Shown here one piece after another: positions 1 to 64,000 of a DNA stretch of 64,000 nt; the first letter of the stretch is position 1, and each line of letters opens with the position of its first letter. Location: the IMG/VR virus record IMGVR_UViG_2857429247_000001, positions 32,001 through 96,000 of that record; one strand, written 5' to 3'. The position numbers and the translations under genes were made by a program. Origin of the DNA: a virus (taxonomy: Duplodnaviria; Caudoviricetes). Below the pieces are notes generated by a model. That model was not told the DNA's origin. It did no database searches and saw only the letters and a list, made by a program, of their open reading frames with translations.

Positions 1-243
1 GAGGCCGCCGCCCTCGGCTGGACGACGCTGGCACTGTTCGGCGTGCACCGGACCGCGGGCGCAATGCGCGTGGACGCAACGGGGGCGCTGATCACGCTCT
101 ATCCGCGCAAGGTGATTGCGATCTCGGCGACCGAGATCAAGCTGAGCCGTCGCGGCGTGGTGCAGACCTATCGCGGGCTGGTGAACCCGGCGGCGAGCGT
201 TCCGGTGTGGGACTTCCGCTATCCGGAGAAGGCCAAGCCATGA
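1..243 (+). CDS. hypothetical protein, 5'-truncated by window edge
   Basis: Open frame from base 1 (EAAALGWTTLALFGVHR...) to TGA at 241-243; ATGA overlap with the next gene. Confidence 0.6.
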   Translation, partial: EAAALGWTTLALFGVHRTAGAMRVDATGALITLYPRKVIAISATEIKLSRRGVVQTYRGLVNPAASVPVWDFRYPEKAKP

Positions 244-584
244 CGCCCGCGGAGGTAATCGCCGCCCTCTCGGGCAAGCGCATGCGCTGCTCGACCGAGC
301 GCGCGTTGCAGGACGATATCGAATCGGTCCTGCGCGCCGCCGGGCGCCCGTTCGAGCGCGAGCGCTGGCTCGGCGCCGAGACGGGGCGCATCGACTTCCT
401 CGCCGGCCGCACGGGCGTCGAGGTGAAGGTGAAGGGCGGCGCCCGGGAGATCCACCGGCAGGTGCTGCGCTACTGCGGGCATCCGGCGATTGACGCCGTG
501 GTGCTCGCCACGACCAAGGCGGTGAGCCTGCCGCCCATGCCCAAACCCGTCCACATCCTCGACCTGTCGCGAGCCTGGCTTTAA
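240..584 (+). CDS. PD-(D/E)XK nuclease-like protein
   Basis: E...RIDF...VEVK motif; ATG at 240; its stop codon is supplied by the IS right end. Confidence 0.6.
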   Translation: MTPAEVIAALSGKRMRCSTERALQDDIESVLRAAGRPFERERWLGAETGRIDFLAGRTGVEVKVKGGAREIHRQVLRYCGHPAIDAVVLATTKAVSLPPMPKPVHILDLSRAWL

Positions 585-1813
585 CATCTTCCCCGCCCTG
601 AAGGACGGGGATTTTCGGAGATCGTGAGATCTCGTCCAGTTGACGCTTCACAGGGCCGCTTATGCAAACCCTCCACGTCCAGCAACGCGCTGTTCGCACG
701 CCGTCTAATATTAATCGCCGCGTTGATGTCGGCGTGGCCGGCGTGGCCGCAACTGATGCATCGGAAGACCGCTTGGCTCTCGCGGCTCCTCGCATCGACC
801 ACACCACACGCCGCGCAGGTCTGCGACGTGAACTGCGCGGGAACGGTGACAACCTGACCGCCGCGCGCCTCCATCTTGTACGTCAGGATCGTCGCGAACT
901 GGTGCCAGCCCGCGTTGAGGATCACCCGGTTCAGACCGGCCTTCTGGCGGACGTTGCGGCCGGGCTCTGCGAGGGTGCCTTTCGCGCTCGCGGTCATCGC
1001 GCGTGTGTTCAAGCCCTCCAACACCGCCGTCCCGAACCGGCGGCTGATGTCGAGGGCGGCGCGGTGGTGGAAGTCGCGCCGGATGCGGGCCTGCCGGGCC
1101 TGGAGGCGGGCGACGCGGGCCAGCGCGCGGCGCCTCCGGTTCGACCCGCGCTTGCGCCGAGAGGCAACCCTCTGCGCCTTGCGCTTCCTCGCCTCGATCC
1201 GTTCCAGGCTCTCGGGCAGGCGCATGGTCTCGCCCGTGGACAGGGCGAGCGTGGTCGTCACACCGCGGTCTATCCCGACCACCTCGGCGCTCGGGGCGGG
1301 CGCCGCGTGCTCGACTTCGCAGGTGAAGGCGACGTGCCAGCCGATCGGATCGAGGGAGACGGTGGCGTTCTTGACCGTGCCCTGGATCGGCCGCGTGTCG
1401 CGGAACCGAACCCAGCCGATCTTGGGCAGGCGCACGGCCGACCACTTCGCGCTGAGCCGCCGCACCGCGACCTCTCGCCCGGGAAAGCGGAAGCTGTCGT
1501 CCTCACCACGCCGACGCTGGCGCGGGAACGCGGCGCGACCCGTGAAGAAGTTCTGGAACGCCCGGTCGAGGTCCCGCAGGGCCTGCTGCTGACACGAGAC
1601 GTAGACGGCCCGCACCCAATCGAACTCGGCACGCAATCGGGTGAGGTCGGCGGCTTGGCCGACGTACCCGAGGCGGTGCTTGCGACCCCAGATCGCTCTC
1701 TGTTCGAGGGCGAGGTTGTAGGTCAATCGGCACACGCCCGCGAACTGCCGGAACAGGTCTTCCTGCTCGGGCAACGGATCCAGTTTGAACCTGTATCCAC
1801 GTGCGATGATCAC
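581..1813 (-). CDS. tnpB: RNA-guided endonuclease TnpB
   Basis: N-terminal HTH (GYRFKLDP), RuvC D (GIDRG), E (VLEGL) and D (ADINAA), Zn ribbon CAAC...CISC. Confidence 0.95.
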   Translation of the reverse strand: MIIARGYRFKLDPLPEQEDLFRQFAGVCRLTYNLALEQRAIWGRKHRLGYVGQAADLTRLRAEFDWVRAVYVSCQQQALRDLDRAFQNFFTGRAAFPRQRRRGEDDSFRFPGREVAVRRLSAKWSAVRLPKIGWVRFRDTRPIQGTVKNATVSLDPIGWHVAFTCEVEHAAPAPSAEVVGIDRGVTTTLALSTGETMRLPESLERIEARKRKAQRVASRRKRGSNRRRRALARVARLQARQARIRRDFHHRAALDISRRFGTAVLEGLNTRAMTASAKGTLAEPGRNVRQKAGLNRVILNAGWHQFATILTYKMEARGGQVVTVPAQFTSQTCAACGVVDARSRESQAVFRCISCGHAGHADINAAINIRRRANSALLDVEGLHKRPCEASTGRDLTISENPRPSGRGRC

Positions 1814-1911
1814 GGTCTGTTCCTATCACGGGGCGGGCATCTCACCAACCATTCATGCCGCGCAGACGTGCGGCCTCCTCGGCCTGAAGGCCGAGGTTTC
1901 AGGAGTTGCCG
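581..1911 (-). mobile_element. IS200/IS605-family tnpB-only (IS1341-like) element
   Basis: RE hairpin CCCCGTCC-TTCA-GGGCGGGG ending in TTAA at 581; LE hairpin CCTCGGCC-TTCA-GGCCGAGG near 1877-1896; target TCAT at 1912-1915; no tnpA. Confidence 0.9.
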
Positions 1912-3678
1912 ATGAGCGCTGCCCTATCCCTGTCCCTGCCCGTGCCGGCCCCGGCGCGCACCTACGGCACCCTGACGCTCGACCGTGACCGGAGCGAGTG
2001 GATCCTCGACGGGATGGACCCGCACGTCGCGATCCGGTTGAAGAACGCCTTCCCCCGGGTGTCGAAGACCGGCACCCAGCCGTTCCAGTTCCGCGACACG
2101 CCGGAGGGCTGCGCCGATCTCGACTGGTTCCTCTCCCGCTATCCGATGCGCATGCTCGACGGCGACGCCTCGGCGCTCCAGGCCGGCCGCAGGCGGTTCG
2201 AGGCGGACATCGCCGAGGCGGAGCGCCTGCTCCTGCCGGACTACACGCCGCCGCCCTTCGCCGGCTTCCGAGAGGGACTCGCGCCCTATCCGATGCAGAC
2301 GGTGGCGATCGAACTGGCGCGGATGCGCGGGCGCCTGCTCCTCGGCGACGACCTGGGCCTCGGCAAGACCACGGTGGCGCTGGGCGCGATCCTGGAGCCG
2401 CGCTTGCTGCCCGCCGCCGTGGTGGTGCAGTCGCACCTCGGGCCGCAATGGGAGAAGCGGGCGCAGGTCTTCACGAACCTACGGGTGCACCGGATCAAGG
2501 GGACCAAGCCCTACGACCTGCCGGAGGCCGACCTCTACATCTTCACCTACTCCCAGCTCGCCGGCTGGGTGAGCGTGTTCGAGGTCGTGCGCTGGCCGAC
2601 GGTGATCTATGACGAGATCCAGGAACTGCGCACGGGCGGGAAGGCCGCGAAGTACCGGGGCGCGGAGGTGCTGAGCCGGCACGCCGGCGCGCTGCGCCTC
2701 GGGCTCTCGGCCTCGCCGGTCTACAACTACGGCGACGAGATCTTCCCGATCCTGGAGCTGCTCGAGAAGGGCGCGCTCGGCTCCTACGACGAGTTCACGC
2801 GTGAATGGTGCAGCTACAACGGGCGGCGCTACATCGTTGACGATCCGGACGCGCTCGGGACCTACCTGCGCGAGCAGCACCTGATGCTTCGGCGCCTGCG
2901 CGGCGGCCGGCCGGTGAACACGATCGTTCGTCACGTCCCCTACGACGAGGAAATCGCGGCCGAGAGCGAGGACCTCGCCCGGGCGCTGGCGATCAAGGTG
3001 CTGAGCGGTTCGTTCGTCCAGCGGGGCCAGGCGGCGCGCGAGCTCGACATGCTGGCCCGGCAGGTGACCGGCGTGGCCAAGGCGCGGCACGTCGCGGCGG
3101 TGGTGCGGATCCTGCTCGAGAGCGGCACGCCGGTGGTGCTCGCGGGCTGGCACCGCGAGGTCTACGAGATCTGGTGCGAGGCGCTGAAGGATTTCGGGCC
3201 GGAGCTCTACACCGGCACGGAGTCGGCCTCGCGCAAGGAGAAGAGCAAGGATCGGTTCGTCTCCGGCGAGACCGATCTCCTGATCATGTCGCTGCGCTCC
3301 GGCGCCGGCCTCGACGGGCTGCAGGCGCGGTGCTGCACGGTGGTGTTCGGAGAACTGGACTGGTCGCCGAAGGTCCACGAGCAGCTCATCGGCCGCGTCG
3401 ACCGGCCGGGCCAGTCGGCCGAGGAGGTGACGGCGATCTACCTCGTCACCGACCAGGGCTCCGACCCGGTGGTGACCGGGGTGCTGGGCCTGAAGGGCGC
3501 CCAGGCGCGCGGGATCACCGACCCGCTGGCGGGTGTCGAGCACGTCTATTCCGACGAGAGCCGCGTCCGCCTGCTGGCTGAGCGCTACCTCGCCGCCCAG
3601 GGGCAGACGACGCCGCAGGCCGTGCCGAGCGCGACACCGCAGACCGTGACGCTGATGGAGGTTGGTGATGGACGATGA
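1912..3678 (+). CDS. SNF2-family (SF2) helicase
   Basis: GDDLGLGKT, DEIQE, LSASP, SLRSGAGLDGLQ, QLIGRVDRPGQ. Confidence 0.9.
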   Translation: MSAALSLSLPVPAPARTYGTLTLDRDRSEWILDGMDPHVAIRLKNAFPRVSKTGTQPFQFRDTPEGCADLDWFLSRYPMRMLDGDASALQAGRRRFEADIAEAERLLLPDYTPPPFAGFREGLAPYPMQTVAIELARMRGRLLLGDDLGLGKTTVALGAILEPRLLPAAVVVQSHLGPQWEKRAQVFTNLRVHRIKGTKPYDLPEADLYIFTYSQLAGWVSVFEVVRWPTVIYDEIQELRTGGKAAKYRGAEVLSRHAGALRLGLSASPVYNYGDEIFPILELLEKGALGSYDEFTREWCSYNGRRYIVDDPDALGTYLREQHLMLRRLRGGRPVNTIVRHVPYDEEIAAESEDLARALAIKVLSGSFVQRGQAARELDMLARQVTGVAKARHVAAVVRILLESGTPVVLAGWHREVYEIWCEALKDFGPELYTGTESASRKEKSKDRFVSGETDLLIMSLRSGAGLDGLQARCCTVVFGELDWSPKVHEQLIGRVDRPGQSAEEVTAIYLVTDQGSDPVVTGVLGLKGAQARGITDPLAGVEHVYSDESRVRLLAERYLAAQGQTTPQAVPSATPQTVTLMEVGDGR

Positions 3679-4078
3679 CCTGTTCGCAGGGCTGCCGCGG
3701 CTCGAGATGGCGCCGTCGGCAGACGGGATGATGGTTGGCGCGATGGGTGGCGGCGCCGCCTGTGGGCTGGAGATCGCGCCCGATCAGGCGCTGGCCGCCG
3801 GGATCTGGCTCCTCGACGCCGGCCTCGGCCGATCGCGGGACCCGCTCGAGGTCGGGGAGATCGTCGGCCCGAGCGCGCTGCGCCTCGCTCCGTTCGCCGG
3901 AGGCGACGTGGGCGCGTCCGTGGTCACCCTCGACGTGGGCGAGGAGCCGGCGCAGGTGGTGCTGAATCGCCTGCAGGCGATGCTGGCCGGCGAGCACCTG
4001 ATCGCCTGCGCGATCCGGGCGGGGGCGCGACCATCTGCGCAATCACCACTTGATCCCGAGGGGCTCATTCGGCTCTAG
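3668..4078 (+). CDS. hypothetical protein
   Basis: ORF overlaps helicase end; GGAGG upstream. Confidence 0.6.
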   Translation: MDDDLFAGLPRLEMAPSADGMMVGAMGGGAACGLEIAPDQALAAGIWLLDAGLGRSRDPLEVGEIVGPSALRLAPFAGGDVGASVVTLDVGEEPAQVVLNRLQAMLAGEHLIACAIRAGARPSAQSPLDPEGLIRL

Positions 4079-4186
4079 TATGTTCACGAGTTCACGCGTC
4101 GACGAATTCAGTCCGCGTGCCGTCCGCGGGGCGGAAACGGCCCCGGCCCGCGGTCTCCTTCAGGCGCCGAACCCGCGAGGTCCCGC

Positions 4187-4600
4187 ATGTCCGATCACAG
4201 CCCGTCCCTCACCCGCCTGACCGCCGATCTCGTATCGGCCTATGTGGCGCGCAACGCCGTACCGGCTTCGGACATGCCCGGCCTGATCCGGACGGTCCAC
4301 GCTGCGATCAGCGGGCTCGGGACGGCCGGTCCGGTGGCGCCGCAGGTGCGGACGCTCAGCCAGGCCGAGGTCAAGCGCTCGATCGCCGCCGACGGGCTGG
4401 TCAGCTTCATCGATGGGCGCACCTACCAGACGCTGCGACGCCATCTCACAGCCCACCGGATGACGCCGGACCAGTATCGCCGCGCGTACGGTCTTCCCGC
4501 GGATTATCCGCTCGTGGCACCGTCCTACTCGCAGAAGCGGTCCAAGATCGCCAAGGCGATCGGCCTGGGCGTGCCGAACGCTCTGGCGCAGGCGGCCTGA
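4187..4600 (+). CDS. mucR: MucR/Ros family transcriptional regulator (zinc-free variant)
   Basis: LTADLVSAYV.RN; SFIDGRTYQTLRRHL; YGLPADYPLVAPSYS..RS.IAKAIGLG. Confidence 0.93.
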   Translation: MSDHSPSLTRLTADLVSAYVARNAVPASDMPGLIRTVHAAISGLGTAGPVAPQVRTLSQAEVKRSIAADGLVSFIDGRTYQTLRRHLTAHRMTPDQYRRAYGLPADYPLVAPSYSQKRSKIAKAIGLGVPNALAQAA

Positions 4601-4709
4601 TCCGCGGGCCCGGACCGCCATCCGGCGGCCGGGCAGTTCAACAGTTCACGGTTTCACCAATCGACGCATCCACCCGTCCTATGATCGCCCGCCTTCCCGG
4701 ACTCCGGCC

Positions 4710-5168
4710 GTGCTGCACCAGATTCCCCAAGCTCACACGGCCGTGCCCCCAGTGGCGACCGCCTGGACCGTAGAAGACGTCGAGCGCTGGCTCATCGCCG
4801 GCTTTCGCGAGATGCTGTTCCGCCCGGTCTACGCACCGGGTGGCAACACGCTCCTGAGCGTGAACACGCCGATCTCCCCGTCCGCACCCTCGGCGACCTT
4901 CGACATCGTGGCCTTCGCCCCGACCGTGCTGGGCAAGGGGTCCCGGGAATGCCTCGCGGTGCTCACCTGGGCGCGCTCGCTGGCGGCGCGGGACACGGCG
5001 AAAGGAGACTGGTCGATCGCGGAGTTCTGCCGCGAGAAGGGCTGGCCGCGCCGCACCTTCGACCGGCGCCGGTTGCGCGCCTGCCAGAAGATCGCCCTCG
5101 CCAAGAACATCGCCGACGGCCTGCAACAACAGGAAAAAAACAGGACGACGCGCCGTAGGCCTACTTGA
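4710..5168 (+). CDS. putative DNA-binding protein with C-terminal HTH (candidate late regulator)
   Basis: WTVEDVERWL N-terminus; SIAEFCREKGWPRRTFDRRRLRACQKIA is HTH-like. Confidence 0.5.
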   Translation: MLHQIPQAHTAVPPVATAWTVEDVERWLIAGFREMLFRPVYAPGGNTLLSVNTPISPSAPSATFDIVAFAPTVLGKGSRECLAVLTWARSLAARDTAKGDWSIAEFCREKGWPRRTFDRRRLRACQKIALAKNIADGLQQQEKNRTTRRRPT

Positions 5169-5243
5169 CAGTGTCCGAGACGCGGCTGGCCACTGGGCTC
5201 AGGTTGTCAAGCAACCGTCCAGTCGATCCCATGGAGCACAGCT

Positions 5244-6254
5244 GTGCACGCGCCGGCCGGGACTACCTTTCATCAAGACGAGACGCAGGGCAAGGCGCGA
5301 CGTGTGCTTCCGATCGAGGAGGCGCTCCGCTGGATGGCCCGCGACGAGCTGCCGAAGGCCAAGGCCGACGCGCCGATCACGGCGCCGCCGACCTCGAGCA
5401 TGCACCCGATGTGGCGCGGCGGGATCTTCGGCGCCCGCATCCAGAACTGGAACCGCGAGCCCGGCATGCCTGCGGCGATGGGCGACCCCCATCCTGACGC
5501 GCTGCGGCTCAACCGGGCGATCCGCGAACTGCGGGCCGACACCCTCGACCTCTCCGGCTATCGGATCACGCACGGGCTGACGAAGCTCGACCCGCGCATC
5601 CCGGTCGCCGAGATCTGTGCCCAGGCGCTCGAGCACGCCAAGGGCTGGCTCCTGACCTGCGCGGTGCGCGGCTCGGTGCCAGATCACGGCTGCGGGGCGA
5701 TCTTCGAGCCGCACAAGGGTTCGCGCGGGCAGGTCACCCTCTGGCTCGACGTCCAGAAGGAAGTCGGCAAGGGCGCCGACGGGCAGCCCTGGTACGCGGC
5801 CTCGCACGAGACCACGACGCCGAACTACGGCGGCGAGTTCAAGCCGGAGAAGGGCTCGCAGTACAAGAAGGGCACCTTCTGCAAGCTGCGGTTCACGCGT
5901 GAAGCGCGCGACGTGGCGATGGACCGGGCGATCTATGCCGCGTGGCACGCCGCCTCCTGCCGCCTCGTCGAGATGCTCTCCGGCATGGAGGACGTCGAGG
6001 TCGAGGAGAACGGGCGGCGCACGACCAAGCGGGTCTGGATCCTGAGCAGCCTCGATCTCCGGCCGCCGGTGGCGCCGGCCACGCCGTGGATCCACCCGCC
6101 GCGCGCCCCAGCCGTCCTGCTCTCCCTCGCGCCGCTGGCCGAGGAGGCTCCGAGCGAGCCGGCGAAGCGCGAGATGATGCCGCCGCGCAACCCTCGCCTT
6201 CCCGTCCGCCACCTCGACCCGGCCGCCTGGTCGGATCTGCGCGCCGCCGCCTGA
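5244..6254 (+). CDS. hypothetical phage protein
   Basis: 336-aa ORF with host-like GC3; TTGACA at 5165 upstream. Confidence 0.65.
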   Translation: MHAPAGTTFHQDETQGKARRVLPIEEALRWMARDELPKAKADAPITAPPTSSMHPMWRGGIFGARIQNWNREPGMPAAMGDPHPDALRLNRAIRELRADTLDLSGYRITHGLTKLDPRIPVAEICAQALEHAKGWLLTCAVRGSVPDHGCGAIFEPHKGSRGQVTLWLDVQKEVGKGADGQPWYAASHETTTPNYGGEFKPEKGSQYKKGTFCKLRFTREARDVAMDRAIYAAWHAASCRLVEMLSGMEDVEVEENGRRTTKRVWILSSLDLRPPVAPATPWIHPPRAPAVLLSLAPLAEEAPSEPAKREMMPPRNPRLPVRHLDPAAWSDLRAAA

Positions 6255-6269
6255 TCGAAGGAGCCCCTC

Positions 6270-6389
6270 GTGCTCATCCTCGCCGCCGCCCCGCATGTGC
6301 TCGCCGCCTACGGCCTCATCTGCCTGATCATCCACACGGTGAAGATCACGCGGCGCGTCTCCCGTCTCTTCGCCCCCGCCGGGCGCTGA
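6270..6389 (+). CDS. small membrane protein (39 aa)
   Basis: AAGGAG SD and GTG start; hydrophobic LAAYGLICLII. Confidence 0.5.
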   Translation: MLILAAAPHVLAAYGLICLIIHTVKITRRVSRLFAPAGR

Positions 6390-6419
6390 CCCCCCTCACC
6401 ACCGAGAAGGACCGACACC

Positions 6420-6872
6420 ATGGCTCTCTGGAAAGACCTCATCGCCCGCGGCCAGAAGGCCGCCAAGGCCTATACGGGCGACGCCACCTTCCTCGCCGGC
6501 GCCGCCGCGGCCGCCGCGCTCGTGACCCGCGCCGACGGTCAGGTCGATGAGGACGAGATCACCGCCGCGCTCTCGGGGCTGACCGCCAACGCGCTGCTGA
6601 AATCGTTCACCGCGTCCAAGATCGAGGACGTGTTCATGCAGTCGCTGGAACGCGCCAAGAGCCGGGCCGGCAAGATCGAGCTGCAGCGCGCGATCGCGGC
6701 GCTCGGCGCTCGGTCCCTGGAGGAGCGTCAGGACGTGTTCCTGATCGGCGCCGACGTCGCCGACAGCGACGGCATCGGCCCGGAGGAGCGCAAGGTGCTT
6801 GAGGAGATCGCCAAGGCGCTCGGCGGCATCGACTCCAACAAGCTCCTGGGCGAGCCGGCCAAGGCCGCCTGA
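6420..6872 (+). CDS. terB: TerB family (tellurite-resistance-like) protein
   Basis: AALVTRADGQVDEDE and VADSDGIGPEERKVL motifs. Confidence 0.85.
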   Translation: MALWKDLIARGQKAAKAYTGDATFLAGAAAAAALVTRADGQVDEDEITAALSGLTANALLKSFTASKIEDVFMQSLERAKSRAGKIELQRAIAALGARSLEERQDVFLIGADVADSDGIGPEERKVLEEIAKALGGIDSNKLLGEPAKAA

Positions 6873-6927
6873 TCCCTCCCGGCGGGCGGCGCGGGCCGCC
6901 CGTCCCCTCTCCTGCCGGAGCATAGCC

Positions 6928-7611
6928 GTGGACGCGCAATTCTGGGCCGCCCTCGCGGGCATCGTGTGGCTCGATCTCCTCCTTTCGGGCGACAACGCCC
7001 TCGTGATCGCGATGGTCTGTGGCGGACTTGAGCCGCGCCGTCGCACGATCGGCATGTGGCTCGGCACCGGCGGGGCGATCGTCCTGCGGATCGCGCTGGC
7101 CTTCTGCGTCGCGTGGCTGATGGCGTGGCCGGGGTTGATGGCCCTGGGCGGCGCCTTCCTGCTCTATGTCGCGGCCGGCCTCGTGATGGGCGGCGGGGAC
7201 GCGGAGGCGCGCGCGCCGAGCCGGACGCTTCTGGGCGCCGTGGCGACCATCGCGGCGGCCGACGTGAGCATGAGCCTCGACAACGTCATGGCCATCGCCG
7301 CTCTCTCCCGGGGCGACTGGGTTCTGATGGCGGCCGGCGTCCTGATCTCGATCCCGATGATCGTGGCGGGCGCGGCCATCATCTCGAAGGTGCTGGAGCG
7401 CGTGCCCGCCCTCGCCTGGGCGGGGGCCGGGCTTCTCGGGTATGTCGCCGGCGGCATCATCTCGGCGGACCCGCTGGTCTCCGGCTACCTGCGGGCGGAC
7501 GCGGATGCCCTGCATCACGCCCTGGGCGGCATCGGTTGCGCCACGGTCCTGGCGGTCGGCCTCGCCGTTCGCCGGGCCCGGATCGTCGAACCGGCGTTAT
7601 CCGCGGCCTGA
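6928..7611 (+). CDS. terC: TerC/YjbE family integral membrane protein
   Basis: DLLLSGDNALVIA; ADVSMSLDNVMAIAA; GTG at 6928 with GGAG upstream. Confidence 0.9.
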   Translation: MDAQFWAALAGIVWLDLLLSGDNALVIAMVCGGLEPRRRTIGMWLGTGGAIVLRIALAFCVAWLMAWPGLMALGGAFLLYVAAGLVMGGGDAEARAPSRTLLGAVATIAAADVSMSLDNVMAIAALSRGDWVLMAAGVLISIPMIVAGAAIISKVLERVPALAWAGAGLLGYVAGGIISADPLVSGYLRADADALHHALGGIGCATVLAVGLAVRRARIVEPALSAA

Positions 7612-7689
7612 TCGGCTTCCTGCCGCCGCGAGTCGACGAACGCATTCAACCCTGCACCCGTGAACTGGAAAAGGAGTTCACGGGTGCAC

Positions 7690-7768
7690 TTTTCATAGTG
7701 CCTCCGTCCGAGAGCCGTGCGATCTTTCGCTCAGGGCAACGCCCGACTCCGATGGAGACACGATCATG
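7690..7768 (+). promoter_or_regulatory. repeated promoter/leader cassette, copy A
   Basis: TTTCATAGTGCCT...GGGCAACGCCC-GACTCC-GAT-GGAGACA-ATG. Confidence 0.7.
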
Positions 7769-7957
7769 TCCACATACGACATCTGCATCCTGATTTTAGA
7801 GGGCGCCGCCATGCTGGTCGGAGCCGCCATGCTCCCGGGCGGGTTCTTCGTGCAGCGCCTGCAACCGTGGACGGTCGAGCCGGAGGTGCAGTTGCTGCGC
7901 GTCGAGCGCTCCCGGTACGCGGATCCGAGGCCAGCCCGAGACCACGATGTCCTGTGA
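7766..7957 (+). CDS. small membrane protein
   Basis: Strong SD from the cassette; hydrophobic N-terminus. Confidence 0.6.
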   Translation: MSTYDICILILEGAAMLVGAAMLPGGFFVQRLQPWTVEPEVQLLRVERSRYADPRPARDHDVL

Positions 7958-8213
7958 GCCGGCAGACGATCGCCGCGACGAGATCGAGCGGCTGGGCGAT
8001 CAGGTCCGGGGCGCGTGGCGCGCCCTGGAGGATCGCGGCTTCCCGCCGGAGGCGGCCGGGTGGCCGTTCATCGAGCCAGACCTCGGCGCCGCGATCGGTG
8101 CGGCGCTCGATTGCCTCATCCGGACGCGGGAGGACCTGATCCGGCGGCCAACACCGAAAACAACCTGCCCCGCACTGGAAAGACCTTCCCATGAGCAAGC
8201 CGGGGGACGCGCG
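7947..8213 (+). CDS. hypothetical protein, in frame with the downstream interrupted gene
   Basis: ORF 7947 runs without a stop into the ATG at 8214; the boundary is uncertain. Confidence 0.4.
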
Positions 8214-8516
8214 ATGAGCTGGTGGAACCGCAAGACCAAGACGAAGAAGCTCCGCCGGCCCCAGCGCGTGCGGGCGGCCTCCCACCGGTGGGGCTGGTGG
8301 TTCTCATCCGACGCCGAGAACTACAGCGGCCCCTTCCGAACCCGCGAAGACGCCATCGCGACGGCTCGCGCCGAGGACTGCGGCGAGTGGCACAACGTCG
8401 ATGGCGTCGGCCGGTTCTACCTACTGGAGGGCGTCGCGTTGATTGTTCGCTGAGTTACGGTCGAGACGAACGGGTCGTGAACGGTTGCCGCCTCGGAAGA
8501 GCTGCGAGGGTGGCGG

Positions 8517-9086
8517 CTACACCGCTCGTGTGATCCCGGCGAGGGCCATTTCGCGATAGACGGTGGCGCGGCCGAGCCCGACCTGGCGCCCCGCTTCCGT
8601 AGGCGATAGCCCGGCTTGGACGAGTTTCAGGGCGGCCACGACCTTGTCCGGATCGACCGGTTGCCGGCCCGGACGCTTGCCTTTGGCACGGGCCGCCGCG
8701 ATCCCGTCCTTGGTGCGCTCGGCGATCAGCCGCCGCTCGAAGTGGGCGATCGCACCGAAGACGTGGAAGACCAGTTCGCCGGCGGCCGAGCCGGTGTCGA
8801 TCTTCTCCTCCAGGCTCACGAGCGCAATGCCGCGTTCCTTGAGCAGGTTTACGCTCGACAACAGCTCGGCGAGAGAGCGCCCGAGTCGGTCGAGGCGAAC
8901 CACCGCCAGGGTGTCGCCGCGACGCGCGTAGGCGAGGAGTTCGGTCAGGCCGGGCCGGTCCATGCTCTTGCCCGACCGCACGTCGGTGAAGACGCAGATG
9001 GCGCCCGCCCGCTCGAGCCGCAGCGTCTGCCCCGCGACGTCCTGGTCTCCGGTCGACACCCGTGCGTAACCCAGCACGTCGCCCAT
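8517..9086 (-). CDS. tnpR: serine resolvase
   Basis: GYARVST, RPGL, RLDRLGRS, ERRLIAERT, C-terminal HTH. Confidence 0.95.
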   Translation of the reverse strand: MGDVLGYARVSTGDQDVAGQTLRLERAGAICVFTDVRSGKSMDRPGLTELLAYARRGDTLAVVRLDRLGRSLAELLSSVNLLKERGIALVSLEEKIDTGSAAGELVFHVFGAIAHFERRLIAERTKDGIAAARAKGKRPGRQPVDPDKVVAALKLVQAGLSPTEAGRQVGLGRATVYREMALAGITRAV

Positions 9087-9229
9087 GATCTCGTCCCGCA
9101 AACGTCCGTTCTCGGGACGCCCGCCGAGCCGATCCGGCGCAGGCTTCGTTCCCGTCCACTTAATGCGTCCCGTTAAGCATCCGTGTCCACAATGATCCCC
9201 TGCCTTCTCTGGACGGTGGGAGGATCGGG

Positions 9230-12187
9230 ATGGCACGTCGGAGCCTGCTGACGGATGCCGAGCGCGAGCGGCTGTTCGGCGTGCCGACGGGTCGCGACGA
9301 ACTTGTCCGGCGCTACACCCTAGACCTAACCGACCTGGCGCTCGTCTCGGGGCATCGAGGCGACGCGAACCGGCTCGGCTTCGCGCTACAGCTCGCGCTC
9401 CTGCGCGACCCCGGCTTCGGTCTCTCTGTCGCTACCGGCGCTCCCGAGGCGCTCGTCGTCTTCCTCGCCGAGCAACTCGGGATCGAGCCGAGCGCCTTTG
9501 CCGCTTACGCAGCCCGAGTCGCGACCGCGACCGAGCACGCTCGCGAGCTCGAGCGCGCCCTGGGCCTGCGCCCGGCGACGCGGGTGGATCTGCCGCTGAT
9601 GATCGAGTCCGCCGCGGCTGCGGCGTGGCCGACAGACAAGGGAGGGCCGATCGCTGAAGGAATCATCCACGCGTTGCGCGACGTCCGCATCGTCCTGCCG
9701 ACACCCGACACGATCGAACGCGCCGGGCTGGCCGGACGCGCTCGTGCGAGGAAGCGCGCCGCCGACGCTTTGCTCGCCGGCCTCTCGCACGAGCAGATCA
9801 CAAGGCTCGATGCAATGCTGGCCGTGGATCCTGCGACCGGCCGCACGCTGCTTGCCTGGACGAGGGACCTGCCGGTCGCGCCCAAGCCTGACCACGTTCG
9901 CGAACTTGTGGACCGGCTGGCGATGGTGCGCGCGGTCGGTCTCGACCCCACCCTCACCAACCGGATCCACCCCGACCGGCTGCGCGCACTCGTGCGGGAG
10001 GGACAACTGTCGTCGCCCCACGCGATCGAACGCTACACGCCGCACCGACGCCGCGCCATCCTGGTCGCGGCGCTGCTCGACCTGGAGAGGCGATTGACCG
10101 ACGCCGTGCTCGGCATGGCCGATCGGCTGATCGGTGCCAGCTTCACACGGGGGAAGAATGCCCGCGAGCGCACCTACACGGCGACCTCGCGTGACGTTGG
10201 CCGGCTCATGCGCCTGCTCCACGGCACGATCGAAGCGGTCGAGGCCGCGGTGCGCGACGGCGGCGACGCGCTCAGCGCGATCGACGGGGCGGTCGGGCTG
10301 GACCGGCTTATCCACGCTAAGCCTGACGCGGCTGCGATCGCTGACCTCGCGGAGGAGGATCCGCTGGTGCGCGCCGCCGACCGGCATGGCACCCTCAGGA
10401 AGTTCGCGCCGCTCCTTCTAGAGGCGATCGACTTCAGGGCGAGCCGGAGCACGGACCCCACGATTGCTGCTCTCGCCACCCTGCGTCAGCTTAACCGCTC
10501 CGGAAAACGCGACGTGCCCCGCGACGCGCCGATGCCGTTCAAGAAGGATTGGCGCAGGCTCGTCGCCGGTGCTGACGGCAAGGTCGACCGCAGGCTCTAC
10601 GAGACTGCGGTGTTCGCCCACCTGCGTAACAAGTGGCGCTCGGGCGACGTCTGGGTGGAGCGCTCGGGCGAGTATCGTCGCTTCGACAGCTATCTCCTTC
10701 CTGCGGCCGAAGCTGCGCCCATCGTCACCGATCTCGACTTGCCGGCGAGCGGCGACGCGTGGCTGTCGGAGCGGGGCCGTGAACTCGACTGGCGCCTCCA
10801 GCGCTTCGCAGGCCGCCTGACCCGAGGCCAAGTCGAGGGCGTGTCCATGAAGAACGGCCGGCTGTCTATCGCGCCGGTGCGTTCCGCGACCCCGCCGGAC
10901 GCGGCGGCGCTGGCCGAGCGCATCGACGCACTGATGCCGCGCGTGCGCGTCACCGACCTTCTTCACGAGGTGGCGCGCGAGACCGGCTTCCTCTCCGCCT
11001 TCACCAATCTGCGCACGCACCGGCCGGTCGACAACGAGGCCGCACTCCTGGCCGTGATCCTCGCCGACGCCACCAATCTCGGCCTGTCTCGCATGGCCGA
11101 GGCGAGCCAGGGCGTGACCCGCGACCAGCTTCTCTGGACCCGCGAAGCCTATATCCGCGATGAGACATACCGGGCCGCGCTCGCGCGCATCATCGACGCG
11201 CACCACGCGCTGCCGATCGCCTGTGTGTGGGGGGATGGCACCACCTCGGCGTCCGACGGTCAGTTCTTCCGGTCGGGCAAGCGCGGCGACGCCGCCGGCG
11301 AGGTCAACGCCCGCTACGGTGTCGATCCAGGCTTTGCCTTCTACACCCACACCTCTGATCAGCACGATCCCTTCCATGCGACCGTGATCTCGGCCACCGA
11401 GCACGAGGCGCCCTTCGTCCTCGACGGGCTTCTCCATCACGGCAGCGGCCTGAGCATCGCCGAGCACTACACCGATACTGGCGGCAGCACCGACCACGTC
11501 CACGCCCTGTGCGCGCTGCTGGGTTTCCGCTTTTGCCCCCGCCTGCGCGACTTCCCCGACCGCCGGCTCGCCTCGATCGAGCCCGCCGCACGATACCCGG
11601 CGCTGAAGCCCATCATGGGAAAGAGGGTGCGCGTCGAACTCATTCGCGAGCACTGGGGGGACATCATCCGCCTCGTAGCCTCGCTGAAGGCCGGCGTCGT
11701 CGCGCCCTCCGCGATGCTGAAGAAGCTTGCCGCCTACGAACGGCAGAACCAGCTCGACCTCGCGCTCGCCGAGATGGGCCGCATCTGCCGTACGTTGTTC
11801 ATGCTCGACTGGCTCGAGGCGCCCGCGCTGCGCCGACGCTGCCATGCGGGACTGAACAAGTCCGAGCAGCGCCACGTTCTGGCCGGTGCCATCTGCACCT
11901 ACAAACAGGGACGCATCGCCGACCGCTCGCGCGAGGCGCAGGAGTATCGCGCTTCGGGGCTCAACCTCGTCATCGCCGCCATCGTATATTGGAACTCGAC
12001 CTACATGGCCGACGCGGTGGCGCACTTGCGTACGACGGTCGAGCCCGCGCCCGACGACCTGCTGAGCCACACCTCGCCCGTCGGGTGGGAGCACATCGCG
12101 CTCTCCGGAGACTTCCTCTGGGACCACGTCGCCATGCCGAGGGGCCGGCGGCCGCTCAACCTGCCGCGCCAACGTCGCGTTGCATGA
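9230..12187 (+). CDS. tnpA: Tn3-family DDE transposase
   Basis: 985 aa; NRLGFALQL, ASDGQFF, HYTDTGG, LNKSE, IVYWNS. Confidence 0.97.
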   Translation: MARRSLLTDAERERLFGVPTGRDELVRRYTLDLTDLALVSGHRGDANRLGFALQLALLRDPGFGLSVATGAPEALVVFLAEQLGIEPSAFAAYAARVATATEHARELERALGLRPATRVDLPLMIESAAAAAWPTDKGGPIAEGIIHALRDVRIVLPTPDTIERAGLAGRARARKRAADALLAGLSHEQITRLDAMLAVDPATGRTLLAWTRDLPVAPKPDHVRELVDRLAMVRAVGLDPTLTNRIHPDRLRALVREGQLSSPHAIERYTPHRRRAILVAALLDLERRLTDAVLGMADRLIGASFTRGKNARERTYTATSRDVGRLMRLLHGTIEAVEAAVRDGGDALSAIDGAVGLDRLIHAKPDAAAIADLAEEDPLVRAADRHGTLRKFAPLLLEAIDFRASRSTDPTIAALATLRQLNRSGKRDVPRDAPMPFKKDWRRLVAGADGKVDRRLYETAVFAHLRNKWRSGDVWVERSGEYRRFDSYLLPAAEAAPIVTDLDLPASGDAWLSERGRELDWRLQRFAGRLTRGQVEGVSMKNGRLSIAPVRSATPPDAAALAERIDALMPRVRVTDLLHEVARETGFLSAFTNLRTHRPVDNEAALLAVILADATNLGLSRMAEASQGVTRDQLLWTREAYIRDETYRAALARIIDAHHALPIACVWGDGTTSASDGQFFRSGKRGDAAGEVNARYGVDPGFAFYTHTSDQHDPFHATVISATEHEAPFVLDGLLHHGSGLSIAEHYTDTGGSTDHVHALCALLGFRFCPRLRDFPDRRLASIEPAARYPALKPIMGKRVRVELIREHWGDIIRLVASLKAGVVAPSAMLKKLAAYERQNQLDLALAEMGRICRTLFMLDWLEAPALRRRCHAGLNKSEQRHVLAGAICTYKQGRIADRSREAQEYRASGLNLVIAAIVYWNSTYMADAVAHLRTTVEPAPDDLLSHTSPVGWEHIALSGDFLWDHVAMPRGRRPLNLPRQRRVA

Positions 12188-12574
12188 CGTTCACGCAGCG
12201 TTCTTCCTTGGCGTAACTGGGCGAACAACCAACGCGACGTCCTCTACTGGAAGCTCGCCAGGGGCCGATTGCCCTCTGGGCCTATACCGACAGCGAGTCC
12301 GTCATGGAGCGCGTCATGGAAGCCGTCGACGACGAGTACGGCGGCGAGGACGGGATCGAGTGGGACAACGCATGGCCCGCCGCGGCCGACCGGCGGCTGG
12401 AGGTCTGGATCAGGCGCGTCGTTCGGTTCTGGCAGTGGTGGCACGGGATCGAGGTGCGCACCTGGGCCTTCACGAACTCAAGAAACGCCGAGACCTACAC
12501 ATGGGTGAAGGGCTTCTAACGCCCGCGGCCAGGGCAGACGGGAACTCCGTCGAACATTCCAACAGGAAGCGACA

Positions 12575-12808
12575 ATGAGCGACACTTACAAGCGCGGTCT
12601 TGCCAAGCTCGGCCCCGAGTTTCGAGCCCGCATCTGTTACTTCTGCGATGGCGCAGGCGCCTATGAACAGACGTACACCGCAGGCTGCGGCATGGGATAC
12701 TACCGCTCGCGCGGACGATGCGACCATTGCGCGGGCACGGGCCTAATACAGGGAAGCCAGCCCGCCCCGGCCTCCGTTCGTGCTCAGGTCATCAACGCCG
12801 CCGGATAG
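12575..12808 (+). CDS. small Zn-finger protein (DnaJ-type CxxCxGxG repeats)
   Basis: CYFCDGAG and CDHCAGTG. Confidence 0.65.
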   Translation: MSDTYKRGLAKLGPEFRARICYFCDGAGAYEQTYTAGCGMGYYRSRGRCDHCAGTGLIQGSQPAPASVRAQVINAAG

Positions 12809-12863
12809 CGCGGAGGGGAAATCCGCCAACCACGCTGCAACACCCATTGAGGAGGCTTGAGAG

Positions 12864-13082
12864 ATGACCACGTTTAACCTGACGAATGCACAGCGCGCCT
12901 TGCTGACATTGCTGGCCCCCAAGTCCGGCGTAATCTTCGTTCGTGGAGATGACGCCGAGACGGCGATCAGCCTCGCGGACACTCCCCTCGTGGCTCTCGG
13001 GCCTACCGAGGGGAGCGGCGCCGTCACGGTGCTGATAACGGCGGAAGGCCGTGCGGCGCTCGCCGCAGCGTCCGCCAGTTGA
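12864..13082 (+). CDS. hypothetical protein
   Basis: GAGGAGG SD; 72 aa. Confidence 0.6.
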   Translation: MTTFNLTNAQRALLTLLAPKSGVIFVRGDDAETAISLADTPLVALGPTEGSGAVTVLITAEGRAALAAASAS

Positions 13083-13278
13083 GGGCTAGAATGTGGGGCA
13101 ACGGCACCGGCCATTTTACCCCACATTCCCGAGGCGGCGACAGAGCGCGAAGGCCCGGCCGGCGGCATCCGTCCAGCCCGCGCAGAATGTGGGGCAGATT
13201 GAGGGGTGAGGCCGTTTTCAGGCCCTCCGCAACGCCCTGAAACGACGGCAGAGGGGGCAGAAGCCGGGAGGCGATACG

Positions 13279-13572
13279 ATGGCACAGCTAAGGGTCAGGA
13301 TCGAGGATACGTTCGTCATGGACTTAGACGACGTGTTTTCGCGTGTCATTCTGCGAGTGCCGCGCAAGCAAGCGGTCGCGGCGCTAAGGCATGAGGTCAA
13401 ATATCTGGTCAGTGAAATGTGCGAGCGCGTCATGGACACGCCTTCGTTTTCGGAGTTTTACTTCGCGTGTTTCCTGTGCCGCGAGGAGCTTGCAGACCCT
13501 CGGCCCGGCCATGAGCCGCCGGGCTGGGACCGGACGTTGCAAGATCGCGAGTATGCGAACGCGGCGGCATAG
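13279..13572 (+). CDS. hypothetical protein (lower GC)
   Basis: GGAGG SD; 97 aa. Confidence 0.55.
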   Translation: MAQLRVRIEDTFVMDLDDVFSRVILRVPRKQAVAALRHEVKYLVSEMCERVMDTPSFSEFYFACFLCREELADPRPGHEPPGWDRTLQDREYANAAA

Positions 13573-13588
13573 CGGAGGGGGCAGGATC

Positions 13589-13882
13589 TTGAGCAAGTTC
13601 GGTGAAGGTCAGACGATCAAAAAGGGCTGGATCATCATCCATGAGCCGGGGAAGATCCCGGATCTGAAACGACCACCGGATCAGAGCGACGACGGTCTCG
13701 ACGCCTTCCTAATCGAGTTGGTTAAGCATTATTCGACCTCAACCTTCACCGTCTGCCGCTTAACGTGGAACGACGATCTATGGATTGAGAACGGGGCGTG
13801 CCGGCTCGCCGAGAAAGCTGCAATGGACAATCTCACGCCCGAGGATTGGGCCGAGATCGACGCCATGCACGAGGAAGCCTGA
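13589..13882 (+). CDS. hypothetical protein (lower GC)
   Basis: TTG start after GGAGGGG; protein-like composition. Confidence 0.5.
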   Translation: MSKFGEGQTIKKGWIIIHEPGKIPDLKRPPDQSDDGLDAFLIELVKHYSTSTFTVCRLTWNDDLWIENGACRLAEKAAMDNLTPEDWAEIDAMHEEA

Positions 13883-13961
13883 CCACGGGGGGCATCCACC
13901 GAGCTACCCCTTGACCGTGTCCGAACTAGCCGTCGACGCGTGAATGCGTGAACGGCCTGGA

Positions 13962-14040
13962 TTTCCAAGTGCCTCTATCCAAGGTGCTTGTATAATCCGT
14001 CACAAGGGGCCGCGCCCCACTCGCAGGAGACAAGCTGATG
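13962..14040 (+). promoter_or_regulatory. repeated promoter/leader cassette, copy B
   Basis: TTTCCAAGTGCCT-N16-TATAAT...GGGGCCGCGCCCC-ACTCGC-A-GGAGACA-ATG. Confidence 0.75.
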
Positions 14041-17000
14041 ACCGCCTCGCCCAGCCCCTCGAACGGCGCCGGCAGCCGCCTGGCGCGCGGACTGCGTGCG
14101 ATGCTCGATCAGGGAAGCCAGCTCAATCTGTTCGGGATGTTTGGGGCGGCGGCGCCGGCACCCGAGACCCATCCCGCCAAGGTCGGGCCCGTGTCGGAGC
14201 CGATCACCGCCGCGCCGTTCTATCTCGACGAGGACCGGGCGCTGCCCACATCGTGGAAGGGGAGGGCGCGCGACAACCTCTACGCCATCGAGCTCTCGGC
14301 CGAGATCGTGGCGGCGGGCCGGCCGGCCACGCGGGTGGAGCAGGAGCGCCTGATCCGGTTCACGGGCTTCGGCGCCTCCGACCTCGCCAACGGCGCGTTC
14401 AGGCGCCCGGGCGAGTCGCGTTATCGCGCCGGGTGGGAGGAGATCGGCGCGGAACTGGAGGCGCTCACCAGCCCCGAGGAGCACGCCGCTCTGGCCCAGG
14501 GCACCCAATATGCCCACTTCACGCCCGAGGGCATCGTGCGGGCGATCTGGGCGGCCCTGACGCGCTTCGGCTTCGCCGGCGGGCGCGTCCTCGAGCCGGG
14601 CATCGGCACCGGCCTGTTCCCGGCCCTGATGCCGGCGCAGCTGCACGGCAACGTCCAGATCTTGGGCATCGAGGCGGATCCGGTCACGGCCCGCATCGCC
14701 ACCCTTCTGCGGCCGGACGCCGAGATCCGCGCGGAGGACTTCGCCACCACGCGCCTGCGCGGCGGCTTCGCGCTGGCCATCGGCAATCCGCCCTACTCGA
14801 CGCGGGTGGTGCGCACCGATCCCGCCTACCGGGCGCTCGGCCTGCGCCTGCACGACTATTTCATCTGCAAGGCCGTCGACGCCCTGGCGCCCGGCGGCTT
14901 CGCGGCGTTCGTCACCAGCCAGGGGACGATGGACAAGGCCGAGACCGGCGTGCGCGCGCGGCTCGCCGAGCGGTGCGATCTCCTCGGCGCGATCCGGCTG
15001 CCCGAGGGCGCGTTCAGCGCCACGGCCGGAACCGAGGTCGGCACCGACATCCTGTTCCTGCGCCGCCGCCGCGCGGGGGAGGGGGCCTCCGACGTCGCGT
15101 GGATCGAGACCGAGTCGGCGAACATCGCCCGGGCCGAGCACATCGAGGTCAACCGCTACTTCCTCGACAACCCCGACATGGTGCTGGGCGCCCACGTCGT
15201 GGCGTCCGGGCCGTTCGGGCCGGCCTATGCCTGCCGGGCGATCCCGGGCCTCGACCTCGACGCCGGACTCGCCCGCGCGGTCGCGCTGCTGCCCGCCGAC
15301 CTCGGTGCGCCCGACGCGGAGGAGGAGGGCGAGGCGCCGGCCGCCGAGGCCGTGACGATCTCTTCGGGCCAGAACGAGCGCCTGCGCGAGGGCTCGTTCT
15401 TCGTCGTGGACGACCGCCTGATGCAGGTGATCGACGGCGAGGCGGTCGCGGTGGCGATCAAGGGCAAAGGGACGTCTCTCGCCGGCGGCATCTTCCCGAA
15501 GCACGCGCGGATCATCCGCGACCTCATCCCGATCCGCGACAGCGTGCGGGCGATCCTGGCGCTTCAGGAGAGGCGCGAGCCCTCGTCCGAGGAACAGGCG
15601 CGGCTCGGCGCCCTCTACGACGCGTTCGTCGCGCGGCACGGCTGGATCAACGCGACGACCGTACAGGTGCGCGAGGCGGACGGGGAGGGCGCCCGCACCG
15701 AGACGCACCGCCAGCCGAACCTCGCGCCGTTCCGAGACGATCCCGATTGCTGGCTCGTCGCCTCGATCGAGGATTACGACCTCGAGAGCGACACCGCGAC
15801 CAAGGGCCTGATCTTCCACGGCACCGTGATCGCCCCCGAGCCGCCGGCCGAGATCCGCACCGCGGCCGACGCTCTGGCGCGCTGCCTGCACGACACGGGG
15901 CATGTCGACGTCGACGAGATCGCGCGCCTGCTCGGCCGAACCCGCGCTGCGGCGCTCGACGAACTCGGCCCGGCGCTGTTTCGCGATCCCGAGACCGACC
16001 AGTGGGAGACCGCCGACGCTTACCTGTCGGGGAAGGTGCGAGACAAGCTCGCGGCGGCCATCGGCGCCGCCGACCTCGACCCCAGCTTCCGCCGCAACGT
16101 CGAGGCGCTGGAACTGGTCCAGCCCACCGACATCCCGCCCTCAGACATCACCGCGCGCCTGGGCCAGCCCTGGATCCCGGTCGACGTGATCGAGCGGTTT
16201 CTCGCCGACATGATCCGCGTCCGCAGCCCGGTCCGCCACTATCCGGAAGCGGCGACCTGGGCGGTGAACGAATACGCTTTCGCCTACTGCCCCGAGGCGG
16301 ATCTCCGCTGGGGGACGCACCGCTACGGCGTCGGCAAGCTCGTCCTCGACGCGCTGAACTCCCGCACGCCGCAGATCTTCGACACCGCCTTCGTCGACGG
16401 CCGTGAAACCCGCGAACTGAACGTGCAGGAGACCGAGGCGGCCAAGGAGAAGCTGCAGAACCTGAAAGGCGCCTTCGAGTCCTGGGTCTGGCGCGATCCG
16501 GAGCGGGCCGACCGGCTGTCGCGGCTCTACAACGACACCTTCAACAACCTCGTGGCGCGCCGCTTCGACGGCTCGCACCTGACGCTCCCGGGCTCCTCGG
16601 CCTCGGTGAGCCTGCGCCCGCACCAGAAGCGCGCGATCTGGCGCATGGTGGCGGCCGGTGGCACCTATCTCGCCCACGCGGTCGGCGCGGGTAAGTCCTG
16701 GACCATCGCCGGCGCCATCATGGAGCAGCGCCGCCTGGGCCTGATCTCCAAGGCGATCGTGGCGGTCCCCGGCCACTGCCTCGCGCAGTTCGCCCGCGAG
16801 TTCCTGCACCTCTATCCCCGTGCTCGGATCCTGGTCGCCGACGAGAACAACTTCGCCCGGGACAAGCGCCGCCGCTTCCTCGCCCGCGCGGCCACCGGCG
16901 ATTGGGACGCGATCATCATCACCCACTCGGCGTTCCGGTTCATTGGCCTGCCCGCCGCCTTCGAGCGGCAGATGCTCGAGGAGATGATCGACGAGCACGT

Positions 17001-19149
17001 CGCATTGATCGCGACGGTGGATTGGTCGGACCGGCTCACCATCAAGCAGCTGGAGCGCAAGAAGGAGGCGCTGCGCGACCGGCTGAAGGCGATCAAGCTG
17101 CGCCGCGACGACTTCATGACCTTGGGCGAGATCGGGATCGATCAGATCTACGTCGACGAGGCCCAGGAATTCCGTCGCCTCGCGTTCAGCACGAACCAAT
17201 CCAACCTGAAGGGCATCGACTCGGAGGGCTCCCAGATGGCCTGGGACCTGTTCGCCAAGGCGCGCTACCTGCGCCGGCGCCGCTCCGCGCTGGGCCTCGA
17301 CCACGGCATCGACCGGGCGCTGAACCTCGCCTCCGGCACCCCGATCACCAACACGATCGGCGAGATGTTCACCCTGCAGCGGTTCATGGATCCGGACGGG
17401 CTCGCCGAGCGCGCGCTCCAAGAGTTCGACGCCTGGGCCGCGTCCTTCGGCGAGACCCGCACCGAGCTCGAGTTGCAGCCCTCGGGCCGCTACAAGCAGG
17501 TAACGCGCTTCGCCGAGTTCGTGAATGTGCCGGAGCTGATCAGCCAGTTCCGCGCCTTCGCCGACGTGGTCTCGGCCGAGGACCTGCGCCAGCTCGTGCA
17601 GAGGCCCGACATCGCCGGCGGCAAGCGGCGGATCATCACCGCCCCGGCGACCGAGGCGTTCCGCGGGTATCAGCGCCACCTCGACGAGCGGATCAAGGCG
17701 ATCGAGGCGCGCTCGGGCCGGCCGAAGCCTGGGGACGACATCATCCTGTCGGTGATCGGCGACGGGCGCCACGCCGCGATGGATCTGCGCCTCGTGCTCC
17801 CAGGCCATCCCGACGAGCCGGAGAACAAGCTCAACCGGCTGGTGGCCGAGGTGCACCGCATCCACCTCGCGCACGCCGCGCAGGTCTACCGGCAGCCGGA
17901 CGGCTCGCCCTATGAGCGCCCCGGCGCGAGCCAGATGGTGTTTTCCGACCTCGGCACGCTCAACGCCGAAGCGCGCCGCGGCTTCTCGGCCTATCGCTGG
18001 ATCAAGGGCCGCCTCGTGCAACTCGGCGTGCCGGCCTCCGAGATCGCCTTCGTGCAGGACTACAAGGGCAGCCAGGCCAAGGCCCGACTCTTCGCCGACA
18101 TGCGCGCCGGGAAGGTGCGCATCGTCATCGGCTCGACCAAGAAGATGGGCACGGGCGTGAACGCGCAGAACCGCATGGTGGCGCTGCATCACCTCGACGT
18201 GCCGTGGCTGCCCTCCGACATCGAGCAGCGCGAGGGGCGGATCGACCGCCAGGGCAATCAGAACCCGGTGATCGAGATCCTCGCCTACGCCACCGAGGGC
18301 TCGATGGACGCCACCATGTGGCAGACGAACGAGCGCAAGGCCCGGTTCATCGCGGCCGCGCTCTCCGGCGACCGCTCGATCCGGCGCCTGGAGGATGTCG
18401 GCGAGGGCTCGGCCGATCAGTTCGCGATGGCCAAGGCGATCGCGAGCGGCGATCCGCGCCTGATGCAGAAGGCCGGCCTCGAGGCGGAGATCTCGCGGCT
18501 CGTGCGACTGCGCGACGCCCACCAAGACGAGCAACACTCCCTGCGCGCCCGGGTGCGGACCGCCGAGCGGGCGATCGCCGAGAACACCGCGGCCGCCGCA
18601 GCCCACCGCGCCGACATCGCCCGGCGCGAGCCGGCTGGGGAGGGGTTCCGGGCGGTCGTCGGTGGCCTCACCTTCACCGACCGCACCGAGGCGGGCCGGG
18701 CGCTGCTCAAGGCGCTGCGCGATCTCGAGTTCAAGGTCGCCAATGGCCGGCCCGGTCGTGACCATCGGCGCGACCAGGACGTGGCGGTGGTGCGCGGCTT
18801 CACGGTCCACCACTGGTCGGCCCTGGAGCGGCTCGGCAAGGACAAGGACGTCGCGGTCGGCGAGATCGAGGTGATGATGTCCCATCGCCCGATCAGCCTG
18901 CGGGGCAGCAGCGTGACGCCCGGCGCCGTGCTGTTCGACCAGATCGCCGAGGTGATCGACGGCCTCGACGGCCGGCTGTCGGCGGCCGAGCGGCGCATCG
19001 AGGCGGCGCAGGCCGAGATCGCCCGCGTCCGGCCGATGATCGGCCGGACCTTCGATCTCGAGGGCGAGCTCGTCGAGAAGCGCACGCGGCTTGCCGAGAT
19101 CACCGCGGCGCTGGCGAGCGACGACGTCGAAGAGGCGCGCGCGGCCTGA
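14038..19149 (+). CDS. DarB-like N6-adenine methyltransferase / SNF2 helicase fusion
   Basis: LEPGIGTG and GNPPY (MTase); AHAVGAGKS, VDEAQ, ASGTP, QREGRIDRQGN (helicase). Confidence 0.9.
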   Translation: MTASPSPSNGAGSRLARGLRAMLDQGSQLNLFGMFGAAAPAPETHPAKVGPVSEPITAAPFYLDEDRALPTSWKGRARDNLYAIELSAEIVAAGRPATRVEQERLIRFTGFGASDLANGAFRRPGESRYRAGWEEIGAELEALTSPEEHAALAQGTQYAHFTPEGIVRAIWAALTRFGFAGGRVLEPGIGTGLFPALMPAQLHGNVQILGIEADPVTARIATLLRPDAEIRAEDFATTRLRGGFALAIGNPPYSTRVVRTDPAYRALGLRLHDYFICKAVDALAPGGFAAFVTSQGTMDKAETGVRARLAERCDLLGAIRLPEGAFSATAGTEVGTDILFLRRRRAGEGASDVAWIETESANIARAEHIEVNRYFLDNPDMVLGAHVVASGPFGPAYACRAIPGLDLDAGLARAVALLPADLGAPDAEEEGEAPAAEAVTISSGQNERLREGSFFVVDDRLMQVIDGEAVAVAIKGKGTSLAGGIFPKHARIIRDLIPIRDSVRAILALQERREPSSEEQARLGALYDAFVARHGWINATTVQVREADGEGARTETHRQPNLAPFRDDPDCWLVASIEDYDLESDTATKGLIFHGTVIAPEPPAEIRTAADALARCLHDTGHVDVDEIARLLGRTRAAALDELGPALFRDPETDQWETADAYLSGKVRDKLAAAIGAADLDPSFRRNVEALELVQPTDIPPSDITARLGQPWIPVDVIERFLADMIRVRSPVRHYPEAATWAVNEYAFAYCPEADLRWGTHRYGVGKLVLDALNSRTPQIFDTAFVDGRETRELNVQETEAAKEKLQNLKGAFESWVWRDPERADRLSRLYNDTFNNLVARRFDGSHLTLPGSSASVSLRPHQKRAIWRMVAAGGTYLAHAVGAGKSWTIAGAIMEQRRLGLISKAIVAVPGHCLAQFAREFLHLYPRARILVADENNFARDKRRRFLARAATGDWDAIIITHSAFRFIGLPAAFERQMLEEMIDEHVALIATVDWSDRLTIKQLERKKEALRDRLKAIKLRRDDFMTLGEIGIDQIYVDEAQEFRRLAFSTNQSNLKGIDSEGSQMAWDLFAKARYLRRRRSALGLDHGIDRALNLASGTPITNTIGEMFTLQRFMDPDGLAERALQEFDAWAASFGETRTELELQPSGRYKQVTRFAEFVNVPELISQFRAFADVVSAEDLRQLVQRPDIAGGKRRIITAPATEAFRGYQRHLDERIKAIEARSGRPKPGDDIILSVIGDGRHAAMDLRLVLPGHPDEPENKLNRLVAEVHRIHLAHAAQVYRQPDGSPYERPGASQMVFSDLGTLNAEARRGFSAYRWIKGRLVQLGVPASEIAFVQDYKGSQAKARLFADMRAGKVRIVIGSTKKMGTGVNAQNRMVALHHLDVPWLPSDIEQREGRIDRQGNQNPVIEILAYATEGSMDATMWQTNERKARFIAAALSGDRSIRRLEDVGEGSADQFAMAKAIASGDPRLMQKAGLEAEISRLVRLRDAHQDEQHSLRARVRTAERAIAENTAAAAAHRADIARREPAGEGFRAVVGGLTFTDRTEAGRALLKALRDLEFKVANGRPGRDHRRDQDVAVVRGFTVHHWSALERLGKDKDVAVGEIEVMMSHRPISLRGSSVTPGAVLFDQIAEVIDGLDGRLSAAERRIEAAQAEIARVRPMIGRTFDLEGELVEKRTRLAEITAALASDDVEEARAA

Positions 19150-19208
19150 CAGTTCACGGGTCGAGCCCTGAACGCCTCGACCCGTGAAAAAGATACGCCC
19201 ACCCTCAT

Positions 19209-19296
19209 TTTCCCTAGTGCCTTATCCAAGCGGCTTGGATAGAAAAGGACATCGGCACCGGGGCAGCGCCCCACTCCCCAGGGAGACACCACCATG
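19209..19296 (+). promoter_or_regulatory. repeated promoter/leader cassette, copy C
   Basis: TTTCCCTAGTGCCT-N17-TAGAAA...GGGCAGCGCCC-C-ACTCCC-CA-GGGAGACA-ATG. Confidence 0.75.
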
Positions 19297-19869
19297 AGCA
19301 ACCGCGGCCCCCTCGCCTGGACCACCACCGTCCTCCGCAGCCTCAAGGACGACCGCGCGGTCCGCGCCGACGTGCGCGAGCAGCGTCTCTCCGGCGGCCG
19401 GTTCAGCTGGCGCGGCGTCTCGAACCGCCGCTTCGTCACCACCCTCAAGCCGCGCGAACTGATGCCCCTCGGCTCGGTCGTCCTGGCTGTCTCCCGCAAC
19501 GAGGTCGGACTCGCCTCCCTGGTCGCGGTCGCCGCCTTCGAGGGCGACGCGGCCGCCTTCCTCGCCTTCCGCGCCCAGGCCCACGCCGCCGGCGCCTGCG
19601 AGCTGCAGATCCACACCCTGGCCGACACCGCCGCCGACCGCGCCGCGATGGTCGCCGACCTGCTCCCCGGCGCGAAGCTGAAGGTCATCGCCGCGCCCGC
19701 GCCGGCCGCCACCGCCGCCTACGACCGCAAGGCGATCATGGCCGCCGCCTGCGCCGCCGCGAAGGCCCGGCGCGCCGAGACCGGGGAGGCCTGGACCGCC
19801 TGCCTCGGACCGGCGCTCAAGGCCGCTTGGAGCGAGGCGCGCGCCGCCCGCGCCGCCGCCCAGCACTGA
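19294..19869 (+). CDS. hypothetical protein
   Basis: Strong SD and very high GC3; C-terminal YDRKAIM...LKAAW motif. Confidence 0.75.
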   Translation: MSNRGPLAWTTTVLRSLKDDRAVRADVREQRLSGGRFSWRGVSNRRFVTTLKPRELMPLGSVVLAVSRNEVGLASLVAVAAFEGDAAAFLAFRAQAHAAGACELQIHTLADTAADRAAMVADLLPGAKLKVIAAPAPAATAAYDRKAIMAAACAAAKARRAETGEAWTACLGPALKAAWSEARAARAAAQH

Positions 19870-19878
19870 GGATCCACG

Positions 19879-20226
19879 ATGCCCGCCCTCCAGCTCAGCT
19901 CCCACGCGGCCGTGCGGCGGCCGTCCGGCTGCATCGTGATCGCCTTCTCGCACGACGGGCGGGCCGAACCGCTGGGGCGGCGCATCGTGGCGGTCCGGAC
20001 GGCCGCGGAGGCGCGCCGCGCCTTCGACGCCTACGCGGCGGAGCTGCGCGCCACCGGCGCCAGCGCCCGGGCCGAGGGCGATCTCCTGCCCGGCGAGCGG
20101 GCGCCGCGCGGCTTCCGCGCCCTGGACCTGCGCACTTATGTGAACCTCGCCGCCTCGGCCGAGGCCGACGCGTTCACGCGTGAAGGCGTGGACCCGTCGA
20201 TAGCTGATCTGGAGGGCCCGTTCTGA
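19879..20226 (+). CDS. hypothetical protein
   Basis: GAGG SD; operonic. Confidence 0.65.
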   Translation: MPALQLSSHAAVRRPSGCIVIAFSHDGRAEPLGRRIVAVRTAAEARRAFDAYAAELRATGASARAEGDLLPGERAPRGFRALDLRTYVNLAASAEADAFTREGVDPSIADLEGPF

Positions 20227-20732
20227 TGGGCGCGCCATTCGTCCTGCCCGCCGGTGCGGGCCTTGAGATCCCCGCGCCCTTCGCGCTGCCCGATTTCGAC
20301 CCGTTCGACCCGAACACCTTCCCAGAGGAGTCGCCGGACGACGCGTGCTTCATCAGCCTGTCGAACGACCACGACCTCCACGCAATCGTGGACCGGCAGG
20401 ACTTCGCGTGGGCGAGGGCGCTCACGTGGTGCCACACCTACGGCTCGGGCGAGTTCGTCGAGCTCTTCCCGGACTACTGGGTCAGCCCGCGGCCGGATCA
20501 CATCTACGCCCGCAACTGCGCCGGCGGCACGACGCGCTGGCTGCACCGCGAGATCCTGATCCGGGCCGAGGGCAAGCCCCGGTTCGCGCGCGCCGTGGGC
20601 GACCATAAGAACGGCAACACCCTGGACTGCCGCCGCCGGAACCTGCGCTGGGCGACCCCCTCGCAGAACGCGCGCAACACCCCGCGCTCGGCCGTCCGCA
20701 AGCGCTTCCTCAAGCAGATGGGGCTCCGATGA
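20226..20732 (+). CDS. HNH endonuclease
   Basis: LHREIL...GDHKNGNTLDCRRRNLRWATPSQNARN. Confidence 0.85.
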   Translation: MGAPFVLPAGAGLEIPAPFALPDFDPFDPNTFPEESPDDACFISLSNDHDLHAIVDRQDFAWARALTWCHTYGSGEFVELFPDYWVSPRPDHIYARNCAGGTTRWLHREILIRAEGKPRFARAVGDHKNGNTLDCRRRNLRWATPSQNARNTPRSAVRKRFLKQMGLR

Positions 20733-21586
20733 TCGACACCTCCACGCTCAAGCCCGTCCAGCGCGACCATTTCCCGAATTATGCGGGCGTCAAGGACATC
20801 GACGACGCCCTGGCGGCCGAGCTGGAGGCGGCCGGCATCACGGTTCACCGGTTCGGCTTCCTCAAGGACGGTCGGCGCGAGGTCGACACCGAGGTAGTGG
20901 GCGATCTCCACGGCTGGGGCTTCCGGCGCGCCTGGTACTATTGGGTCGCCGAAGGTCCTGGCATCGAGTTGGCCGCCGCCGAGAAGCTGCACGCCGCCCA
21001 TGGGCAGCATGTTCGCGTGAACGGCCACTGCGGCTGCCCCAGCCCGCGCGAGCAGTTCAACGGCTTGGCCGTCGGCTCCTACCACGTCGACCGGCCGTCC
21101 GGGTTGAAGGCCCTCGCCGACACGATCCGCGAACTCGTCGAGCGCGCCGCGTCCCCTGCGGGGCCTCGGGACGGAAGCTTTCAGGCGCGCAACGCCGCCT
21201 GGATGGCGAAGGCCTTCGAGGGCGATGCGACCGATCTGGCCGAGCGGGTGGCCCGGTTCGGCGAGGAGTCGCTGGAGCTTCAGCAGGCGCTCGGCCTGAC
21301 GCGCGAGGATGCGCACCGGCTCGTCGACTATGTCTTCGACCGGCCGACCGGCTCACCGGCCACGGAGTTCGGCCAGGCGCATTCGACGCTGGTGCTCCTC
21401 GCCGCCTTCACCGGCCACGACCTGCAGGCCTGCGGGGAAGCTGAACTGGTCCGCGTGTCCACGCCCGAGTTCATCGCGAAGCTGCGGGGCAAGCGAGCGA
21501 CCCGACATGGGCGCGGCCCCCTGCCGGGCTTCTCGGCGCCGGGCACGAGCGGGCCGACAGCCCCTGTGGAGGCGGATCGTGGGTGA
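20729..21586 (+). CDS. two-domain protein with C-terminal MazG-like NTP pyrophosphohydrolase domain
   Basis: ERVARFGEESLELQQA...LVDYVFDRP.G..EFG. Confidence 0.55.
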   Translation: MIDTSTLKPVQRDHFPNYAGVKDIDDALAAELEAAGITVHRFGFLKDGRREVDTEVVGDLHGWGFRRAWYYWVAEGPGIELAAAEKLHAAHGQHVRVNGHCGCPSPREQFNGLAVGSYHVDRPSGLKALADTIRELVERAASPAGPRDGSFQARNAAWMAKAFEGDATDLAERVARFGEESLELQQALGLTREDAHRLVDYVFDRPTGSPATEFGQAHSTLVLLAAFTGHDLQACGEAELVRVSTPEFIAKLRGKRATRHGRGPLPGFSAPGTSGPTAPVEADRG

Positions 21587-21983
21587 GGCGCGCTTCTTCG
21601 TCGTCGACTTCCGTAAGGAATGGACCCGGCAGCCGTACATCACGCTCTGGGGGCCTGACAGCCGCGGCTACAACTGGTCGCTGTCGCACGCCGGCCGGTA
21701 CACCGCCGAGGAACTGGACCGCTCGGCCGGCTATCACACGCGGCGCCGGTACGTCGCCAGCCGGGGCGCCTACGTCGGCCCGTGGGAGCGCTTCGGCGTG
21801 CCCTGCGAGGTTCTGGAGCGCCTTGGCTCCGAGCCCGACACCGAGGGCCGCTGGCGCCTCGAAAATGGCGGTCGCCCCATCGTCCGCAACTCGGCTGCTG
21901 TCCGCAAGCTGCTGACCGCCAAGCGCTACGTGCCGAAGCCCGCCGAAGCCAATCCCCACCCCTTGAGCGGAGGGAACGCATGA
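21579..21983 (+). CDS. hypothetical phage protein
   Basis: GTG start with GGAGG; LWGPDSRGY..L..AGRY. Confidence 0.65.
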   Translation: MGEARFFVVDFRKEWTRQPYITLWGPDSRGYNWSLSHAGRYTAEELDRSAGYHTRRRYVASRGAYVGPWERFGVPCEVLERLGSEPDTEGRWRLENGGRPIVRNSAAVRKLLTAKRYVPKPAEANPHPLSGGNA

Positions 21984-22531
21984 GCGCGGTCATCTCACCC
22001 TGCGGACTGTACCGCTACCGGCTGGAGCGGAGCATCGGAGGCTTCCTGGCCGGGCCGACCGTGGCCTGGATCATGGTCAACCCGTCGACCGCCGACGCCG
22101 AGACGGATGACGCGACGATCCGGAAGGTGATCGGCTTCTCCGAGCGCCTTGGGTTCGGCGACATCGTGGTCGGCAACCTGTTCGCCTTCCGGGCAACGGA
22201 CATCCGAGAACTGCGGACCGCTGCTGACCCCATCGGCCCGTTCGGAGGGGACTACCTTCGCGCGATCATGCGCGGGGCCGAGAAGGTGATCGTCGCCTGG
22301 GGGCCGTGCGCGAAGTTGCCTCGTTGGCTGCGCAGCCGCTGGATGGAAGTCGCCGGCATCGCAGAGGCGAATAGCATCCCGCTTTGGTGCCTCGGCACGG
22401 CGCAGGACGGACATCCGCTGCACCCGCTGATGCTCGGTTACGAGCGCCGGCTGAGCCTCTGGCAGCGGCCCGACCAAGCCTCCGCGCCCACCCCTTCCCC
22501 CGACCCGGCGAGCGGCGAGGCGGCGGTATGA
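21980..22531 (+). CDS. DUF1643 domain protein
   Basis: ISPCGLYRYRL, IMVNPSTAD...DDATIRK, NLFAFRATD, VAWG, PLHPL. Confidence 0.88.
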   Translation: MSAVISPCGLYRYRLERSIGGFLAGPTVAWIMVNPSTADAETDDATIRKVIGFSERLGFGDIVVGNLFAFRATDIRELRTAADPIGPFGGDYLRAIMRGAEKVIVAWGPCAKLPRWLRSRWMEVAGIAEANSIPLWCLGTAQDGHPLHPLMLGYERRLSLWQRPDQASAPTPSPDPASGEAAV

Positions 22532-22896
22532 TGACCCCTTTCATCAGCCCATGGCCAGCGCATGTCCCTCACATCGGCGGCATCCGTATCGTCGCCAGCG
22601 AGGCCATGCCGACAGACACGGTCGAAGACTGGTCACAGGTGCGCTCGCCATCGCGGGCGGCCCGACGGCAACGCCAGGGGCATCGCCAGCGGATCATCTA
22701 TCGGCAGGTGCCTAGGCGCGAAATCCTGCACATGCCGGCGCAGAACCTGCTGTTCATGCACCCAGTCGTGTTGCGCGAGTTCCAAGCGGCGCTGAAGCGG
22801 CGCGAGGCGACCAACGACTATTGGGCCGCGGTGAAGAAGGCGCTTCTGGACGTCGGGTGCCGGCAAGCCGCTGCCAGCATGGGAGGCTCACGATGA
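22528..22896 (+). CDS. hypothetical protein
   Basis: ATGA overlap; EDWSQVRSPSRAARR motif. Confidence 0.6.
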   Translation: MMTPFISPWPAHVPHIGGIRIVASEAMPTDTVEDWSQVRSPSRAARRQRQGHRQRIIYRQVPRREILHMPAQNLLFMHPVVLREFQAALKRREATNDYWAAVKKALLDVGCRQAAASMGGSR

Positions 22897-22966
22897 GCTT
22901 CGACCCTCCATCCCTTGCCCTTGCCGCCCTCCTCGGCGCGCTCGCGATCACTGCGGGAGACCGTTC

Positions 22967-23218
22967 ATGAACGACGCCTTCACCTTGCTGTGGCGCTGGA
23001 TCGTCGGACCGCGCCTCTACCGGCTCCAATTCTTCATGCGCTCCGGCAACCAGTTCATCCTGGACGGCGTCGAGAGCTACGAGATCGAGAACCGAGGCGA
23101 CGAGATCTTCCGACTGCACCTGAAGCAGAAAGGGAGCCGCAATCGGCTGCTCGTGAAGACGATCGCTCTCGCTCAGATTGAAGCGATTGTGGTCCTGTCC
23201 GGAAAGACCCCGGCATGA
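22967..23218 (+). CDS. hypothetical protein
   Basis: GGGAG SD; operonic overlap. Confidence 0.6.
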   Translation: MNDAFTLLWRWIVGPRLYRLQFFMRSGNQFILDGVESYEIENRGDEIFRLHLKQKGSRNRLLVKTIALAQIEAIVVLSGKTPA

Positions 23219-23370
23219 CCGTGACCGCCTCCCTCGCCCTGGCCACCGGTCTGCTCGCCTACGCCGCCGCATCAGGTGCTTTCGTTGGCCACCTCTTGGC
23301 CCCGCCTATCCGCGCAGCCGGTCAACGACGGACGTGGGGACGGGGACTGATCCGAAATCCGAACCGATAG
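23215..23370 (+). CDS. small membrane protein
   Basis: ATGA overlap; hydrophobic N-terminal half. Confidence 0.4.
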   Translation: MTVTASLALATGLLAYAAASGAFVGHLLAPPIRAAGQRRTWGRGLIRNPNR

Positions 23371-23373
23371 GAG

Positions 23374-23847
23374 ATGACGATGCTGAGTGCAGTCGAGCAA
23401 GCCGCCGCAGAGGCGATCTACACCGCGCTGGAGGAGCGCCACACACTGACGCCGGAGGAGCAGGCGCTGAAGCCGTCCGAGCTGGCAGCCCGCCGTGCTC
23501 TGGCTGCCGCTGCAACGGCACAGGCGAGCACCGAGGCTGGCGATGGCTGGTCCTGGGCGGTCATTGAGGTCATGGGCCACCGCCGCCACGTCGGCCGCGT
23601 CCGCGAAGAGATGCGCTACGGCGTGCCCATGGTCCGGGTGGACGTGCCGATTGACGGCGATCCCGAGGCCAAGGGCTGGCTGACCCACTTCTATCCTGGC
23701 TCCGCGCTCTTCGGCGAGACGCCGTGCACCCGAGACGCCGCGCTGAAGGCGAACAAGCCCTATGAGCGCCCTGCGCAGCTCACTCTTCCTGCTCGGTACG
23801 CGGACGCAGACAGCGATCTCGGCGACGATCCCGACATGCCGCTCTGA
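23374..23847 (+). CDS. hypothetical phage protein
   Basis: WAVIEVMGHRRHVGRV...VRVDVP motif; AGGAG SD. Confidence 0.7.
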   Translation: MTMLSAVEQAAAEAIYTALEERHTLTPEEQALKPSELAARRALAAAATAQASTEAGDGWSWAVIEVMGHRRHVGRVREEMRYGVPMVRVDVPIDGDPEAKGWLTHFYPGSALFGETPCTRDAALKANKPYERPAQLTLPARYADADSDLGDDPDMPL

Positions 23848-23902
23848 CCGCCTTCCCGACCACACCCGCACCCATACCGCGAGAACAGAGGAGCCCTGAG
23901 CT

Positions 23903-24577
23903 ATGCCCGATTCCAGCACCATCGCACGCGAAGGCGATCAACCCTGCATCTCAACCCGCGACCAGTTCCCCGAGCGCCGGGGCGACTGGATGCAGACCTT
24001 CTCGGGCAGGCGTTTCTGGCCGCTCCACCCGCGGGCAGAGGACGTCTGCGTCGAGGATATTGCCCATGCCCTGTCGCTTCAGTGCCGCTACGGCGGCCAC
24101 TGCTTGTGGTTCTACTCGGTGGCCGAGCACAGCGTGCTGCTCGCAAAATGGGTTTTAGATCATGGCGCCGGCAGCATCGGCGACCGCATGCACCTCGCCC
24201 TGTGGCTCCTGCTGCACGACGGCGGCGAGAGCTACGTTTCCGACATGGTGCGGCCGCTCAAGCGGCACATGCCGGAATTTCGGAACGTCGAAGACGGCGT
24301 CACTTGGGCGATCTACGAGCGCTTCGGCCTGGATCCGGCCATGGAGCCTCGCGAGGTCAAGCAGCTCGACAACCGGATCCTGATGGACGAGCGGGCGCAG
24401 GTTATGTGCCCGACCGGCGATGATTGGCACTTCGGCGGCGAGACCGAGCCGCTGGGCGTAAAGCTGCAGTTCTGGTCGCCCGAACGCGCCGAGCAAGAAT
24501 TTCTGGCGATGTTCGGGCATCTCGCCGCTCCGTCCGACATGGCGGCACCCCCCGCTCTCACCACCTCGGAGGCCTGA
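23903..24577 (+). CDS. HD-domain 5'-deoxynucleotidase (YfbR/YfdR-like)
   Basis: DIAHALS..CRYGGH, YSVAEHS, LLHDGGESY, D..IL..E. Confidence 0.9.
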   Translation: MPDSSTIAREGDQPCISTRDQFPERRGDWMQTFSGRRFWPLHPRAEDVCVEDIAHALSLQCRYGGHCLWFYSVAEHSVLLAKWVLDHGAGSIGDRMHLALWLLLHDGGESYVSDMVRPLKRHMPEFRNVEDGVTWAIYERFGLDPAMEPREVKQLDNRILMDERAQVMCPTGDDWHFGGETEPLGVKLQFWSPERAEQEFLAMFGHLAAPSDMAAPPALTTSEA

Positions 24578-24581
24578 GACC

Positions 24582-24782
24582 ATGCCGGACATCAGCATGT
24601 GCCCCAGCGAGGACTGTCCGATCCGCGGCGACTGCTACCGGAACGAAGCCAGCGGGACGCGGCCGAACGAGCGCTGGCAGTCCTACAGCGCCTTCACGTG
24701 GCAATCCGTGGCCGATGGCGACACCATCCTCTGCGACGGCTTCTGCCCTGCCCGTCCTGCTCTCACTCCCTCGGAGCTTTGA
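24582..24782 (+). CDS. small Cys-rich protein
   Basis: DISMC....CP....CYR...C; GGAGG SD. Confidence 0.65.
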   Translation: MPDISMCPSEDCPIRGDCYRNEASGTRPNERWQSYSAFTWQSVADGDTILCDGFCPARPALTPSEL

Positions 24783-24784
24783 CC

Positions 24785-25795
24785 ATGTCCTCCGCAACCA
24801 AAGCACCGGGCGCTGAAGGGCCGGGCGCCTACGGGATCCCCGGCCTCCCTGACCGGCTAAGCCAGTCCGACCAGCTTCGGATCTTCAGCGCCTACTACGT
24901 CGATAGCCTGCCGGCAGAGGCTGCCGCCGAGCTGTGCGAGCTTGCCGACGAATGGGATGAGCAGATCGCATCCGCCCCCGCACCTTCTGATCCAGCCGGA
25001 GCTGGCGGGGATCTGGGGGAACTGGAAAGGCTGAGCAAGGCGGCCACGCCCGGCATGGCCCGCGCCTACATGGACAAGTATCGACTGCGGGTCGGCCCGG
25101 AAGACAGCACTTTCGAAACCGAGTTCACGACGGTCGCAGTCACGTCGACCTGTGACAAGGCCGGCTCCAACCTCGTCTATCTCGCTGCGCTCTGGAACGC
25201 TCACCGCTCCGGCCAGCTCGTCGCCTCGACACCGGGACAAAAGGGCGCGGGAGAGGAGAAGACGGGCGCGTCCTCCGGACCGGGCTCTCGTGAACCGGGC
25301 CCTTCGGTCCCGGCCTCCGGCTTCGATCCCTCTCGCGGCTTTGCGGAGATCAGAGCGAAGCAGGCCACCCTGGGCCTCGGACTCGTCGACATCACCATCA
25401 TCCGCCACGAGGGCAAGGCAGGTGTCCTGTTCAGCCCTCGCGGGGAGCACGTCGAGTTCGGCGATGAGGGGCGCATTGAAGCCGGTGAGCATTGGCCGGG
25501 CCCAGACGACATCGTGCTCTGGGTCGAAGGCAAGGGACCAAGGGTCGCTATCTCACATCTGGCACAGCTCGGGCCCGAGGGCCCGCCCGCAATGTCGGAA
25601 TGGGAAGCTCTGGAGGTTATCGGGCAACTGCCGGCAGCTCTGACGGCCGACGAGCACGCCAGCGCGTTCCGTTCGGCAGCGACCCGATGCGCTTCGACGG
25701 CGCCCGCCCGGTCCCGTCGGCTGGACGCCCGCGCGGATAAGATCGAACTCGCCCTCCGCACCCTTCACGCTGCCGGGGAGGTGCGCCATGGATGA
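24785..25795 (+). CDS. hypothetical mosaic phage protein
   Basis: ATG at 24785 with GGAG; LERLSKAATPG (Ead/Ea22-like) segment. Confidence 0.6.
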   Translation: MSSATKAPGAEGPGAYGIPGLPDRLSQSDQLRIFSAYYVDSLPAEAAAELCELADEWDEQIASAPAPSDPAGAGGDLGELERLSKAATPGMARAYMDKYRLRVGPEDSTFETEFTTVAVTSTCDKAGSNLVYLAALWNAHRSGQLVASTPGQKGAGEEKTGASSGPGSREPGPSVPASGFDPSRGFAEIRAKQATLGLGLVDITIIRHEGKAGVLFSPRGEHVEFGDEGRIEAGEHWPGPDDIVLWVEGKGPRVAISHLAQLGPEGPPAMSEWEALEVIGQLPAALTADEHASAFRSAATRCASTAPARSRRLDARADKIELALRTLHAAGEVRHG

Positions 25796-25994
25796 TCGGC
25801 TGACCGGCGTCATCGACTGCTCAAGCCGGTGCATGATCCCGGCCGGCGTCACGCTCGTTCGGGTGCCAAAGCCTCGGCACGCTTGGGGTGACGTGATCGT
25901 CTGCCCGATCTGCGACAGCGCCTTTCTCAAGCTGCCTCAGGGCACAGAAGCCCCCTCCGAGTCCCCGTCCACCAAGGAGGCGTCGGATGCTTGA
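25788..25994 (+). CDS. small Zn-ribbon protein
   Basis: CSSRC...CPIC; GGAGG SD. Confidence 0.6.
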   Translation: MDDRLTGVIDCSSRCMIPAGVTLVRVPKPRHAWGDVIVCPICDSAFLKLPQGTEAPSESPSTKEASDA

Positions 25995-26442
25995 GAGCCC
26001 CGCCACCGATCCCGGCCGGGCGGCCGAGGAGATGCGGGAGGTCAGATACCTTCGCGCTGTGATCGACACCCTGCGACAGGAACTCGTCACCGAACGCAAG
26101 CTTGTGAAGGGCTTCGAAGCCGATCTCATCGCTGCACGGAAGGAGCGGGATGCACTCTCGGCGATTGTCATGGCCGACGATGCCAAGGCGCTCGCCGAGT
26201 ACGAATGGGAGCGGGCCAACAAGCTGGCCGACGAAGCCGACCAACTCCGCGCTCGTCTCCACGAGGCTGAGAAGGGGAAAATAGTCGACCTCGATACGGC
26301 GATGAAGCGCGGCATCCGATCTTGGTCCGCCAAACTGCACATCCCGGTCACGCGGATGATGTCGCGGGTCCTCCGCGAAGAAATCCACGCCGCCCTCACC
26401 CCCGCACCAGAAGCAACCCAAGAGGCAGGCGATGGCCGCTGA
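25987..26442 (+). CDS. coiled-coil hypothetical protein
   Basis: AGGAGG SD; heptad-like charge pattern. Confidence 0.65.
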   Translation: MLESPATDPGRAAEEMREVRYLRAVIDTLRQELVTERKLVKGFEADLIAARKERDALSAIVMADDAKALAEYEWERANKLADEADQLRARLHEAEKGKIVDLDTAMKRGIRSWSAKLHIPVTRMMSRVLREEIHAALTPAPEATQEAGDGR

Positions 26443-26818
26443 TCAGATTGAGACGCTGAAGGGCCTGCTGGAACGGGTGAAGGCTGCCGAGGACGGCTCT
26501 CACCCACTGAACGTCGAGGTCGGCCGGGCGATGAACCGACTCACAGATCCGGTGCGTCTCCATCACCTCGAGCACATGCCGCTCGGCCTCGTCGGCCCGG
26601 AATGGGAGCCGGGCGGTGCCGAGTTCGAGGCGGCGCGCGCCTCGACTGCGAAAGCCCTGACCAAGCTGGCGCGGGTGGATTGGCCGACGGACGAGGTGAT
26701 GGACTGGGAAGTTCGGTCCTGGCTGCGACAGCAGCACTACGGCGATCCCGGGATGGCCGGCTTGCGCGCGGCCGCCTCGGCCGACGATGTGGCCGAGGCG
26801 AGAGGGCGACGGCTGTGA
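26432..26818 (+). CDS. hypothetical protein
   Basis: Operonic overlap. Confidence 0.6.
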   Translation: MAADQIETLKGLLERVKAAEDGSHPLNVEVGRAMNRLTDPVRLHHLEHMPLGLVGPEWEPGGAEFEAARASTAKALTKLARVDWPTDEVMDWEVRSWLRQQHYGDPGMAGLRAAASADDVAEARGRRL

Positions 26819-27294
26819 CCCGACGCTACGCCGCCGACACGTCAGTTCCGATGGATCGGAGCATCGCCGAGATCTGGACCACCGTCCGGCGCTACGGCGC
26901 GACCGAGTTCGCCCACATGGAGCGTGAGGCCGAGGCCGCGATCGGCTTCACGATGCGCGGGCGCCGGATCCTTTTCCGGCTCGCCATGCCGAACCCAAAG
27001 GACCGCGCCTTCACCCACACGCAGACCAAGCGGCAGCCGCGCTCGGCCGCCGGCGCCCACGAGGCCTGGGAGCAGGCGTGTCGCTCGCGCTGGCGCGCGC
27101 TCGCCTTGGCGATCAAGGCGAAGCTCGAGGCCGTTGAGATCGGCATCGTCACCTTCGAGGACGAGTTCCTCGCCAGCACGATACCGCCCGGGTCGAGCAT
27201 CACCTTCGGCGAGATGGTGCGGGAGGACATGCGGCTCTCGCACGAGCGCGGCGAGCTGAAGCCGCTCCTCCCCTATCTCGGCCCGAGCACATAG
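26815..27294 (+). CDS. hypothetical phage protein
   Basis: YAADTSVP..RS.AEI; QACRSRWRAL.L.IKAKLEAVE.GI.TFE.EFL. Confidence 0.75.
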   Translation: MTRRYAADTSVPMDRSIAEIWTTVRRYGATEFAHMEREAEAAIGFTMRGRRILFRLAMPNPKDRAFTHTQTKRQPRSAAGAHEAWEQACRSRWRALALAIKAKLEAVEIGIVTFEDEFLASTIPPGSSITFGEMVREDMRLSHERGELKPLLPYLGPST

Positions 27295-27579
27295 ATGGCG
27301 CCGCCGGAGCCACGCTGGCTGGATCCCGCCGCGCCCCGGCTCGCCCACCTGACCCGCGCGCATCTTCTCGCGATCGAGGCGGAGGCGCTGCGCGCGTGGC
27401 GGGCGTGGTTCGACGGGCTCGGAATCCCGTTCGTCGCGCGGGCGCGGCGCTGGCCGGACGAGATCGACTGCGCGACTGGGTTGTGGCCCCGTTGCCTGTT
27501 CGAGGCCGGCGTGCGCCTGGGCCTGCTGCCGTCGGGTGATGCAAATGCAGCGAAAGCCGCAAAAAACGCGGCAGCGTGA
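27295..27579 (+). CDS. hypothetical protein
   Basis: Abuts the previous stop. Confidence 0.5.
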   Translation: MAPPEPRWLDPAAPRLAHLTRAHLLAIEAEALRAWRAWFDGLGIPFVARARRWPDEIDCATGLWPRCLFEAGVRLGLLPSGDANAAKAAKNAAA

Positions 27580-27583
27580 AAAA

Positions 27584-27680
27584 AGGGGCTTCCCCCCAAG
27601 TATCACTTGTGGCACGTCTGATGGCGCAAAGATGTCTTCGGCCCCGGCGGAACCCCCGTCCGGGGCCGTCGCCGTTTTTG
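27584..27680 (+). promoter_or_regulatory. 26-bp motif plus hairpin, copy 1
   Basis: AGGGGCTTCCCCCCAAGTATCACTTG, then hairpin 27639-27668 with T-rich tail. Confidence 0.7.
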
Positions 27681-28150
27681 GCTATCCCTCACAATCGAAC
27701 ATCGATCCGATTGGCACCAACACGGTGAGACCAATGAAGTAGACCTGCGCGCGCATGCGCCTCCCGTATTAGCAGGATAGCGGCCTCACACAGCCTGCCG
27801 GGCAACTATAGCTCGACGCCGGCCCGCCGTACGTAAATCCTTCGCACAGCCCGAATGGGCATAGGCCCGCACTCGTGTGTGGGCGATCATCCTGGACCAA
27901 CAGACGAACCCCGTTATGGGCTTGGGCCTCGGCTAAGCGCGAGGCGGCTTAGGGGGGAGTTGAGGCGGATCGACAAAGCACGTTCACGACCCGGTCGCTC
28001 AACCCGGAATTCAGAGCCAAGGCCCCTGTGAGGTGAGGGCGGACCAGCACGCCAAGGTGCCTGCCCCCTGGTGCCATCGAGCGCCAGGGCGCGAGTTTTG
28101 CCCGAACGGGCATCCGTCCTGACGTCGCAAGCCTGTAAACCCGCGCGCCC
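27681..28150 (+). ncRNA. candidate large structured non-coding RNA
   Basis: No credible ORF; many local hairpins and nested long-range helices. Confidence 0.4.
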
Positions 28151-28348
28151 CGGCTGATCGTCGAGCGGGCGGCGAACACGCGCAGGCCTCGCGAACGCGA
28201 GCCGCCACCGTCCCGACCTCCGCGGCCGCCCTCTCCGGCCGGCGGACTGCCGCCGGGCCGTGGCGCAGAAGCCGGAGTCGCGTCCGGTCGACGTCATCGA
28301 TCAACCCACGGTCTGGCAGTTGCCGGCCAGCAACCCAGTCAGGTCCCC

Positions 28349-28663
28349 ATGGATGAGGCCAAGTTCCGCGCCGCGATCGCGGCCGAGATCCGCACGTTCG
28401 CCAAGCGCGTCGACGGTCTGAAGCTCGCCGATCGCCGCGATCCCGAGAAGCCGGTCCTGGAGAAGATCGCTCTCGCCCAGGAGATGCGCAAGCGCGCCGA
28501 CCAGCTCGTGCGCGAGATGGCGCCGCCAGAGGGCGGGCTCGCCCTGGCCAAGGTGGTGTTCGGCACGAGCGGGCGCGTCGCGCAGGTCGAGCGCGGCACG
28601 GTCGCGGTGCGGGCGCCGCACGCGCGCCGGGCCGGACGGATCGGCCTGAAGCTGGCGGCCTGA
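28349..28663 (+). CDS. hypothetical protein
   Basis: High GC3; 104 aa. Confidence 0.7.
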   Translation: MDEAKFRAAIAAEIRTFAKRVDGLKLADRRDPEKPVLEKIALAQEMRKRADQLVREMAPPEGGLALAKVVFGTSGRVAQVERGTVAVRAPHARRAGRIGLKLAA

Positions 28664-28665
28664 CC

Positions 28666-28875
28666 ATGGCGATGCGCATCGCCTTCTGGACCGCGCTCCA
28701 GCCCGACAACCGGGAGGGCGCCGTCGCGATCGCCTCCGAGGCGAGCACGCGCACGGTGGCGCTCACCGTGAAGGACGCGGTCAGCGACCAGGCGTCCTCG
28801 CTGATCCTGCCGGCCCCGCGGGTGCGCCGCCTGATCGCTGACCTGCAGGAGGCCCTGCGCCACCTCGAGGACTGA
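28666..28875 (+). CDS. hypothetical protein
   Basis: Operonic; 69 aa. Confidence 0.6.
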   Translation: MAMRIAFWTALQPDNREGAVAIASEASTRTVALTVKDAVSDQASSLILPAPRVRRLIADLQEALRHLED

Positions 28876-28945
28876 CCCGACCGGTCCAAGCGGCGTGGAG
28901 CCGATCCAACCACCGGCCCGAGCCGAAGCCAGGAGGGAGCCGACC

Positions 28946-29152
28946 ATGCGCGCGTTCCGACACCTCGCACTGCCCGCCGCGATCCTGGCCCTCATCGCCC
29001 TGTGGGTGTTCATCCTGTCCGGGCCGGCGCAGGTCGATTATCCGCCCGCGACCAAGCTGGGGCTCGTGGCGGACCTGCTCGTGCTCCTCGCTGCCGTTGG
29101 CGTCGCTCTCGACGAGCGGAGCCGTTACCGCGGAGGCGAAGACGATTTATAG
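28946..29152 (+). CDS. two-TM small membrane protein
   Basis: AGGAGG SD; two hydrophobic segments. Confidence 0.65.
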   Translation: MRAFRHLALPAAILALIALWVFILSGPAQVDYPPATKLGLVADLLVLLAAVGVALDERSRYRGGEDDL

Positions 29153-29178
29153 AGCTTAGATCCTCCGAGGATCTACTT

Positions 29179-29688
29179 ATGAAGACTGTCGCCGGGCGCG
29201 GCTCCAAGTATGTCGCGCTACGTCTCGAAAAGCTGAGGCAGGAGCGCCGTCGCATGGCGCGGCAACGCGCGACGGTGATCGGCTACGTCGGGCCCGGCGA
29301 TGATGGCGCCGCGGCGGCCGCCGAGATCCGCGCGCACTGTAAACGCAACGACTTGGTATTGACCGAGATCGTCTTCGAGATGCTTGGCGCGGACAGTATA
29401 GTCCCGCATCTTCGTCCCGGCTTCGCAATGGTTCTTGCGTCCTGCCGGGCCGGCCGCTGCGGCGCTGTCGTGGTATTCCGCGCCGCTTCGCTCGGATCTG
29501 CCGCCGTCCAGACGCACGCGGCGGTCGCGCTCGGCCCTGAAATCGGCCTCGCGGCAGCCTCCGGACGGCCGATCGACGGCCCTGGATTGGTCCGCCGGTT
29601 GGCCCGTGCCGCGGCCAAGGCCAGACCCGCCCGCTGGCCCCGTTTCGGGGTGTCAAAAAAACCTGAGGCGGGCCGCGTCCTCGCGTAG
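29179..29688 (+). CDS. degenerate serine-recombinase catalytic-domain protein
   Basis: VIGY...IRAHC...EIVFE...RPGF..VL...VVV pattern; RVS and DRLGR replaced. Confidence 0.5.
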   Translation: MKTVAGRGSKYVALRLEKLRQERRRMARQRATVIGYVGPGDDGAAAAAEIRAHCKRNDLVLTEIVFEMLGADSIVPHLRPGFAMVLASCRAGRCGAVVVFRAASLGSAAVQTHAAVALGPEIGLAAASGRPIDGPGLVRRLARAAAKARPARWPRFGVSKKPEAGRVLA

Positions 29689-29712
29689 CGGATTTAACCC
29701 GCGCAAACTGGC

Positions 29713-29766
29713 CTTAGCGAGGGCTATTCCGGCCATCCGGAATGGCCTAGGTTTACCCTCGCTAAG
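29713..29766. repeat. nested inverted repeat upstream of the tyrosine recombinase
   Basis: CTTAGCGAGGG...CCCTCGCTAAG enclosing ATTCCGG-CCAT-CCGGAAT. Confidence 0.7.
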
Positions 29767-29824
29767 CGTTAACAAAGATGCGTCAGGCTCAACGGCCCAC
29801 GCCACACCCCGGGAGCCGGATCCG

Positions 29825-30850
29825 GTGCTCGACGAGACCCCGCCGCGGCCCGCCGGCGAATACTGCGCGCCGGCGGTGATCGTCCCGGCCGAGTCGGGCG
29901 CCCCGCTGCCGCCGGCCCTGGTGCTGTCGGACGAGCTTGCCGCCTCGATCGCATCGGCCGACGCGTACGCGAAGGACGCGACCGCGGAACGGACCCGGCG
30001 CGAATACGCGTCGAGCTTCGCGCTGTTCGAGGCGTGGTGCGCCAAGCACGGCGCCCGCGCGCTGCCCGCGCATCCGGAAGCGGTGCGCGCGTATCTCGCC
30101 GGGCTCGCCGATCGCGGGCTGAAGCCGGCGACCATCGACACCCGGGCCGCGGCGATCGCCTACACCCACAAGGCCGCCGGCCTCGACAACCCGACGGGCA
30201 CGGCCGGCGTGCGGGCGACCATCCGAGGGATCCGCAACCGGGTCGGCACGAAGCCGAACAAGAAGGCGCCGGCCACCGCCGACCACGTCCGGAAGATCCT
30301 GAAGAAGCTGCCGGACTCGCTGGTCGGCCTGCGCGACGCCGCGCTGATCTCGATCGGCTTCGCCGCGGCGCTGCGGCGCTCCGAGCTGGTCGCGCTCGAC
30401 CTCGAGCACATCGAGCGCACACCCGAGGGCATGATCGTCCACGTCCTACGGTCGAAGACCGACCAGGAGGGCGCCGGCCATCAGGTGGCGGTGCCGGCCG
30501 GCACGAAGATCCGCCCGGTGAAGGCGCTCGACGCATGGCTCGCCGCCTCCGGAATCAAGAGCGGGCCGCTGTTCCGGCAGATCCGGAAGGGCGGCCATCT
30601 CACGGCCGACCGGCTGAAGGACGCCGCGGTCGCCACGATCATCAAGGAGCGCGCCGAGGCCGCGGGCCTCGATCCGCGTTTCTTCGCCGGGCACTCGCTG
30701 CGCTCCGGCTTCGTCACCTCGGCGCTCGCGAACGGCGCCGACGTCCTCAAGGTGATGGGCGTCACCCGGCACACGCAAGTGCAGACGCTCAAGGGCTACG
30801 ATCAGCGCGCGCAGGCCTTCAAGGACCACGCGGGGCGCGGCTTCCTCTAA
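29825..30850 (+). CDS. Cre-like tyrosine recombinase
   Basis: RDAAL..GF..ALRRSEL, SKTDQ, GHSLRSGF, TRH, GY; N-terminal SAM-like domain. Confidence 0.93.
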   Translation: MLDETPPRPAGEYCAPAVIVPAESGAPLPPALVLSDELAASIASADAYAKDATAERTRREYASSFALFEAWCAKHGARALPAHPEAVRAYLAGLADRGLKPATIDTRAAAIAYTHKAAGLDNPTGTAGVRATIRGIRNRVGTKPNKKAPATADHVRKILKKLPDSLVGLRDAALISIGFAAALRRSELVALDLEHIERTPEGMIVHVLRSKTDQEGAGHQVAVPAGTKIRPVKALDAWLAASGIKSGPLFRQIRKGGHLTADRLKDAAVATIIKERAEAAGLDPRFFAGHSLRSGFVTSALANGADVLKVMGVTRHTQVQTLKGYDQRAQAFKDHAGRGFL

Positions 30851-30883
30851 CCGCCCGCCTTCGTCGGGCCGTAGGGTCTGATA

Positions 30884-31408
30884 ATGGGCGGCACGATCTC
30901 GATCATGGGCGCCGACGGCAGCCTGCCTCACGAGCCCGCGTTCGATCGCGGGTTCTACTTCGATGAGGTGGCCAGCTTCTCAGCCGAGCAGCTCGAGGCC
31001 GCGGTGAGTAAGCCGATGGCCCCCGCCTACAGCTTCCGCGACGCCACCCTCTCGATCGGCGAAGAGGTCTATCCGCTCACCGACGTCAGCCTGACCGAGC
31101 CCGAGATCGAGATCCGCCGGGACTTCGCGATGCCGGACAGCTGGTCGGGGACGTTCACGACCACGGTGCAGAAGCCGGGCAAGCTCTGGGCGGAAAGCAC
31201 CGAGCGCGCGATGGCCCGGCTGCTCGACTTCCCCGGGCTCCTGCCGGAGGGGCCGCAACGCGCGGCCGAGATCCGGCGCGTCCGGCGCCGGGAGCGAAAT
31301 CGGCAACTCGCCTTGCGCGGCGGGATGATCCCGCACCTGCCCTGGAAGATGCGCGTGCTGGCCGATCCGGACTGGCTCGCCGATCGCTTGGTGCGGCTGC
31401 GCCCCTGA
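30884..31408 (+). CDS. hypothetical protein
   Basis: 174-aa ORF with host-like codon use. Confidence 0.6.
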   Translation: MGGTISIMGADGSLPHEPAFDRGFYFDEVASFSAEQLEAAVSKPMAPAYSFRDATLSIGEEVYPLTDVSLTEPEIEIRRDFAMPDSWSGTFTTTVQKPGKLWAESTERAMARLLDFPGLLPEGPQRAAEIRRVRRRERNRQLALRGGMIPHLPWKMRVLADPDWLADRLVRLRP

Positions 31409-31515
31409 TCCTTCGATCCCGGCTTCCCGGGATCCCCTGAAGTCTCGCCCCGCGCGGCCGCACCGGCCGCGCGGCCCGTCGTGCTGCACGCTCGCACCTA
31501 CCGCCGGAGCATCCC

Positions 31516-31623
31516 ATGCGCTTCCGCCCGATTGTCACCGACGGCCTGATGGCCGTGTTCGCCCTCATCGTCGTGGCCGCCTCGCTCGCGCGTGAATTCG
31601 CGCTGCCGGCCCACTTCGTCTGA
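31516..31623 (+). CDS. small membrane protein (35 aa)
   Basis: GGAG SD; one TM segment. Confidence 0.5.
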   Translation: MRFRPIVTDGLMAVFALIVVAASLAREFALPAHFV

Positions 31624-31634
31624 AGGGGGCCACC

Positions 31635-32141
31635 ATGGACCAGATCCGCTCTCAGATCTTCGCCGGCGACGCCGCGCGTCTGCGTCGCTTGGGCGAGATG
31701 CTCATCCTCATCGCCGACCTGCCGGACAGCGGCGGTCACGTCTTGGTCGCCGACCGCAGGACGCGCGTCGAGGTTTACGACCTGATCCTGCAGCATCGCG
31801 GCACCGCGGTGCTGTCCGGCACGAAGGTCTGCCTGACCGAGTCGGCCGACGACGAGCACGCCGCGGTCGGCGGCATCGATCCGGACTATGTCTTCCTCGC
31901 TCCGGGCTACACGGCGCACTGGGTCATCGCCCGCGGCGGCCAGCCGAAGCCGGCGAAGGTGGCCTCGACCGGCCCGTCCGGCGTCTCTCCGCTGGGCGCG
32001 CTGGGCCCGAAGGGCCATCGGATCGAGGTGATGACGCGGTCCGAGGTGCCAGGCGCCTTGCGCCACGCTTGGCCGAGCCGTTCGGCGAGCCCGCCACCTG
32101 TGCCGGCGCCGGGCCCCTGGCATCGACCCGTGGTCGCCTGA
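31635..32141 (+). CDS. hypothetical protein
   Basis: SD plus ATG. Confidence 0.6.
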   Translation: MDQIRSQIFAGDAARLRRLGEMLILIADLPDSGGHVLVADRRTRVEVYDLILQHRGTAVLSGTKVCLTESADDEHAAVGGIDPDYVFLAPGYTAHWVIARGGQPKPAKVASTGPSGVSPLGALGPKGHRIEVMTRSEVPGALRHAWPSRSASPPPVPAPGPWHRPVVA

Positions 32142-32246
32142 ACGAGTTCACGCCTGCGGCCCTGACCCGGTGAACCCTTCGGTTGGACGCATTCCCGCGT
32201 CCGGCCCGATTTCGCGCGCGCCGCGCGCCTCAGCGGACCTTCGATC

Positions 32247-32468
32247 ATGGACAGCCCCAAGCCGGCGCGGACGCCGGATCCCGAGCCCGCGCGCCCGGCC
32301 GCCCCCGTCGTGGTCGTCGGCGAAACCTCGGCGATGACCCGCGCGGTCGCCGCCACGATCCGCAAGCACGTCACCACCGCGCCGGCTAACCGCCGCCAGC
32401 GTCGTCATCTCCTCAACCGGGAGAGCGCGATCCGCCGCTCCCTCGTCGGTGCGAAAGGCATGCGCTGA
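32247..32468 (+). CDS. hypothetical protein
   Basis: TGATG coupling to the next gene. Confidence 0.55.
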   Translation: MDSPKPARTPDPEPARPAAPVVVVGETSAMTRAVAATIRKHVTTAPANRRQRRHLLNRESAIRRSLVGAKGMR

Positions 32469-33601
32469 TGGACACGATCCCCATGGTTCCCCGCTTCGTG
32501 GTCGAGCCCGCGCTCGAGGCGCTTGCCCGGCGTCTGCCGCCCGAGGGCGCCATCATCGTGACGGATCGGCCGGAGCGCCTCGGTCCGATCTCGTCGAACC
32601 TCCTGCGGGTGCTCGGTCTCGCCGCGACCGCAGGCTCCGTCATCATGATCGCGCCGACGACCGAGGCCGAGCGGGCCGAGGTCGAGCGGCTGAAGGCCAC
32701 CGGCCAGCTGCGCCCGATCTTCCACGATCCGGCGATGCCGGCCTACCGCCAGCCGAAGCCCGTGCCGCCGCCGGAGTCGGTGGAGGATCTGATCGCCGCC
32801 CAGGCTCGCGACATGCGTCGCCGGCTCAAGCTCAAGAAGAGGGCCGCACGTCACGCGCGGCGCGCCGGCCACCACGCCGCGCTACTCCGGTTGATCGACG
32901 GGCTCCATGCGCGCTCGTGCGTGATCCTGGTGCAGAATGCCGCCTACGGCCGGCACGTCGTGAACCAGATCCGCAGGAGCCGCCCGGACCTCGTGACGGG
33001 TCGGCTCGCGATCTTCGTGCATACCTGCGTGCCCGGGCGCGCTGAGAGCGAGGCGATCGGGGAACTGCCCGATTTCGCTTCGAGCCTGCCGGTTCTCCGG
33101 GCCCCGGGTCGCGAACTCGCGTGCCTGCGCAATGTCGCGCGCGAGCAGAAAGCGGCGGCCGCGCTCGCAGCGAAGACCGAAGCGGAGCGAGCCGAAGAGG
33201 CCGCCAAGGCCGAGGCCGAGCGTATCGCCGAGGTGAAGCGCGGCGAGGCGGCGGCGGTGCAGGCGGCGCACGACCGCGCAGTCGAGGAAGCCGAGCGTCA
33301 GGCGCGCGACCGGTTGAGGACACGCTTCGGCGAGTGGCCGCGGTACCCCTCGGCCTTCGTGGAGGTCGAGGCCGGCCCCGCGGTTCGGACCGTCGAGGAT
33401 CGGCTCGCCATCTGCGAGCACGCGCTGGCCGAGCTGATGGCGTGGTTCGCCCGCTCCTTCGGTGCCCCCGACGCGCTGCCGGATGTGTCGATCTCGGAGC
33501 GTGGCGAGTGGCTGGCGGGTCTCCGCCAGAACCTGCGCGAGTCTCGCCACGGGGCGGTCCATATCAGCGGAGAATTCAGCGGCGATTCGATCCTGTCATG
33601 A
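32468..33601 (+). CDS. hypothetical protein with coiled-coil segment
   Basis: 377 aa; coupled start and stop. Confidence 0.65.
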   Translation: MDTIPMVPRFVVEPALEALARRLPPEGAIIVTDRPERLGPISSNLLRVLGLAATAGSVIMIAPTTEAERAEVERLKATGQLRPIFHDPAMPAYRQPKPVPPPESVEDLIAAQARDMRRRLKLKKRAARHARRAGHHAALLRLIDGLHARSCVILVQNAAYGRHVVNQIRRSRPDLVTGRLAIFVHTCVPGRAESEAIGELPDFASSLPVLRAPGRELACLRNVAREQKAAAALAAKTEAERAEEAAKAEAERIAEVKRGEAAAVQAAHDRAVEEAERQARDRLRTRFGEWPRYPSAFVEVEAGPAVRTVEDRLAICEHALAELMAWFARSFGAPDALPDVSISERGEWLAGLRQNLRESRHGAVHISGEFSGDSILS

Positions 33602-33774
33602 TCGACTGGACCTCCGCCGTTTTCTGGTCGGTCTCGGTTCGCCCCGGGGCCCTCCCCTTCGCCGCTCGCGCCACCGACGGGCGCGTCTCCGTCCTCATCC
33701 CGTACAAGACCCGACGCGAGGCGGTGGCCATGGCCCCCGCGCTCGCCCGGGCGCTCGCCCAGGCGAACCCCTGA
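33598..33774 (+). CDS. hypothetical protein
   Basis: ATGA overlap. Confidence 0.5.
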   Translation: MIDWTSAVFWSVSVRPGALPFAARATDGRVSVLIPYKTRREAVAMAPALARALAQANP

Positions 33775-33776
33775 CC

Positions 33777-34106
33777 ATGAGCCACGCCAAGAGCCTCGCG
33801 CAGCCCAAGCTGTCGCGGGAGGAGACGACGCGCGCCAAGCAGGCCCGCGCGATCGTCCTCGAACTGCCCGACGACGGCGCCGTCCTGATCGTGCACGCCA
33901 AGCCGATGGTCCCCGTCATGCGCGCGCTCATCGCCAAGGTGCGCGGCGAGGCGGTCGCGAACGCGACCCGCATCTTCGTCGCCGCAACCGAGGTCGACGA
34001 GTTGCCGATCGTCTCGGGCCTCTCCGCGACCCCGGTGTTCCGGGAGCCCTTCGTCCTGCAGCAGCGCGAGCACTATCGCGCGCTCGCCGGCGCGTGGCGG
34101 CTCTGA
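33777..34106 (+). CDS. hypothetical protein
   Basis: Operonic; high GC3. Confidence 0.6.
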   Translation: MSHAKSLAQPKLSREETTRAKQARAIVLELPDDGAVLIVHAKPMVPVMRALIAKVRGEAVANATRIFVAATEVDELPIVSGLSATPVFREPFVLQQREHYRALAGAWRL

Positions 34107-34231
34107 TGGACCGCCCTGTCCCGCTCCCGCCGCGGCCGACGCCGCTTCCCGCCGTGATCGCCTTCGAGGTTGGCACCGTCCTCCTCGCCTTCGCGATCCT
34201 GGGCATCATGGTGAGGATCAGCCCTCTATGA
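34106..34231 (+). CDS. small membrane protein
   Basis: TGATG and ATGA coupling; one TM segment. Confidence 0.5.
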   Translation: MDRPVPLPPRPTPLPAVIAFEVGTVLLAFAILGIMVRISPL

Positions 34232-34512
34232 GCGCGCTCGCCTCCATCACCCCCGCGCAGTACGAAGCGCTCGGGCCGAACGCGCGCGAGGTGATCGACC
34301 TCGACCGCGCCCACGAGGCGGCCACGGCCGAATGGGTCGAGGGCCTGCGCCTCGGGGGCAACGTCCTGAGCCTGGACGCGGCCCGGGCCAACCCGAAGCC
34401 GCAGCCCAAGGCGCGCCGCGCGTGGCTCACCCGGGCGCTCGCCGTCGCGTGCAACCGCGGCGGCAACCCGACCGGCGGCGGCCCGCGCACCGCGTCGATG
34501 GGGCGGCGCTGA
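34228..34512 (+). CDS. hypothetical protein
   Basis: Coupled overlaps. Confidence 0.6.
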   Translation: MSALASITPAQYEALGPNAREVIDLDRAHEAATAEWVEGLRLGGNVLSLDAARANPKPQPKARRAWLTRALAVACNRGGNPTGGGPRTASMGRR

Positions 34513-34613
34513 TGCACCGCCTCTTCGAGGCGCTCGTCTTCAGCCTCGTCCTCCTGCCCCTCGCGCCCGCGGCCATCGTGCTGTGGGTCACGCGTCGAGA
34601 CGTGAACCCGTGA
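34512..34613 (+). CDS. small membrane protein
   Basis: TGATG coupling; hydrophobic. Confidence 0.5.
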   Translation: MHRLFEALVFSLVLLPLAPAAIVLWVTRRDVNP

Positions 34614-34771
34614 ACGGTGTCCTCGTCGCCGCCGCGGTCGCGCTGATCAGCGCGCCGCCCCCGCCTCCGCCCCCGCCGGGGCCGAAGCGACCACCCCTCC
34701 CCATCATCCTGGCAGCCGCGCCCGCGATCATCGATCGCCGCCGGCCGACCTACAGACCGGTGCACTGATCC

Positions 34772-34936
34772 ATGGATTGGAAGTCGTTCAACCTCGGCCT
34801 CTGGCGCGGGGCGCATGGTCGCGCGCGTCACGTCCCGCTCGCCTCCGACATCGACGAGACGAGCTACGCGGCCGGCTTCGCCCACGGCAAGCGCCACGCC
34901 CGCCTGATCCGCGCCGGCAAGAAGCCGCCGGAATAA
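34772..34936 (+). CDS. small protein (54 aa)
   Basis: MDWKSFNLGLWRGAHG...SYAAGFAHGKRHA. Confidence 0.5.
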   Translation: MDWKSFNLGLWRGAHGRARHVPLASDIDETSYAAGFAHGKRHARLIRAGKKPPE

Positions 34937-34988
34937 GCCTCGGCCGGTCCCCGGCCGCACCACACCTCCCGCTCCCGGGCCCCTCACC

Positions 34989-35348
34989 ATGATCTCGACG
35001 ACGCTCCTGCCGCCCGCGCCTCGCGGGCCGGGCGGGCCGCACCCGCTCGTGCCGCTCGCCTTCATCGCCGGCTTTCTCGCCGGCGTGTTTCCGGCGCTGA
35101 TCGCGCCGCCTGCGCGCGCGGCCGAGATCATCGGCTACCGCATCGCGCTGACCGCCTGCCGTGGCGGTCAGTGCCAGGACCTGCCTGTGCCGGCCTCCTT
35201 CTATGCAGGCCGATACGCCTGCCAGGGCCACGCGGCCAACCTCGCCACCCTCGCCGACATGATCGGGCCGAAGGCGCTCGGGCTGCCGCCCGGCCCGTGG
35301 CGCTTCGAGGGGATGTGCCCGCCCGTCCTCGGTCAGAAGGAGGCCTGA
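34989..35348 (+). CDS. exported Cys-containing protein
   Basis: Signal-like segment ending ARA-AE; four Cys. Confidence 0.6.
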   Translation: MISTTLLPPAPRGPGGPHPLVPLAFIAGFLAGVFPALIAPPARAAEIIGYRIALTACRGGQCQDLPVPASFYAGRYACQGHAANLATLADMIGPKALGLPPGPWRFEGMCPPVLGQKEA

Positions 35349-35351
35349 GCC

Positions 35352-35567
35352 ATGGCCGCTCCCTTCCTCGCCGTCGTCCTGGTCTGCGCCAGCGCCATCG
35401 CCGGATCCGACTGCGACCGCTCCACGGCCAGCACCGTCGTCGTCCAGCCCGTCGCGAGCGAGATCGCCTGCCTGAAGGTGGGCGAGAGCGTCGCGGCCGA
35501 GAGCCTCGGGGCCCCGGAGCCGGGGACCTACCACAAGATCGCCTGCGAACACCGGAAGGGCTCCTGA
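35352..35567 (+). CDS. small exported Cys-containing protein
   Basis: AGGAGG SD; AVVLVC...C...C...C. Confidence 0.65.
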   Translation: MAAPFLAVVLVCASAIAGSDCDRSTASTVVVQPVASEIACLKVGESVAAESLGAPEPGTYHKIACEHRKGS

Positions 35568-36016
35568 TGCTCCCCCGTCCCCGTCCCGATCTCGTCGACG
35601 CCTGGGTCGAGCTCTGGCTCTCCACGGCCGTCGGCCTCGCCGCCGCGATGACCGCGCCCCTCGAGGCGTTCCGCGCGCCCCTCTCCGAGACGGGAGAGGG
35701 AGAGGTCTACGTCGCTTCGCCCGAGAGCGAGGAGCCCGAGGGGCTCCCCGAGGTGTCGACCGTGAGCCCCGTGCGGCCGGCCGATGTCTCGGCCGCGCCC
35801 GGCGTCGGCCTCGCCGCGTCCGAGACCTGCGGCAACTGCCGCCACTTCCGCCGGGAGACCTCCCGGGCCGGCCAGTGCCGCCGCTACAGCCCCGGCCTGC
35901 CCGAGGAGGGCATGCGCGCCGAGTGGCCGGTCGCCCTCGATGACGAGTGGTGCGGCCAGTTCTTCAAGGCCCACGTGCCGGGGCTCACCCGCGAGGACCT
36001 CGATGCTCTGCACTGA
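35567..36016 (+). CDS. protein with C-terminal CxxC...C...WCG metal-binding domain
   Basis: CGNCRHF...GQCRRYSP...WP....DEWCGQF. Confidence 0.65.
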   Translation: MLPRPRPDLVDAWVELWLSTAVGLAAAMTAPLEAFRAPLSETGEGEVYVASPESEEPEGLPEVSTVSPVRPADVSAAPGVGLAASETCGNCRHFRRETSRAGQCRRYSPGLPEEGMRAEWPVALDDEWCGQFFKAHVPGLTREDLDALH

Positions 36017-36389
36017 CGCCGCCCCCGCCGTCGAGGAGACGCGCGTCCCCCTCGAGCAACTCGACGACACCACCTTGCGCGCGATGTGCGACGGCGGGTG
36101 GCTCGACCACGGCGCCTATATCGCGCTCGCCCGGGCCCGCGGCACGCTCGTCGCCGAGGTCTCGACCACGGCCGGATCGCCGTCCGCCGCCCGACGCGAG
36201 AGCGGTTATGTGGTCATGCTGTCGGCCGACGCCGGCGCGCCCGCGCTTCTCGCGGCGCTCGCACCCCTCGGCGGCCGCGTCATCGCCGCTCTCGACTATC
36301 CCGTGCCCGGCGCCCTGACGCTGCCCGCGCCCGACACGCGGATGCAGCATCAGCGCCCGCGCGAGACCCCGACCATCTCGATCGCCTGA
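36003..36389 (+). CDS. hypothetical protein
   Basis: GAGG SD; overlap. Confidence 0.55.
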   Translation: MLCTDAAPAVEETRVPLEQLDDTTLRAMCDGGWLDHGAYIALARARGTLVAEVSTTAGSPSAARRESGYVVMLSADAGAPALLAALAPLGGRVIAALDYPVPGALTLPAPDTRMQHQRPRETPTISIA

Positions 36390-36408
36390 CGGCACTGGAG
36401 AACGGACC

Positions 36409-36591
36409 ATGCACACCGCCCGCGTCATCGCGGCGATGATCGCAGGCGGCTACGCCTCGATCGTCGCCGCCCACCTGATCGCTCAGACGGTCCCGCTCGA
36501 CGCGGTGGTGAGCGCCGGCGTCGCCGGCTTCCTCCTCGGACCGCCGGCCGTGGGCGTCTGCGCCTTCGTCGTCGCGCTCATCCACGAGTAG
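36409..36591 (+). CDS. two-TM small membrane protein
   Basis: GGAG SD; hydrophobic. Confidence 0.6.
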   Translation: MHTARVIAAMIAGGYASIVAAHLIAQTVPLDAVVSAGVAGFLLGPPAVGVCAFVVALIHE

Positions 36592-36600
36592 GGCGCCCCG

Positions 36601-36867
36601 ATGGATGCCAGAGAGACTGCCGTCCCGACCCCGCAGCAGAAGGATTGCGCCTTGGCGCTCCTCACCCTGCTCCGCTCGAACGTCGCCTACGCCGATGCGC
36701 TGGCCCTGATCCAGTTCCTCGCGCGGGAGGGGAACAACGAGCGAACGAAGACGGTCGGCGCGTTCGTGATGAGCGGGATCCCGTTCGGGGAGGCAGAGCG
36801 CTATGCCGCTGATCCCGGGATGCGCGAGGCGCTGCTCGCCGAGATCAAGCGGGCGTCCCGGCCATGA
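36601..36867 (+). CDS. hypothetical protein
   Basis: 88 aa; operonic. Confidence 0.55.
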   Translation: MDARETAVPTPQQKDCALALLTLLRSNVAYADALALIQFLAREGNNERTKTVGAFVMSGIPFGEAERYAADPGMREALLAEIKRASRP

Positions 36868-36958
36868 TGATCCTCGATCCTCGGACGGGCCAGACCGTCA
36901 CCATCGATCCGCGGACCGGTCGGCCCGCTTCCTCGACCTCGACCTCCCGAGCCTGACC

Positions 36959-37909
36959 ATGCGCCCCGATCTCCTCCACGTCATCGTCCCGGTGTTCAAC
37001 CCGCTGCGCAACCGCAGCCACACCCGCAACACCGCCCGCTTCCTGCTCCACATGATCGAGAGCGGCGTGCGGGTGATGGTCGTGGAGGCGACCTACGGCG
37101 ACGCCGCCCCGGTCTTCGCCGGCGTGAAGGGCATCCAGCACGTCCACGTCCAGGCCTTCTCGGTCTGCTGGATCAAGGAGTGCCTCTACAACATCGGCAT
37201 CCAGCACCTGCCGCGCGACTGGAAGGTGGTCGGCCTGTTCGACGGCGACATCCGCTTCAAGCGCCACGACTGGGCGGCCGAGGCGGTCTACGCGTCCCAG
37301 CACCACCCCGTGTTGCAGCCCTGGGAGCACTGCCACGACCTCGGCCCCGAGGGCGAGTTCATGGAGGTGCACTATTCGTTCTGCCGCCAGTGGGAGAAGG
37401 AGCCCGAGTCCGTCGGACACCACGGCGAGGGCCCGTACCGCTTCGCCCACCCCGGCTTCGCCTGGGTCTACACCCGGGACGCGCTGGAGAAACTCGGAGG
37501 CCTGATCGAGACCGCCGTCCTCGGCGCCGCGGACCACCACCAGGCGCTTGCCCTCGTCGGCATGGCCAAGGATTCGCTCCCGGGCGGGCTGACCGACGCC
37601 TATGCGAAGCCGATCTTCCAATGGGAGGCGCGCTGCAACCAGCACATCGCCGGGAACATCGGCTTCGTGCCTGGGACCATCGAGCACGACTACCACGGCC
37701 AGAAGGCGGCTCGCGGCTACGTCTCGCGCTGGGACATCCTCAAGCGCCACGCCTTCGACCCAACCACCGACCTGAAGCGCAACACCTCGGGGGTGTGGGA
37801 ACTCGCCGGCAACAAGCCAGGCCTGCGCCGGGACATCCTCGGCTACTTCAAGAGCAGGAACGAGGATCACACCACGATCCGCGCGGAGCGGATGCGCGAG
37901 GCCGCCTGA
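36959..37909 (+). CDS. GT-A fold glycosyltransferase-like protein
   Basis: VIVPVFNP start, VVE, KECLYNIG, FDGDI (DxD), G..D, H.YHG. Confidence 0.65.
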   Translation: MRPDLLHVIVPVFNPLRNRSHTRNTARFLLHMIESGVRVMVVEATYGDAAPVFAGVKGIQHVHVQAFSVCWIKECLYNIGIQHLPRDWKVVGLFDGDIRFKRHDWAAEAVYASQHHPVLQPWEHCHDLGPEGEFMEVHYSFCRQWEKEPESVGHHGEGPYRFAHPGFAWVYTRDALEKLGGLIETAVLGAADHHQALALVGMAKDSLPGGLTDAYAKPIFQWEARCNQHIAGNIGFVPGTIEHDYHGQKAARGYVSRWDILKRHAFDPTTDLKRNTSGVWELAGNKPGLRRDILGYFKSRNEDHTTIRAERMREAA

Positions 37910-38255
37910 TCCCCGCATAGGAAGGCCCACGACGGCCGCTATCCGTTCGCGCCCCGTACTGCGCGAGAAGGCGGACACGGCTGCCCTGGGCCGACCTGAT
38001 TAAATCCAGGGCCGGTCCAGGGATCGGGAAGAATTCAGATCGCGCGACTCGGCGGCTCGCCTCCTCATGGGGGGGAGAGAGACCAGGGACACCGCGCCAC
38101 CGCATGGGAGCTCACCCGAGCCCACCGCCTTACCCCCCTCTGCGGAGAGGGCCTCGCCCGCCTCCCGGGACCGCCTGCCATCCCGCGCCCCGCGTGTGTG
38201 GGGCCGATCGCGCGCACCGCGCGCGCTGCCTCGAACCTCCGGAATTTATCCGCCT

Positions 38256-38885
38256 ATGGCTCAGACCAAAGCGAAGCCCTCGAACGCCGGCATCCCGCAG
38301 GTCGAGCTGCGCCCGATCTCCGCCCTCGTGGGCTATGCCCGCAACAGCCGCACCCACTCGCCCGAGCAGGTGGCCCAGCTGAAGGCCAGCATCGTCGAGT
38401 GGGGTTTTACCAACCCCATCCTCGTGGATGCGGCGAGCACGGTGGCCGGGCATGGCCGCTCCATGGCGATGCGCGAGCTGCACGCGGCCGGCGTCGAAGT
38501 GCGCTTCCCCAACGGGACGCCGATCCCCGCGGGCATGATCCCGGTGATCGACTGCACGGGCTGGAGCGAGACGCAGCGGCGCGCCTACATCATCGCCGAC
38601 AACAAGCTCGCGCTGAACGCCGGGTGGGACACCGAGATGCTCCGGGTCGAGATGGTCGACCTGCAGACCGAGGCGTTCGATCTGGGCCTCACCGGTTTCT
38701 CGGCGGAGGAGGTCGACCTCACCCTGAACGGCTGGGACAGCGACATCGACGTCGCCGAGCGCGACGGCGAGCACACCGACGGCATCCAGGCGGTCGTGAA
38801 GGTGAAGGTCGACCAAGACGCCAAGGACCGCGCCGAGGCGATCGTGCACGAGGCGCTGCGCAACGCCGGGATCTCCTTCGAGTGA
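38256..38885 (+). CDS. ParB/Srx N-terminal domain protein
   Basis: YARNSRTHS.EQV..L.ASI.EWGFTNPILVD...AGHGR...AY.IADNKL. Confidence 0.9.
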   Translation: MAQTKAKPSNAGIPQVELRPISALVGYARNSRTHSPEQVAQLKASIVEWGFTNPILVDAASTVAGHGRSMAMRELHAAGVEVRFPNGTPIPAGMIPVIDCTGWSETQRRAYIIADNKLALNAGWDTEMLRVEMVDLQTEAFDLGLTGFSAEEVDLTLNGWDSDIDVAERDGEHTDGIQAVVKVKVDQDAKDRAEAIVHEALRNAGISFE

Positions 38886-39739
38886 TCCCCGACTCCGAGG
38901 CGCGGCTCAACATCCTGGTCGCCTATCCGTACGCGACCGCGACCATCCTCGCCGAGCTCACCCGCTACGCCGCCGACGTCCGGTGGGTGCTCGACTGCGG
39001 CGCCTTCACCGCGTGGAAGTCCGGCAAGACGATCGCGCTGGACGACTACTGCCGGTTCATCGAGCGGCTGCCGGTGCGCCCGTGGCGGTACTTCGCGCTC
39101 GACGTCGTCGGCGATCCCGAGGCGTCGATGCGGAACTACGAGGCCATGCGGGCGCGCGGGTTCGATCCCATGCCCGTGTTCACGCGCGGCGAGGCACTCG
39201 CGGCGCTCGACACGTACTACGAGACCTCCGAGGTCGTGGGCGTGGGCGGTCTCGTCGGCACGCCCGGCAACAAGGGGTTCGTGAACGGCCTGATGCGCCA
39301 CGTCGCGGGCCGCCGCGTGCACCTGCTGGGCTTCGCCAACGACGACTACGTCCGGACCTACCGGCCGTACATGTGCGACTCCTCCACGTGGATCTCGCCG
39401 CTGCGCTTCGGGCTGATCAAGCTCTACCAGGACGGCCGGCCGATCAGCGTGAAGAAGGCGGATTTCGCCAAGCGGCCGAGCGCCGAGGTGCTCGCGCTGA
39501 TCCGCGAGTTCGGTATCGACCCGCGCGAGCTGGGCCGGGCTGCACAGTGGGTGAACAACGGGCGCGGCGAGAGTGCGCTGGAGCTGCTGACCTTCCGCAC
39601 CACGGTCCGCCACCAGCTCGAGACGCGCCGGATGCTCGGCACGCACCTGTTCATGGCCGTGACGACCTTCGAGCAGATCGCGCCCGCGCACGCTGCCCTC
39701 CTGTTCTGGCGGGACCGCCGTCCGGACCTGTTCGCCTGA
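38882..39739 (+). CDS. dpdA: DpdA-like 7-deazaguanine DNA transglycosylase (TGT fold)
   Basis: LDCGAFT, LDVVGD, PVF, GVGG, VHLLG, DSSTW; adjacent to que genes; no tRNA-TGT CxCxxC Zn motif. Confidence 0.75.
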   Translation: MIPDSEARLNILVAYPYATATILAELTRYAADVRWVLDCGAFTAWKSGKTIALDDYCRFIERLPVRPWRYFALDVVGDPEASMRNYEAMRARGFDPMPVFTRGEALAALDTYYETSEVVGVGGLVGTPGNKGFVNGLMRHVAGRRVHLLGFANDDYVRTYRPYMCDSSTWISPLRFGLIKLYQDGRPISVKKADFAKRPSAEVLALIREFGIDPRELGRAAQWVNNGRGESALELLTFRTTVRHQLETRRMLGTHLFMAVTTFEQIAPAHAALLFWRDRRPDLFA

Positions 39740-39911
39740 CCCGAGCGGCCCCCGCCCGTGCCGAAAGGTGTTGAGGCCGGCCCGCGCGGCTTAGCGCCCG
39801 GCCGAGACGGTCCTAGTCTCGTTCTGTCCAGATGTCGCCCGGCGGCGCGCCTCGCAATCCAGTAGCGACGGGCACGAGCGCGGCAGGTGAACCCGAGGAA
39901 AGGGCCAGTCC

Positions 39912-40670
39912 ATGACGAAAGCGCTCGTCGTTCTATCCGGCGGCCAGGACAGCACCACGTGCCTGTTCTGGGCCAAGCAGCATTTCTCCGAGGTGCACGC
40001 GGTCACCTTCGATTACGGCCAGCGCCACCGGCGCGAGATCGATGCCGCGCGGCGGGTGGCCGGTCTCGCCGGCGTGGCGAGCCATGAGGTCGTGACGCTG
40101 GGGCCGATCCTGAAAGGCCGCTCGCCGCTCACCGACCCCGCCCAGCCGCTGGAGCAGTACGAGACCTTCGCGCAGATGGATTCGGTGATCGGCGACCGGG
40201 TGGAACTCACCTTCGTGCCGATGCGCAACACGCTGTTCCTGACGCTGGCGGCCAACCGTGCGGTGGTGCTGGACTGCTTCGACCTCGTCACGGGCGTGTG
40301 CGAGCAGGACAACGCGAACTATCCCGATTGCACGGCGCCGTTCGTCGACGCGATGGCCACCGCGATCACGCGCAGCCTGGACGTGGAGCGCTTCACCATC
40401 CACGCGCCGCTGATCGAGCTCTCAAAGGCCGAGAGCATCCACCTCGCGCGCACGATCCCCGGCGCGTTCGAGGCGCTGGCCTACAGCCACACCGCCTACG
40501 ATGGCGCCTATCCGCCGACCGGGCGTGATCACGCCACCCTGTTGCGCGCCGAGGGCTTCCGCGAGGCCGGGCTTCCCGACCCGCTGGTGGTGCGCGCGTA
40601 TCACGAGGGCCTGATGGCGCTGCCCGAGACCGCGAACTACGACGCCCTGCGCCGAGCCTCCGCGGCCTGA
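39912..40670 (+). CDS. queC: 7-cyano-7-deazaguanine synthase QueC (lacks Zn cysteines)
   Basis: [30 protein letters not shown]. Confidence 0.9.
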
Positions 40671-40731
40671 GCCGTTGCACGAACGCGTTCACGCCTCGAT
40701 TGATCGAAGCGTGAACGCCTGAACTGCGCGA

Positions 40732-40998
40732 TCAGCGAGCGCGGCGCGGGTAAGGCTTGCCGCAGAAGTCGAACTCCGAGGTCACCTCGGCCTTGCGGCA
40801 GTCGAAGCGGGCAGGGTCCCGGGCCGGGATGGTCTCGCCCGCGCAGAACGCCCGCTCCGACGCGGCGCGCGCCAGCCGGCAGGTGATCACCCCGCCGTGC
40901 ACGTTGAGCAGGAAGGTGCCGGGATCGCGCGGGGCTGCCTCGGCCTGGGTGGCGGACAGGGCGGCGATCGCCAGGATCGTGGCGGCGTAACGGGTCAT
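40732..40998 (-). CDS. small secreted Cys-containing protein
   Basis: Signal peptide ending AEA-APR; four Cys; AGGAG SD. Confidence 0.65.
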   Translation of the reverse strand: MTRYAATILAIAALSATQAEAAPRDPGTFLLNVHGGVITCRLARAASERAFCAGETIPARDPARFDCRKAEVTSEFDFCGKPYPRRAR

Positions 40999-41041
40999 GG
41001 GTTGTCTCCTGAGGAGGTGGGCGTAGCCCGGTGGTGGTCTG

Positions 41042-41197
41042 TTATCGGCCGGCTCCGTCTCGATGCACGAATACCCTCGCGCCGAGGCCAAGCATGTTGC
41101 GCAAGTAGGTCTCCTCCTGACTGGCTGCGACGAGCGATCGGAAAGTTTCGACCAGCTTCCAAGAGCCGTTCGCGGGGATGAACACGCCGTAGGTCAT
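41042..41197 (-). CDS. small hypothetical protein (51 aa)
   Basis: Starts directly after cassette copy D. Confidence 0.6.
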   Translation of the reverse strand: MTYGVFIPANGSWKLVETFRSLVAASQEETYLRNMLGLGARVFVHRDGAGR

Positions 41198-41280
41198 CTC
41201 GGTGTCTCCGTCAGGAGGTGGGCGCTGCCCGTTCGATGACTTGAACATACGGCGTACCCAGCCGATAGGCACTAGGGAAT
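41195..41280 (-). promoter_or_regulatory. repeated promoter/leader cassette, copy D
   Basis: TTCCCTAGTGCCT-N17-TATGTT...GGGCAGCGCCC-ACCTCC-TGAC-GGAGACA-ATG. Confidence 0.8.
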
Positions 41281-41351
41281 TTACGCCTGAATGTATGAAA
41301 GCGTGAACTGCCGGGCGAGCCGCACCGCAGAGGGTCGCCTCGCTCGGGAGG

Positions 41352-41753
41352 TCAGTTCCCGGCCTGCCGATCATCCGGCTGGCGCTTCCTCGAGAGCGAC
41401 GTCTCCAGGCGCGCGATGTCGGCCTTGAGTGCGTCCCCCTCCGCTATCCGCCGTGCTGTGATGTCCGCGGCGCGTCCCAGACGGGCGCGGAGCTTCGCCT
41501 GCGCGGCCCGGGCCCGTTCGACCTCGACGGCATCGCGCTTCTCTTGGATCTGGCGATCAATCGCGATGAGGTCTGACCCGTCCTGGCTGCGCCGCTCCTT
41601 CAGGCGCTGGATCTCGGCCTCGAGGACCGAGACGCGCAGCGTGCGCGTTTCCGCCTCCGCGGCGTCGGCCTTGGCCTCCATCCGGTCGCAGGCCTGATCG
41701 TAGCGGGCTCGCATGCGCGCGAGCGCGCGACCGATGATCGAGAACGGGTTCAC
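41352..41753 (-). CDS. coiled-coil hypothetical protein
   Basis: GGAGG SD; heptad pattern. Confidence 0.6.
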   Translation of the reverse strand: MNPFSIIGRALARMRARYDQACDRMEAKADAAEAETRTLRVSVLEAEIQRLKERRSQDGSDLIAIDRQIQEKRDAVEVERARAAQAKLRARLGRAADITARRIAEGDALKADIARLETSLSRKRQPDDRQAGN

Positions 41754-41826
41754 GGCGGCACCTCCCAGGTGTGATCTAGGCTCGGCGGGTGGATCGGCGA
41801 GGCGCCTGAGCGCCCCGCCGCGCGGC

Positions 41827-42432
41827 TCAGAGGCCGGCGCAGCGCCGGCGGGCGTCGCGATAGATCAAGTCGGAGAGCCAGGCGTTCCAAGACGGGATGT
41901 AGACGTCCCGGCTCATCTCGACCTGGGTGAAGGTATGGCGGCCGTAGGTCCGCTGGGTCTCGGTGAAGACCACGTCCGAGACGTCGATGTCGCCCAGGTG
42001 CAGCGTAGCCCGCACCTTGTCGAGGGACCGGGTCCGCAGGCCGGCCGACAGCTCGCGGCTCGTGCTGACGCTGCTCGAGCCGAAGTGCACCCGCTCGGCG
42101 CCCTCGACGTGGGGCGGGTTCTCGATGCGCGGGGCGTAACCGCGCGATCCCTCGGTGCCCGGGGTGTAAGCCACCGAGATGGAGCCGTCGGCGCCGAGCC
42201 AGTGATCGATCGAGTAAGCCATGTCGATCGAGCCGTCGAAGCCGCGGCCGCCGTACTGGCTGGTGATGGTCTCGACCATCGCGGTGGTCGGGCCGTCGGT
42301 CCAGCCCACGCGGATCGAGGAGCCGCCGGCGTAACGGTCCGAGCGGACCGTGAAGGTGGTGCGCGGGAACGCGGCCTTGAGGCGGCGGCGGATGATCTTG
42401 GCGACTTCGGCGGTGTCGATGTGGCGGGTCAT
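41827..42432 (-). CDS. LPD29 (large polyvalent protein-associated domain) protein
   Basis: AKIIRRRLKAAFP.T.F.VRS..Y.GGSSI.V.WTDGPT...V..I...Y.G..FDG..D. Confidence 0.75.
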   Translation of the reverse strand: MTRHIDTAEVAKIIRRRLKAAFPRTTFTVRSDRYAGGSSIRVGWTDGPTTAMVETITSQYGGRGFDGSIDMAYSIDHWLGADGSISVAYTPGTEGSRGYAPRIENPPHVEGAERVHFGSSSVSTSRELSAGLRTRSLDKVRATLHLGDIDVSDVVFTETQRTYGRHTFTQVEMSRDVYIPSWNAWLSDLIYRDARRRCAGL

Positions 42433-42515
42433 ATCGGTGTCTCCGTCTGGAGTTGGGCGCTGCCCGTTCGATGACTTGAACATACGGCGTGCCCCGCCGA
42501 GAGGCACTAGGGAAT
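42430..42515 (-). promoter_or_regulatory. repeated promoter/leader cassette, copy E
   Basis: Near-identical to copy D over about 60 bp. Confidence 0.8.
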
Positions 42516-42582
42516 TCACGCCTCGACGCCTGAAAGCGTGAACTTTTTTCGGGCCGCCCTGGCCCGGCTGCTCAGGATCCCC

Positions 42583-43257
42583 ATGACGCCTTCCGAGACG
42601 ATCCGGGCCCGGCTGGCCGCGGCCGGCGTGCCGTTCCGCGCCAACGACAGCATCGCGGCGCACCTCGAGCCCGGGGAGGCGGAGGCGCTGCTCGCCGAGG
42701 TCACCGAGAAGGCCGGCGCGCTCCTCGACGCGCTGGTGATCGACCGAACGGCGGACCACAACACCGCCGACACCGCGCGCCGCATGGCGAAGCTCTACCT
42801 GCGCGAGGTGTTCCGCGGCCGCTACGAGCCGGCGCCCGCGCTCACCGACTTCCCCAACGCGGCCGGCGTGGATCAGCCCTACGTGGTCGGCCCGATCTCG
42901 ATCCGCTCCACCTGCTCGCACCACTTCGCCCCGATCCTCGGCCGGGCCTGGGTCGGCGTCGTCCCAGGCGAGCGGGTGATCGGGCTCTCGAAGTTCAACC
43001 GCATCGCCGACTGGGTCTTCTCGCGCCCGCAGATCCAGGAAGAGGCCGTCGTGCAGCTCGCCGACGCCCTCGAGGAGGCCGTGCGCCCTCGCGGTCTCGG
43101 CATCGTCGTCCGCGCCCGGCACCAGTGCTGTTCATGGCGCGGCGTGCGCGACGAGACCGCGATGGTCTCGACCGAGATGCGCGGCGTGTTCCGCACCGAT
43201 CCATCCGCCCGGGCCGAGCTGATGGCCCTCATCGGCCAGGGAGTGACCTGCTCGTGA
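42583..43257 (+). CDS. folE: GTP cyclohydrolase I
   Basis: T..R.AK, STCSHH, GLSKF.R, RPQIQE, HQC..WRG. Confidence 0.95.
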   Translation: MTPSETIRARLAAAGVPFRANDSIAAHLEPGEAEALLAEVTEKAGALLDALVIDRTADHNTADTARRMAKLYLREVFRGRYEPAPALTDFPNAAGVDQPYVVGPISIRSTCSHHFAPILGRAWVGVVPGERVIGLSKFNRIADWVFSRPQIQEEAVVQLADALEEAVRPRGLGIVVRARHQCCSWRGVRDETAMVSTEMRGVFRTDPSARAELMALIGQGVTCS

Positions 43258-43700
43258 AGTACCGCTCGACCAAGACCTACGGCCACGAGATCGGCCTCTC
43301 GGCCGTATTCCGGCAGTGGCGCGCCGCGTCGCATTGCCGGCTGCTCCACGGCTACGCGCTCGCCGTGCACCTCGAGTTCGAGGCCTCCTCGCTCGATGGC
43401 CAGAACTGGGTGGTGGACTTCGGGTCGCTGAAGCCGATCAAGCAGTGGCTCCAGGAGACCTTCGACCACAAGCTTCTCGTCGCCCAGGACGATCCGGAAC
43501 TGCCGTTCCTGCGCTCGCTGGCGGCGATCGGGCTCGCGGACGTCGTCGTGGTGCCGGCCACGGGCTGCGAGGCCTTCGCGGCGCAGATCTACGGCCACGT
43601 TGCGGGCTGGCTGCGCGAGATCGGCCAGGCGCCGCGCGTGCGGCTCGCCGAGGTGCACGTGCGCGAGCACGGCGCCAACGCGGCGAAGCTAGTCGCCTGA
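43254..43700 (+). CDS. queD: 6-carboxy-5,6,7,8-tetrahydropterin synthase
   Basis: SHCRLLHGY, WVVDFG, FDH, GCE, V.V.E. Confidence 0.92.
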   Translation: MKYRSTKTYGHEIGLSAVFRQWRAASHCRLLHGYALAVHLEFEASSLDGQNWVVDFGSLKPIKQWLQETFDHKLLVAQDDPELPFLRSLAAIGLADVVVVPATGCEAFAAQIYGHVAGWLREIGQAPRVRLAEVHVREHGANAAKLVA

Positions 43701-44050
43701 GTGGGAGATCTAGAATGCTGCCGTTCGACCAGGTCACCCACATTGCGGTAGCCCCACCGCCGCTCCCCGTCAGCGAGATCTTCGAGTCGATACAGGGTGA
43801 GGCATCCTTCACCGGATCGCCCGCGGTGTTCATCCGCCTGCAGGGCTGCCCGGTCGGCTGCGGTTTTTGCGACACCAAGCATACTTGGGCGGTGGATCCG
43901 GCCAACGTCGTGCCGGCGGCCGAGATGGCCGCGAAGGTCGCGGATGCGCCCACCTTCGCCCGCATGACGCCGGCGGAGATCGTCGCCCACGTGGAGGCCA
44001 CAACCCGCGCCCGCCACGTCGTCATCACCGGCGGCGAGCCGGCGCTCTAT

Positions 44051-45665
44051 CCCGCTTTATTCACCAGGGTTTGGCTGGCGACGTGTTTTGAGCTGAAGGC
44101 GAGCGGGATCGTGCGTCTGTCCTGACGCGTATGGATCTGGTTGTGCTGTCGGCGCTGGAGGGACGGGAGCGGTGTCGATGGGGCATCACGCCCCGTGGTT
44201 CAGGCTGGCGCTGGGGCGAGTGCGCCCGCGATATGGCGCAGCAAGTCGGCCTCGGGACAGGCGGCGGCGAAGGCGAGACGAACACGGGCAGTGGTCTCGT
44301 GGATGCGAGCCCCAAGCTTGAGCAGGCGCAGGCGGATCGTCGCGAACTCGGCCTTGGCCAGGCGATGGGGAGCCGGGATGGCGTCGCGCACGGTCAGCAT
44401 CAGCCAATAGGCGGCGGTGTGCAGCACGAGCCGCATCTGGTTGGCGGCCGGATGCCGGCAGGAGGTGCGGTCGGAAGCGAGCTGGCCCTTATGGAGCTTG
44501 ATCAGGTTCTCGGCCTGTCCGCGGGCGCAGTACAGCTCGGCGTAGAGCCATTCGGGCGTACCGGTGGCGATGTTCGTGACCACGTAGCGGATGTCGAGGC
44601 CAAGGCGGGTCGCCTCGATGCGGGCGGCGACGCGGCGGTGCTGCCGCCAGGATTTGGCTGCGTGCGTGGTCTCAGCAAAGCCGCGCACGGCATCTGTGTT
44701 GCTGAGGGCCCGCTCGACCCGGATGTGATCGGCGGTCGGCTCGACCTTGGCGGTGAGCGACTTGGTGCCGGTCAGGCCGAAGACGTAAGCGACGTCGTTG
44801 TCCTCGCACCAGTCCATCGCTTCGGGCCGCCCGTAATGGCCGTCGCCACGGATCGTGATCGCGGTCGTCGGCCAGTGTCGGCGGATCGCCCGGACCAGAC
44901 GACGCAGATGGCCCCGGACTTCGCGACCCGAAGGCGTCTTGCCCGGCCGCAGGATCATCGCCACCGGGCGCGAGGTGGCGGTGTCGTAGACGTGGATGGG
45001 GAGAAAGCAGCGTTCGTCGTGGTGGGCGTTGAACAGCGACAGTTGCTGCTGGCCATGGACCACGTCGCAGGTGTCGTCGATATCCAGCGTGACAGCCGCC
45101 GGTGGCGCGGCGTAGCTGGCGCAGTAGAGGTCGACCAGCACCCGTCCGAGCCGGATCAGGTCACGCAGGCCCGGCGTGTTCTCCAGCCGCGAGACGGTGG
45201 GCTGGCTCATCAAGTCGCGTCCGCTGTCGGGTAGGCGACCACAGGCGAGCTTGAAGGCGGGATCGACGCGCAGGTGATCGAGGTCGTCGGCATCCTCGTA
45301 CCCGCAGGCGATGGCCAGGATGCGCGCCAGCAGGATCTCGGGCAGAGGATGCACGATCCGGCTCGGGTCACGCCGGTCGGGGATCACCGCGGCGAGCTTC
45401 TCACCGATCTGCATCCGCCGGGCAGCCTGAGCGAGCAACAGGACGCCCCCGTCCGAGGTCAGGCGTCCGCCGTCGAAAGCAGCTGTGAGCTTCTTGCCTC
45501 GAACCGATGGAAACGCGAACGGCAGACACGTAGGATCGGACATGGCGGGCGTGGCGGGCTCGATCTGGTCTGAGGACTTGGCGTCAGCACCCAATCCCTA
45601 AGCCACATCAATGCTTTACGCTACGCTCGCCACCACAGATCCACTGCCCTCGTGAATAAGACGGG
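44051..45665 (-). mobile_element. IS1380-family insertion sequence
   Basis: 14-bp IRs CCCG(CT/TC)TTATTCAC; 4-bp TSD CTAT at 44047-44050 and 45666-45669. Confidence 0.93.
44200..45543 (-). CDS. IS1380-family DDE transposase
   Basis: FDGGRLTSDGG, GYEDADD, LDIDDT, IRGDG, Y..RGQAENLIK. Confidence 0.95.
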   Translation of the reverse strand: MSDPTCLPFAFPSVRGKKLTAAFDGGRLTSDGGVLLLAQAARRMQIGEKLAAVIPDRRDPSRIVHPLPEILLARILAIACGYEDADDLDHLRVDPAFKLACGRLPDSGRDLMSQPTVSRLENTPGLRDLIRLGRVLVDLYCASYAAPPAAVTLDIDDTCDVVHGQQQLSLFNAHHDERCFLPIHVYDTATSRPVAMILRPGKTPSGREVRGHLRRLVRAIRRHWPTTAITIRGDGHYGRPEAMDWCEDNDVAYVFGLTGTKSLTAKVEPTADHIRVERALSNTDAVRGFAETTHAAKSWRQHRRVAARIEATRLGLDIRYVVTNIATGTPEWLYAELYCARGQAENLIKLHKGQLASDRTSCRHPAANQMRLVLHTAAYWLMLTVRDAIPAPHRLAKAEFATIRLRLLKLGARIHETTARVRLAFAAACPEADLLRHIAGALAPAPA

Positions 45666-46064
45666 CTATGACCTGCGCCCTCTGTCCGCGGCCCTGATCA
45701 AGGCCGGGCGCTCGGTGCAGCTCGAGACCTCGGGGACAAGCGAGATCCGCATTGACCCGCGGGCCTTCGTGACGGTCTCGCCCAAGATCGGCATGCCCGG
45801 CGGCCTCAAGGTGCGTGACGACGCCCTGGCGCGCGCGGACGAGATCAAGATGCCCGTCGGCAAGCCTGCCGACGTCGAGCGCCTGCACGCGGTGGTGGAT
45901 CGGCTGATGGCCGCGAAGGATCCGCGCCTCGACCGAATCCCGAAGGTGTGGCTGCAGCCGCTCTCCCAGTCCCCGAAGGCGACAGCGCTGTGCGTGGCCG
46001 CCGCGACGGCGAACGGGTGGCGCATCAGTCTGCAGACGCACAAGTATCTCGGCGTGCGATGACG

Positions 46065-46157
46065 AGGGGCTTCCCCCCAAGTATCGCTTGACGTAGAACA
46101 CAAAACGAGAACTTCCCGCAGCGGCCCCGGCGATGAACCGGGGCCGTTTCGCATTTC
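46065..46157 (+). promoter_or_regulatory. 26-bp motif plus hairpin, copy 2
   Basis: AGGGGCTTCCCCCCAAGTATCGCTTGACGTA, then hairpin 46122-46146. Confidence 0.7.
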
Positions 46158-46159
46158 AG

Positions 46160-46412
46160 GGACACGTCATGGGTTACCGCAATGCTCTGCCCGGCGGCTC
46201 GTCCGACCAAGGGCCGAGCCGCCACTTCCCGGCCCTCGAAGGGTGCTTCGATCCTCCCGACTACTTCGGGCTGGAGACGACGGTCGGCTTGGTCGACGTA
46301 AGTAGCACGGAGGCTCAGCGTACGGTCGGAGGCGTGAAGCTCCTCTCTGGGCTGCGGCAGAGCAACGTTCTGCGGAAGCGAAGCCGCCGACGCGTATAGT
46401 GGCCCCCGTGCG
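46160..46412 (+). ncRNA. candidate structured non-coding RNA (about 250 nt)
   Basis: Perfect 9-bp closing helix plus nested stems; no credible ORF. Confidence 0.5.
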
Positions 46413-46457
46413 GCTCAGGCCGTGCCGGCCCGGTCTGCCGGGCCGCATGTGCAGCGC

Positions 46458-47261
46458 TCATGATGGGTTCCCCTGTTCGGCTCCCGCAGTCGCGGCGCGC
46501 CGCTCCCGCAGGATGGTGTTGAGCGCGTCGATCACCGCATTCTGGATAGCCACCGAGCGCCGGCGCGGGTCGGTCTCGCCGCCGGGCTGGTGCAGCGCAT
46601 ACACGGTCTGGGCGGCGATCTCCGCCGCGCGCACGGTCTGGCTCGACATGGTCGCAGTAGCCATGAACTCGCGCGCCGCGTGGCACGGGTCACGGAAGGC
46701 GTGGACGGCGGCATTCGGCGGATACGCCCCGGGCGTGTCGCGCTCCGGACCGGCCAGGTCCTGCCGCATGGTCTCGAACGGGTTCTCGCCGTGCTGCGCG
46801 AAGCGCTGCATGAGGCTGACGATCTGGTAGTAGGCGTCCGACTTCGTCACCCGGTGGTGCACGGCGAGCGGCTTGCCCTCGGTCAGCCAATGGTCGGCTT
46901 GACGCATCAGGATGCCGATCTGGCGGTCGAAGTAAGCGGCAACGACCGCGGCGATGCGGCGCTCGAGCGCCTCCTGGACTTCGGCCCAGCCGGCGCGCTC
47001 CTCGGAGCCTACGTGCTCCCAGGGACAGGTGCCGAAGGTCAGCGTGCGCCGCTCCTCGACCTCGCAGCGGGCCTCGTGGATCTCCCGGCCCGCGTCGGCG
47101 TCGCGCCGGCGGGCCGGAGCGCCCAGGATCTCCCGGGCCTCGGCGTTCGTCAGCTTGAGGGTGATGGTCCCGTCATCGTTGTAGCGATAGCCGCGGCCGC
47201 TGCGGTGAGCCGCGAATAGGCGTTCGCGCTCGGGTTCGAGCATCTGGCGAAGGTCGCGCAT
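46458..47261 (-). CDS. hypothetical protein
   Basis: 267 aa; AGAGG SD. Confidence 0.65.
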   Translation of the reverse strand: MRDLRQMLEPERERLFAAHRSGRGYRYNDDGTITLKLTNAEAREILGAPARRRDADAGREIHEARCEVEERRTLTFGTCPWEHVGSEERAGWAEVQEALERRIAAVVAAYFDRQIGILMRQADHWLTEGKPLAVHHRVTKSDAYYQIVSLMQRFAQHGENPFETMRQDLAGPERDTPGAYPPNAAVHAFRDPCHAAREFMATATMSSQTVRAAEIAAQTVYALHQPGGETDPRRRSVAIQNAVIDALNTILRERRAATAGAEQGNPS

Positions 47262-47324
47262 GTGATCATCCTCTCTGGCGTCCTGTGCGTGGCCCGGATC
47301 GCACCCAGGCCACGAGGCGGGACG

Positions 47325-47714
47325 TCAGTCGATGTGTCCGGCGAGACCGCAGAAGCCGACCCGATCACGCTCGCGCCGCGCCTTGAATTCGTCCTCGGGC
47401 TCCAGCCACCGCCCGGCCGCGTCGAAACCCGGCGGCGACCACGTGTAGCTTGCGGGCAGGTCTGCCGGCCGCTCCGGCTCGTTTATCTCGTCCCACGGAG
47501 CGTCCGAGGTCGAGGCGACGTGCGCGCGGCGCGGCTGATGGCTCGGGGTGGCCCAGCGCCAAGCCATGCAGTCGCTGGCGATGCATCGGTGGCTGCCGTG
47601 CACTTGACCATCATACAGCCGGTTTGCCGCGCAGACGGGTTCCCCGGGCTTCTCGCTGTCCGGTGTCCGCGTGAAGGGACACCACATCGCGCGGGCTTGT
47701 GTCTGGGTGTGCAT
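47325..47714 (-). CDS. Cys-rich phage protein
   Basis: WCP..R...CIASDCMAWRW...GFCGLAG. Confidence 0.7.
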   Translation of the reverse strand: MHTQTQARAMWCPFTRTPDSEKPGEPVCAANRLYDGQVHGSHRCIASDCMAWRWATPSHQPRRAHVASTSDAPWDEINEPERPADLPASYTWSPPGFDAAGRWLEPEDEFKARRERDRVGFCGLAGHID

Positions 47715-47743
47715 GGGATCCTCTCGGGGTTCGGCCGTTCTGA

Positions 47744-48136
47744 TCAGGCCGGCAGGCGGTTGAAGGCGGAGAACAGGTCGCGGACGATCGCGATGGTGCG
47801 GTGCGCCTCGCGCAGACGCAGCGCCCGGACGGCGGGGTGCAGGCGCCAGGACGCGGCCGCCTGCCGGCACTCACCGGCGTGGGCGAGCTCCTGCGCGGCG
47901 CGGGCCCGCAGCGGGCGGTCGGCCAGCGTGCGGATGACGATCCCGGCCGGGCGGCCAGTGACCGCCCAGCCGCCGTCGGGCAGCCGCTTCGCCTCGCGCG
48001 TGGCGAAGATCATCGCGAAGTGGCCCTGGTGGGTGAACCGCTCGGTCGCCGAGCGCGGGTCGGCGTCGCGGAGGGCGAGTTCGCGTGCAGCAGTGCGGGT
48101 GCGGCGGTGGGCGGCGTAGTATTCTGCTCGGTTCAT
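47744..48136 (-). CDS. hypothetical protein
   Basis: Preceded by leader copy F (GGGCCACGCCC-GACTCC-GGAG). Confidence 0.65.
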   Translation of the reverse strand: MNRAEYYAAHRRTRTAARELALRDADPRSATERFTHQGHFAMIFATREAKRLPDGGWAVTGRPAGIVIRTLADRPLRARAAQELAHAGECRQAAASWRLHPAVRALRLREAHRTIAIVRDLFSAFNRLPA

Positions 48137-48215
48137 TGTCTCGCTCCGGAGTCGGGCGTGGCCCTGGCGGGATGAAGCGTGCACCCGTGAAGGCATGCAC
48201 GCGTGAACTTGCGGG

Positions 48216-48824
48216 TCAGCGCGCCTTCGGCGTGCCGAAATAGCGGGTGAGGCGGCCTTCCTTCTCGCGGCGCAGGCTGATCTCGGCCTTCTCGCAGGCC
48301 TTCATCGCCATGGGCAGACACGCGGTCCAGCCGACCACCTGGCACAGCTCGTCGTGCGTCGCGCCCGTGGGCCGGCAGATGGTGTCGGCGAGCAGCGCCA
48401 GCTTCGTGCCGGCGCGCAGACCATCCAGGCGCACGGCGCCGGCCGCCGGCGCAGCGGGCGGCAACGTCATCGGCGCGGTGGGCTCCGGCGGCTGGCGGGT
48501 CTCGGGCGTGATCGTCACGTCCTCGAACGCCGCGGCGTCGCTGGCGCGCTGCGCGGCGCTGCGCTCGGCCTCGGCGGCGGCCCGCGCCGCCTCCTGCCGG
48601 CCGACCGCATCGGCCTCGGCCGCCTTGCGCTGCCAGTCCGCGTCGTCCTCCTCGTCCACGGCGTTCGCCTGGACCTCTGGGACGTCGTCGGCCGGGTGTG
48701 CGTCGACCGCCCAGGTCCAGCGGCCGTCGCGCTGCACGAAGTCGAGCGTCTCAGGATTGAGGCCGAGTTGCTTGGCACCGCGGACCGCGCTGCGCTTATC
48801 GGCATAGGTCTTCCTGTTCACCAT
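48216..48824 (-). CDS. DUF3489-domain protein
   Basis: C-terminal R.GTK.A......RP.GAT..EL....GW. Confidence 0.65.
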   Translation of the reverse strand: MVNRKTYADKRSAVRGAKQLGLNPETLDFVQRDGRWTWAVDAHPADDVPEVQANAVDEEDDADWQRKAAEADAVGRQEAARAAAEAERSAAQRASDAAAFEDVTITPETRQPPEPTAPMTLPPAAPAAGAVRLDGLRAGTKLALLADTICRPTGATHDELCQVVGWTACLPMAMKACEKAEISLRREKEGRLTRYFGTPKAR

Positions 48825-48907
48825 CGCTTTGTCTCCCTCGAGTCGGGCGGCGCCCGTTGCGATGGACTGACCATGCCGCAGTCCCGGCCGAGAGGCACTA
48901 GGGAAAT
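48822..48907 (-). promoter_or_regulatory. repeated promoter/leader cassette, copy G
   Basis: TTTCCCTAGTGCCT-N18-CATGGT...GGGCGCCGCCC-GACTCG-AG-GGAGACA-ATG. Confidence 0.75.
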
Positions 48908-49013
48908 CGCGGCCTCTACCTGAAATCTCCTCGCCCGCGATCACGGGGGCGAGCCGATCCACCCTTCAGCCCGTCTCGGGCTGGCTCGGGCGTAGAGCCC
49001 CCGCGTGGTCGCG

Positions 49014-49460
49014 ATGCCCAGAGGACGTCCCCCATACCAGCCGACGGACAAGGCGCGCGGTCTCGTGCGCGGTCTGGCCTTGGCTGGCACGACCGAGGAG
49101 TCGATCGCCCGCATCGTCGGCATCGATCCGAAGACGCTGCGCAAATACTATCGGGACGAGCTCGACCTCGCGACCGCGCAGGCCTGCGCCAACGTCGCCC
49201 GCGCGCTCTACGAGACCGCCATCGACCGCAAGGCCGGCGTGAAGCACGTCACCGCGGCGATGTTCTTCCTTGAGTGCAAGGGCGGATGGCGGCGCAAGGA
49301 GACGCTGCCTCCAGGCGCGATCGATCCTGGCGCGCCGGGCGGCGGCGCCCCCCAGACCGTGCGCATCGAGTTCGTCGGCCCCGCCGGCGGCGAGGAACTG
49401 GGCAGCGGCCCGCTCGAGCCCGACGCCGCCGCGCCCGAACCGGCCGACGCCGAGGCCTGA
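49014..49460 (+). CDS. terminase small subunit
   Basis: GRP.Y.PT, HTH IARIVGIDPKTLRKYYRDEL, AAMFFL; directly upstream of TerL. Confidence 0.8.
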   Translation: MPRGRPPYQPTDKARGLVRGLALAGTTEESIARIVGIDPKTLRKYYRDELDLATAQACANVARALYETAIDRKAGVKHVTAAMFFLECKGGWRRKETLPPGAIDPGAPGGGAPQTVRIEFVGPAGGEELGSGPLEPDAAAPEPADAEA

Positions 49461-49496
49461 CACCCCCGACATCACCGAGACCGGAGTTCGCGCGGC

Positions 49497-50846
49497 ATGT
49501 CCGGCAACGTCCAGATCCCGGCGTGCTTCCAGTTCCTCTACGATCCCCGCCCGGCCCGCTATCGCGCGGCCTTCGGCGGTCGCGGATCGGGGAAAAGCCA
49601 CGCCTTCGCCCAGGCCCTCGTGATCCGCGGCGCGCAGAGCCCGCAGCGCTGGCTGTGCTGCCGCGAGATCCAGAAGTCGCTGAAGTCCTCAGTCAAGCGG
49701 CTCCTGTCGGACAAGATCAAGGGCTGCGGGCTCTCGCACCTCTACAGCGAGACCGAGACCGAGATCCGCGGCCCCAACGGCACGCTGTTCCTGTTCGAGG
49801 GCCTGCGCTCGAACCCGGACTCGGTGAAGTCCATGGAGGGGCTCGACGGCGCGTGGGTCGAGGAGGCCAACACGGTCTCGCAGCGCTCGCTCGACCTGCT
49901 GATCCCGACGGTGCGCAAGCCGGGTTCCGAGATCTGGTTCACGTGGAACCCGAAGAGCCCCAAGGACCCGGTCGACAATCTGCTGCGCGGCAAGATCAAG
50001 CCGCCGGGCTCCATGATCCGGCGGGTCAACTTCGACCTGAACCAGTTCTTCCCGGACGTGCTCCGGCGCGACCTCGACTTCGACCGCCAGCGCGATCCGG
50101 ACAAGTACGCGCACGTCTGGCTGGGCGAGTACCTCAAGAACAGCGAGGCCCGGGTCTTCAAGAACTGGGTGGAGGAGGAATTCGAGACCCCGGACGACGC
50201 GGAGTTCTACTTCGGCGCGGACTGGGGCTATTCGATCGATCCTACGGTGCTCATCCGCTGCTGGATAAAGGGCCGCACGCTCCACGTCGATCAGGAGGCC
50301 TACGACCACGGTGTCGAGATCGACCACCTTCCGGCGTTCTTCGCAGGCAATGCGCCGGCCAAAGAGTGGAGTAACCCGCGCTTCTACAAGGGCGTGGCTG
50401 GCTCCTATCGCTGGCCGATCCGCGGCGACAGCGCGAACCCGCAGGCGATCTCATACCTGCGTCGGCACGGCTTCAACATCGAACCGGCGGTGAAGGGCAC
50501 AGGATCCATCGAGGAAGGCGTGGAGTTCCTGCGAACCTACGACATCAAGGTGCACCCGCGTTGCCGGCACACGATCGACGAGTTGACCCTCTACAGCTTC
50601 AAGACCGACAAGCTCACCGACCGCGTGCTGCCCGTTCTCGCCGACAAGGACAACCACGTCATCGACGCGCTGCGCTACTCGATCGAGCCGCTCCGGATCG
50701 CGATGGCGTCGCAGGGCCTGCACGATCTCACCCGGCGCGAGGCGGAAGAGGCGATGGCCGCCGAGCAGCGCCTGCTCGAGACCGCGCGGCCGAAGCCGGA
50801 CTATGCGGCTGGGTCGATGGAAGCCTTCATGGCCGCCCAAGGATAA
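49497..50846 (+). CDS. terminase large subunit (PBSX family)
   Basis: GGRGSGKS, CRE.Q.S, WVEEA, PTVRK, DWGY..DP, DNHVIDALRY. Confidence 0.95.
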   Translation: MSGNVQIPACFQFLYDPRPARYRAAFGGRGSGKSHAFAQALVIRGAQSPQRWLCCREIQKSLKSSVKRLLSDKIKGCGLSHLYSETETEIRGPNGTLFLFEGLRSNPDSVKSMEGLDGAWVEEANTVSQRSLDLLIPTVRKPGSEIWFTWNPKSPKDPVDNLLRGKIKPPGSMIRRVNFDLNQFFPDVLRRDLDFDRQRDPDKYAHVWLGEYLKNSEARVFKNWVEEEFETPDDAEFYFGADWGYSIDPTVLIRCWIKGRTLHVDQEAYDHGVEIDHLPAFFAGNAPAKEWSNPRFYKGVAGSYRWPIRGDSANPQAISYLRRHGFNIEPAVKGTGSIEEGVEFLRTYDIKVHPRCRHTIDELTLYSFKTDKLTDRVLPVLADKDNHVIDALRYSIEPLRIAMASQGLHDLTRREAEEAMAAEQRLLETARPKPDYAAGSMEAFMAAQG

Positions 50847-50935
50847 GTGCGCAGCGGTGAGGAGCCAGCTTGACGCGGCTCCGACCACGACGTTCTGATC
50901 GAATTCAGGCGGAACGAAGCGAGTGCGGCAACGCG

Positions 50936-51301
50936 ATGGAGCTGACCCTCAAACCTCTGATGGACCACTATGGGGCGGTTTCTCCGGTCGAGGGCGATCC
51001 GGATGAGCATGATTTCTGGCACATCATCTTCGTCTCCGTCTGTCTCGGCAATCTGCAGCTGTTGAACCGGCATGCTCTGCGGGAAGGATGGTCCGACGCG
51101 CAGGTCGATGAGATCATGGACCGGTATCATGCGGCCCGGCGTTCCGCGCTCAAGAAGCCGGCTGCCGGCAACAAGGGACGCGTCGCCCTCGCGGTCCTGG
51201 CCATGGCCGACATGAGCCTGTCATCCGTCCGCGAAGGAAACGATCTGGCGGCCATGACGACGCTGGCCCTCGCCGAGGACCTGATCGCGCAGATCATGTG
51301 A
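50936..51301 (+). CDS. hypothetical moron-like protein between TerL and portal
   Basis: Lower GC3 than its flanks; about 121 aa. Confidence 0.5.
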   Translation: MELTLKPLMDHYGAVSPVEGDPDEHDFWHIIFVSVCLGNLQLLNRHALREGWSDAQVDEIMDRYHAARRSALKKPAAGNKGRVALAVLAMADMSLSSVREGNDLAAMTTLALAEDLIAQIM

Positions 51302-51356
51302 TCGCGGCGCCCACGCCCTTCACCCATCGACGGTCTCACGCGTGAACGGGTGAAAA

Positions 51357-51452
51357 AGGGGCTTCCCCCCAAGTATCGCTTGACGTATAGACCAACACGC
51401 AAACATCGATCAGGCGCCGGCGGGACCACCCGCGCGGCGCCTTTCTCGTTTC
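51357..51452 (+). promoter_or_regulatory. 26-bp motif plus hairpin, copy 3 (head of the structural operon)
   Basis: 31 nt identical to copy 2; hairpin 51412-51442. Confidence 0.7.
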
Positions 51453-51568
51453 GGGGTGGCGGCGTCTAGCGCCCGCCCCCATGCGCGCCTCATGGCGCGC
51501 CCGCGCTCTCACGCGCCGCATCACCCCGAATTCCCTGCCCCGCCGCCAGCCCGAGCGAGGATCCCCGC

Positions 51569-53044
51569 ATGCCCCCAGAAGGCGGCAATCGCACGCCTCT
51601 GAGCGTGAGCGCACGGTTTTCCGGAAACTGGTCGGTGTTCTCGCCCGGACTTCCGGTCGCCCCGATCGGCAGCGAGCCGGTGCGCACCTGGGATTTCCAG
51701 GTCGGGCAGAACACGATCGTCACGCCGCGTTCCTACGAGCCGTTCGGCTTCCCGCAGTTGCGGGCGTTCTCCAACGTCGAACTGGTGCGTCTCGCCATCG
51801 AGACCCGCAAGGATCAGGTCGAGCGCTTCGACTGGTCGGTGAAGCCGCGCAAGATCCCGGGGCGGCAGCGCCACTACGACCGGGACGGCCGCATCGCCAA
51901 GGTCGAGGAGCGGCTGCGCCGCCCCGACGGCGTCACCCCGTTCGCGACGTGGCTGCGGCTCCTGCTCGAGGACCTCCTCGCCCTGGACGCCCCCGCGATC
52001 GAGCGGCGGCGCAATCTCGGCGGCGACGTCATCGGCTATGACGTGGTCGACGGCTCGACCATCAAGGCGCTGGTCGATCAGACCGGGCGCCGTCCGGTCC
52101 CGCCCGATCCGGCCTTCCAGCAGGTGATCAAGGGCGTGCCGTGGGCCGATCTCACCACGGACGACCTGATCTACTGCCCGCGCAATCCGCGGCCCGGACA
52201 CCTCTACGGCCTCGGACCGGTCGAGCAGATCATCGTCACGCTGACGACGGTCATGCGTCGCCAGAGCGCGCAGCTCGCCTACTTCACCGAGGGCAACACG
52301 CCGGCCGGCATCCTGAACGCGCCCGCCGGGTGGTCGAAGGAGCACATCAAGGATTTCCAGACTTGGTTCGAGGCCAAGCTCGCGGGCAACACCGCCGAGC
52401 GCTCGAAGCTGCTCTGGGTTCCGGAGGGCACGAAGTACTCGGCCTTCAAGGAGTCGCCGATCAAGGACGAGTTCGACGAGTGGCTCGCCCGCATCGTCGC
52501 CTTCGCGTTCTCGCTGCCGCCGACCCCCTTCATCAAGCAGCTCAACCGCTCCACCGCGGAAGAGGGCGGCGCCCGGGCACTCGAGGAAGGCCTCCAGCCG
52601 ATCCTGCGTTGGGTGAAGCGGCTGATCGACGGCATTATCCAAGACGACCTCGCCCATCCCGACCTTGAGTTCGTCTGGGAGGTCTCGCGCGACATCGATC
52701 CGAAGGTGCAGTCCGAGATCGACGACCGGAACCTGAAGAACGGCTCCGAGGTCATCGACGAGGTGCGCGACCGCCGCGGCCAGGACCCGCTGCCCGGCGG
52801 CGTCGGCGCGATCGCGCGGATCTACACCAACAACGGCGCCATCGACCTCGTGTCGAACGACGCGCTGACCGCGGCCTCGGTCGCCGGTGCCGCTCGCGCC
52901 GCGCAGGCGGATCCCGAGCCGGCCGGCAAGCCCGATGGCAAGGACGGTGGCGGCGCGGATGATCCGCCGAAGGGTTCGGGATCCGAGTCGGATGGCGACG
53001 CCGGGGAGGACGCAGGGAAGGACGGCCAGGAGGACGCGGAATGA
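51569..53044 (+). CDS. phage portal protein
   Basis: YGLGPVE, YFTEGNTPAGIL, IVAFAFSLPP, IDEVR..RG.DPLPGG; position after TerL. Confidence 0.92.
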   Translation: MPPEGGNRTPLSVSARFSGNWSVFSPGLPVAPIGSEPVRTWDFQVGQNTIVTPRSYEPFGFPQLRAFSNVELVRLAIETRKDQVERFDWSVKPRKIPGRQRHYDRDGRIAKVEERLRRPDGVTPFATWLRLLLEDLLALDAPAIERRRNLGGDVIGYDVVDGSTIKALVDQTGRRPVPPDPAFQQVIKGVPWADLTTDDLIYCPRNPRPGHLYGLGPVEQIIVTLTTVMRRQSAQLAYFTEGNTPAGILNAPAGWSKEHIKDFQTWFEAKLAGNTAERSKLLWVPEGTKYSAFKESPIKDEFDEWLARIVAFAFSLPPTPFIKQLNRSTAEEGGARALEEGLQPILRWVKRLIDGIIQDDLAHPDLEFVWEVSRDIDPKVQSEIDDRNLKNGSEVIDEVRDRRGQDPLPGGVGAIARIYTNNGAIDLVSNDALTAASVAGAARAAQADPEPAGKPDGKDGGGADDPPKGSGSESDGDAGEDAGKDGQEDAE

Positions 53045-53397
53045 GCCTCCATCGCACCGGCAACGGCGACCTCTCGGTCGGCGTCGTCCCGGAGCGCGTT
53101 CCGGTCTCCTACACCTCGGTCCCCGGCTCGCCGTTCACGCTCGGCCCGGACTGGCAGCGGGTCGCGACCACCTCGACCACGACGCGGGCCCTGCGAGTCT
53201 CGCCGCTGGCCAGCGCCGTGACCTACGACATCGAGTGGACCTCGGTGGCGGCAGGGGGCGACGCGCCCGCCGACGCGCATGGCGAGCCGATCATGGGCGG
53301 CGAGGACTTCCTCGGCGGCATTCCGCTGGGCGACATCTACCTGAAGAGCGCCACGGGGCAGATCGCGATCGTGCGCATCGGTGAGTACGCCGCGTGA
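53041..53397 (+). CDS. putative virion beta-sandwich protein
   Basis: Coupled to portal; beta-rich. Confidence 0.6.
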   Translation: MSLHRTGNGDLSVGVVPERVPVSYTSVPGSPFTLGPDWQRVATTSTTTRALRVSPLASAVTYDIEWTSVAAGGDAPADAHGEPIMGGEDFLGGIPLGDIYLKSATGQIAIVRIGEYAA

Positions 53398-53705
53398 GGC
53401 CGGTTCCGATCCCTCCTGCCGCGGTCGCCGCGATCCTGACCGGCGCCGGACTCGTGCCGGAACTGGCGATCGTCTCGGACGGTGATCGGCGCGTCCTGCA
53501 GGTCGGCCCGTGGCGCACCGCGGCGGTGCCCGACCCGTCCACGGTCAGCTTCGCCGGCCCGAACGGGCTCACCGACACGATCACCGAGGCCGCCGATCTG
53601 CGTGGCCCGGCGACCATCGCCACGCTCACCTCAGCCGATGATCCCAGCGCGTCCCTGACGCTCGATCCGGTCAACGGTGACGTCTTCCGCACGACCGGGA
53701 CCTGA
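53394..53705 (+). CDS. putative head-fibre/adaptor protein
   Basis: GTGA overlap; C-terminal LDPVNGDVF motif. Confidence 0.55.
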   Translation: MRPVPIPPAAVAAILTGAGLVPELAIVSDGDRRVLQVGPWRTAAVPDPSTVSFAGPNGLTDTITEAADLRGPATIATLTSADDPSASLTLDPVNGDVFRTTGT

Positions 53706-53709
53706 CCCG

Positions 53710-53952
53710 ATGGCCTCGACCACCACCAAGATCGGCAATCTGCGCGGGCCCGCCGGCCCGGCCGGCCCCACGGGCGCCACCGGTGCGCCGGGCGCCAACG
53801 GAGCCACCGGTCAGACCGGCGCCGCCGGCGCGCGCGGCGCCTCGGTCTTTTCCGGGAACGGCGCCCCCTCGGCCGCGATCATCGCCCAGGCGGTGGCCGG
53901 CCAGGACAGCTATCTCGACCTCGTCTCCGGCGACACCTACAGCTTCGCTTAA
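53710..53952 (+). CDS. collagen-like (Gly-X-Y) fibre protein
   Basis: About 10 GXY triplets, then GAP...YLDLVSGDTY. Confidence 0.8.
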   Translation: MASTTTKIGNLRGPAGPAGPTGATGAPGANGATGQTGAAGARGASVFSGNGAPSAAIIAQAVAGQDSYLDLVSGDTYSFA

Positions 53953-53955
53953 GCC

Positions 53956-54294
53956 GTGGCGAACGCAGCGACCAAGGTCGGCCGCATCGGCATCGCCCCG
54001 TTCGCGAAGGCCTACACCACCGACGCGAGCGGTCAGGTGAAGGTCTCGTTCGGCGCCCTGTTCTCGGCCGCACCCGTGGTTACGGCCACCGGGATATCGG
54101 GCGGCGACGGGCGCCCGATCATGGTCTCGATCGTGGCCGGCAGCCTGACGAAGGACGGCGTCACCCTCCAGGCCTATCGGTCGGTGGCGATGCCGGTCAC
54201 GGCCACGCTGTCCCAGCTGCTCGGCTCGGACCTCCTGCCGCCCGCGGGCGCGAATGTCGGCATGCACGTCCACGCCGCTCCCGCCTCGGCCTGA
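53956..54294 (+). CDS. putative fibre tip (H-type lectin-like) protein
   Basis: VSFG..FSAAPVVTAT...V......GVTL. Confidence 0.5.
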   Translation: MANAATKVGRIGIAPFAKAYTTDASGQVKVSFGALFSAAPVVTATGISGGDGRPIMVSIVAGSLTKDGVTLQAYRSVAMPVTATLSQLLGSDLLPPAGANVGMHVHAAPASA

Positions 54295-54334
54295 CGCGCC
54301 CAGCGCGAAATCCCACGATATCCGGAGGGGCGCG

Positions 54335-55813
54335 ATGCTGCGCACGCTCTACTCCCCGCTCCTCAAGACCGAGGAGAACGACGACGGCACGCTGACCGTC
54401 GAGGGCATCGCCTCGGCCGAGACGGTCGACGCCACCGGCGAGACCGTCCTCGCGTCCGCCATGGAGGCGGCGCTGCCCGAATTCTTCGCCTACGGCACCG
54501 GCAACCTGCGCGAGATGCACCAGCTCTCGGCCGCCGGCACGGTCGACGTGGCCGAAGTGAACGACGATGGCCTGACCCGCATCTCGGCCACCGTCGTCGA
54601 TCCCGTCGCGATCAAGAAGGTCCAGAGCGGGACGTACAAGGGGTTCTCGATCGGCGGGAAGGTGCTCGCCCGGGATCCGAAAGACCGCAAGGTCATCACC
54701 AAGATCAGGCTCGTCGAGATCTCGCTCGTGGATCGTCCGTGTAACCCGGACGCCAAGATCGAGGTCTGGAAGGCCGATGCAGAAGGCACCAGCATGGATC
54801 CCGAGACCGAGGGCGCCGCCGCGCCCGAGCCCGTGACGCCGCCCGTCGCGGCCCCGGCCGCCGCCACGACCGCCCCGGTCCCGGCCGCCGACGTCGCCAA
54901 GTCCGAGTCGGCCAAGTCCGAGCCGGCCGCCGTCGAGGCGCCCGCCGCCCCCGCGGTCGAGGCCGCCGCCGCGGCGGCCGCCGAGATCGCTCCGGCCGCC
55001 GTCGAGCCCCCGGCCGCCGCCGCGGTCGAGCCGACCACCGAGACCGCAGCCGAGACCGTCGTCGAGGAGGCCGCGAAGGCCGAGGTGGCGCCGGCCGCGC
55101 CCGCGCCGCTGGCGCGCGCCATGGCCGCCCTGGACGCGCTGGATGCCGCGGTCACCAAGGCCGCCGGCGGCGAGGGTCTCGCCAAGGGCATGTACACCGT
55201 CCGCTCGTTCGCGGAGGTGCTGTCCTCGATCGCCTACATCGTCTCCGACCTGAAGTCGGAAGCCGAGTTCGAGGGCGACGGCTCGCCGGTCCCGGCCAAG
55301 ATGCAGGCGTGGCTCCTCGCCGGCGTGCCGCTCTTCAAGGAGATGGCCGCCGAGGAGATCGACGAGCTCGTCGCGCGCGTCACCGCCCAGAAGGCCGAGG
55401 GCGCCTCCGCGCTCAGCGCGGCCGCCGAGGCCGACGCGCTCGCCAAGGCGCAGGCGCTCGTCGCCGACGAGACCGCCGCCCTCAAGGCCCAGATCGACGA
55501 GCGGGACAGCGCGCTGGTGAAGCTCGCCGACCGCGTCGAACCCCTCGCCGCCACGGTGGACGCGCTCTCCAAGCGCCTCGCCGCCGTCGAGGCTCAGCCC
55601 GCCCCGCCGAAGACGGCCGGGGTGCTCGGCAAGGCTGCCGTGGTCTCCGTCTCCAAGGAGCAGGACTCGGCCGGCATCGCCGCTTCGGAGCCGCAGTCGG
55701 CCACGCTGACCCCGGAAGATGCTCGCAAGGCCCTCGAGGCCATGCCGGAGCAGGAGCGTGGGCATCTGCTGATGAAGGCCGCGCTGGCCATGCCGCGGCG
55801 CATCGGCGGCTAA
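54335..55813 (+). CDS. prohead protease / scaffold fusion
   Basis: G.AS.E.VD..GE, LREMH, YKGFSIGG, EISLVDRPCNP; then Ala/Glu/Pro linker and coiled coil. Confidence 0.88.
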   Translation: MLRTLYSPLLKTEENDDGTLTVEGIASAETVDATGETVLASAMEAALPEFFAYGTGNLREMHQLSAAGTVDVAEVNDDGLTRISATVVDPVAIKKVQSGTYKGFSIGGKVLARDPKDRKVITKIRLVEISLVDRPCNPDAKIEVWKADAEGTSMDPETEGAAAPEPVTPPVAAPAAATTAPVPAADVAKSESAKSEPAAVEAPAAPAVEAAAAAAAEIAPAAVEPPAAAAVEPTTETAAETVVEEAAKAEVAPAAPAPLARAMAALDALDAAVTKAAGGEGLAKGMYTVRSFAEVLSSIAYIVSDLKSEAEFEGDGSPVPAKMQAWLLAGVPLFKEMAAEEIDELVARVTAQKAEGASALSAAAEADALAKAQALVADETAALKAQIDERDSALVKLADRVEPLAATVDALSKRLAAVEAQPAPPKTAGVLGKAAVVSVSKEQDSAGIAASEPQSATLTPEDARKALEAMPEQERGHLLMKAALAMPRRIGG

Positions 55814-55852
55814 CCGCCCTCCCCCTTCGACCCGGCTCCGCCGGCCCCGTCC

Positions 55853-55879
55853 ACCGCCCCTCACCTGGGCGGTTTTTTT
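55853..55879 (+). terminator. intrinsic terminator-like hairpin before the capsid gene
   Basis: ACCGCCC-N7-GGGCGGT followed by a T run. Confidence 0.65.
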
Positions 55880-55901
55880 GTGCCGTCAGGAACGACCCTT
55901 C

Positions 55902-57440
55902 ATGTCCACCATCAACGACCAGAACGCGACCGCCGACCTGGTGAAGGCTTCCTTCGCCAAGCCGTCCGAGGACATCGCCCGCACCATCCTGACCGCGGCC
56001 GGTCTCGGCACCGACGAGCTCGCCAAGTCGATCACGACCGGCACCGGCCTCGTCGCCTACGACCTGCAGGCCCCGGCCAAGAACCTCTACCCGGTCGTCA
56101 CCCCGCTCCGGAACCGCATCCCGCGCATCCCCGGCGGCATCGGCACCGCGACGAACTGGAAGCAGGTCAACGCGATCCTGGGCTCCGGCTTCGACAACAC
56201 CGGCTGGGTGCCCGAGGGCCAGCGCTCCGGCACGATGTCCTACTCGACCTCGAACAAGTCGGCCGCCTACGCCACGCTCGGCGAGGAGGACAACGCGACC
56301 TTCGAGGCGATCAACGCCGGTCGCGGCTTCGAGGACATCCGCGCCTCGATGTCGATGCGCCTGCTCCAGAAGACCATGCTCAAGGAGGAGACCGCCATTC
56401 TCGGCGGCAACGCCTCCCTGCAGCTCGGCACCCCCGCCGCTCCGGTCCTCTCGGCCGCCGGCTCCAGCGCCACGCTCGCCGCCGCCACCTACTCGGTCAT
56501 CGTCGTCGCCCTGACGCTCGAGGGCTATCGCAACTCGTCCGTCACCAACGGCGTCGCGACCAGCAAGACCGTCACCGGCGCCGACGGCAACAACTTCACG
56601 GTGTTCGGTGGCTCGTCCAACAAGTCGGCGGGCGCCACCCAGGCCGTGACCCTCGGCCAGGCCCTGTCGGCCACCGTCGCCCCGATCCAGGGCGCGATGG
56701 GCTACGCGTGGTTCGCCGGCCCGGCGGGCTCCGAGACGCTCCAGGCGATCACCCCGATCAACTCGGTGGTGTTCTCCGCGCCGCTGTCCACCGGCGGTCA
56801 GCCGGTCTCGGCCGTTACCCAGGACTGCTCGACCAACTCGACCGCCTTCGACGGTCTGGCCACCGTCGCGCTGAAGACCGGCAACGGCGCCTACGTGCGC
56901 TATCTGCCGACCGGCAACGCCGGCCAGGGCACCACGCTGACCCCGTCGGGCCGCGGCTCCTGCGTCGAGGTCGACGACATGCTCCAGAGCATGTGGGACG
57001 CCTACCAAGTGTCGCCCGACGTGCTCTACGTGAACTCCCAGGAGATCCGGAGCCTGTCGGCCGTGTGCCTGTCGAGCGGCTCCTCGCCGCTGCTCCAGTA
57101 CTTCCAGAGCCCGGAGGCGGCCTACGGCCTCACCGGTGGCGGCACGATCTCGTACTACTACAACCCGTTCATGCTGAACGGCGGCCAGCGGATGCCGGTG
57201 AAGATCCACCCGCAGGTGCCCCCGGGCACGATCCTGGCGTGGTGCGAGACCCTCCCGGTCCAGTACCAGTCGAACGAGGTCCCGAACGTTGCCGAGATGA
57301 AGGTGCGTCAGGACTATTACCAGATCGACTGGCCGATCAAGACGCGCCGCCGCGAGTCGGGCGTCTACGTCGAGGAGACCCTGGCTGTTTATGCTCCGTT
57401 TGCAATGGGCGTAATCAGCAATATCGCGAAGCGCAGCTGA
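55902..57440 (+). CDS. major capsid protein with inserted Ig-like domain
   Basis: Follows the protease; GLVAYDL..PAK.LYP..TPLRNRIPR; central Ser/Thr/Ala beta-rich insert. Confidence 0.85.
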   Translation: MSTINDQNATADLVKASFAKPSEDIARTILTAAGLGTDELAKSITTGTGLVAYDLQAPAKNLYPVVTPLRNRIPRIPGGIGTATNWKQVNAILGSGFDNTGWVPEGQRSGTMSYSTSNKSAAYATLGEEDNATFEAINAGRGFEDIRASMSMRLLQKTMLKEETAILGGNASLQLGTPAAPVLSAAGSSATLAAATYSVIVVALTLEGYRNSSVTNGVATSKTVTGADGNNFTVFGGSSNKSAGATQAVTLGQALSATVAPIQGAMGYAWFAGPAGSETLQAITPINSVVFSAPLSTGGQPVSAVTQDCSTNSTAFDGLATVALKTGNGAYVRYLPTGNAGQGTTLTPSGRGSCVEVDDMLQSMWDAYQVSPDVLYVNSQEIRSLSAVCLSSGSSPLLQYFQSPEAAYGLTGGGTISYYYNPFMLNGGQRMPVKIHPQVPPGTILAWCETLPVQYQSNEVPNVAEMKVRQDYYQIDWPIKTRRRESGVYVEETLAVYAPFAMGVISNIAKRS

Positions 57441-57510
57441 TATTCGTTGCGGCGGGCATCTGCTCCGTTATGATCGGTTGATCTTCTGGACGCTCAACGG
57501 TCCCGCCGCG

Positions 57511-58374
57511 ATGAACTACTGCGAACAGGGCCGATCCGGCATATACGTCATTCGCTGTGTACTCAGCGGGCGCGTCTACGTCGGGTCGGCAGTGCGAGTT
57601 AGGAAGCGTTGGGAAGCCCATCGTCGTCTTCTGAGATCGGGCAAGCATCATTCCCAGGTGCTGCAGCGGTCCTGGGACAAGTATGGTGCGGAGTCGTTCT
57701 CGTTCGAGCTGGTCGAGCCAGTTTCGGATTTGGCGATGCTGATCCCGCGCGAGCAGGCCTGGATCGATGCCCTGAGCGCTGCATGTCCGAGACGAGGCAT
57801 GAACCGCTCACCGACGGCAGGGAACTGCCTCGGCGTCGTCCATTCCTTGGAGACGCGTCAGAAGCTTTCAGCGCAGCGCCGCGGTGTTCCGAAGACGGTA
57901 GCGCATCGCGCGGCCATCGGAGCGGCTCAGGTTGGAAGGATCATTCCGCCCGACCAGCGTGCGCTGCTTTCTGATGCGACCCGCCGGTTCTTCGCCGATA
58001 ATGCCGGGGCCCGGGAGCGAATGCGCGAAGTCGGCCTTCGAAATGGGGCCGCTAGCAAGGGGCGTCAGGTCGATTTCGAAGAGCGGCGGATGATGTCGGA
58101 GGTCAGAAAAGCCTCCCTGACCTTTAGGACTGCGGCGATCGCGAACTTGGCGAAAGTCACACCTGAGCACCGTGCCGCCGCCGCTCTGAAGACCTCTGAG
58201 AAGCTGAAGGGCAGACCGCGTCACGACAAGCGATCGCTTTCTTTCGAGCAGGCTGAGCAAATCAGAGCCGAGAAGGCGGAGGGCTGCACGTACGCTCAGC
58301 TGTCCGCCCGATACGGACTCTCTCGGCCCACCCTGTTCTTAATCGTGAAACGCCAGACCTACGCGGCTCCCTAG
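57511..58374 (+). CDS. GIY-YIG homing endonuclease with NUMOD3 and HTH
   Basis: GIYVI...YVGSA...RW..H, REQAWI, N..PTAG, HSLETRQKLS. Confidence 0.9.
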   Translation: MNYCEQGRSGIYVIRCVLSGRVYVGSAVRVRKRWEAHRRLLRSGKHHSQVLQRSWDKYGAESFSFELVEPVSDLAMLIPREQAWIDALSAACPRRGMNRSPTAGNCLGVVHSLETRQKLSAQRRGVPKTVAHRAAIGAAQVGRIIPPDQRALLSDATRRFFADNAGARERMREVGLRNGAASKGRQVDFEERRMMSEVRKASLTFRTAAIANLAKVTPEHRAAAALKTSEKLKGRPRHDKRSLSFEQAEQIRAEKAEGCTYAQLSARYGLSRPTLFLIVKRQTYAAP

Positions 58375-58418
58375 CCGATCCGATAGGGGTCGGCGGCCGC
58401 CTCCTTGATGAGGACGAG

Positions 58419-58949
58419 ATGGCCCAGAACCCCCGCAAGACGAAGCTCCGGGCCGCGCCCGGCACCACCGACGTGACCGTCGGAACCGAGACCCTGCCGA
58501 TCGCCTCCGACGGCACCGTGACCGTGCCGTCGGAAGCCGTCGCCAGCCTCACTGGGGTCGGCGGCTTCGCGCTCGACCCGGTCGACATCGCCCCGCCCCC
58601 GGACGGGCACGTCGAGGTCGATCACGACGACGCCGGCGCCACTCTCTCGATCGACGGCCGCACGTTCGGCCGCGGCGAGGACGGGCGCATGTTCCTGCCG
58701 ATGTCGGCCGTGCCGAGCCTGGAAGCCCACGGTTTCCGGCTGATCAGCCTGGAGCAGGTCGCCGCCAAGGCCCGGGCCGCCCTCGGGGCGCTCGAGCAGG
58801 GCGACGAAGCGGACTCCGCCGAGGACGAGCCCGACGCTCCCAACCCGGACGAGACCGATCCGCCCACCGACCCGGCGGCAGATCCGGCGCCGGCGCCCGA
58901 CGCGTCCCAGCCCGACGACGCCGACTCGACCGCCGCGCCGGCGGCCTGA
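58419..58949 (+). CDS. hypothetical virion-associated protein
   Basis: GAGG SD; two similar short domains plus an acidic tail. Confidence 0.65.
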   Translation: MAQNPRKTKLRAAPGTTDVTVGTETLPIASDGTVTVPSEAVASLTGVGGFALDPVDIAPPPDGHVEVDHDDAGATLSIDGRTFGRGEDGRMFLPMSAVPSLEAHGFRLISLEQVAAKARAALGALEQGDEADSAEDEPDAPNPDETDPPTDPAADPAPAPDASQPDDADSTAAPAA

Positions 58950-58995
58950 TCCACGCCCGCCCGCGCCTCCGCGGGATCTCCGGAAGGTCTCAGCG

Positions 58996-59619
58996 ATGCC
59001 CCTGCCCACCGGGACCTCTCCGGACGATCTCGTCGACGTCGCGACCGCACGGGCCTGGATCGGCCTGCCGCCGCTCGCCGACGGCGCCACCGACCCCGTG
59101 ATGCAGCTCGCGATCACGGCAGTCTCGCAGCGGATCGCGACGTGGTGCTCGCGCACCTTCGTCCCGACGGCCGCCACCGAGGTCTATGACGGCGTCGGAT
59201 CGGCCCTGCTGTGCCTGCGCCGCTTCCCGATCATCAGCCTGGACAGCGTCGTCGTCGACGGCGTCCCGGCGCCGCTGATCGAGGCAGGCAGCATGGCCTA
59301 CGGCGTCTCGCACGATGGCCGGCGCACGCTGAGCTACCGCGGCGGCGAGTTCAGTCGCGGGCGCCAGAACGTGCTGATCGGCTACACGGCCGGACTCGAT
59401 CCGATCCCGGCCGATATCGGCATGGCCTGCCTCGACTGGCTCGCGGCTGGCTACCTCGCGCGCGGGCGCTCGCCCGACGTGGTGGAGCGCAAGGACGGTG
59501 ACTCCTCCGAGAAGTACGCCGCCTCCAGCGCGACCGTGACGATCCGGGGGCGCACCGTGCCGATGCCGGCCTCCGTCTATGCGACCCTGTCGCGAATCCA
59601 GGACAACGTGCCGGTCTGA
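58996..59619 (+). CDS. head-tail connector (adaptor) protein
   Basis: AVS..I..WCSR.F, E.YDG, L..FPI.S, NV.I.YTAG..PIPADI. Confidence 0.8.
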   Translation: MPLPTGTSPDDLVDVATARAWIGLPPLADGATDPVMQLAITAVSQRIATWCSRTFVPTAATEVYDGVGSALLCLRRFPIISLDSVVVDGVPAPLIEAGSMAYGVSHDGRRTLSYRGGEFSRGRQNVLIGYTAGLDPIPADIGMACLDWLAAGYLARGRSPDVVERKDGDSSEKYAASSATVTIRGRTVPMPASVYATLSRIQDNVPV

Positions 59620-59625
59620 TCCGCC

Positions 59626-59988
59626 ATGCCCCCGTTCTACTTCGAGCGGACGATCACGATCGCCCGCCCCGGGATCCGCGCCGGCATCGCGCCGGTGGGC
59701 AAGCAGGGCTACGGCGGCTCGTCCCGTGCGGACGAGGTCGTGCGCTACACCGACATCCCGGCGACGATCCAGTATTCCGCGACCGCGCGCACCACCGGCG
59801 TGCAGCTGCCCTCCGACGCGCGCGTGCTCACCGACTGGAAGATCATCGTGCCCGTCGGCTACCTGCCCGACGACGCGGTGATCGAGCGCGACATCGTCAC
59901 CTCCGACCTGGGCAAGCGCTACCAGGTGCTCGCCGCGCGCCCCAGCCGCCTCGGCTTCCAGATGCGCGCCTCGCTCCTGCAGGTCTGA
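59626..59988 (+). CDS. head-closure (stopper) protein
   Basis: Position; RDIV.SD.GKRYQV. Confidence 0.65.
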   Translation: MPPFYFERTITIARPGIRAGIAPVGKQGYGGSSRADEVVRYTDIPATIQYSATARTTGVQLPSDARVLTDWKIIVPVGYLPDDAVIERDIVTSDLGKRYQVLAARPSRLGFQMRASLLQV

Positions 59989-60023
59989 CCGCTGGCCCGA
60001 GACGCCCCCCTTCAGGATCGACC

Positions 60024-60224
60024 ATGGCCGACACCGTATCGCTTCGCGTGCGCTTCACGCTGCGCTGGTGGGCGCGTCCGCTCGTGCGGGCCGCGCTCAT
60101 CGCCGCGCTGCTCCGCGTGCCGGTCGACATCGACCGGCTGGGGCAGCTGATCGCCACCCACGGCGCGCGCTACCACGTCGAGAGCCGCGCGGCCGACCGC
60201 GTGAGCGAGACCGCCCGTGGCTGA
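60024..60224 (+). CDS. small hypothetical protein
   Basis: SD plus overlap with the next gene. Confidence 0.5.
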   Translation: MADTVSLRVRFTLRWWARPLVRAALIAALLRVPVDIDRLGQLIATHGARYHVESRAADRVSETARG

Positions 60225-61068
60225 CGAGAGCGAGGTCGAGGACGCGCTCTGCGACTTCATCGTCGCCACGTTGTACCCCGGCGGCACCGAGGGGCTGGAC
60301 GCGTCCGCGCCGAGCCTCGCTGGCGCACCCGCGAAGGTCCAGCGCGGGATGCCGCTCTCCCTCGATCTCGAGGCGATGATCGCGGCCGGTGTGATCGATA
60401 TCGCGGTTGCGGCGCGCAACGGCGTGGAACGGGTGACGACGCGCTATTCGCGCAAGTGGGAGATGCTGATCCCGCCTGTGCACACCATCACGGTGACGCC
60501 GCCGAGCCAGACGATCACCCTCGGCGGCACCGTCTCGGTGCCGCAGAACGTGGCTCTCGGCTGGGGGCCGCACGCGCACACGATCCATGCCGTCCAGGCC
60601 GGCGAGAGCCTCCAAGACATCGCCGCGGCGCTCGCCGCCGCCCTGGTCGCGCAGGGCGCGCCGGTCGTGGCCTCGGGCACGAGCCTCACCGTCGCGTCGG
60701 GCCCGGACCTGCGGGCGCGTGTCGGCGGCTTCGGGACGATGGCGCGGGAGCTGAAACGGCAGGACAAGTCGTTTCAGATCACGATCTTCACGCCGACGCC
60801 GGAGCTGCGCGACGACGTCGCCAAGATCATCGATCCCGCTCTGGCGAACATCAATTTCCTCACACTTCCCGACCGCACGCGAGGACTGGTCCGTTACGAG
60901 CGGACCATCGTCATCGACACGTACGAGAAGATGACGGAATACCGTCGCGATCTGTTCTTCTGGGTAGAGTACCCGACGATCACGACGATGCAGGCGCCGG
61001 AGGTGATCGCGATCGGATCGACCAGCGGGTCGGACGACACGCCTCGCCCCCAACGCTTCTTCCCCTGA
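60217..61068 (+). CDS. putative tail terminator / neck protein
   Basis: MADESEVE..L; RE.KRQ...F; YRRDL...VEYPT; lies before the sheath. Confidence 0.65.
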   Translation: MADESEVEDALCDFIVATLYPGGTEGLDASAPSLAGAPAKVQRGMPLSLDLEAMIAAGVIDIAVAARNGVERVTTRYSRKWEMLIPPVHTITVTPPSQTITLGGTVSVPQNVALGWGPHAHTIHAVQAGESLQDIAAALAAALVAQGAPVVASGTSLTVASGPDLRARVGGFGTMARELKRQDKSFQITIFTPTPELRDDVAKIIDPALANINFLTLPDRTRGLVRYERTIVIDTYEKMTEYRRDLFFWVEYPTITTMQAPEVIAIGSTSGSDDTPRPQRFFP

Positions 61069-61082
61069 TCAGGAGACGCCGC

Positions 61083-61361
61083 ATGCCCGGCATCGAACTC
61101 ACCGTCCTGCACGACTTCGGCCAGTACGTCCGCGGGATGTTCATCACCGCCGAGGAGGAGATCCTGGCGGTCCTCGGTAGCGAGAACGCCAACCGCGTCA
61201 CCAAGGTCGCCGCCGGCACCCACGCGGCGGCCGAAGCCGCGGTCGCCAAGGTCGAGGCCGTCGCCGCCGCCGTCGAGTCCGCGCCCGCGAAGGTCGAGGC
61301 GGCCGCGAAGGCTGCCGTGGCCGACGTGAAGGCCGCTGCGGCTGACGGCGCGAAGGCCTGA
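61083..61361 (+). CDS. small hypothetical virion protein
   Basis: AGGAG SD; L.V.HDFG.Y.RG. Confidence 0.6.
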   Translation: MPGIELTVLHDFGQYVRGMFITAEEEILAVLGSENANRVTKVAAGTHAAAEAAVAKVEAVAAAVESAPAKVEAAAKAAVADVKAAAADGAKA

Positions 61362-61365
61362 TCCG

Positions 61366-61647
61366 ATGCGGCGCACGCGCACCCGCCAGGAGCGGAGACA
61401 CGTGGATCGGGGCTGCCCCGCCGAACTGCGGCGGCGCGCCTACCAGTCCCTGATGCTGGGCATCCGGCAGCAGGGCATCCTGCGCGGCGAGCGGCTCCCC
61501 GATCTCGTCGCGCGCGTCTGCCCCTCGGTTCTCTCCTTCGTGGCGCTGGAGGGCTACCGGGCCGATCTCGATCTGCCCGAGAACACGCACGAGGCCCTGT
61601 GCCGCGGCGTGATCGCCATGGAGCTGCGCCGGCTCCCCGCGGCCTGA
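61366..61647 (+). CDS. hypothetical protein
   Basis: 93 aa. Confidence 0.45.
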   Translation: MRRTRTRQERRHVDRGCPAELRRRAYQSLMLGIRQQGILRGERLPDLVARVCPSVLSFVALEGYRADLDLPENTHEALCRGVIAMELRRLPAA

Positions 61648-61781
61648 TCGGCCGTCATAGCGGCCTCGCGCCGCCCTCCTCACACCAGGCCCTCTCCAGG
61701 CCCTCAGATCCGGCCCGCCCGCGGCGCCGGACCCGCGCGCACGCGCCGACGGCTCTCGCCGTCTCGGAGTGATCCTCTTCC

Positions 61782-63314
61782 ATGCCCCAGGTCGTCCAGC
61801 AGGGCCAGATCAACACGGCCGCGCTGTCGGTCGCGGACCTCTACGTCACGATCGTCCCGCCGCAGCTCCTCATCAACGGCGTCGCCACCAACGTCATCGG
61901 ACTCGTCTGCACGGCGAGCTGGGGGCAGGTGAACGGCTCGCCCGGCATCGTCGGCAGCTATGCCAGCCACGCGCTCCAGTACGGGCCGATGCAGGCGCGC
62001 AAGTACGATGGCGGGACCGCGGTCTTCAACATCTACCAGCAGGGCAATCAGCCCGTCGTGATGGTCTCCCGCGTCACCGATGGCAGCGACGTCGCGGCCA
62101 CGGTGATCGTGCAGACGAACTGCCTGACCCTCACCTCGAAGTTCACCGGTTCGCTCGCCAACAAGGACCAGGCCTCGATTGGGCCCGGCTCGGCGGTCGG
62201 AACCTTCAAGGTGGTGCTCACGCGGCCCGGCCAAGTCGGCGAGGTGTTCGACAACATCGCCGGCACCGGCAATGCCCTGTGGGTGAACATCGCCAACGCG
62301 ATCAACCTCGGGCAGTTCGGCGCCCGCGGGCCGTCGAACCTGTTCATCGCCACGGCCGGCGCCGGCACGACCGCCCCGACCACGGCGGTCTACACGGCGT
62401 CCGGCGGCACCGACGGCGCCGACACCGTGACCGGCTCGACGCTGCTCGGCGTCGACAGCCTGCCGCGTTCCGGCCTCTACGCGCTGCGCGGGTCGGGCGC
62501 CCAGATCGGCATGCTGACCGATTGCGACGACTCGACCACGTGGACGGCTCAGATCGCCTACGGTCTCGGCGAGGGCACCTACATGGTGGCATGCGGGCCG
62601 TCCGGCGATACGATCAGCAACGCGGTCTCGGTGAAGGCGTCGGCCGGCATCGACAGCTACGCGCTGAAGCTGATGCTCGGCGACTGGGTCTACTTCAATG
62701 ACACGACCAACGGCCAGATCCGTCTGACCTCGCCGCAAGCGTTCGTCGCCGGCCAGCTCGGCAATCTCGCGCCGAACCAGTCGACCCTGAACAAGCCGAT
62801 GAACGGCATCGTCGGTACGCAGAAGTCCGTCACCGGAGTGAAATACACCAACGCCGAGCTTCAGGTGCTGGCCAATGCCGGCATCGATGTCATCTGTAAC
62901 CCGATCCCGTATGGCTCGGTCTTCGGCTGCCGCAACGGGCGCAACACGTCGTCCAACGCCTCGATCCGCGGCGACAACTACACGCGTATGACCAACTTCA
63001 TCGCGTTCACGATCGCATCCGGGCTCGGCAAATACGTCGGCACGCTCAACACGCCGGAGCAGCGCCTGGATGCGAAGGCGACGCTCGATCTGTTCTTCTT
63101 CAACGTCCAGCAGCAGGGCCTGATCGGCTCGCGCTCCGGGCCGGACGCGTGGAACACGGTGCTGGACGACTCCAACAACCCGGACTCGCGTACCTCGCTC
63201 GGCTACGAGCAGGCCGACGTTCAGGTGAAGTACCAGAGCGTGACCGAATTCTTCCTGGTGAACATGCAGGGCGGCCAGACCGTCACGATCACCAAGACGA
63301 CGACCACGAACTGA
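61782..63314 (+). CDS. contractile tail sheath protein
   Basis: G.V.TASWG.VN.P, SRVTDG.D, GGTDG, S..NK, R..NFI; 510 aa. Confidence 0.9.
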   Translation: MPQVVQQGQINTAALSVADLYVTIVPPQLLINGVATNVIGLVCTASWGQVNGSPGIVGSYASHALQYGPMQARKYDGGTAVFNIYQQGNQPVVMVSRVTDGSDVAATVIVQTNCLTLTSKFTGSLANKDQASIGPGSAVGTFKVVLTRPGQVGEVFDNIAGTGNALWVNIANAINLGQFGARGPSNLFIATAGAGTTAPTTAVYTASGGTDGADTVTGSTLLGVDSLPRSGLYALRGSGAQIGMLTDCDDSTTWTAQIAYGLGEGTYMVACGPSGDTISNAVSVKASAGIDSYALKLMLGDWVYFNDTTNGQIRLTSPQAFVAGQLGNLAPNQSTLNKPMNGIVGTQKSVTGVKYTNAELQVLANAGIDVICNPIPYGSVFGCRNGRNTSSNASIRGDNYTRMTNFIAFTIASGLGKYVGTLNTPEQRLDAKATLDLFFFNVQQQGLIGSRSGPDAWNTVLDDSNNPDSRTSLGYEQADVQVKYQSVTEFFLVNMQGGQTVTITKTTTTN

Positions 63315-63435
63315 TCTCGCAGCCGGGGCGCGTCTTCGCCCCGGCCCTCAGCCCTGCCCTTCATTCCGCCACGCCCTGACGGCGCCGCCCCCCCGTGCGC
63401 GCCGCCGTCCGCGTGCGCATCTGCCAGGGATCCCC

Positions 63436-63864
63436 ATGGCCGGAGATTTCAACACCGGGCGCGACATCACCGTCGTGATCACCGGTCCGAACGGCACCGT
63501 CACGCTCAACTACGTGACGTCGTTCGACCGCAAGCAGAACGTCACGAAGCTCAAGTCGAGCTGCATCGACGGCATCACACGTCACGAGAACATCCCGGAC
63601 GACTGGAGCGGCTCGATCGGCCTCGACCGCGCCGGACGCGAGGTCGACGATCTGATCTACGCCCTCGAGGCCGGTTATTTCGCCGGTCAGAAGACCGCGA
63701 AGGGCACGATCACCGAGACGATCCAGGAGGTCGACCAGTCGATCTCCCAGTGGCGCTATGCGCCGTGCGTATTCGACCTCTCCGACGCCGGCAAGTGGGC
63801 CAAGGACTCGAAGGTCGAGCCCAAGCTCGAGTTCGCCGCGAGCCGCCGCACCCTCGTCAAGTGA
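63436..63864 (+). CDS. tail tube protein
   Basis: Follows the sheath; WSGSI..DR, TITETI.E. Confidence 0.8.
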   Translation: MAGDFNTGRDITVVITGPNGTVTLNYVTSFDRKQNVTKLKSSCIDGITRHENIPDDWSGSIGLDRAGREVDDLIYALEAGYFAGQKTAKGTITETIQEVDQSISQWRYAPCVFDLSDAGKWAKDSKVEPKLEFAASRRTLVK

Positions 63865-63947
63865 TCGGCAAGGCCGGCGCGCCCGCGCGCCGGCTCCCCG
63901 ATCCCTTGGCAGTCCCCTGCCCTTCAACCTGCCCCAGAGAGACGCCC

Positions 63948-64000
63948 ATGTCGAAAGTCACCGTGCGCTCCGGCGCCTCCCGAGCTGCCGCGCCCGAACT
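63948..64000 (+). CDS. probable tail assembly chaperone, truncated by window end
   Basis: ATG after the tube gene; position only. Confidence 0.4.
   Translation, partial: MSKVTVRSGASRAAAPE

What the first reader, a model, noticed from the sequence alone, without database searches (positions are those of the whole stretch)
575..1920. TnpB element sits in an ATGA stop/start overlap and supplies both a stop codon and an RBS
Seen: deleting 581-1911 gives GCC TGG CTA TGA, so the nuclease gene ends WL* overlapping the helicase ATG. With the IS present, the right end reads CTT TAA (still WL*) and the left end places AGGAG 6 nt before the helicase ATG. Known rule (IS608): guide bases 1, 2 and 4 in front of each end hairpin pair with cleavage-site bases 2, 1 and 4. 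Here GAAA predicts TCnT (observed TCAT) and AAAT predicts TTnA (observed TTAA). Inference: a TCAT TAM is the reverse complement of ATGA, so this element would preferentially hit coupled gene junctions and leave both proteins intact. The predicted omegaRNA guide is the minus-strand flank starting at 580 (AGCCAGGCTCGCGACAGG...).
Basis: partly seen in the sequence, partly recalled or inferred. Interest (0 to 1): 0.7.

Follow-up and report, generated by a model that had tools for sequence, protein, structure and literature searches.

The report
TnpB transposon in a phage gene junction
A 1.3-kb transposase-less jumping element that encodes the RNA-guided nuclease TnpB sits exactly in the four-base ATGA stop/start overlap between two phage genes and leaves both genes intact. 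The element is a known kind with a published target site, and its relatives sit next to gene start codons more often than chance predicts.

Summary
Window 581-1911 (minus strand) is a 1331-bp tnpA-less IS200/IS605-family element with an intact TnpB and a guide-RNA scaffold supported by covariation.

- **Empty sites.** A related phage (L004), and a roughly 98%-identical contig in a public run that joins 580 directly to 1912, both read ...GGCT|ATGA.
- **Neighbouring genes.** The right end's TTAA rebuilds the upstream gene's stop (CTA TGA becomes CTT TAA). The left end places AGGAG 6 nt before the helicase ATG.
- **Target.** All 19 independent copies with a recognisable left end have TCAT at that end; 2 further decayed copies lack it.
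- **IS608 guide/cleavage pairing rule.** It holds here. It also covaries in a sister subfamily: CAAT with TGAA, CAAC with TGAG, GAAT with TCAA.
- **Start codons.** Excluding the window, 7 of 18 copies lie flush on start-like ATGs, against 5% of background ATGA sites. Only one other copy lies on an ATGA overlap.
- **Outward Shine-Dalgarno (SD)-like motif.** 14 of 19 left ends carry one, against 0 of 9 in the sister subfamily.

The N|ATGA target of IS605 elements was published in 2016, and RNA-guided homing by TnpB is established. This scan has already noted the same habit on other DNA. Whether the ends are adapted to gene junctions or only survive there is open. The finding is correct and neat, but it is a new member of a known kind.

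The parts
581..1911 (-). Whole insertion sequence: 1331 bp, tnpA-less IS200/IS605-family (IS605-type) element.
   Evidence: Empty sites in L004 and in a run X17 contig that skips exactly 581-1911. Right ends of relatives stop at 581. Left ends start after TCAT.
1912..1915 (-). Target/TAM TCAT on the element's strand. On the + strand it is ATGA: the helicase start codon overlapping the ancestral stop of the upstream gene.
   Evidence: TCAT lies 11-14 nt 5' of the left-end guide in all 19 independent copies with a recognisable left end; 2 further decayed copies lack it.
1901..1911 (-). Left-end linker of 11 nt. On the + strand it reads AGGAGTTGCCG, which puts an SD-like AGGAG (1901-1905) 6 nt before the helicase ATG.
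   Evidence: 14 of 19 copies have an SD-like motif 4-10 nt before the flanking ATG, against 0 of 9 in the sister subfamily and 8% at random ATGA sites.
1877..1900 (-). Left-end guide tetranucleotide GAAA (1900..1897) and hairpin CCTCGGCC-TTCA-GGCCGAGG (1896..1877).
   Evidence: Guide/target covariation in the sister subfamily.
581..1813 (-). tnpB: 410 codons, GTG start, and a TAA stop formed by the last three bases of the element.
   Evidence: Pfam HTH_OrfB_IS605, OrfB_IS605 and Cas12f1-like_TNB. Aligns over residues 6-393 with ISDra2 TnpB (8bf8, 8exa, 8h1j) at E = 2.5e-34. The printed alignment, to the closely related top hit 9yyg, shows the GIDRG, LEGLN and HADINAAINI motifs.
581..710 (-). 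Structured core of the guide-RNA (omegaRNA) scaffold. It overlaps the tnpB 3' end, and its 5' limit is approximate.
   Evidence: RNAalifold on 22 copies: 43 pairs, 17 of them with compensatory changes (alignment A1). No Rfam family matches.
581..614 (-). Right end: guide AAAT (614..611), hairpin CCCCGTCC-TTCA-GGGCGGGG (610..591), spacer AAGATG, and terminal TTAA (584..581). On the + strand, T581 completes codon CTT and 582-584 is the TAA stop of the upstream gene.
   Evidence: The hairpin has a G-T wobble on the minus strand and a C-A mismatch on the plus strand, so the minus strand is the structured one.
561..580 (-). Flank that the read-through guide RNA would carry as its guide (AGCCAGGCTCGCGACAGGTC).
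   Evidence: Position by analogy with ISDra2 and Geobacillus TnpB elements. The empty allele in run X17 has TCAT directly followed by an identical 20-mer.
240..584 (+). Upstream 114-aa gene, PD-(D/E)xK nuclease-like. Its last sense codon and its stop are now supplied by the element's right end.
   Evidence: PHROG 5928. Invariant E41, D52, E61, K63 and Q74. Fold matches to restriction-type nucleases are weak.
1912..3678 (+). SNF2-family helicase, 588 aa, intact.
   Evidence: Pfam SNF2-rel_dom and Helicase_C. PHROG 62 DNA helicase. Homologues start at the same codon.

Best explanation
Window 581-1911 is a non-autonomous, TnpB-only derivative of an IS605-type element whose full-length relatives live in Methylobacterium.

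- Insertion (boundaries shown, mechanism inferred). A Y1 transposase supplied in trans by a host copy pasted the single-stranded element immediately 3' of TCAT. The site was selected by base pairing with the left-end guide GAAA. In this phage the TCAT is the complement of the ATGA stop/start overlap between a small PD-(D/E)xK-like gene and an SNF2 helicase gene.
- Effect on the neighbours (shown from sequence). The element ends in the palindrome TTAA. At any ATGA overlap this rewrites NNA TGA as NNT TAA, here CTA TGA to CTT TAA, which is still Leu-stop. The left-end linker reads outward as AGGAG-N6-ATG. Both coding sequences are therefore unchanged.
- Helicase translation (inferred). The helicase is probably translated from the transposon-borne SD on read-through transcripts.
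- Persistence (inferred by homology). TnpB with its 3' guide RNA is expected to cut element-free alleles (TCAT plus AGCCAGGCTCGCGACAGGTC) in sister chromosomes or co-infecting phages, so that repair copies the element back in. This is the established TnpB homing mechanism.
- Cause of the start-codon enrichment (open). Relatives are enriched next to start codons. This could reflect survival of harmless insertions or an adapted left end.
For: - Exact insertion: empty sites in L004 and in a run X17 contig that skips 581-1911.
- One copy in the virus record and no Y1 transposase gene there.
- Full-length relatives carry a divergent Y1_Tnp gene (E = 4e-34).
- TnpB domains and catalytic motifs are intact.
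- The guide-RNA scaffold shows 17 covarying pairs.
- TCAT is present in all 19 copies with a recognisable left end.
- Guide/target covariation in the sister subfamily.
- A second ATGA-overlap insertion, L117, shows the same synonymous rebuild: ACA TGA becomes ACT TAA.
- Start-codon enrichment: 7 of 18 against 22 of 418, p = 5e-5; against non-disruptive sites only, p = 0.004.
- One flank gene is a resolvase whose Pfam match starts at residue 2.
- Outward SD-like motif in 14 of 19 copies, against 0 of 9 and an 8% baseline.
Against: - No expression data: helicase transcription across 1.3 kb of antisense tnpB is assumed. No sigma-70-like promoter or terminator was found in 1-2400.
- TnpB and TnpA activity and the TAM are inferred from sequence only.
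- The nearest sampled copies are only about 82% identical, so the donor is unknown.
- The SD-like motif is equally common in copies that are not at start codons. It is therefore a lineage trait, and it could serve left-end structure rather than translation.
- The start-site classifier is a home-made codon-usage score trained on about 250 kb.
Confidence: 0.85

Rival explanations
1. Adapted junction-dweller. The TCAT-targeting lineage has evolved its two ends as portable translation signals: an outward SD in the left-end linker and TTAA at the right end. Insertions on start codons and ATGA overlaps are then nearly harmless, which is why copies accumulate there and can colonise dense phage operons.
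For: - SD-like motif in 14 of 19 copies across at least 7 different linker sequences. It is absent from all 9 copies of the sister subfamily, whose target (TGAA or TGAG) contains no start codon. The baseline is 8% (Fisher p = 7e-4).
- Start-site enrichment persists against a background of non-disruptive sites only (p = 0.004).
Against: - Copies are related by descent, so the counts are not independent. On distinct linker variants the result is 7 of 12 against 0 of 5, p = 0.04.
- In some variants the CCT next to the guide can pair with the AGG that follows the left-end hairpin, which is a possible structural reason for the motif.
- TTAA is dictated by the right-end guide AAAT and also serves as tnpB's own stop codon.
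- There is no functional test.
Confidence: 0.35
2. Pure survivorship. The element inserts at any TCAT. Copies inside genes are lost, and the SD-like motif and the rebuilt stop are by-products of end structure and of the palindromic TTAA.
For: - No extended motif is visible around TCAT by eye in the flanks printed.
- Some copies lie inside genes (L114, L120) or in non-coding DNA.
- In the phage window only 6 of 279 ATGA sites are overlaps, and most other sites lie in coding sequence, so viability alone would filter strongly.
Against: - The share at start sites (39-42%) exceeds the share expected among non-disruptive sites (11%).
- An insertion between a native SD and its ATG should normally silence the gene unless something replaces the SD. 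Native SDs were displaced in L003, L113 and L118.
Confidence: 0.45
3. The TnpB is kept by the phage as a weapon against competing element-free phages, or as a regulator, rather than as a merely selfish passenger.
For: - The nuclease motifs are intact.
- A near-identical empty allele with a perfect TAM and target exists in nature.
- Homing between co-infecting phages is discussed as a category in PMC13565253.
Against: - The ends, guides and hairpins are all intact, as in mobile copies.
- The closest homologue, L004, has 2 mismatches in the 20-nt target, one of them at position 6 (read by eye from the junction printed).
- Nothing distinguishes this reading from ordinary homing.
Confidence: 0.1
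4. The 1.3-kb segment is ancestral to this phage lineage and was deleted in relatives, rather than inserted here.
For: None beyond formal possibility.
Against: - The same element with the same ends occurs at about 19 unrelated sites in Methylobacterium genomes and in metagenomes.
- All 19 helicase homologues in other phages lack it.
- The empty site is a clean ATGA overlap.
Confidence: 0.01

Closest known systems
IS605B-1_MA, IS605B-1_HM and the ISC elements of Microcystis, Halomonas and Marinobacter (Kapitonov, Makarova and Koonin 2016, PMC4810608)
   Same: TnpB-only (IS605B) elements of the IS200/IS605 superfamily, inserted precisely at N|ATGA. This is the same target written on the opposite strand. 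They were established by filled/empty locus pairs, as here.
   Different: They come from different hosts, and I did not compare their TnpB sequences with this one. The paper does not mention start codons, stop/start overlaps or SD donation: 'start codon' occurs 0 times in its text.
IS608 (Helicobacter pylori), the structural model for target choice in the family
   Same: Subterminal hairpins. A 4-nt guide lies 5' of each hairpin and pairs with cleavage-site bases in the order 2, 1, 4. The rule is recalled from Barabas et al. 2008, was not re-read here, and fits three guide/target pairs. The right-end cleavage site lies 10 nt 3' of the hairpin.
   Different: IS608 has target TTAC and right end TCAA. 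Its tnpA and tnpB are co-oriented, whereas in full-length relatives of this element tnpA is divergent. The linker from left-end cleavage site to hairpin is 15 nt here; 19 nt in IS608 is from memory.
ISDra2 TnpB with its omegaRNA (PDB 8bf8, 8exa, 8h1j) and Geobacillus IS605 TnpB homing (Karvelis 2021, PMC8612924; Meers 2023, bioRxiv 10.1101/2023.03.14.532601)
   Same: A 410-aa TnpB that aligns end to end with ISDra2 TnpB at E = 2.5e-34. The guide RNA overlaps the tnpB 3' end and would read into the flank. The TAM is the transposon's own target.
   Different: About 30% identity or less. The TAM is TCAT rather than TTGAT. The tnpB reading frame runs to the very last base of the element. Activity is untested.
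Free-standing homing endonuclease genes between conserved phage genes (T4 Seg and Mob; reviewed in PMC13565253)
   Same: A nuclease gene wedged between two conserved phage genes. Filled and empty alleles exist in related phages, and spread would be by cleavage of the empty allele.
   Different: Target recognition is by RNA guide plus TAM. The element also has transposon ends and can move by TnpA.

Membership tests
IS200/IS605 family (IS605-type; TnpB-only derivative) | Insertion 3' of a fixed tetra- or pentanucleotide, with no inverted terminal repeats and no target duplication. | tested here: met
   Filled and empty alleles differ by exactly 1331 bp with no duplicated bases. TCAT flanks the left end in all 19 copies with a recognisable left end; 2 further decayed copies lack it.
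IS200/IS605 family (IS605-type; TnpB-only derivative) | Subterminal hairpins at both ends, each preceded by a guide tetranucleotide complementary to its cleavage site (positions 1-2, 2-1, 4-4). | tested here: met
   GAAA with TCAT and AAAT with TTAA in the window. Covariation in the sister subfamily: CAAT with TGAA, CAAC with TGAG, GAAT with TCAA.
IS200/IS605 family (IS605-type; TnpB-only derivative) | Y1 HUH transposase TnpA in autonomous members. | tested here: met
   Full-length relatives (about 1.7 kb) carry a divergent 151-aa Y1_Tnp gene (E = 4.3e-34). The window copy and the whole virus record have none, so this copy is non-autonomous.
TnpB RNA-guided nucleases (Cas12 ancestors) | HTH/WED-REC, RuvC with a D-E-D triad, and a zinc-ribbon TNB domain. 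| tested here: met
   Pfam PF12323, PF01385 and PF07282. Alignment to solved TnpB structures, with the GIDRG, LEGLN and HADINAAINI motifs and the CxxC...CxxC zinc ribbon present.
TnpB RNA-guided nucleases (Cas12 ancestors) | A structured guide-RNA scaffold at the 3' end of the element that reads into the flank. | tested here: met
   17 pairs with compensatory changes in 22 copies. The transcript itself was not observed.
TnpB RNA-guided nucleases (Cas12 ancestors) | TAM- and guide-dependent DNA cleavage. | not testable with these tools
   Needs a TAM-depletion or in vitro cleavage assay.
PD-(D/E)xK nucleases (upstream 114-aa gene) | Conserved D...(D/E)xK catalytic motif on an alpha-beta-beta-beta-alpha-beta core. 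| tested here: inconclusive
   D52, E61-x-K63, E41 and Q74 are invariant. The model has pLDDT 94. Foldseek hits are nearly all restriction-type nucleases, but the best E-value is only 0.013. No Pfam or PDB sequence hit.

The most novel reading that the evidence does not exclude
TCAT-targeting IS605 lineages are specialised junction transposons. Their left-end linker has evolved into an outward ribosome-binding site, and their TTAA right end into a universal stop-codon patch for ATGA overlaps. They can therefore sit flush on start codons without polar damage, which would explain their over-representation there and their success in gene-dense phages.
Probability: 0.35. Interest if true: 0.55.

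Novelty: new member of a known kind. Interest (0 to 1): 0.35.

Why it matters
The locus is a clean natural example of how a selfish RNA-guided nuclease element can live inside a tightly packed phage operon without breaking it. Filled and empty alleles are both available in public data. That makes it a convenient system to test three things:
- whether the TAM is TCAT;
- whether homing occurs between phages;
- whether transposon ends can act as translation signals.

It may matter for annotation. The stop of one gene and the ribosome site of the next are transposon-derived here, and tnpB-antisense insertions flush on start codons should not be read as operon breaks. The general habit of sitting on start codons is not described in the papers I could search. 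It follows fairly directly from a published target site, and this scan has seen it several times on other DNA.

Tried and rejected
- **Rfam.** A scan of 1-3000 found no guide-RNA family, only a sub-threshold sot0042 match at 590-635.
- **Promoter and terminator scan of 1-2400.** It found nothing on either strand.
- **Phage collection.** No close DNA match.
- **Family-level genome search.** It sampled too broadly and added little.
- **Genus-level pattern search.** It gave only 20 right-end matches in 15 of 146 Methylobacterium genomes.
- **Antisense 'translation relay'.** The + strand frame 662-1915 ends on the TGA of the helicase ATGA. However, tnpB lacks TTA, CTA and TCA codons in nearly all copies compared. 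That includes tnpA-bearing copies whose frame does not link to the flank. Element lengths fall in all three phases. The open frame is therefore explained by high-GC codon usage, not by selection.
- **Generic hairpin scan for left ends of 40-58%-identical relatives.** Too noisy to use.
- **Right-end relics ending in TTGA or TTAG.** They sit at orthologous sites in 4-5 Methylobacterium genomes. They are decayed fragments, not domesticated genes.
- **Literature.** A search for TnpB, TAM and TCAT returned nothing relevant. PMC7002104 was irrelevant.
- **No binding prediction was run.**
Full report
**What is in the sequence.** On the + strand a 114-codon gene ends GCC TGG CTT TAA (stop at 582-584). 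A 588-codon SNF2 helicase gene starts at ATG 1912 and is preceded by AGGAG (1901-1905) plus six bases. Between them, on the minus strand, lies a 410-codon frame (1813..581, GTG start) with the three Pfam domains of TnpB. It aligns end to end with ISDra2 TnpB structures at E = 2.5e-34. The RuvC motifs GIDRG, LEGLN and HADINAAINI and the zinc ribbon are intact. The window comes from a 113-kb high-GC virus record that holds this element once and has no Y1 transposase gene.

**Boundaries and empty sites.**
- Nineteen phage contigs encode a related helicase, and none carries the element. Most of them have the homologue of the small gene directly upstream.
- The closest, L004 (helicase 81% identical), reads ...gagcatggct|ATGAGCGC. 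This is exactly window 580 joined to 1912. Two others have a GTGA overlap at that place.
- In public run X17, a 639-nt contig about 98% identical to the flanks joins 580 directly to 1912. It skips 1331 bases with no ambiguity and has no differences in 492-580.
- All 14 related right ends compared, from Methylobacterium genomes, two of its plasmids, two unclassified proteobacterial MAGs and a Microvirga plasmid, end in ...GATGTTAA and then diverge.

The element is therefore 581-1911, inserted without target duplication into a CT|ATGA stop/start overlap.

**Family.**
- Full-length relatives (about 1.7 kb) carry a divergent 151-aa Y1_Tnp gene between the left-end hairpin and tnpB.
- The window copy and several others (1329-1403 bp) lack it. 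This copy is an IS605-type element reduced to tnpB, and it depends on a host TnpA.
- The last ~130 nt form a structure with 17 covarying pairs in 22 copies. This is the expected guide-RNA scaffold, and it overlaps the tnpB 3' end.
- The tnpB stop codon is the last three bases of the element.

**Target rule.**
- In the window, the left-end guide GAAA precedes hairpin 1896..1877 and the flank is TCAT. The right-end guide AAAT precedes hairpin 610..591 and the end is TTAA.
- This fits the IS608 pairing scheme (guide bases 1, 2, 4 with site bases 2, 1, 4). I recalled the scheme from the literature and did not re-read it.
- It is more than coincidence. All 19 independent copies with a recognisable left end have TCAT 11-14 nt 5' of GAAA; 2 further decayed copies lack it.
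- A sister subfamily (about 40% TnpB identity; Trinickia, Paraburkholderia) shows CAAT with TGAA in six copies, CAAC with TGAG in two, and right-end guide GAAT with TCAA.

**Consequences for the neighbours.**
- At any ATGA overlap the upstream frame reads NN|A TGA. After insertion it reads NN|T TAA, because the right end is the palindrome TTAA. The stop stays in place and the last codon changes only at its third base.
- Here CTA becomes CTT (Leu). At the only other ATGA-overlap insertion found (L117), ACA becomes ACT (Thr).
- The left-end linker read outward gives AGGAG-N6-ATG.
Their functional relevance is inferred.

**Are relatives placed non-randomly?**
- I trained a codon log-likelihood score on about 250 kb of Methylobacterium flanks. 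I used it to classify each reconstructed empty site and every other ATGA in about 99 kb of the same flanks.
- Start-like sites are 8 of 19 insertions, or 7 of 18 without the window, against 22 of 418 background sites (Fisher p = 5e-5). Against start-like plus non-coding sites only, p = 0.004.
- One flank gene is a resolvase whose Pfam match begins at residue 2. Another is a SOUL-domain protein.
- Three sites had a native SD that the element displaced (L003, L113, L118).
- Stop/start overlaps specifically are 1 of 18 against 3 of 418 (p = 0.16).
- Other copies lie inside genes or in unclear DNA. Example: L114 in a DxDGTLI motif typical of HAD hydrolases, read by eye with no family search run.
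- In the phage window, 6 of 279 ATGA sites are overlaps.

The supported statement is 'enriched at start codons'. 'Aimed at coupled junctions' is not established.

**The outward SD.**
- An AGGA, GGAG or GAGG motif lies 4-10 nt before the flanking ATG in 14 of 19 left ends, spread over at least seven different linker sequences.
- It is found in 0 of 9 sister-subfamily copies, whose target has no ATG. The baseline at random ATGA sites is 8%.
- It is equally frequent in copies away from start codons, so it is a lineage trait.
- This is suggestive of adaptation. However, the copies share ancestry, and in some variants the CCT next to the guide can pair with the AGG after the hairpin.

**An idea tested and dropped.** The + strand frame 662-1915 runs antisense through the element and stops on the TGA of the helicase ATGA. 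Here the open frame follows from tnpB lacking TTA, CTA and TCA codons in almost all copies. That includes copies where the frame does not connect. Element lengths occur in all three phases.

**Comparison with what is known.**
- Kapitonov, Makarova and Koonin (2016, PMC4810608) showed by filled/empty pairs that TnpB-only IS605B elements and ISC elements of Microcystis, Halomonas and Marinobacter insert at N|ATGA. That is the same target on the other strand. They do not discuss start codons.
- TnpB homing is established (PMC8612924; bioRxiv 10.1101/2023.03.14.532601).
- Homing between co-infecting phages is listed as a category in a 2026 review (PMC13565253).
- Earlier notes of this scan report the same habit on other DNA: TCAT-targeting TnpB elements flush on start codons or ATGA overlaps, sometimes replacing the ribosome site. 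I treated these as leads only.

**Verdict.** The element is a new member of a known kind. The open question is whether the ends are adapted translation signals or whether harmless insertions simply survive. Unselected transposition profiles and reporter fusions would settle it.

Noticed in passing
window 662-1915 (+): A 417-codon open frame antisense to tnpB ends exactly on the TGA of the helicase ATGA. It is explained by the absence of TTA, CTA and TCA codons in this high-GC tnpB, and the link to the flank is not conserved across copies.
   Followed up: yes
window 240-243: A second ATGA stop/start overlap, between the frame ending at 243 and the 114-aa gene, lies 340 bp upstream. It is an unoccupied potential TCAT target. 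Six such overlaps are present among 279 ATGA sites in the window.
   Followed up: partly
L035, L037, L039, L040, L054, L102, L171, L175 (Trinickia, Paraburkholderia and relatives): A sister IS605 subfamily at about 40% TnpB identity has target TGAA with guide CAAT, target TGAG with guide CAAC, and right end TCAA with guide GAAT. This is natural covariation that supports the guide/cleavage-site pairing rule.
   Followed up: yes
L104-L106, L109, L110 and L107, L108, L111, L112 (Methylobacterium genomes): Two old relics of the element have right ends mutated to TTGA or TTAG. Each sits at one orthologous site in 4-5 species and retains only tnpB fragments.
   Followed up: partly
L123 about 2107-4230 (IMGVR_UViG_2918999278_000001): Another viral contig carries a 2123-bp variant of the same element (TnpB 82% identical). 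It lies flush on the start codon of a 66-aa ORF with a signal-peptide-like N terminus. The extra ~800 bp between the left end and tnpB was not analysed.
   Followed up: no
window 591-610: The right-end hairpin has a G-T wobble when read on the minus strand and a C-A mismatch on the plus strand. This marks the minus strand, or its RNA, as the folded one.
   Followed up: yes
window 240-584 (+) and homologues in L004-L018: The small gene that almost always precedes the SNF2 helicase in these phages has an invariant E-D-ExK-Q motif and a confident PD-(D/E)xK-like model, but no Pfam family. It is a conserved nuclease-helicase pair coupled by ATGA or GTGA overlaps.
   Followed up: partly
runs X13 and X16 on window 581-685: High-depth contigs (40-345x) carry only the right-end 36-105 nt of the element joined to other flanks. 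Further copies or relics of the family are therefore abundant in those samples.
   Followed up: no

What the first reader, a model, noticed from the sequence alone, without database searches (positions are those of the whole stretch)
7690..48907. Seven-copy promoter/hairpin/RBS cassette defines a dispersed regulon of anti-defence-type genes
Seen: the consensus TTTCCCTAGTGCCT-N16-18-(TATAAT/TATGTT/TAGAAA/CATGGT)...GGGC-N3-GCCC-(G)ACTCC-N1-4-GGAGACA-N4-5-ATG occurs at 7690, 13962 and 19209 (+) and at 41280, 42515 and 48907 (-), with a leader-only copy at about 48166 (-). Downstream genes are the DarB-like methylase-helicase, LPD29, DUF3489, the long early operon and small unknown proteins. The ACTCC can pair with GGAG and occlude the RBS. 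Most copies have a TNNA array immediately upstream. Known: DarB and polyvalent-protein domains are associated with early counter-defence, and T4-type phages have mobile promoter-stem-loop cassettes (PeSL). Inference: an immediate-early regulon with a conserved RNA element (boxB-like, or a translational switch). The unknown genes behind it are strong anti-defence candidates.
Basis: partly seen in the sequence, partly recalled or inferred. Interest (0 to 1): 0.85.

Follow-up and report, generated by a model that had tools for sequence, protein, structure and literature searches.

The report
Phage promoter plus start-site leader cassette
A 113-kb Methylobacterium phage puts the same small control unit (an unusual promoter plus a folded leader that hides the ribosome site and start codon) in front of about ten accessory genes, some of anti-restriction type; repeated control units of this sort are known from other phages, but this leader is in no RNA database.

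Summary
The upstream box occurs at the six stated sites. The leader occurs eight times in the window, not seven, and ten times in the whole 113-kb phage record.

The unit has separable parts:
- GTTCACG/CGTGAAC sites or a half-box repeat
- a box at the -35 position
- a spacer of 17 nt (16 in one copy)
- a -10-like hexamer
- about 6 nt, then CA
- a ~45-nt leader: invariant hairpin H1 (GGGC-NNC-GCCC), hairpin H2 (CUCC/GGAG, holding the Shine-Dalgarno), and probably a closing helix P0 that pairs the 5' end with the AUG.

A related Methylobacterium prophage has 16 leaders and 9-10 box promoters, in front of orthologous genes. Its gene content differs between cassettes, as with T4 PeSLs. The box is lineage-specific (2 of 146 genomes).

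The leader also occurs behind ordinary sigma-70 promoters in other Rhizobiales elements (once before ArdC) and between higB and higA. No Rfam family matches it.

H1 and H2 never vary, so covariation there is uninformative; P0 shows modest covariation. Early timing, anti-defence function of the unknown genes and a boxB-like role are untested or unsupported.

This scan has noted similar cassettes on other DNA, but not this sequence. Verdict: new variant of a known kind.

The parts
7653..7768 (+). Cassette 1. GTTCACG inverted repeat 7653-7688; box 7690-7703; -10-like GATCTT 7721-7726; H1 7734-7744; H2 7747-7757 (GGAG 7754-7757); ATG 7766.
7766..8453 (+). Downstream genes: a 63-aa hydrophobic peptide (7766-7957) and an overlapping 168-aa ORF (7947-8453). 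No family match. The 63-aa gene has a leader-bearing ortholog in the related prophage (L192).
13939..14040 (+). Cassette 2. Tandem CGTGAA sites at 13939 and 13947; variant box 13961-13974; 16-nt spacer holding a CAAG-GTG-CTTG dyad; TATAAT 13991-13996; H1 14007-14017; H2 14020-14029; ATG 14038.
14038..19149 (+). DarB-like N6-methylase plus SNF2/ResIII helicase, 1703 aa. Its ortholog in the related prophage (L196) also has the leader.
19153..19296 (+). Cassette 3. GTTCACG inverted repeat 19153-19188; box 19209-19222; spacer dyad TATCCAAG-CGG-CTTGGATA; TAGAAA 19240-19245; H1 19261-19271; H2 19274-19285; ATG 19294.
19294..22531 (+). Start of the long rightward operon: 191-aa unknown (ortholog L176 also has box and leader), 115 aa, HNH endonuclease, 285 aa (PHROG families of unknown function), DUF1643.
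41195..41312 (-). Cassette 4. GTTCACG site at about 41307-41301; box 41280-41267; spacer 41266-41250; TATGTT 41249-41244; CATCG 41237-41233; H1 41230-41220; H2 41217-41206; ATG 41197-41195. Near-identical to cassette 5 over ~125 nt.
40732..41197 (-). 51-aa ORF (41197-41042). Then an 88-aa protein with a signal-peptide-like N-terminus (40998-40732), whose ortholog L185:2150 also has a leader.
42430..42543 (-). Cassette 5. GTTCACG..CGTGAA inverted repeat 42543-42515; box 42515-42502; TATGTT 42484-42479; H1 42465-42455; H2 42452-42441; ATG 42432-42430.
41827..42432 (-). LPD29-domain protein, 201 aa.
48822..48930 (-). Cassette 6. Upstream half-box ATTTCAGGTAGAG forms a direct repeat with the box, about 19 nt apart. 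Box 48906-48893; CATGGT 48875-48870; CCATCGC 48865-48859, which pairs with GCGATGG at the start codon; H1 48855-48845; H2 48842-48833; ATG 48824-48822.
48216..48824 (-). DUF3489-related protein, 202 aa. Orthologs L189:1543 and L212:1915 also have leaders.
48134..48208 (-). Leader-only copy with no box. Two TTCACG sites (48207-48186); H1 48164-48154; CUCC..GAG; ATG 48136-48134.
47744..48136 (-). 130-aa unknown protein. Its ortholog L189:2167 also has a leader.

Best explanation
The cassette is a composite gene-expression unit of a temperate Methylobacterium phage that carries a ParA gene (so possibly plasmid-like). It has two separable modules.

(1) A lineage-specific promoter. The box TTYCYYAGTGCCT sits where a -35 element should be. 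It is followed by 17 nt, a -10-like hexamer (nAnnnT), about 6 nt and a CA start. Because the box does not look like a sigma-70 -35, the promoter is probably read with the help of a phage-encoded DNA-binding factor. The GTTCACG sites or the half-box direct repeat upstream, and the dyads inside the spacer, would be further operator sites.

(2) A ~45-nt leader that is older and more widespread than the box. It has an invariant hairpin H1 (GGGC-NNC-GCCC), two or three nucleotides, then hairpin H2, in which an anti-SD-like (A)CUCC pairs with the Shine-Dalgarno GGAG, then ACA, 3-5 nt and AUG. In most promoter-proximal copies the 5' end (AUCG..) pairs with ..CGAU(G) at the start codon (helix P0) and closes a three-way junction.

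I infer that the leader acts in the mRNA as a translational gate. SD and AUG are locked by weak helices held together by the stable H1. They are opened either by a ribosome finishing the upstream gene (the copies that follow directly on an upstream gene, and the higB-higA copies) or by a factor that recognises the invariant H1. The paired 5' end may also stabilise the mRNA.

The repeated units also serve as homology patches at which related phages swap small accessory genes.

Shown: the copies, their geometry, their conservation, their distribution and the gene swapping. Inferred: the transcription start, the RNA fold in vivo, the gate mechanism, the trans factors and the timing.
For: Copies and significance.

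Promoter:
- 15 box promoters in two phages keep a 17-nt spacer (16 in one) although spacer sequences differ even between orthologs. The hexamer has A2 in 15/15 and T6 in 12/15, then ~6 nt, then CA or CG.
- The same -10/CATCG/leader part follows canonical TTGACG-17-TATGTT or TATATT promoters in other elements.
- Box + 17 nt + TA occurs in only 2 of 146 Methylobacterium genomes, 5 of the 6 hits being in the related prophage.
- A sigma-70 consensus scan does not call the cassettes.

Leader acting at the RNA or translation level:
- Its distance to SD and AUG is fixed, while the distance from the -10 to H1 varies from 7 to 15 nt.
- Four of the ten copies have no box promoter; three of them follow directly on an upstream gene's stop codon.
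- All copies have the orientation of the gene.
- The third loop base is C in 54/55 copies while the first is free, so the site is asymmetric.
- H2 is kept by a compensatory CUCGG/CCGAG in one copy.
- The minimum-energy fold gives the three-way junction in 6/10 copies.
- P0 is longer than in permuted pairings: mean 4.85 against 4.52 +/- 0.12 bp, reached by 7/2000 permutations.
- In the three-helix model 7 pairs show double changes against 3.3 +/- 1.1 (3/500), with 86% of cells paired against 34-47% for slid controls.
- GGAGACA is not the phage's generic RBS: 11 in 113 kb, 8 of them in leaders.
- Between orthologs the leader is 73-94% identical, against 60-78% for the 40 nt before it.

Shuffling.

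Gene classes.
Against: - No transcription start or expression data exist.
- H1 and the core of H2 never vary, so the classical proof of an RNA helix is missing. Invariance could equally mean a DNA site.
- P0 support is modest. An energy-based test was not significant (187 of 1000 permutations). Only one flanking position is individually significant. Three of the P0 pairs were fixed by my choice of anchor. The outer P0 pairs lie upstream of the start site I predict.
- Fold z-scores are weak (-2.5 to 0).
- No activator, sigma factor or RNA-binding protein was identified. The only candidates are a weak OmpR-type winged helix (below the Pfam cut-off), a DnaA-C-like HTH and small unknown proteins.
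- The CM searches of whole genomes scored only a subset of candidates, so copy counts there are lower bounds.
Confidence: 0.55

Rival explanations
1. DNA-level operator. The invariant GGGC-N3-GCCC dyad, 8-20 bp downstream of the start site, is a binding site for a dimeric repressor that blocks RNA polymerase. The CUCC/GGAG complementarity is incidental to a strong RBS.
For: The sequence, not just the pairing, is invariant in 55 distinct copies. Phage regulons controlled by repeated short DNA sites are common (own knowledge). Other dyads occur in and around these promoters.
Against: - The site keeps a fixed distance to SD and AUG, not to the promoter; the -10-to-H1 distance is 7-15 nt.
- It occurs where no promoter is visible, directly after stop codons and between higB and higA.
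- Conservation is asymmetric: loop base 3 is C in 54/55 while base 1 is free.
- The HigA operators in the higBA promoters are GTATC-N-GATAC, a different site.
Confidence: 0.15
2. Mainly a recombination scaffold (PeSL-like mobile regulatory cassette). The similarity among copies is kept by duplication and gene conversion. Its main consequence is modular exchange of accessory genes, and the leader has no specific regulatory role.
For: - Cassettes 4 and 5 are near-identical over ~125 nt, ending exactly at ATG+6, in front of unrelated genes.
- Between the conserved LPD29 and 88-aa genes the two phages carry different small genes, and only the cassettes are shared.
- PeSLs behave this way in T4-type phages (PMC2839356, PMC4122927).
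Against: - Seven cassettes precede orthologous genes in both phages, so most are inherited in place.
- The leader is conserved behind three unrelated promoter types and in chromosomal higBA loci.
- Spacer lengths and the distances to the start codon are under constraint.
- This reading is compatible with the best explanation; it does not exclude it.
Confidence: 0.15
3. Processive antitermination element (boxB/nut-like or put-like). The nascent hairpins load a factor on RNA polymerase, or modify it directly, so that it reads through terminators of the early operons.
For: The hairpins lie just downstream of promoters, and one cassette heads a long operon.
Against: - There are ten copies per genome, most before single short genes.
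- Each copy abuts an SD and start codon.
- Four copies have no box promoter, and three of these follow directly on an upstream gene.
- The leader occurs between higB and higA.
- No boxA-like partner motif stood out in the alignments of the copies, and no N-like protein turned up among the proteins scanned.
- No Rfam antiterminator family matches.
Confidence: 0.05
4. RNA thermometer or stress sensor. The weak H2 and P0 helices melt on heat or other stress and release translation, as in the ROSE and fourU elements of Rhizobiales and enterobacteria.
For: SD and AUG sit in short, weak helices next to a stable clamp. ROSE elements are common in Rhizobiales (own knowledge).
Against: No match to ROSE or other Rfam thermometer families even at permissive thresholds. 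The downstream genes are not heat-shock genes. H1 invariance is not explained.
Confidence: 0.05

Closest known systems
PeSL (promoter-early stem-loop) cassettes of T4-type phages (Arbiol et al. 2010, PMC2839356; Comeau et al. 2014, PMC4122927)
   Same: Short composite regulatory units are repeated in front of small non-essential genes in variable regions. Copies are homogenised (two near-identical over ~125 nt). Related phages differ by gene replacements bounded by the units. Many copies have an inverted repeat just upstream of the promoter, and one of these is called terminator-like.
   Different: The host phage is a temperate, high-GC alphaproteobacterial phage with an integrase and ParA, not a T4-like myovirus. 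The promoter has no sigma-70-like -35. The conserved hairpins lie downstream of the promoter, in the leader next to the RBS. Terminator function and mini-circles are untested.
Start-associated sequences (SAS/ESAS) of Cluster K mycobacteriophages (Pope et al. 2011, PMC3203893)
   Same: An asymmetric conserved sequence that includes the SD lies a few bases upstream of ATG starts of many non-structural genes, in one orientation. It is conserved before orthologous and non-orthologous genes, is almost absent from host genomes, and has an optional extended element upstream. Its function is unknown but presumed translational.
   Different: The sequence is unrelated (SAS is GGGATAGGAGCCC). Here the SD is explicitly paired with an anti-SD-like arm. 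There is a separate invariant hairpin and probably a helix covering the AUG. The element also occurs outside the phage lineage, in other mobile elements and in higBA operons.
Aca2/Aca1-type control of counter-defence operons (5' UTR hairpins bound by HTH regulators; PMC13551039)
   Same: [quoted passage not shown] One regulator can reach several operons. The Aca2 dimer binds two hairpins and represses translation.
   Different: No aca-like regulator gene was found in the cassette operons. No acr genes were recognised. In the higBA loci the DNA operator (GTATC-N-GATAC) differs from the RNA hairpin, so one site does not serve on both DNA and RNA.
Phage Mu com-mom translational control (own knowledge, not checked here)
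   Same: A DNA-modification or anti-restriction gene has its start region locked in a stem-loop, with an adjacent upstream protein-binding site that opens it.
   Different: Mu has a single copy with a known activator (Com). Here there are ten copies and no identified factor.

Membership tests
PeSL cassettes (T4-type phages) | Strong sigma-70-like early promoter | tested here: not met
   A -10-like hexamer and 17-nt spacing are present, but the -35 position holds GTGCCT within the box. The consensus scan does not call any cassette.
PeSL cassettes (T4-type phages) | Adjacent stem-loop that terminates upstream transcription | tested here: inconclusive
   GTTCACG inverted repeats lie just upstream of most boxes. 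Only the 7653-7688 repeat is followed by a T-run and called terminator-like. Others lack a U-tract.
PeSL cassettes (T4-type phages) | Lie in variable regions and bound indels or replacements between related phages | tested here: met
   Between the LPD29 and 88-aa genes the two phages carry different small genes, and the cassettes are the only shared sequence.
PeSL cassettes (T4-type phages) | Formation of excised mini-circles | not testable with these tools
   Needs PCR or deep sequencing of phage DNA.
SAS/ESAS (Cluster K mycobacteriophages) | 13-bp consensus GGGATAGGAGCCC 3-7 bp upstream of the start codon | tested here: not met
   The sequence is different. Only the position, orientation and SD content are shared.
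SAS/ESAS (Cluster K mycobacteriophages) | Repeated, one orientation, before many non-structural genes, rare in host genomes | tested here: met
   There are 10 copies, all in gene orientation, and none in the virion module. 18 of 121 host-genus genomes have a match, nearly all with 1-2 copies. 0 of 150 other genomes of the order have one.
lambda-type nut site (boxA + boxB) | One site downstream of each early promoter, boxA plus a boxB hairpin, N-type protein | tested here: not met
   There are ten copies, four without a box promoter. No boxA-like partner motif stood out in the alignments, and no N-like protein turned up among the proteins scanned. The hairpin abuts the SD.
Aca-controlled counter-defence operon | HTH or RHH aca gene in the operon whose product binds a promoter dyad | tested here: not met
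   No HTH gene was found in the window's cassette operons. A 75-aa leader-driven gene followed by a DnaA-C-like HTH lies outside the window, but nothing links it to the box.
Aca-controlled counter-defence operon | Conserved hairpin(s) in the 5' UTR at the RBS | tested here: met
   H1 and H2 are present in all copies.
Rfam families (any cis-regulatory RNA, ROSE and fourU included) | Covariance-model match | tested here: not met
   There are no matches at gathering score in the window. Nothing falls on the leaders at E up to 5 in five loci.
Canonical sigma-70 promoter | -35 TTGACA-like, 16-18 nt spacer, -10 TATAAT-like | tested here: inconclusive
   The spacer and the -10 fit (A2 15/15, T6 12/15), but the -35 does not. 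The same -10 and leader follow a true TTGACG in other elements.

The most novel reading that the evidence does not exclude
The leader is an undescribed class of compact 'double-lock' cis-regulatory RNA, a three-way junction. The SD is locked in H2, the AUG is locked in P0, and the sequence-invariant H1 serves as the handle for a conserved trans-acting factor. It is shared by counter-defence and establishment genes of Methylobacterium phages and Rhizobiales mobile elements and by higBA antitoxin genes, and it sets when these proteins are made after DNA entry or toxin expression.
Probability: 0.25. Interest if true: 0.7.

Novelty: new variant of a known kind. Interest (0 to 1): 0.5.

Why it matters
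If the model holds, one short signature marks the co-regulated accessory genes of a poorly known group of alphaproteobacterial phages. These include a DarB-like enzyme, LPD29, DUF3489 and about ten unknown small proteins. That gives a rational list for anti-defence screens and a handle (box and H1) for finding the regulators.

The leader is also a candidate new cis-regulatory RNA motif. It links phage accessory genes, an ArdC gene of another element and higBA antitoxin translation.

Cassette-bounded gene swapping extends the PeSL principle from T4-like lytic phages to a temperate, high-GC phage.

Tried and rejected
- Exact box scan of IMG/VR: 12 hits, all in unrelated lower-GC DNA (31-56% GC).
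- Relatives sought through the LPD29 and DUF3489 proteins in viral contigs: none.
- A loose leader pattern in viral contigs: more than 120 mostly chance hits.
- Rfam at gathering and at permissive thresholds: nothing on the leaders.
- Energy-based duplex test for P0: not significant. It was replaced by contiguous-helix and column-wise tests.
- 'Same site on DNA and RNA' for HigA: rejected, because the promoter operators are GTATC-N-GATAC.
- Phage-encoded sigma factor or RNA polymerase: none found among 27 left-arm proteins or the window proteins. The right arm (G000 96-113 kb) was not scanned.
- N4-type hairpin promoter for H1: considered and dropped. There is no giant virion RNA polymerase gene in the window or the left arm, and the leader also occurs in chromosomal higBA loci.
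- sigma-54 reading of the reverse complement of the box: no -12 element and the wrong direction.
- PDB sequence search and ESM Atlas for the 191-aa and 322-aa proteins: nothing informative.
- Literature search for the motif strings and for DUF3489: nothing relevant.
- Order-level and metagenome searches: few further copies.


Full report
**What the window is.** The window is bases 32001-96000 of a 113,385-bp IMG/VR virus record that CheckV estimates as 89% complete. It has about 70% GC.
- Virion and packaging genes: terminase, portal and prohead protease at 49.5-55.8 kb.
- Other phage genes in the window: a tyrosine integrase, QueC, an HNH endonuclease, DUF1643, a DarB-like methylase-helicase, LPD29 and DUF3489.
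- Insertions: a Tn3-family transposon, an IS with a DDE transposase and an IS605-type TnpB.
- Left arm, outside the window: a muramidase, ParA/MipZ, a DnaA-C-like HTH, a weak OmpR-type winged helix, a Gp49/HigB-like toxin with an XRE partner, a C5 methylase and a dNTP diphosphohydrolase.
- No sigma factor or RNA polymerase turned up among the proteins scanned.
- The host genus is almost certainly Methylobacterium, because that is where related copies are found.

**The observation.**
- The 14-nt box is at the six stated places: 6 matches against 1.6 expected, with no shuffle reaching 6.
- The leader pattern GGGC-N3-GCCC..CTC..GAGAC occurs 8 times in the window against 0.01 expected and 10 times in the record.
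- A covariance model built from leader copies finds exactly these ten at 35-60 bits; the next hit scores 13 bits.
- GGAGACA is not a generic RBS of this phage: 11 occurrences in 113 kb, 8 of them in leaders.

**Anatomy.** Reading 5' to 3':
- (a) Either GTTCACG/CGTGAAC half-sites, inverted or tandem at an 8-bp period, or a half-box ATTTC..TAG about 20 bp upstream that forms a direct repeat with the box. The hexamer is over-represented in the record: 126 against about 34.
- (b) The box TTYCYYAGTGCCT.
- (c) A spacer of 17 nt (16 in the 13961 copy), often holding a dyad.
- (d) A hexamer with A at position 2 in 15/15 and T at position 6 in 12/15.
- (e) About 6 nt, then CA or CG.
- (f) H1, (G)GGGC-NNC-GCCC(C).
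- (g) 2-3 nt, then H2, CUC(C)-loop of 3-4 nt-(G)GAG.
- (h) ACA, 3-5 nt, then ATG.

The -10-to-H1 distance varies from 7 to 15 nt. The H1-H2-SD-AUG distances are nearly fixed.

**Relatives.**
- The exact box is not in other IMG/VR contigs.
- The leader pattern hits ten loci in five Methylobacterium species, two loci in a Rhizobium MAG, one in Aquamicrobium and a few viral contigs.
- One Methylobacterium MAG (G002) has 16 leaders on four contigs, with 9-10 box promoters.
- The leaders there precede orthologs of the DarB-like, 191-aa, 88-aa, 63-aa, DUF3489, 130-aa and 75-aa genes. Most cassettes are therefore inherited in place.
- In the genus, 18 of 121 genomes have a match, nearly all with one or two copies.
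- In a sample of the order, 0 of 150 other genomes have one.
- Other elements carry one or two copies, and metagenomes add five good single copies.
- Whole-genome CM searches scored only part of the candidates, so these counts are lower bounds.

**The promoter.**
- Orthologous cassettes have very different spacer sequences but the same spacer length and the same hexamer position. That is what a -35/-10 geometry predicts.
- In other elements (L142, L147, L159, L231) the same hexamer-CATC-leader part follows a canonical TTGACG at 17 nt, with a GATAC/GTATC-type dyad in the spacer. The -10/start/leader part is therefore shared, and the -35/operator part has been replaced in this phage lineage.
- Box + 17 nt + TA occurs in only 2 of 146 Methylobacterium genomes, and five of the six hits are in G002.
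- The sigma-70 scan does not call the cassettes.
- I conclude that this is a factor-dependent promoter family specific to this phage group. The factor is not identified.

**The leader.**
- No Rfam family matches it.
- H1 and the core of H2 are invariant in 55 distinct copies. The invariance points to sequence-specific recognition.
- Five observations favour action in the RNA. The position is fixed relative to SD and AUG but not to the promoter. Some copies follow directly on stop codons or lie between higB and higA. The orientation is strictly that of the gene. The loop is asymmetric (third base C in 54/55). One copy keeps H2 through CUCGG/CCGAG.
- I noticed that the conserved CATCG just after the predicted start is complementary to CGATG at the start codon.
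- Folding gives a three-way junction (P0, H1, H2) in 6 of the 10 copies.
- P0 is longer than in permuted pairings: 4.85 against 4.52 +/- 0.12 bp, reached by 7/2000 permutations; 16 helices of 6 bp or more against about 10 expected.
- The three-helix model on a dedicated alignment has 7 pairs with double changes against 3.3 +/- 1.1 (3/500), with 86% of cells paired against 34-47% for slid controls.
- Against this, the energy-based test was not significant. Only one flanking position stands out by itself. My anchor choice fixes three of the pairs. P0 is therefore suggestive, not proven.

**What lies downstream.**
- In the phage: the DarB-like enzyme, LPD29, DUF3489, a 63-aa membrane peptide, an 88-aa peptide that looks secreted, unknown proteins of 51, 130 and 191 aa, a 322-aa gene after ParA, and a 75-aa gene before the DnaA-C-like HTH.
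- In a viral contig: ArdC (ArdcN plus the polyvalent-protein metallopeptidase domain).
- Thirteen of the 55 distinct copies precede a HigA-type HTH antitoxin, directly after the higB stop codon.
- The weakest CM hits (27-41 bits) precede ordinary metabolic genes and are probably false.
- Counter-defence-type genes are thus well represented, but the set is broader than that. The unknown proteins gave no informative match.

**Cassette behaviour.**
- Cassettes 4 and 5 are near-identical over ~125 nt, from the GTTCACG site to ATG+6, in front of unrelated genes.
- Between the conserved LPD29 and 88-aa genes our phage has a 120-aa gene and [cassette]-51 aa. G002 has three different [cassette]-gene units, plus two more after the 88-aa gene. 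The cassettes are the only shared sequence in the variable stretch.
- This is the behaviour described for PeSLs.

**Comparison with known systems.**
- It works like a PeSL in genome plasticity, but it fails the PeSL definition on promoter type and hairpin position.
- It resembles the SAS/ESAS of Cluster K mycobacteriophages in being a repeated, oriented, start-associated signal of unknown function, but the sequence and predicted structure differ.
- It resembles Aca2/Aca1-controlled operons in having 5' UTR hairpins at the RBS of counter-defence genes. However, no aca-like gene was found in the cassette operons, and the HigA DNA operator differs from H1.
- A boxB-like role is unlikely.
- This scan has reported the same kind of cassette on other DNA (e1-5326025, e1-3776083, e1-5850794, e1-5921613), but not this sequence.

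**Verdict.** The finding is a new variant of a known kind. The part most worth an experiment is the leader, a candidate new cis-regulatory RNA shared by phage accessory genes, an ArdC gene and higBA antitoxins.

Noticed in passing
whole record; in the window e.g. 2794-2805, 4083-4097, 5892-5903, 13939-13953, 20173-20184, 34601-34615: GTTCACG/CGTGAAC sites occur 126 times in 113 kb against about 34 expected. They appear as perfect palindromes (GTTCACGCGTGAAC) or as tandem repeats at an 8-bp period, many of them inside genes. The phage encodes ParA, a 322-aa gene after it and a DnaA-C-like HTH, so these may be centromere, iteron or operator sites.
   Followed up: partly
L177, L178, L181, L197-L204, L206, L208 (Methylobacterium chromosomes): higB-leader-higA loci. 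The leader starts 2-13 nt after the higB stop codon. In one subgroup a covarying helix (ACCGUU/AACGGU against CCACU/AGUGG) pairs the region after the stop codon with the bases just before the higA AUG, which suggests translational coupling. The promoters carry GTATC-N-GATAC dyads.
   Followed up: partly
window 8517-12187: A Tn3-family transposon (resolvase on the - strand, 985-aa TnpA on the + strand) is inserted between the first cassette's small operon and the DarB-like region.
   Followed up: no
window 13975-13990 and 19223-19239; L176: The spacers of cassettes 2 and 3 share a dyad (TATCCAAG-N3-CTTGGATA, shortened in cassette 2). It is conserved in the G002 ortholog with a changed centre. 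Cassettes 4-6 instead have CGGC..GCCG-type dyads. These may be two operator classes within one promoter family.
   Followed up: partly
G000 8615-9277 (-) and window 29435-30850 (+): The record has both a ParA/MipZ partition ATPase and a tyrosine integrase. The prophage may be maintained as a plasmid, as P1 is; P1 is also the source of DarB.
   Followed up: no
G002:C98 12684-13229 (L180, L185): In the related prophage the LPD29 gene reads as a 45-aa ORF, yet DNA homology continues over the rest of the gene. This is either a frameshift or an assembly error in the MAG.
   Followed up: no
window 4187-4600: A phage-encoded Ros/MucR-type zinc-finger regulator (E 2e-38), a family known as a xenogeneic silencer in alphaproteobacteria.
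   Followed up: no
window 7653-7688: A 14-bp-stem inverted repeat made of GTTCACG sites is followed by CTTTTC, which is the start of the box. It is called terminator-like after the TerC-family gene. In this copy the unit therefore looks like terminator plus promoter.
   Followed up: partly
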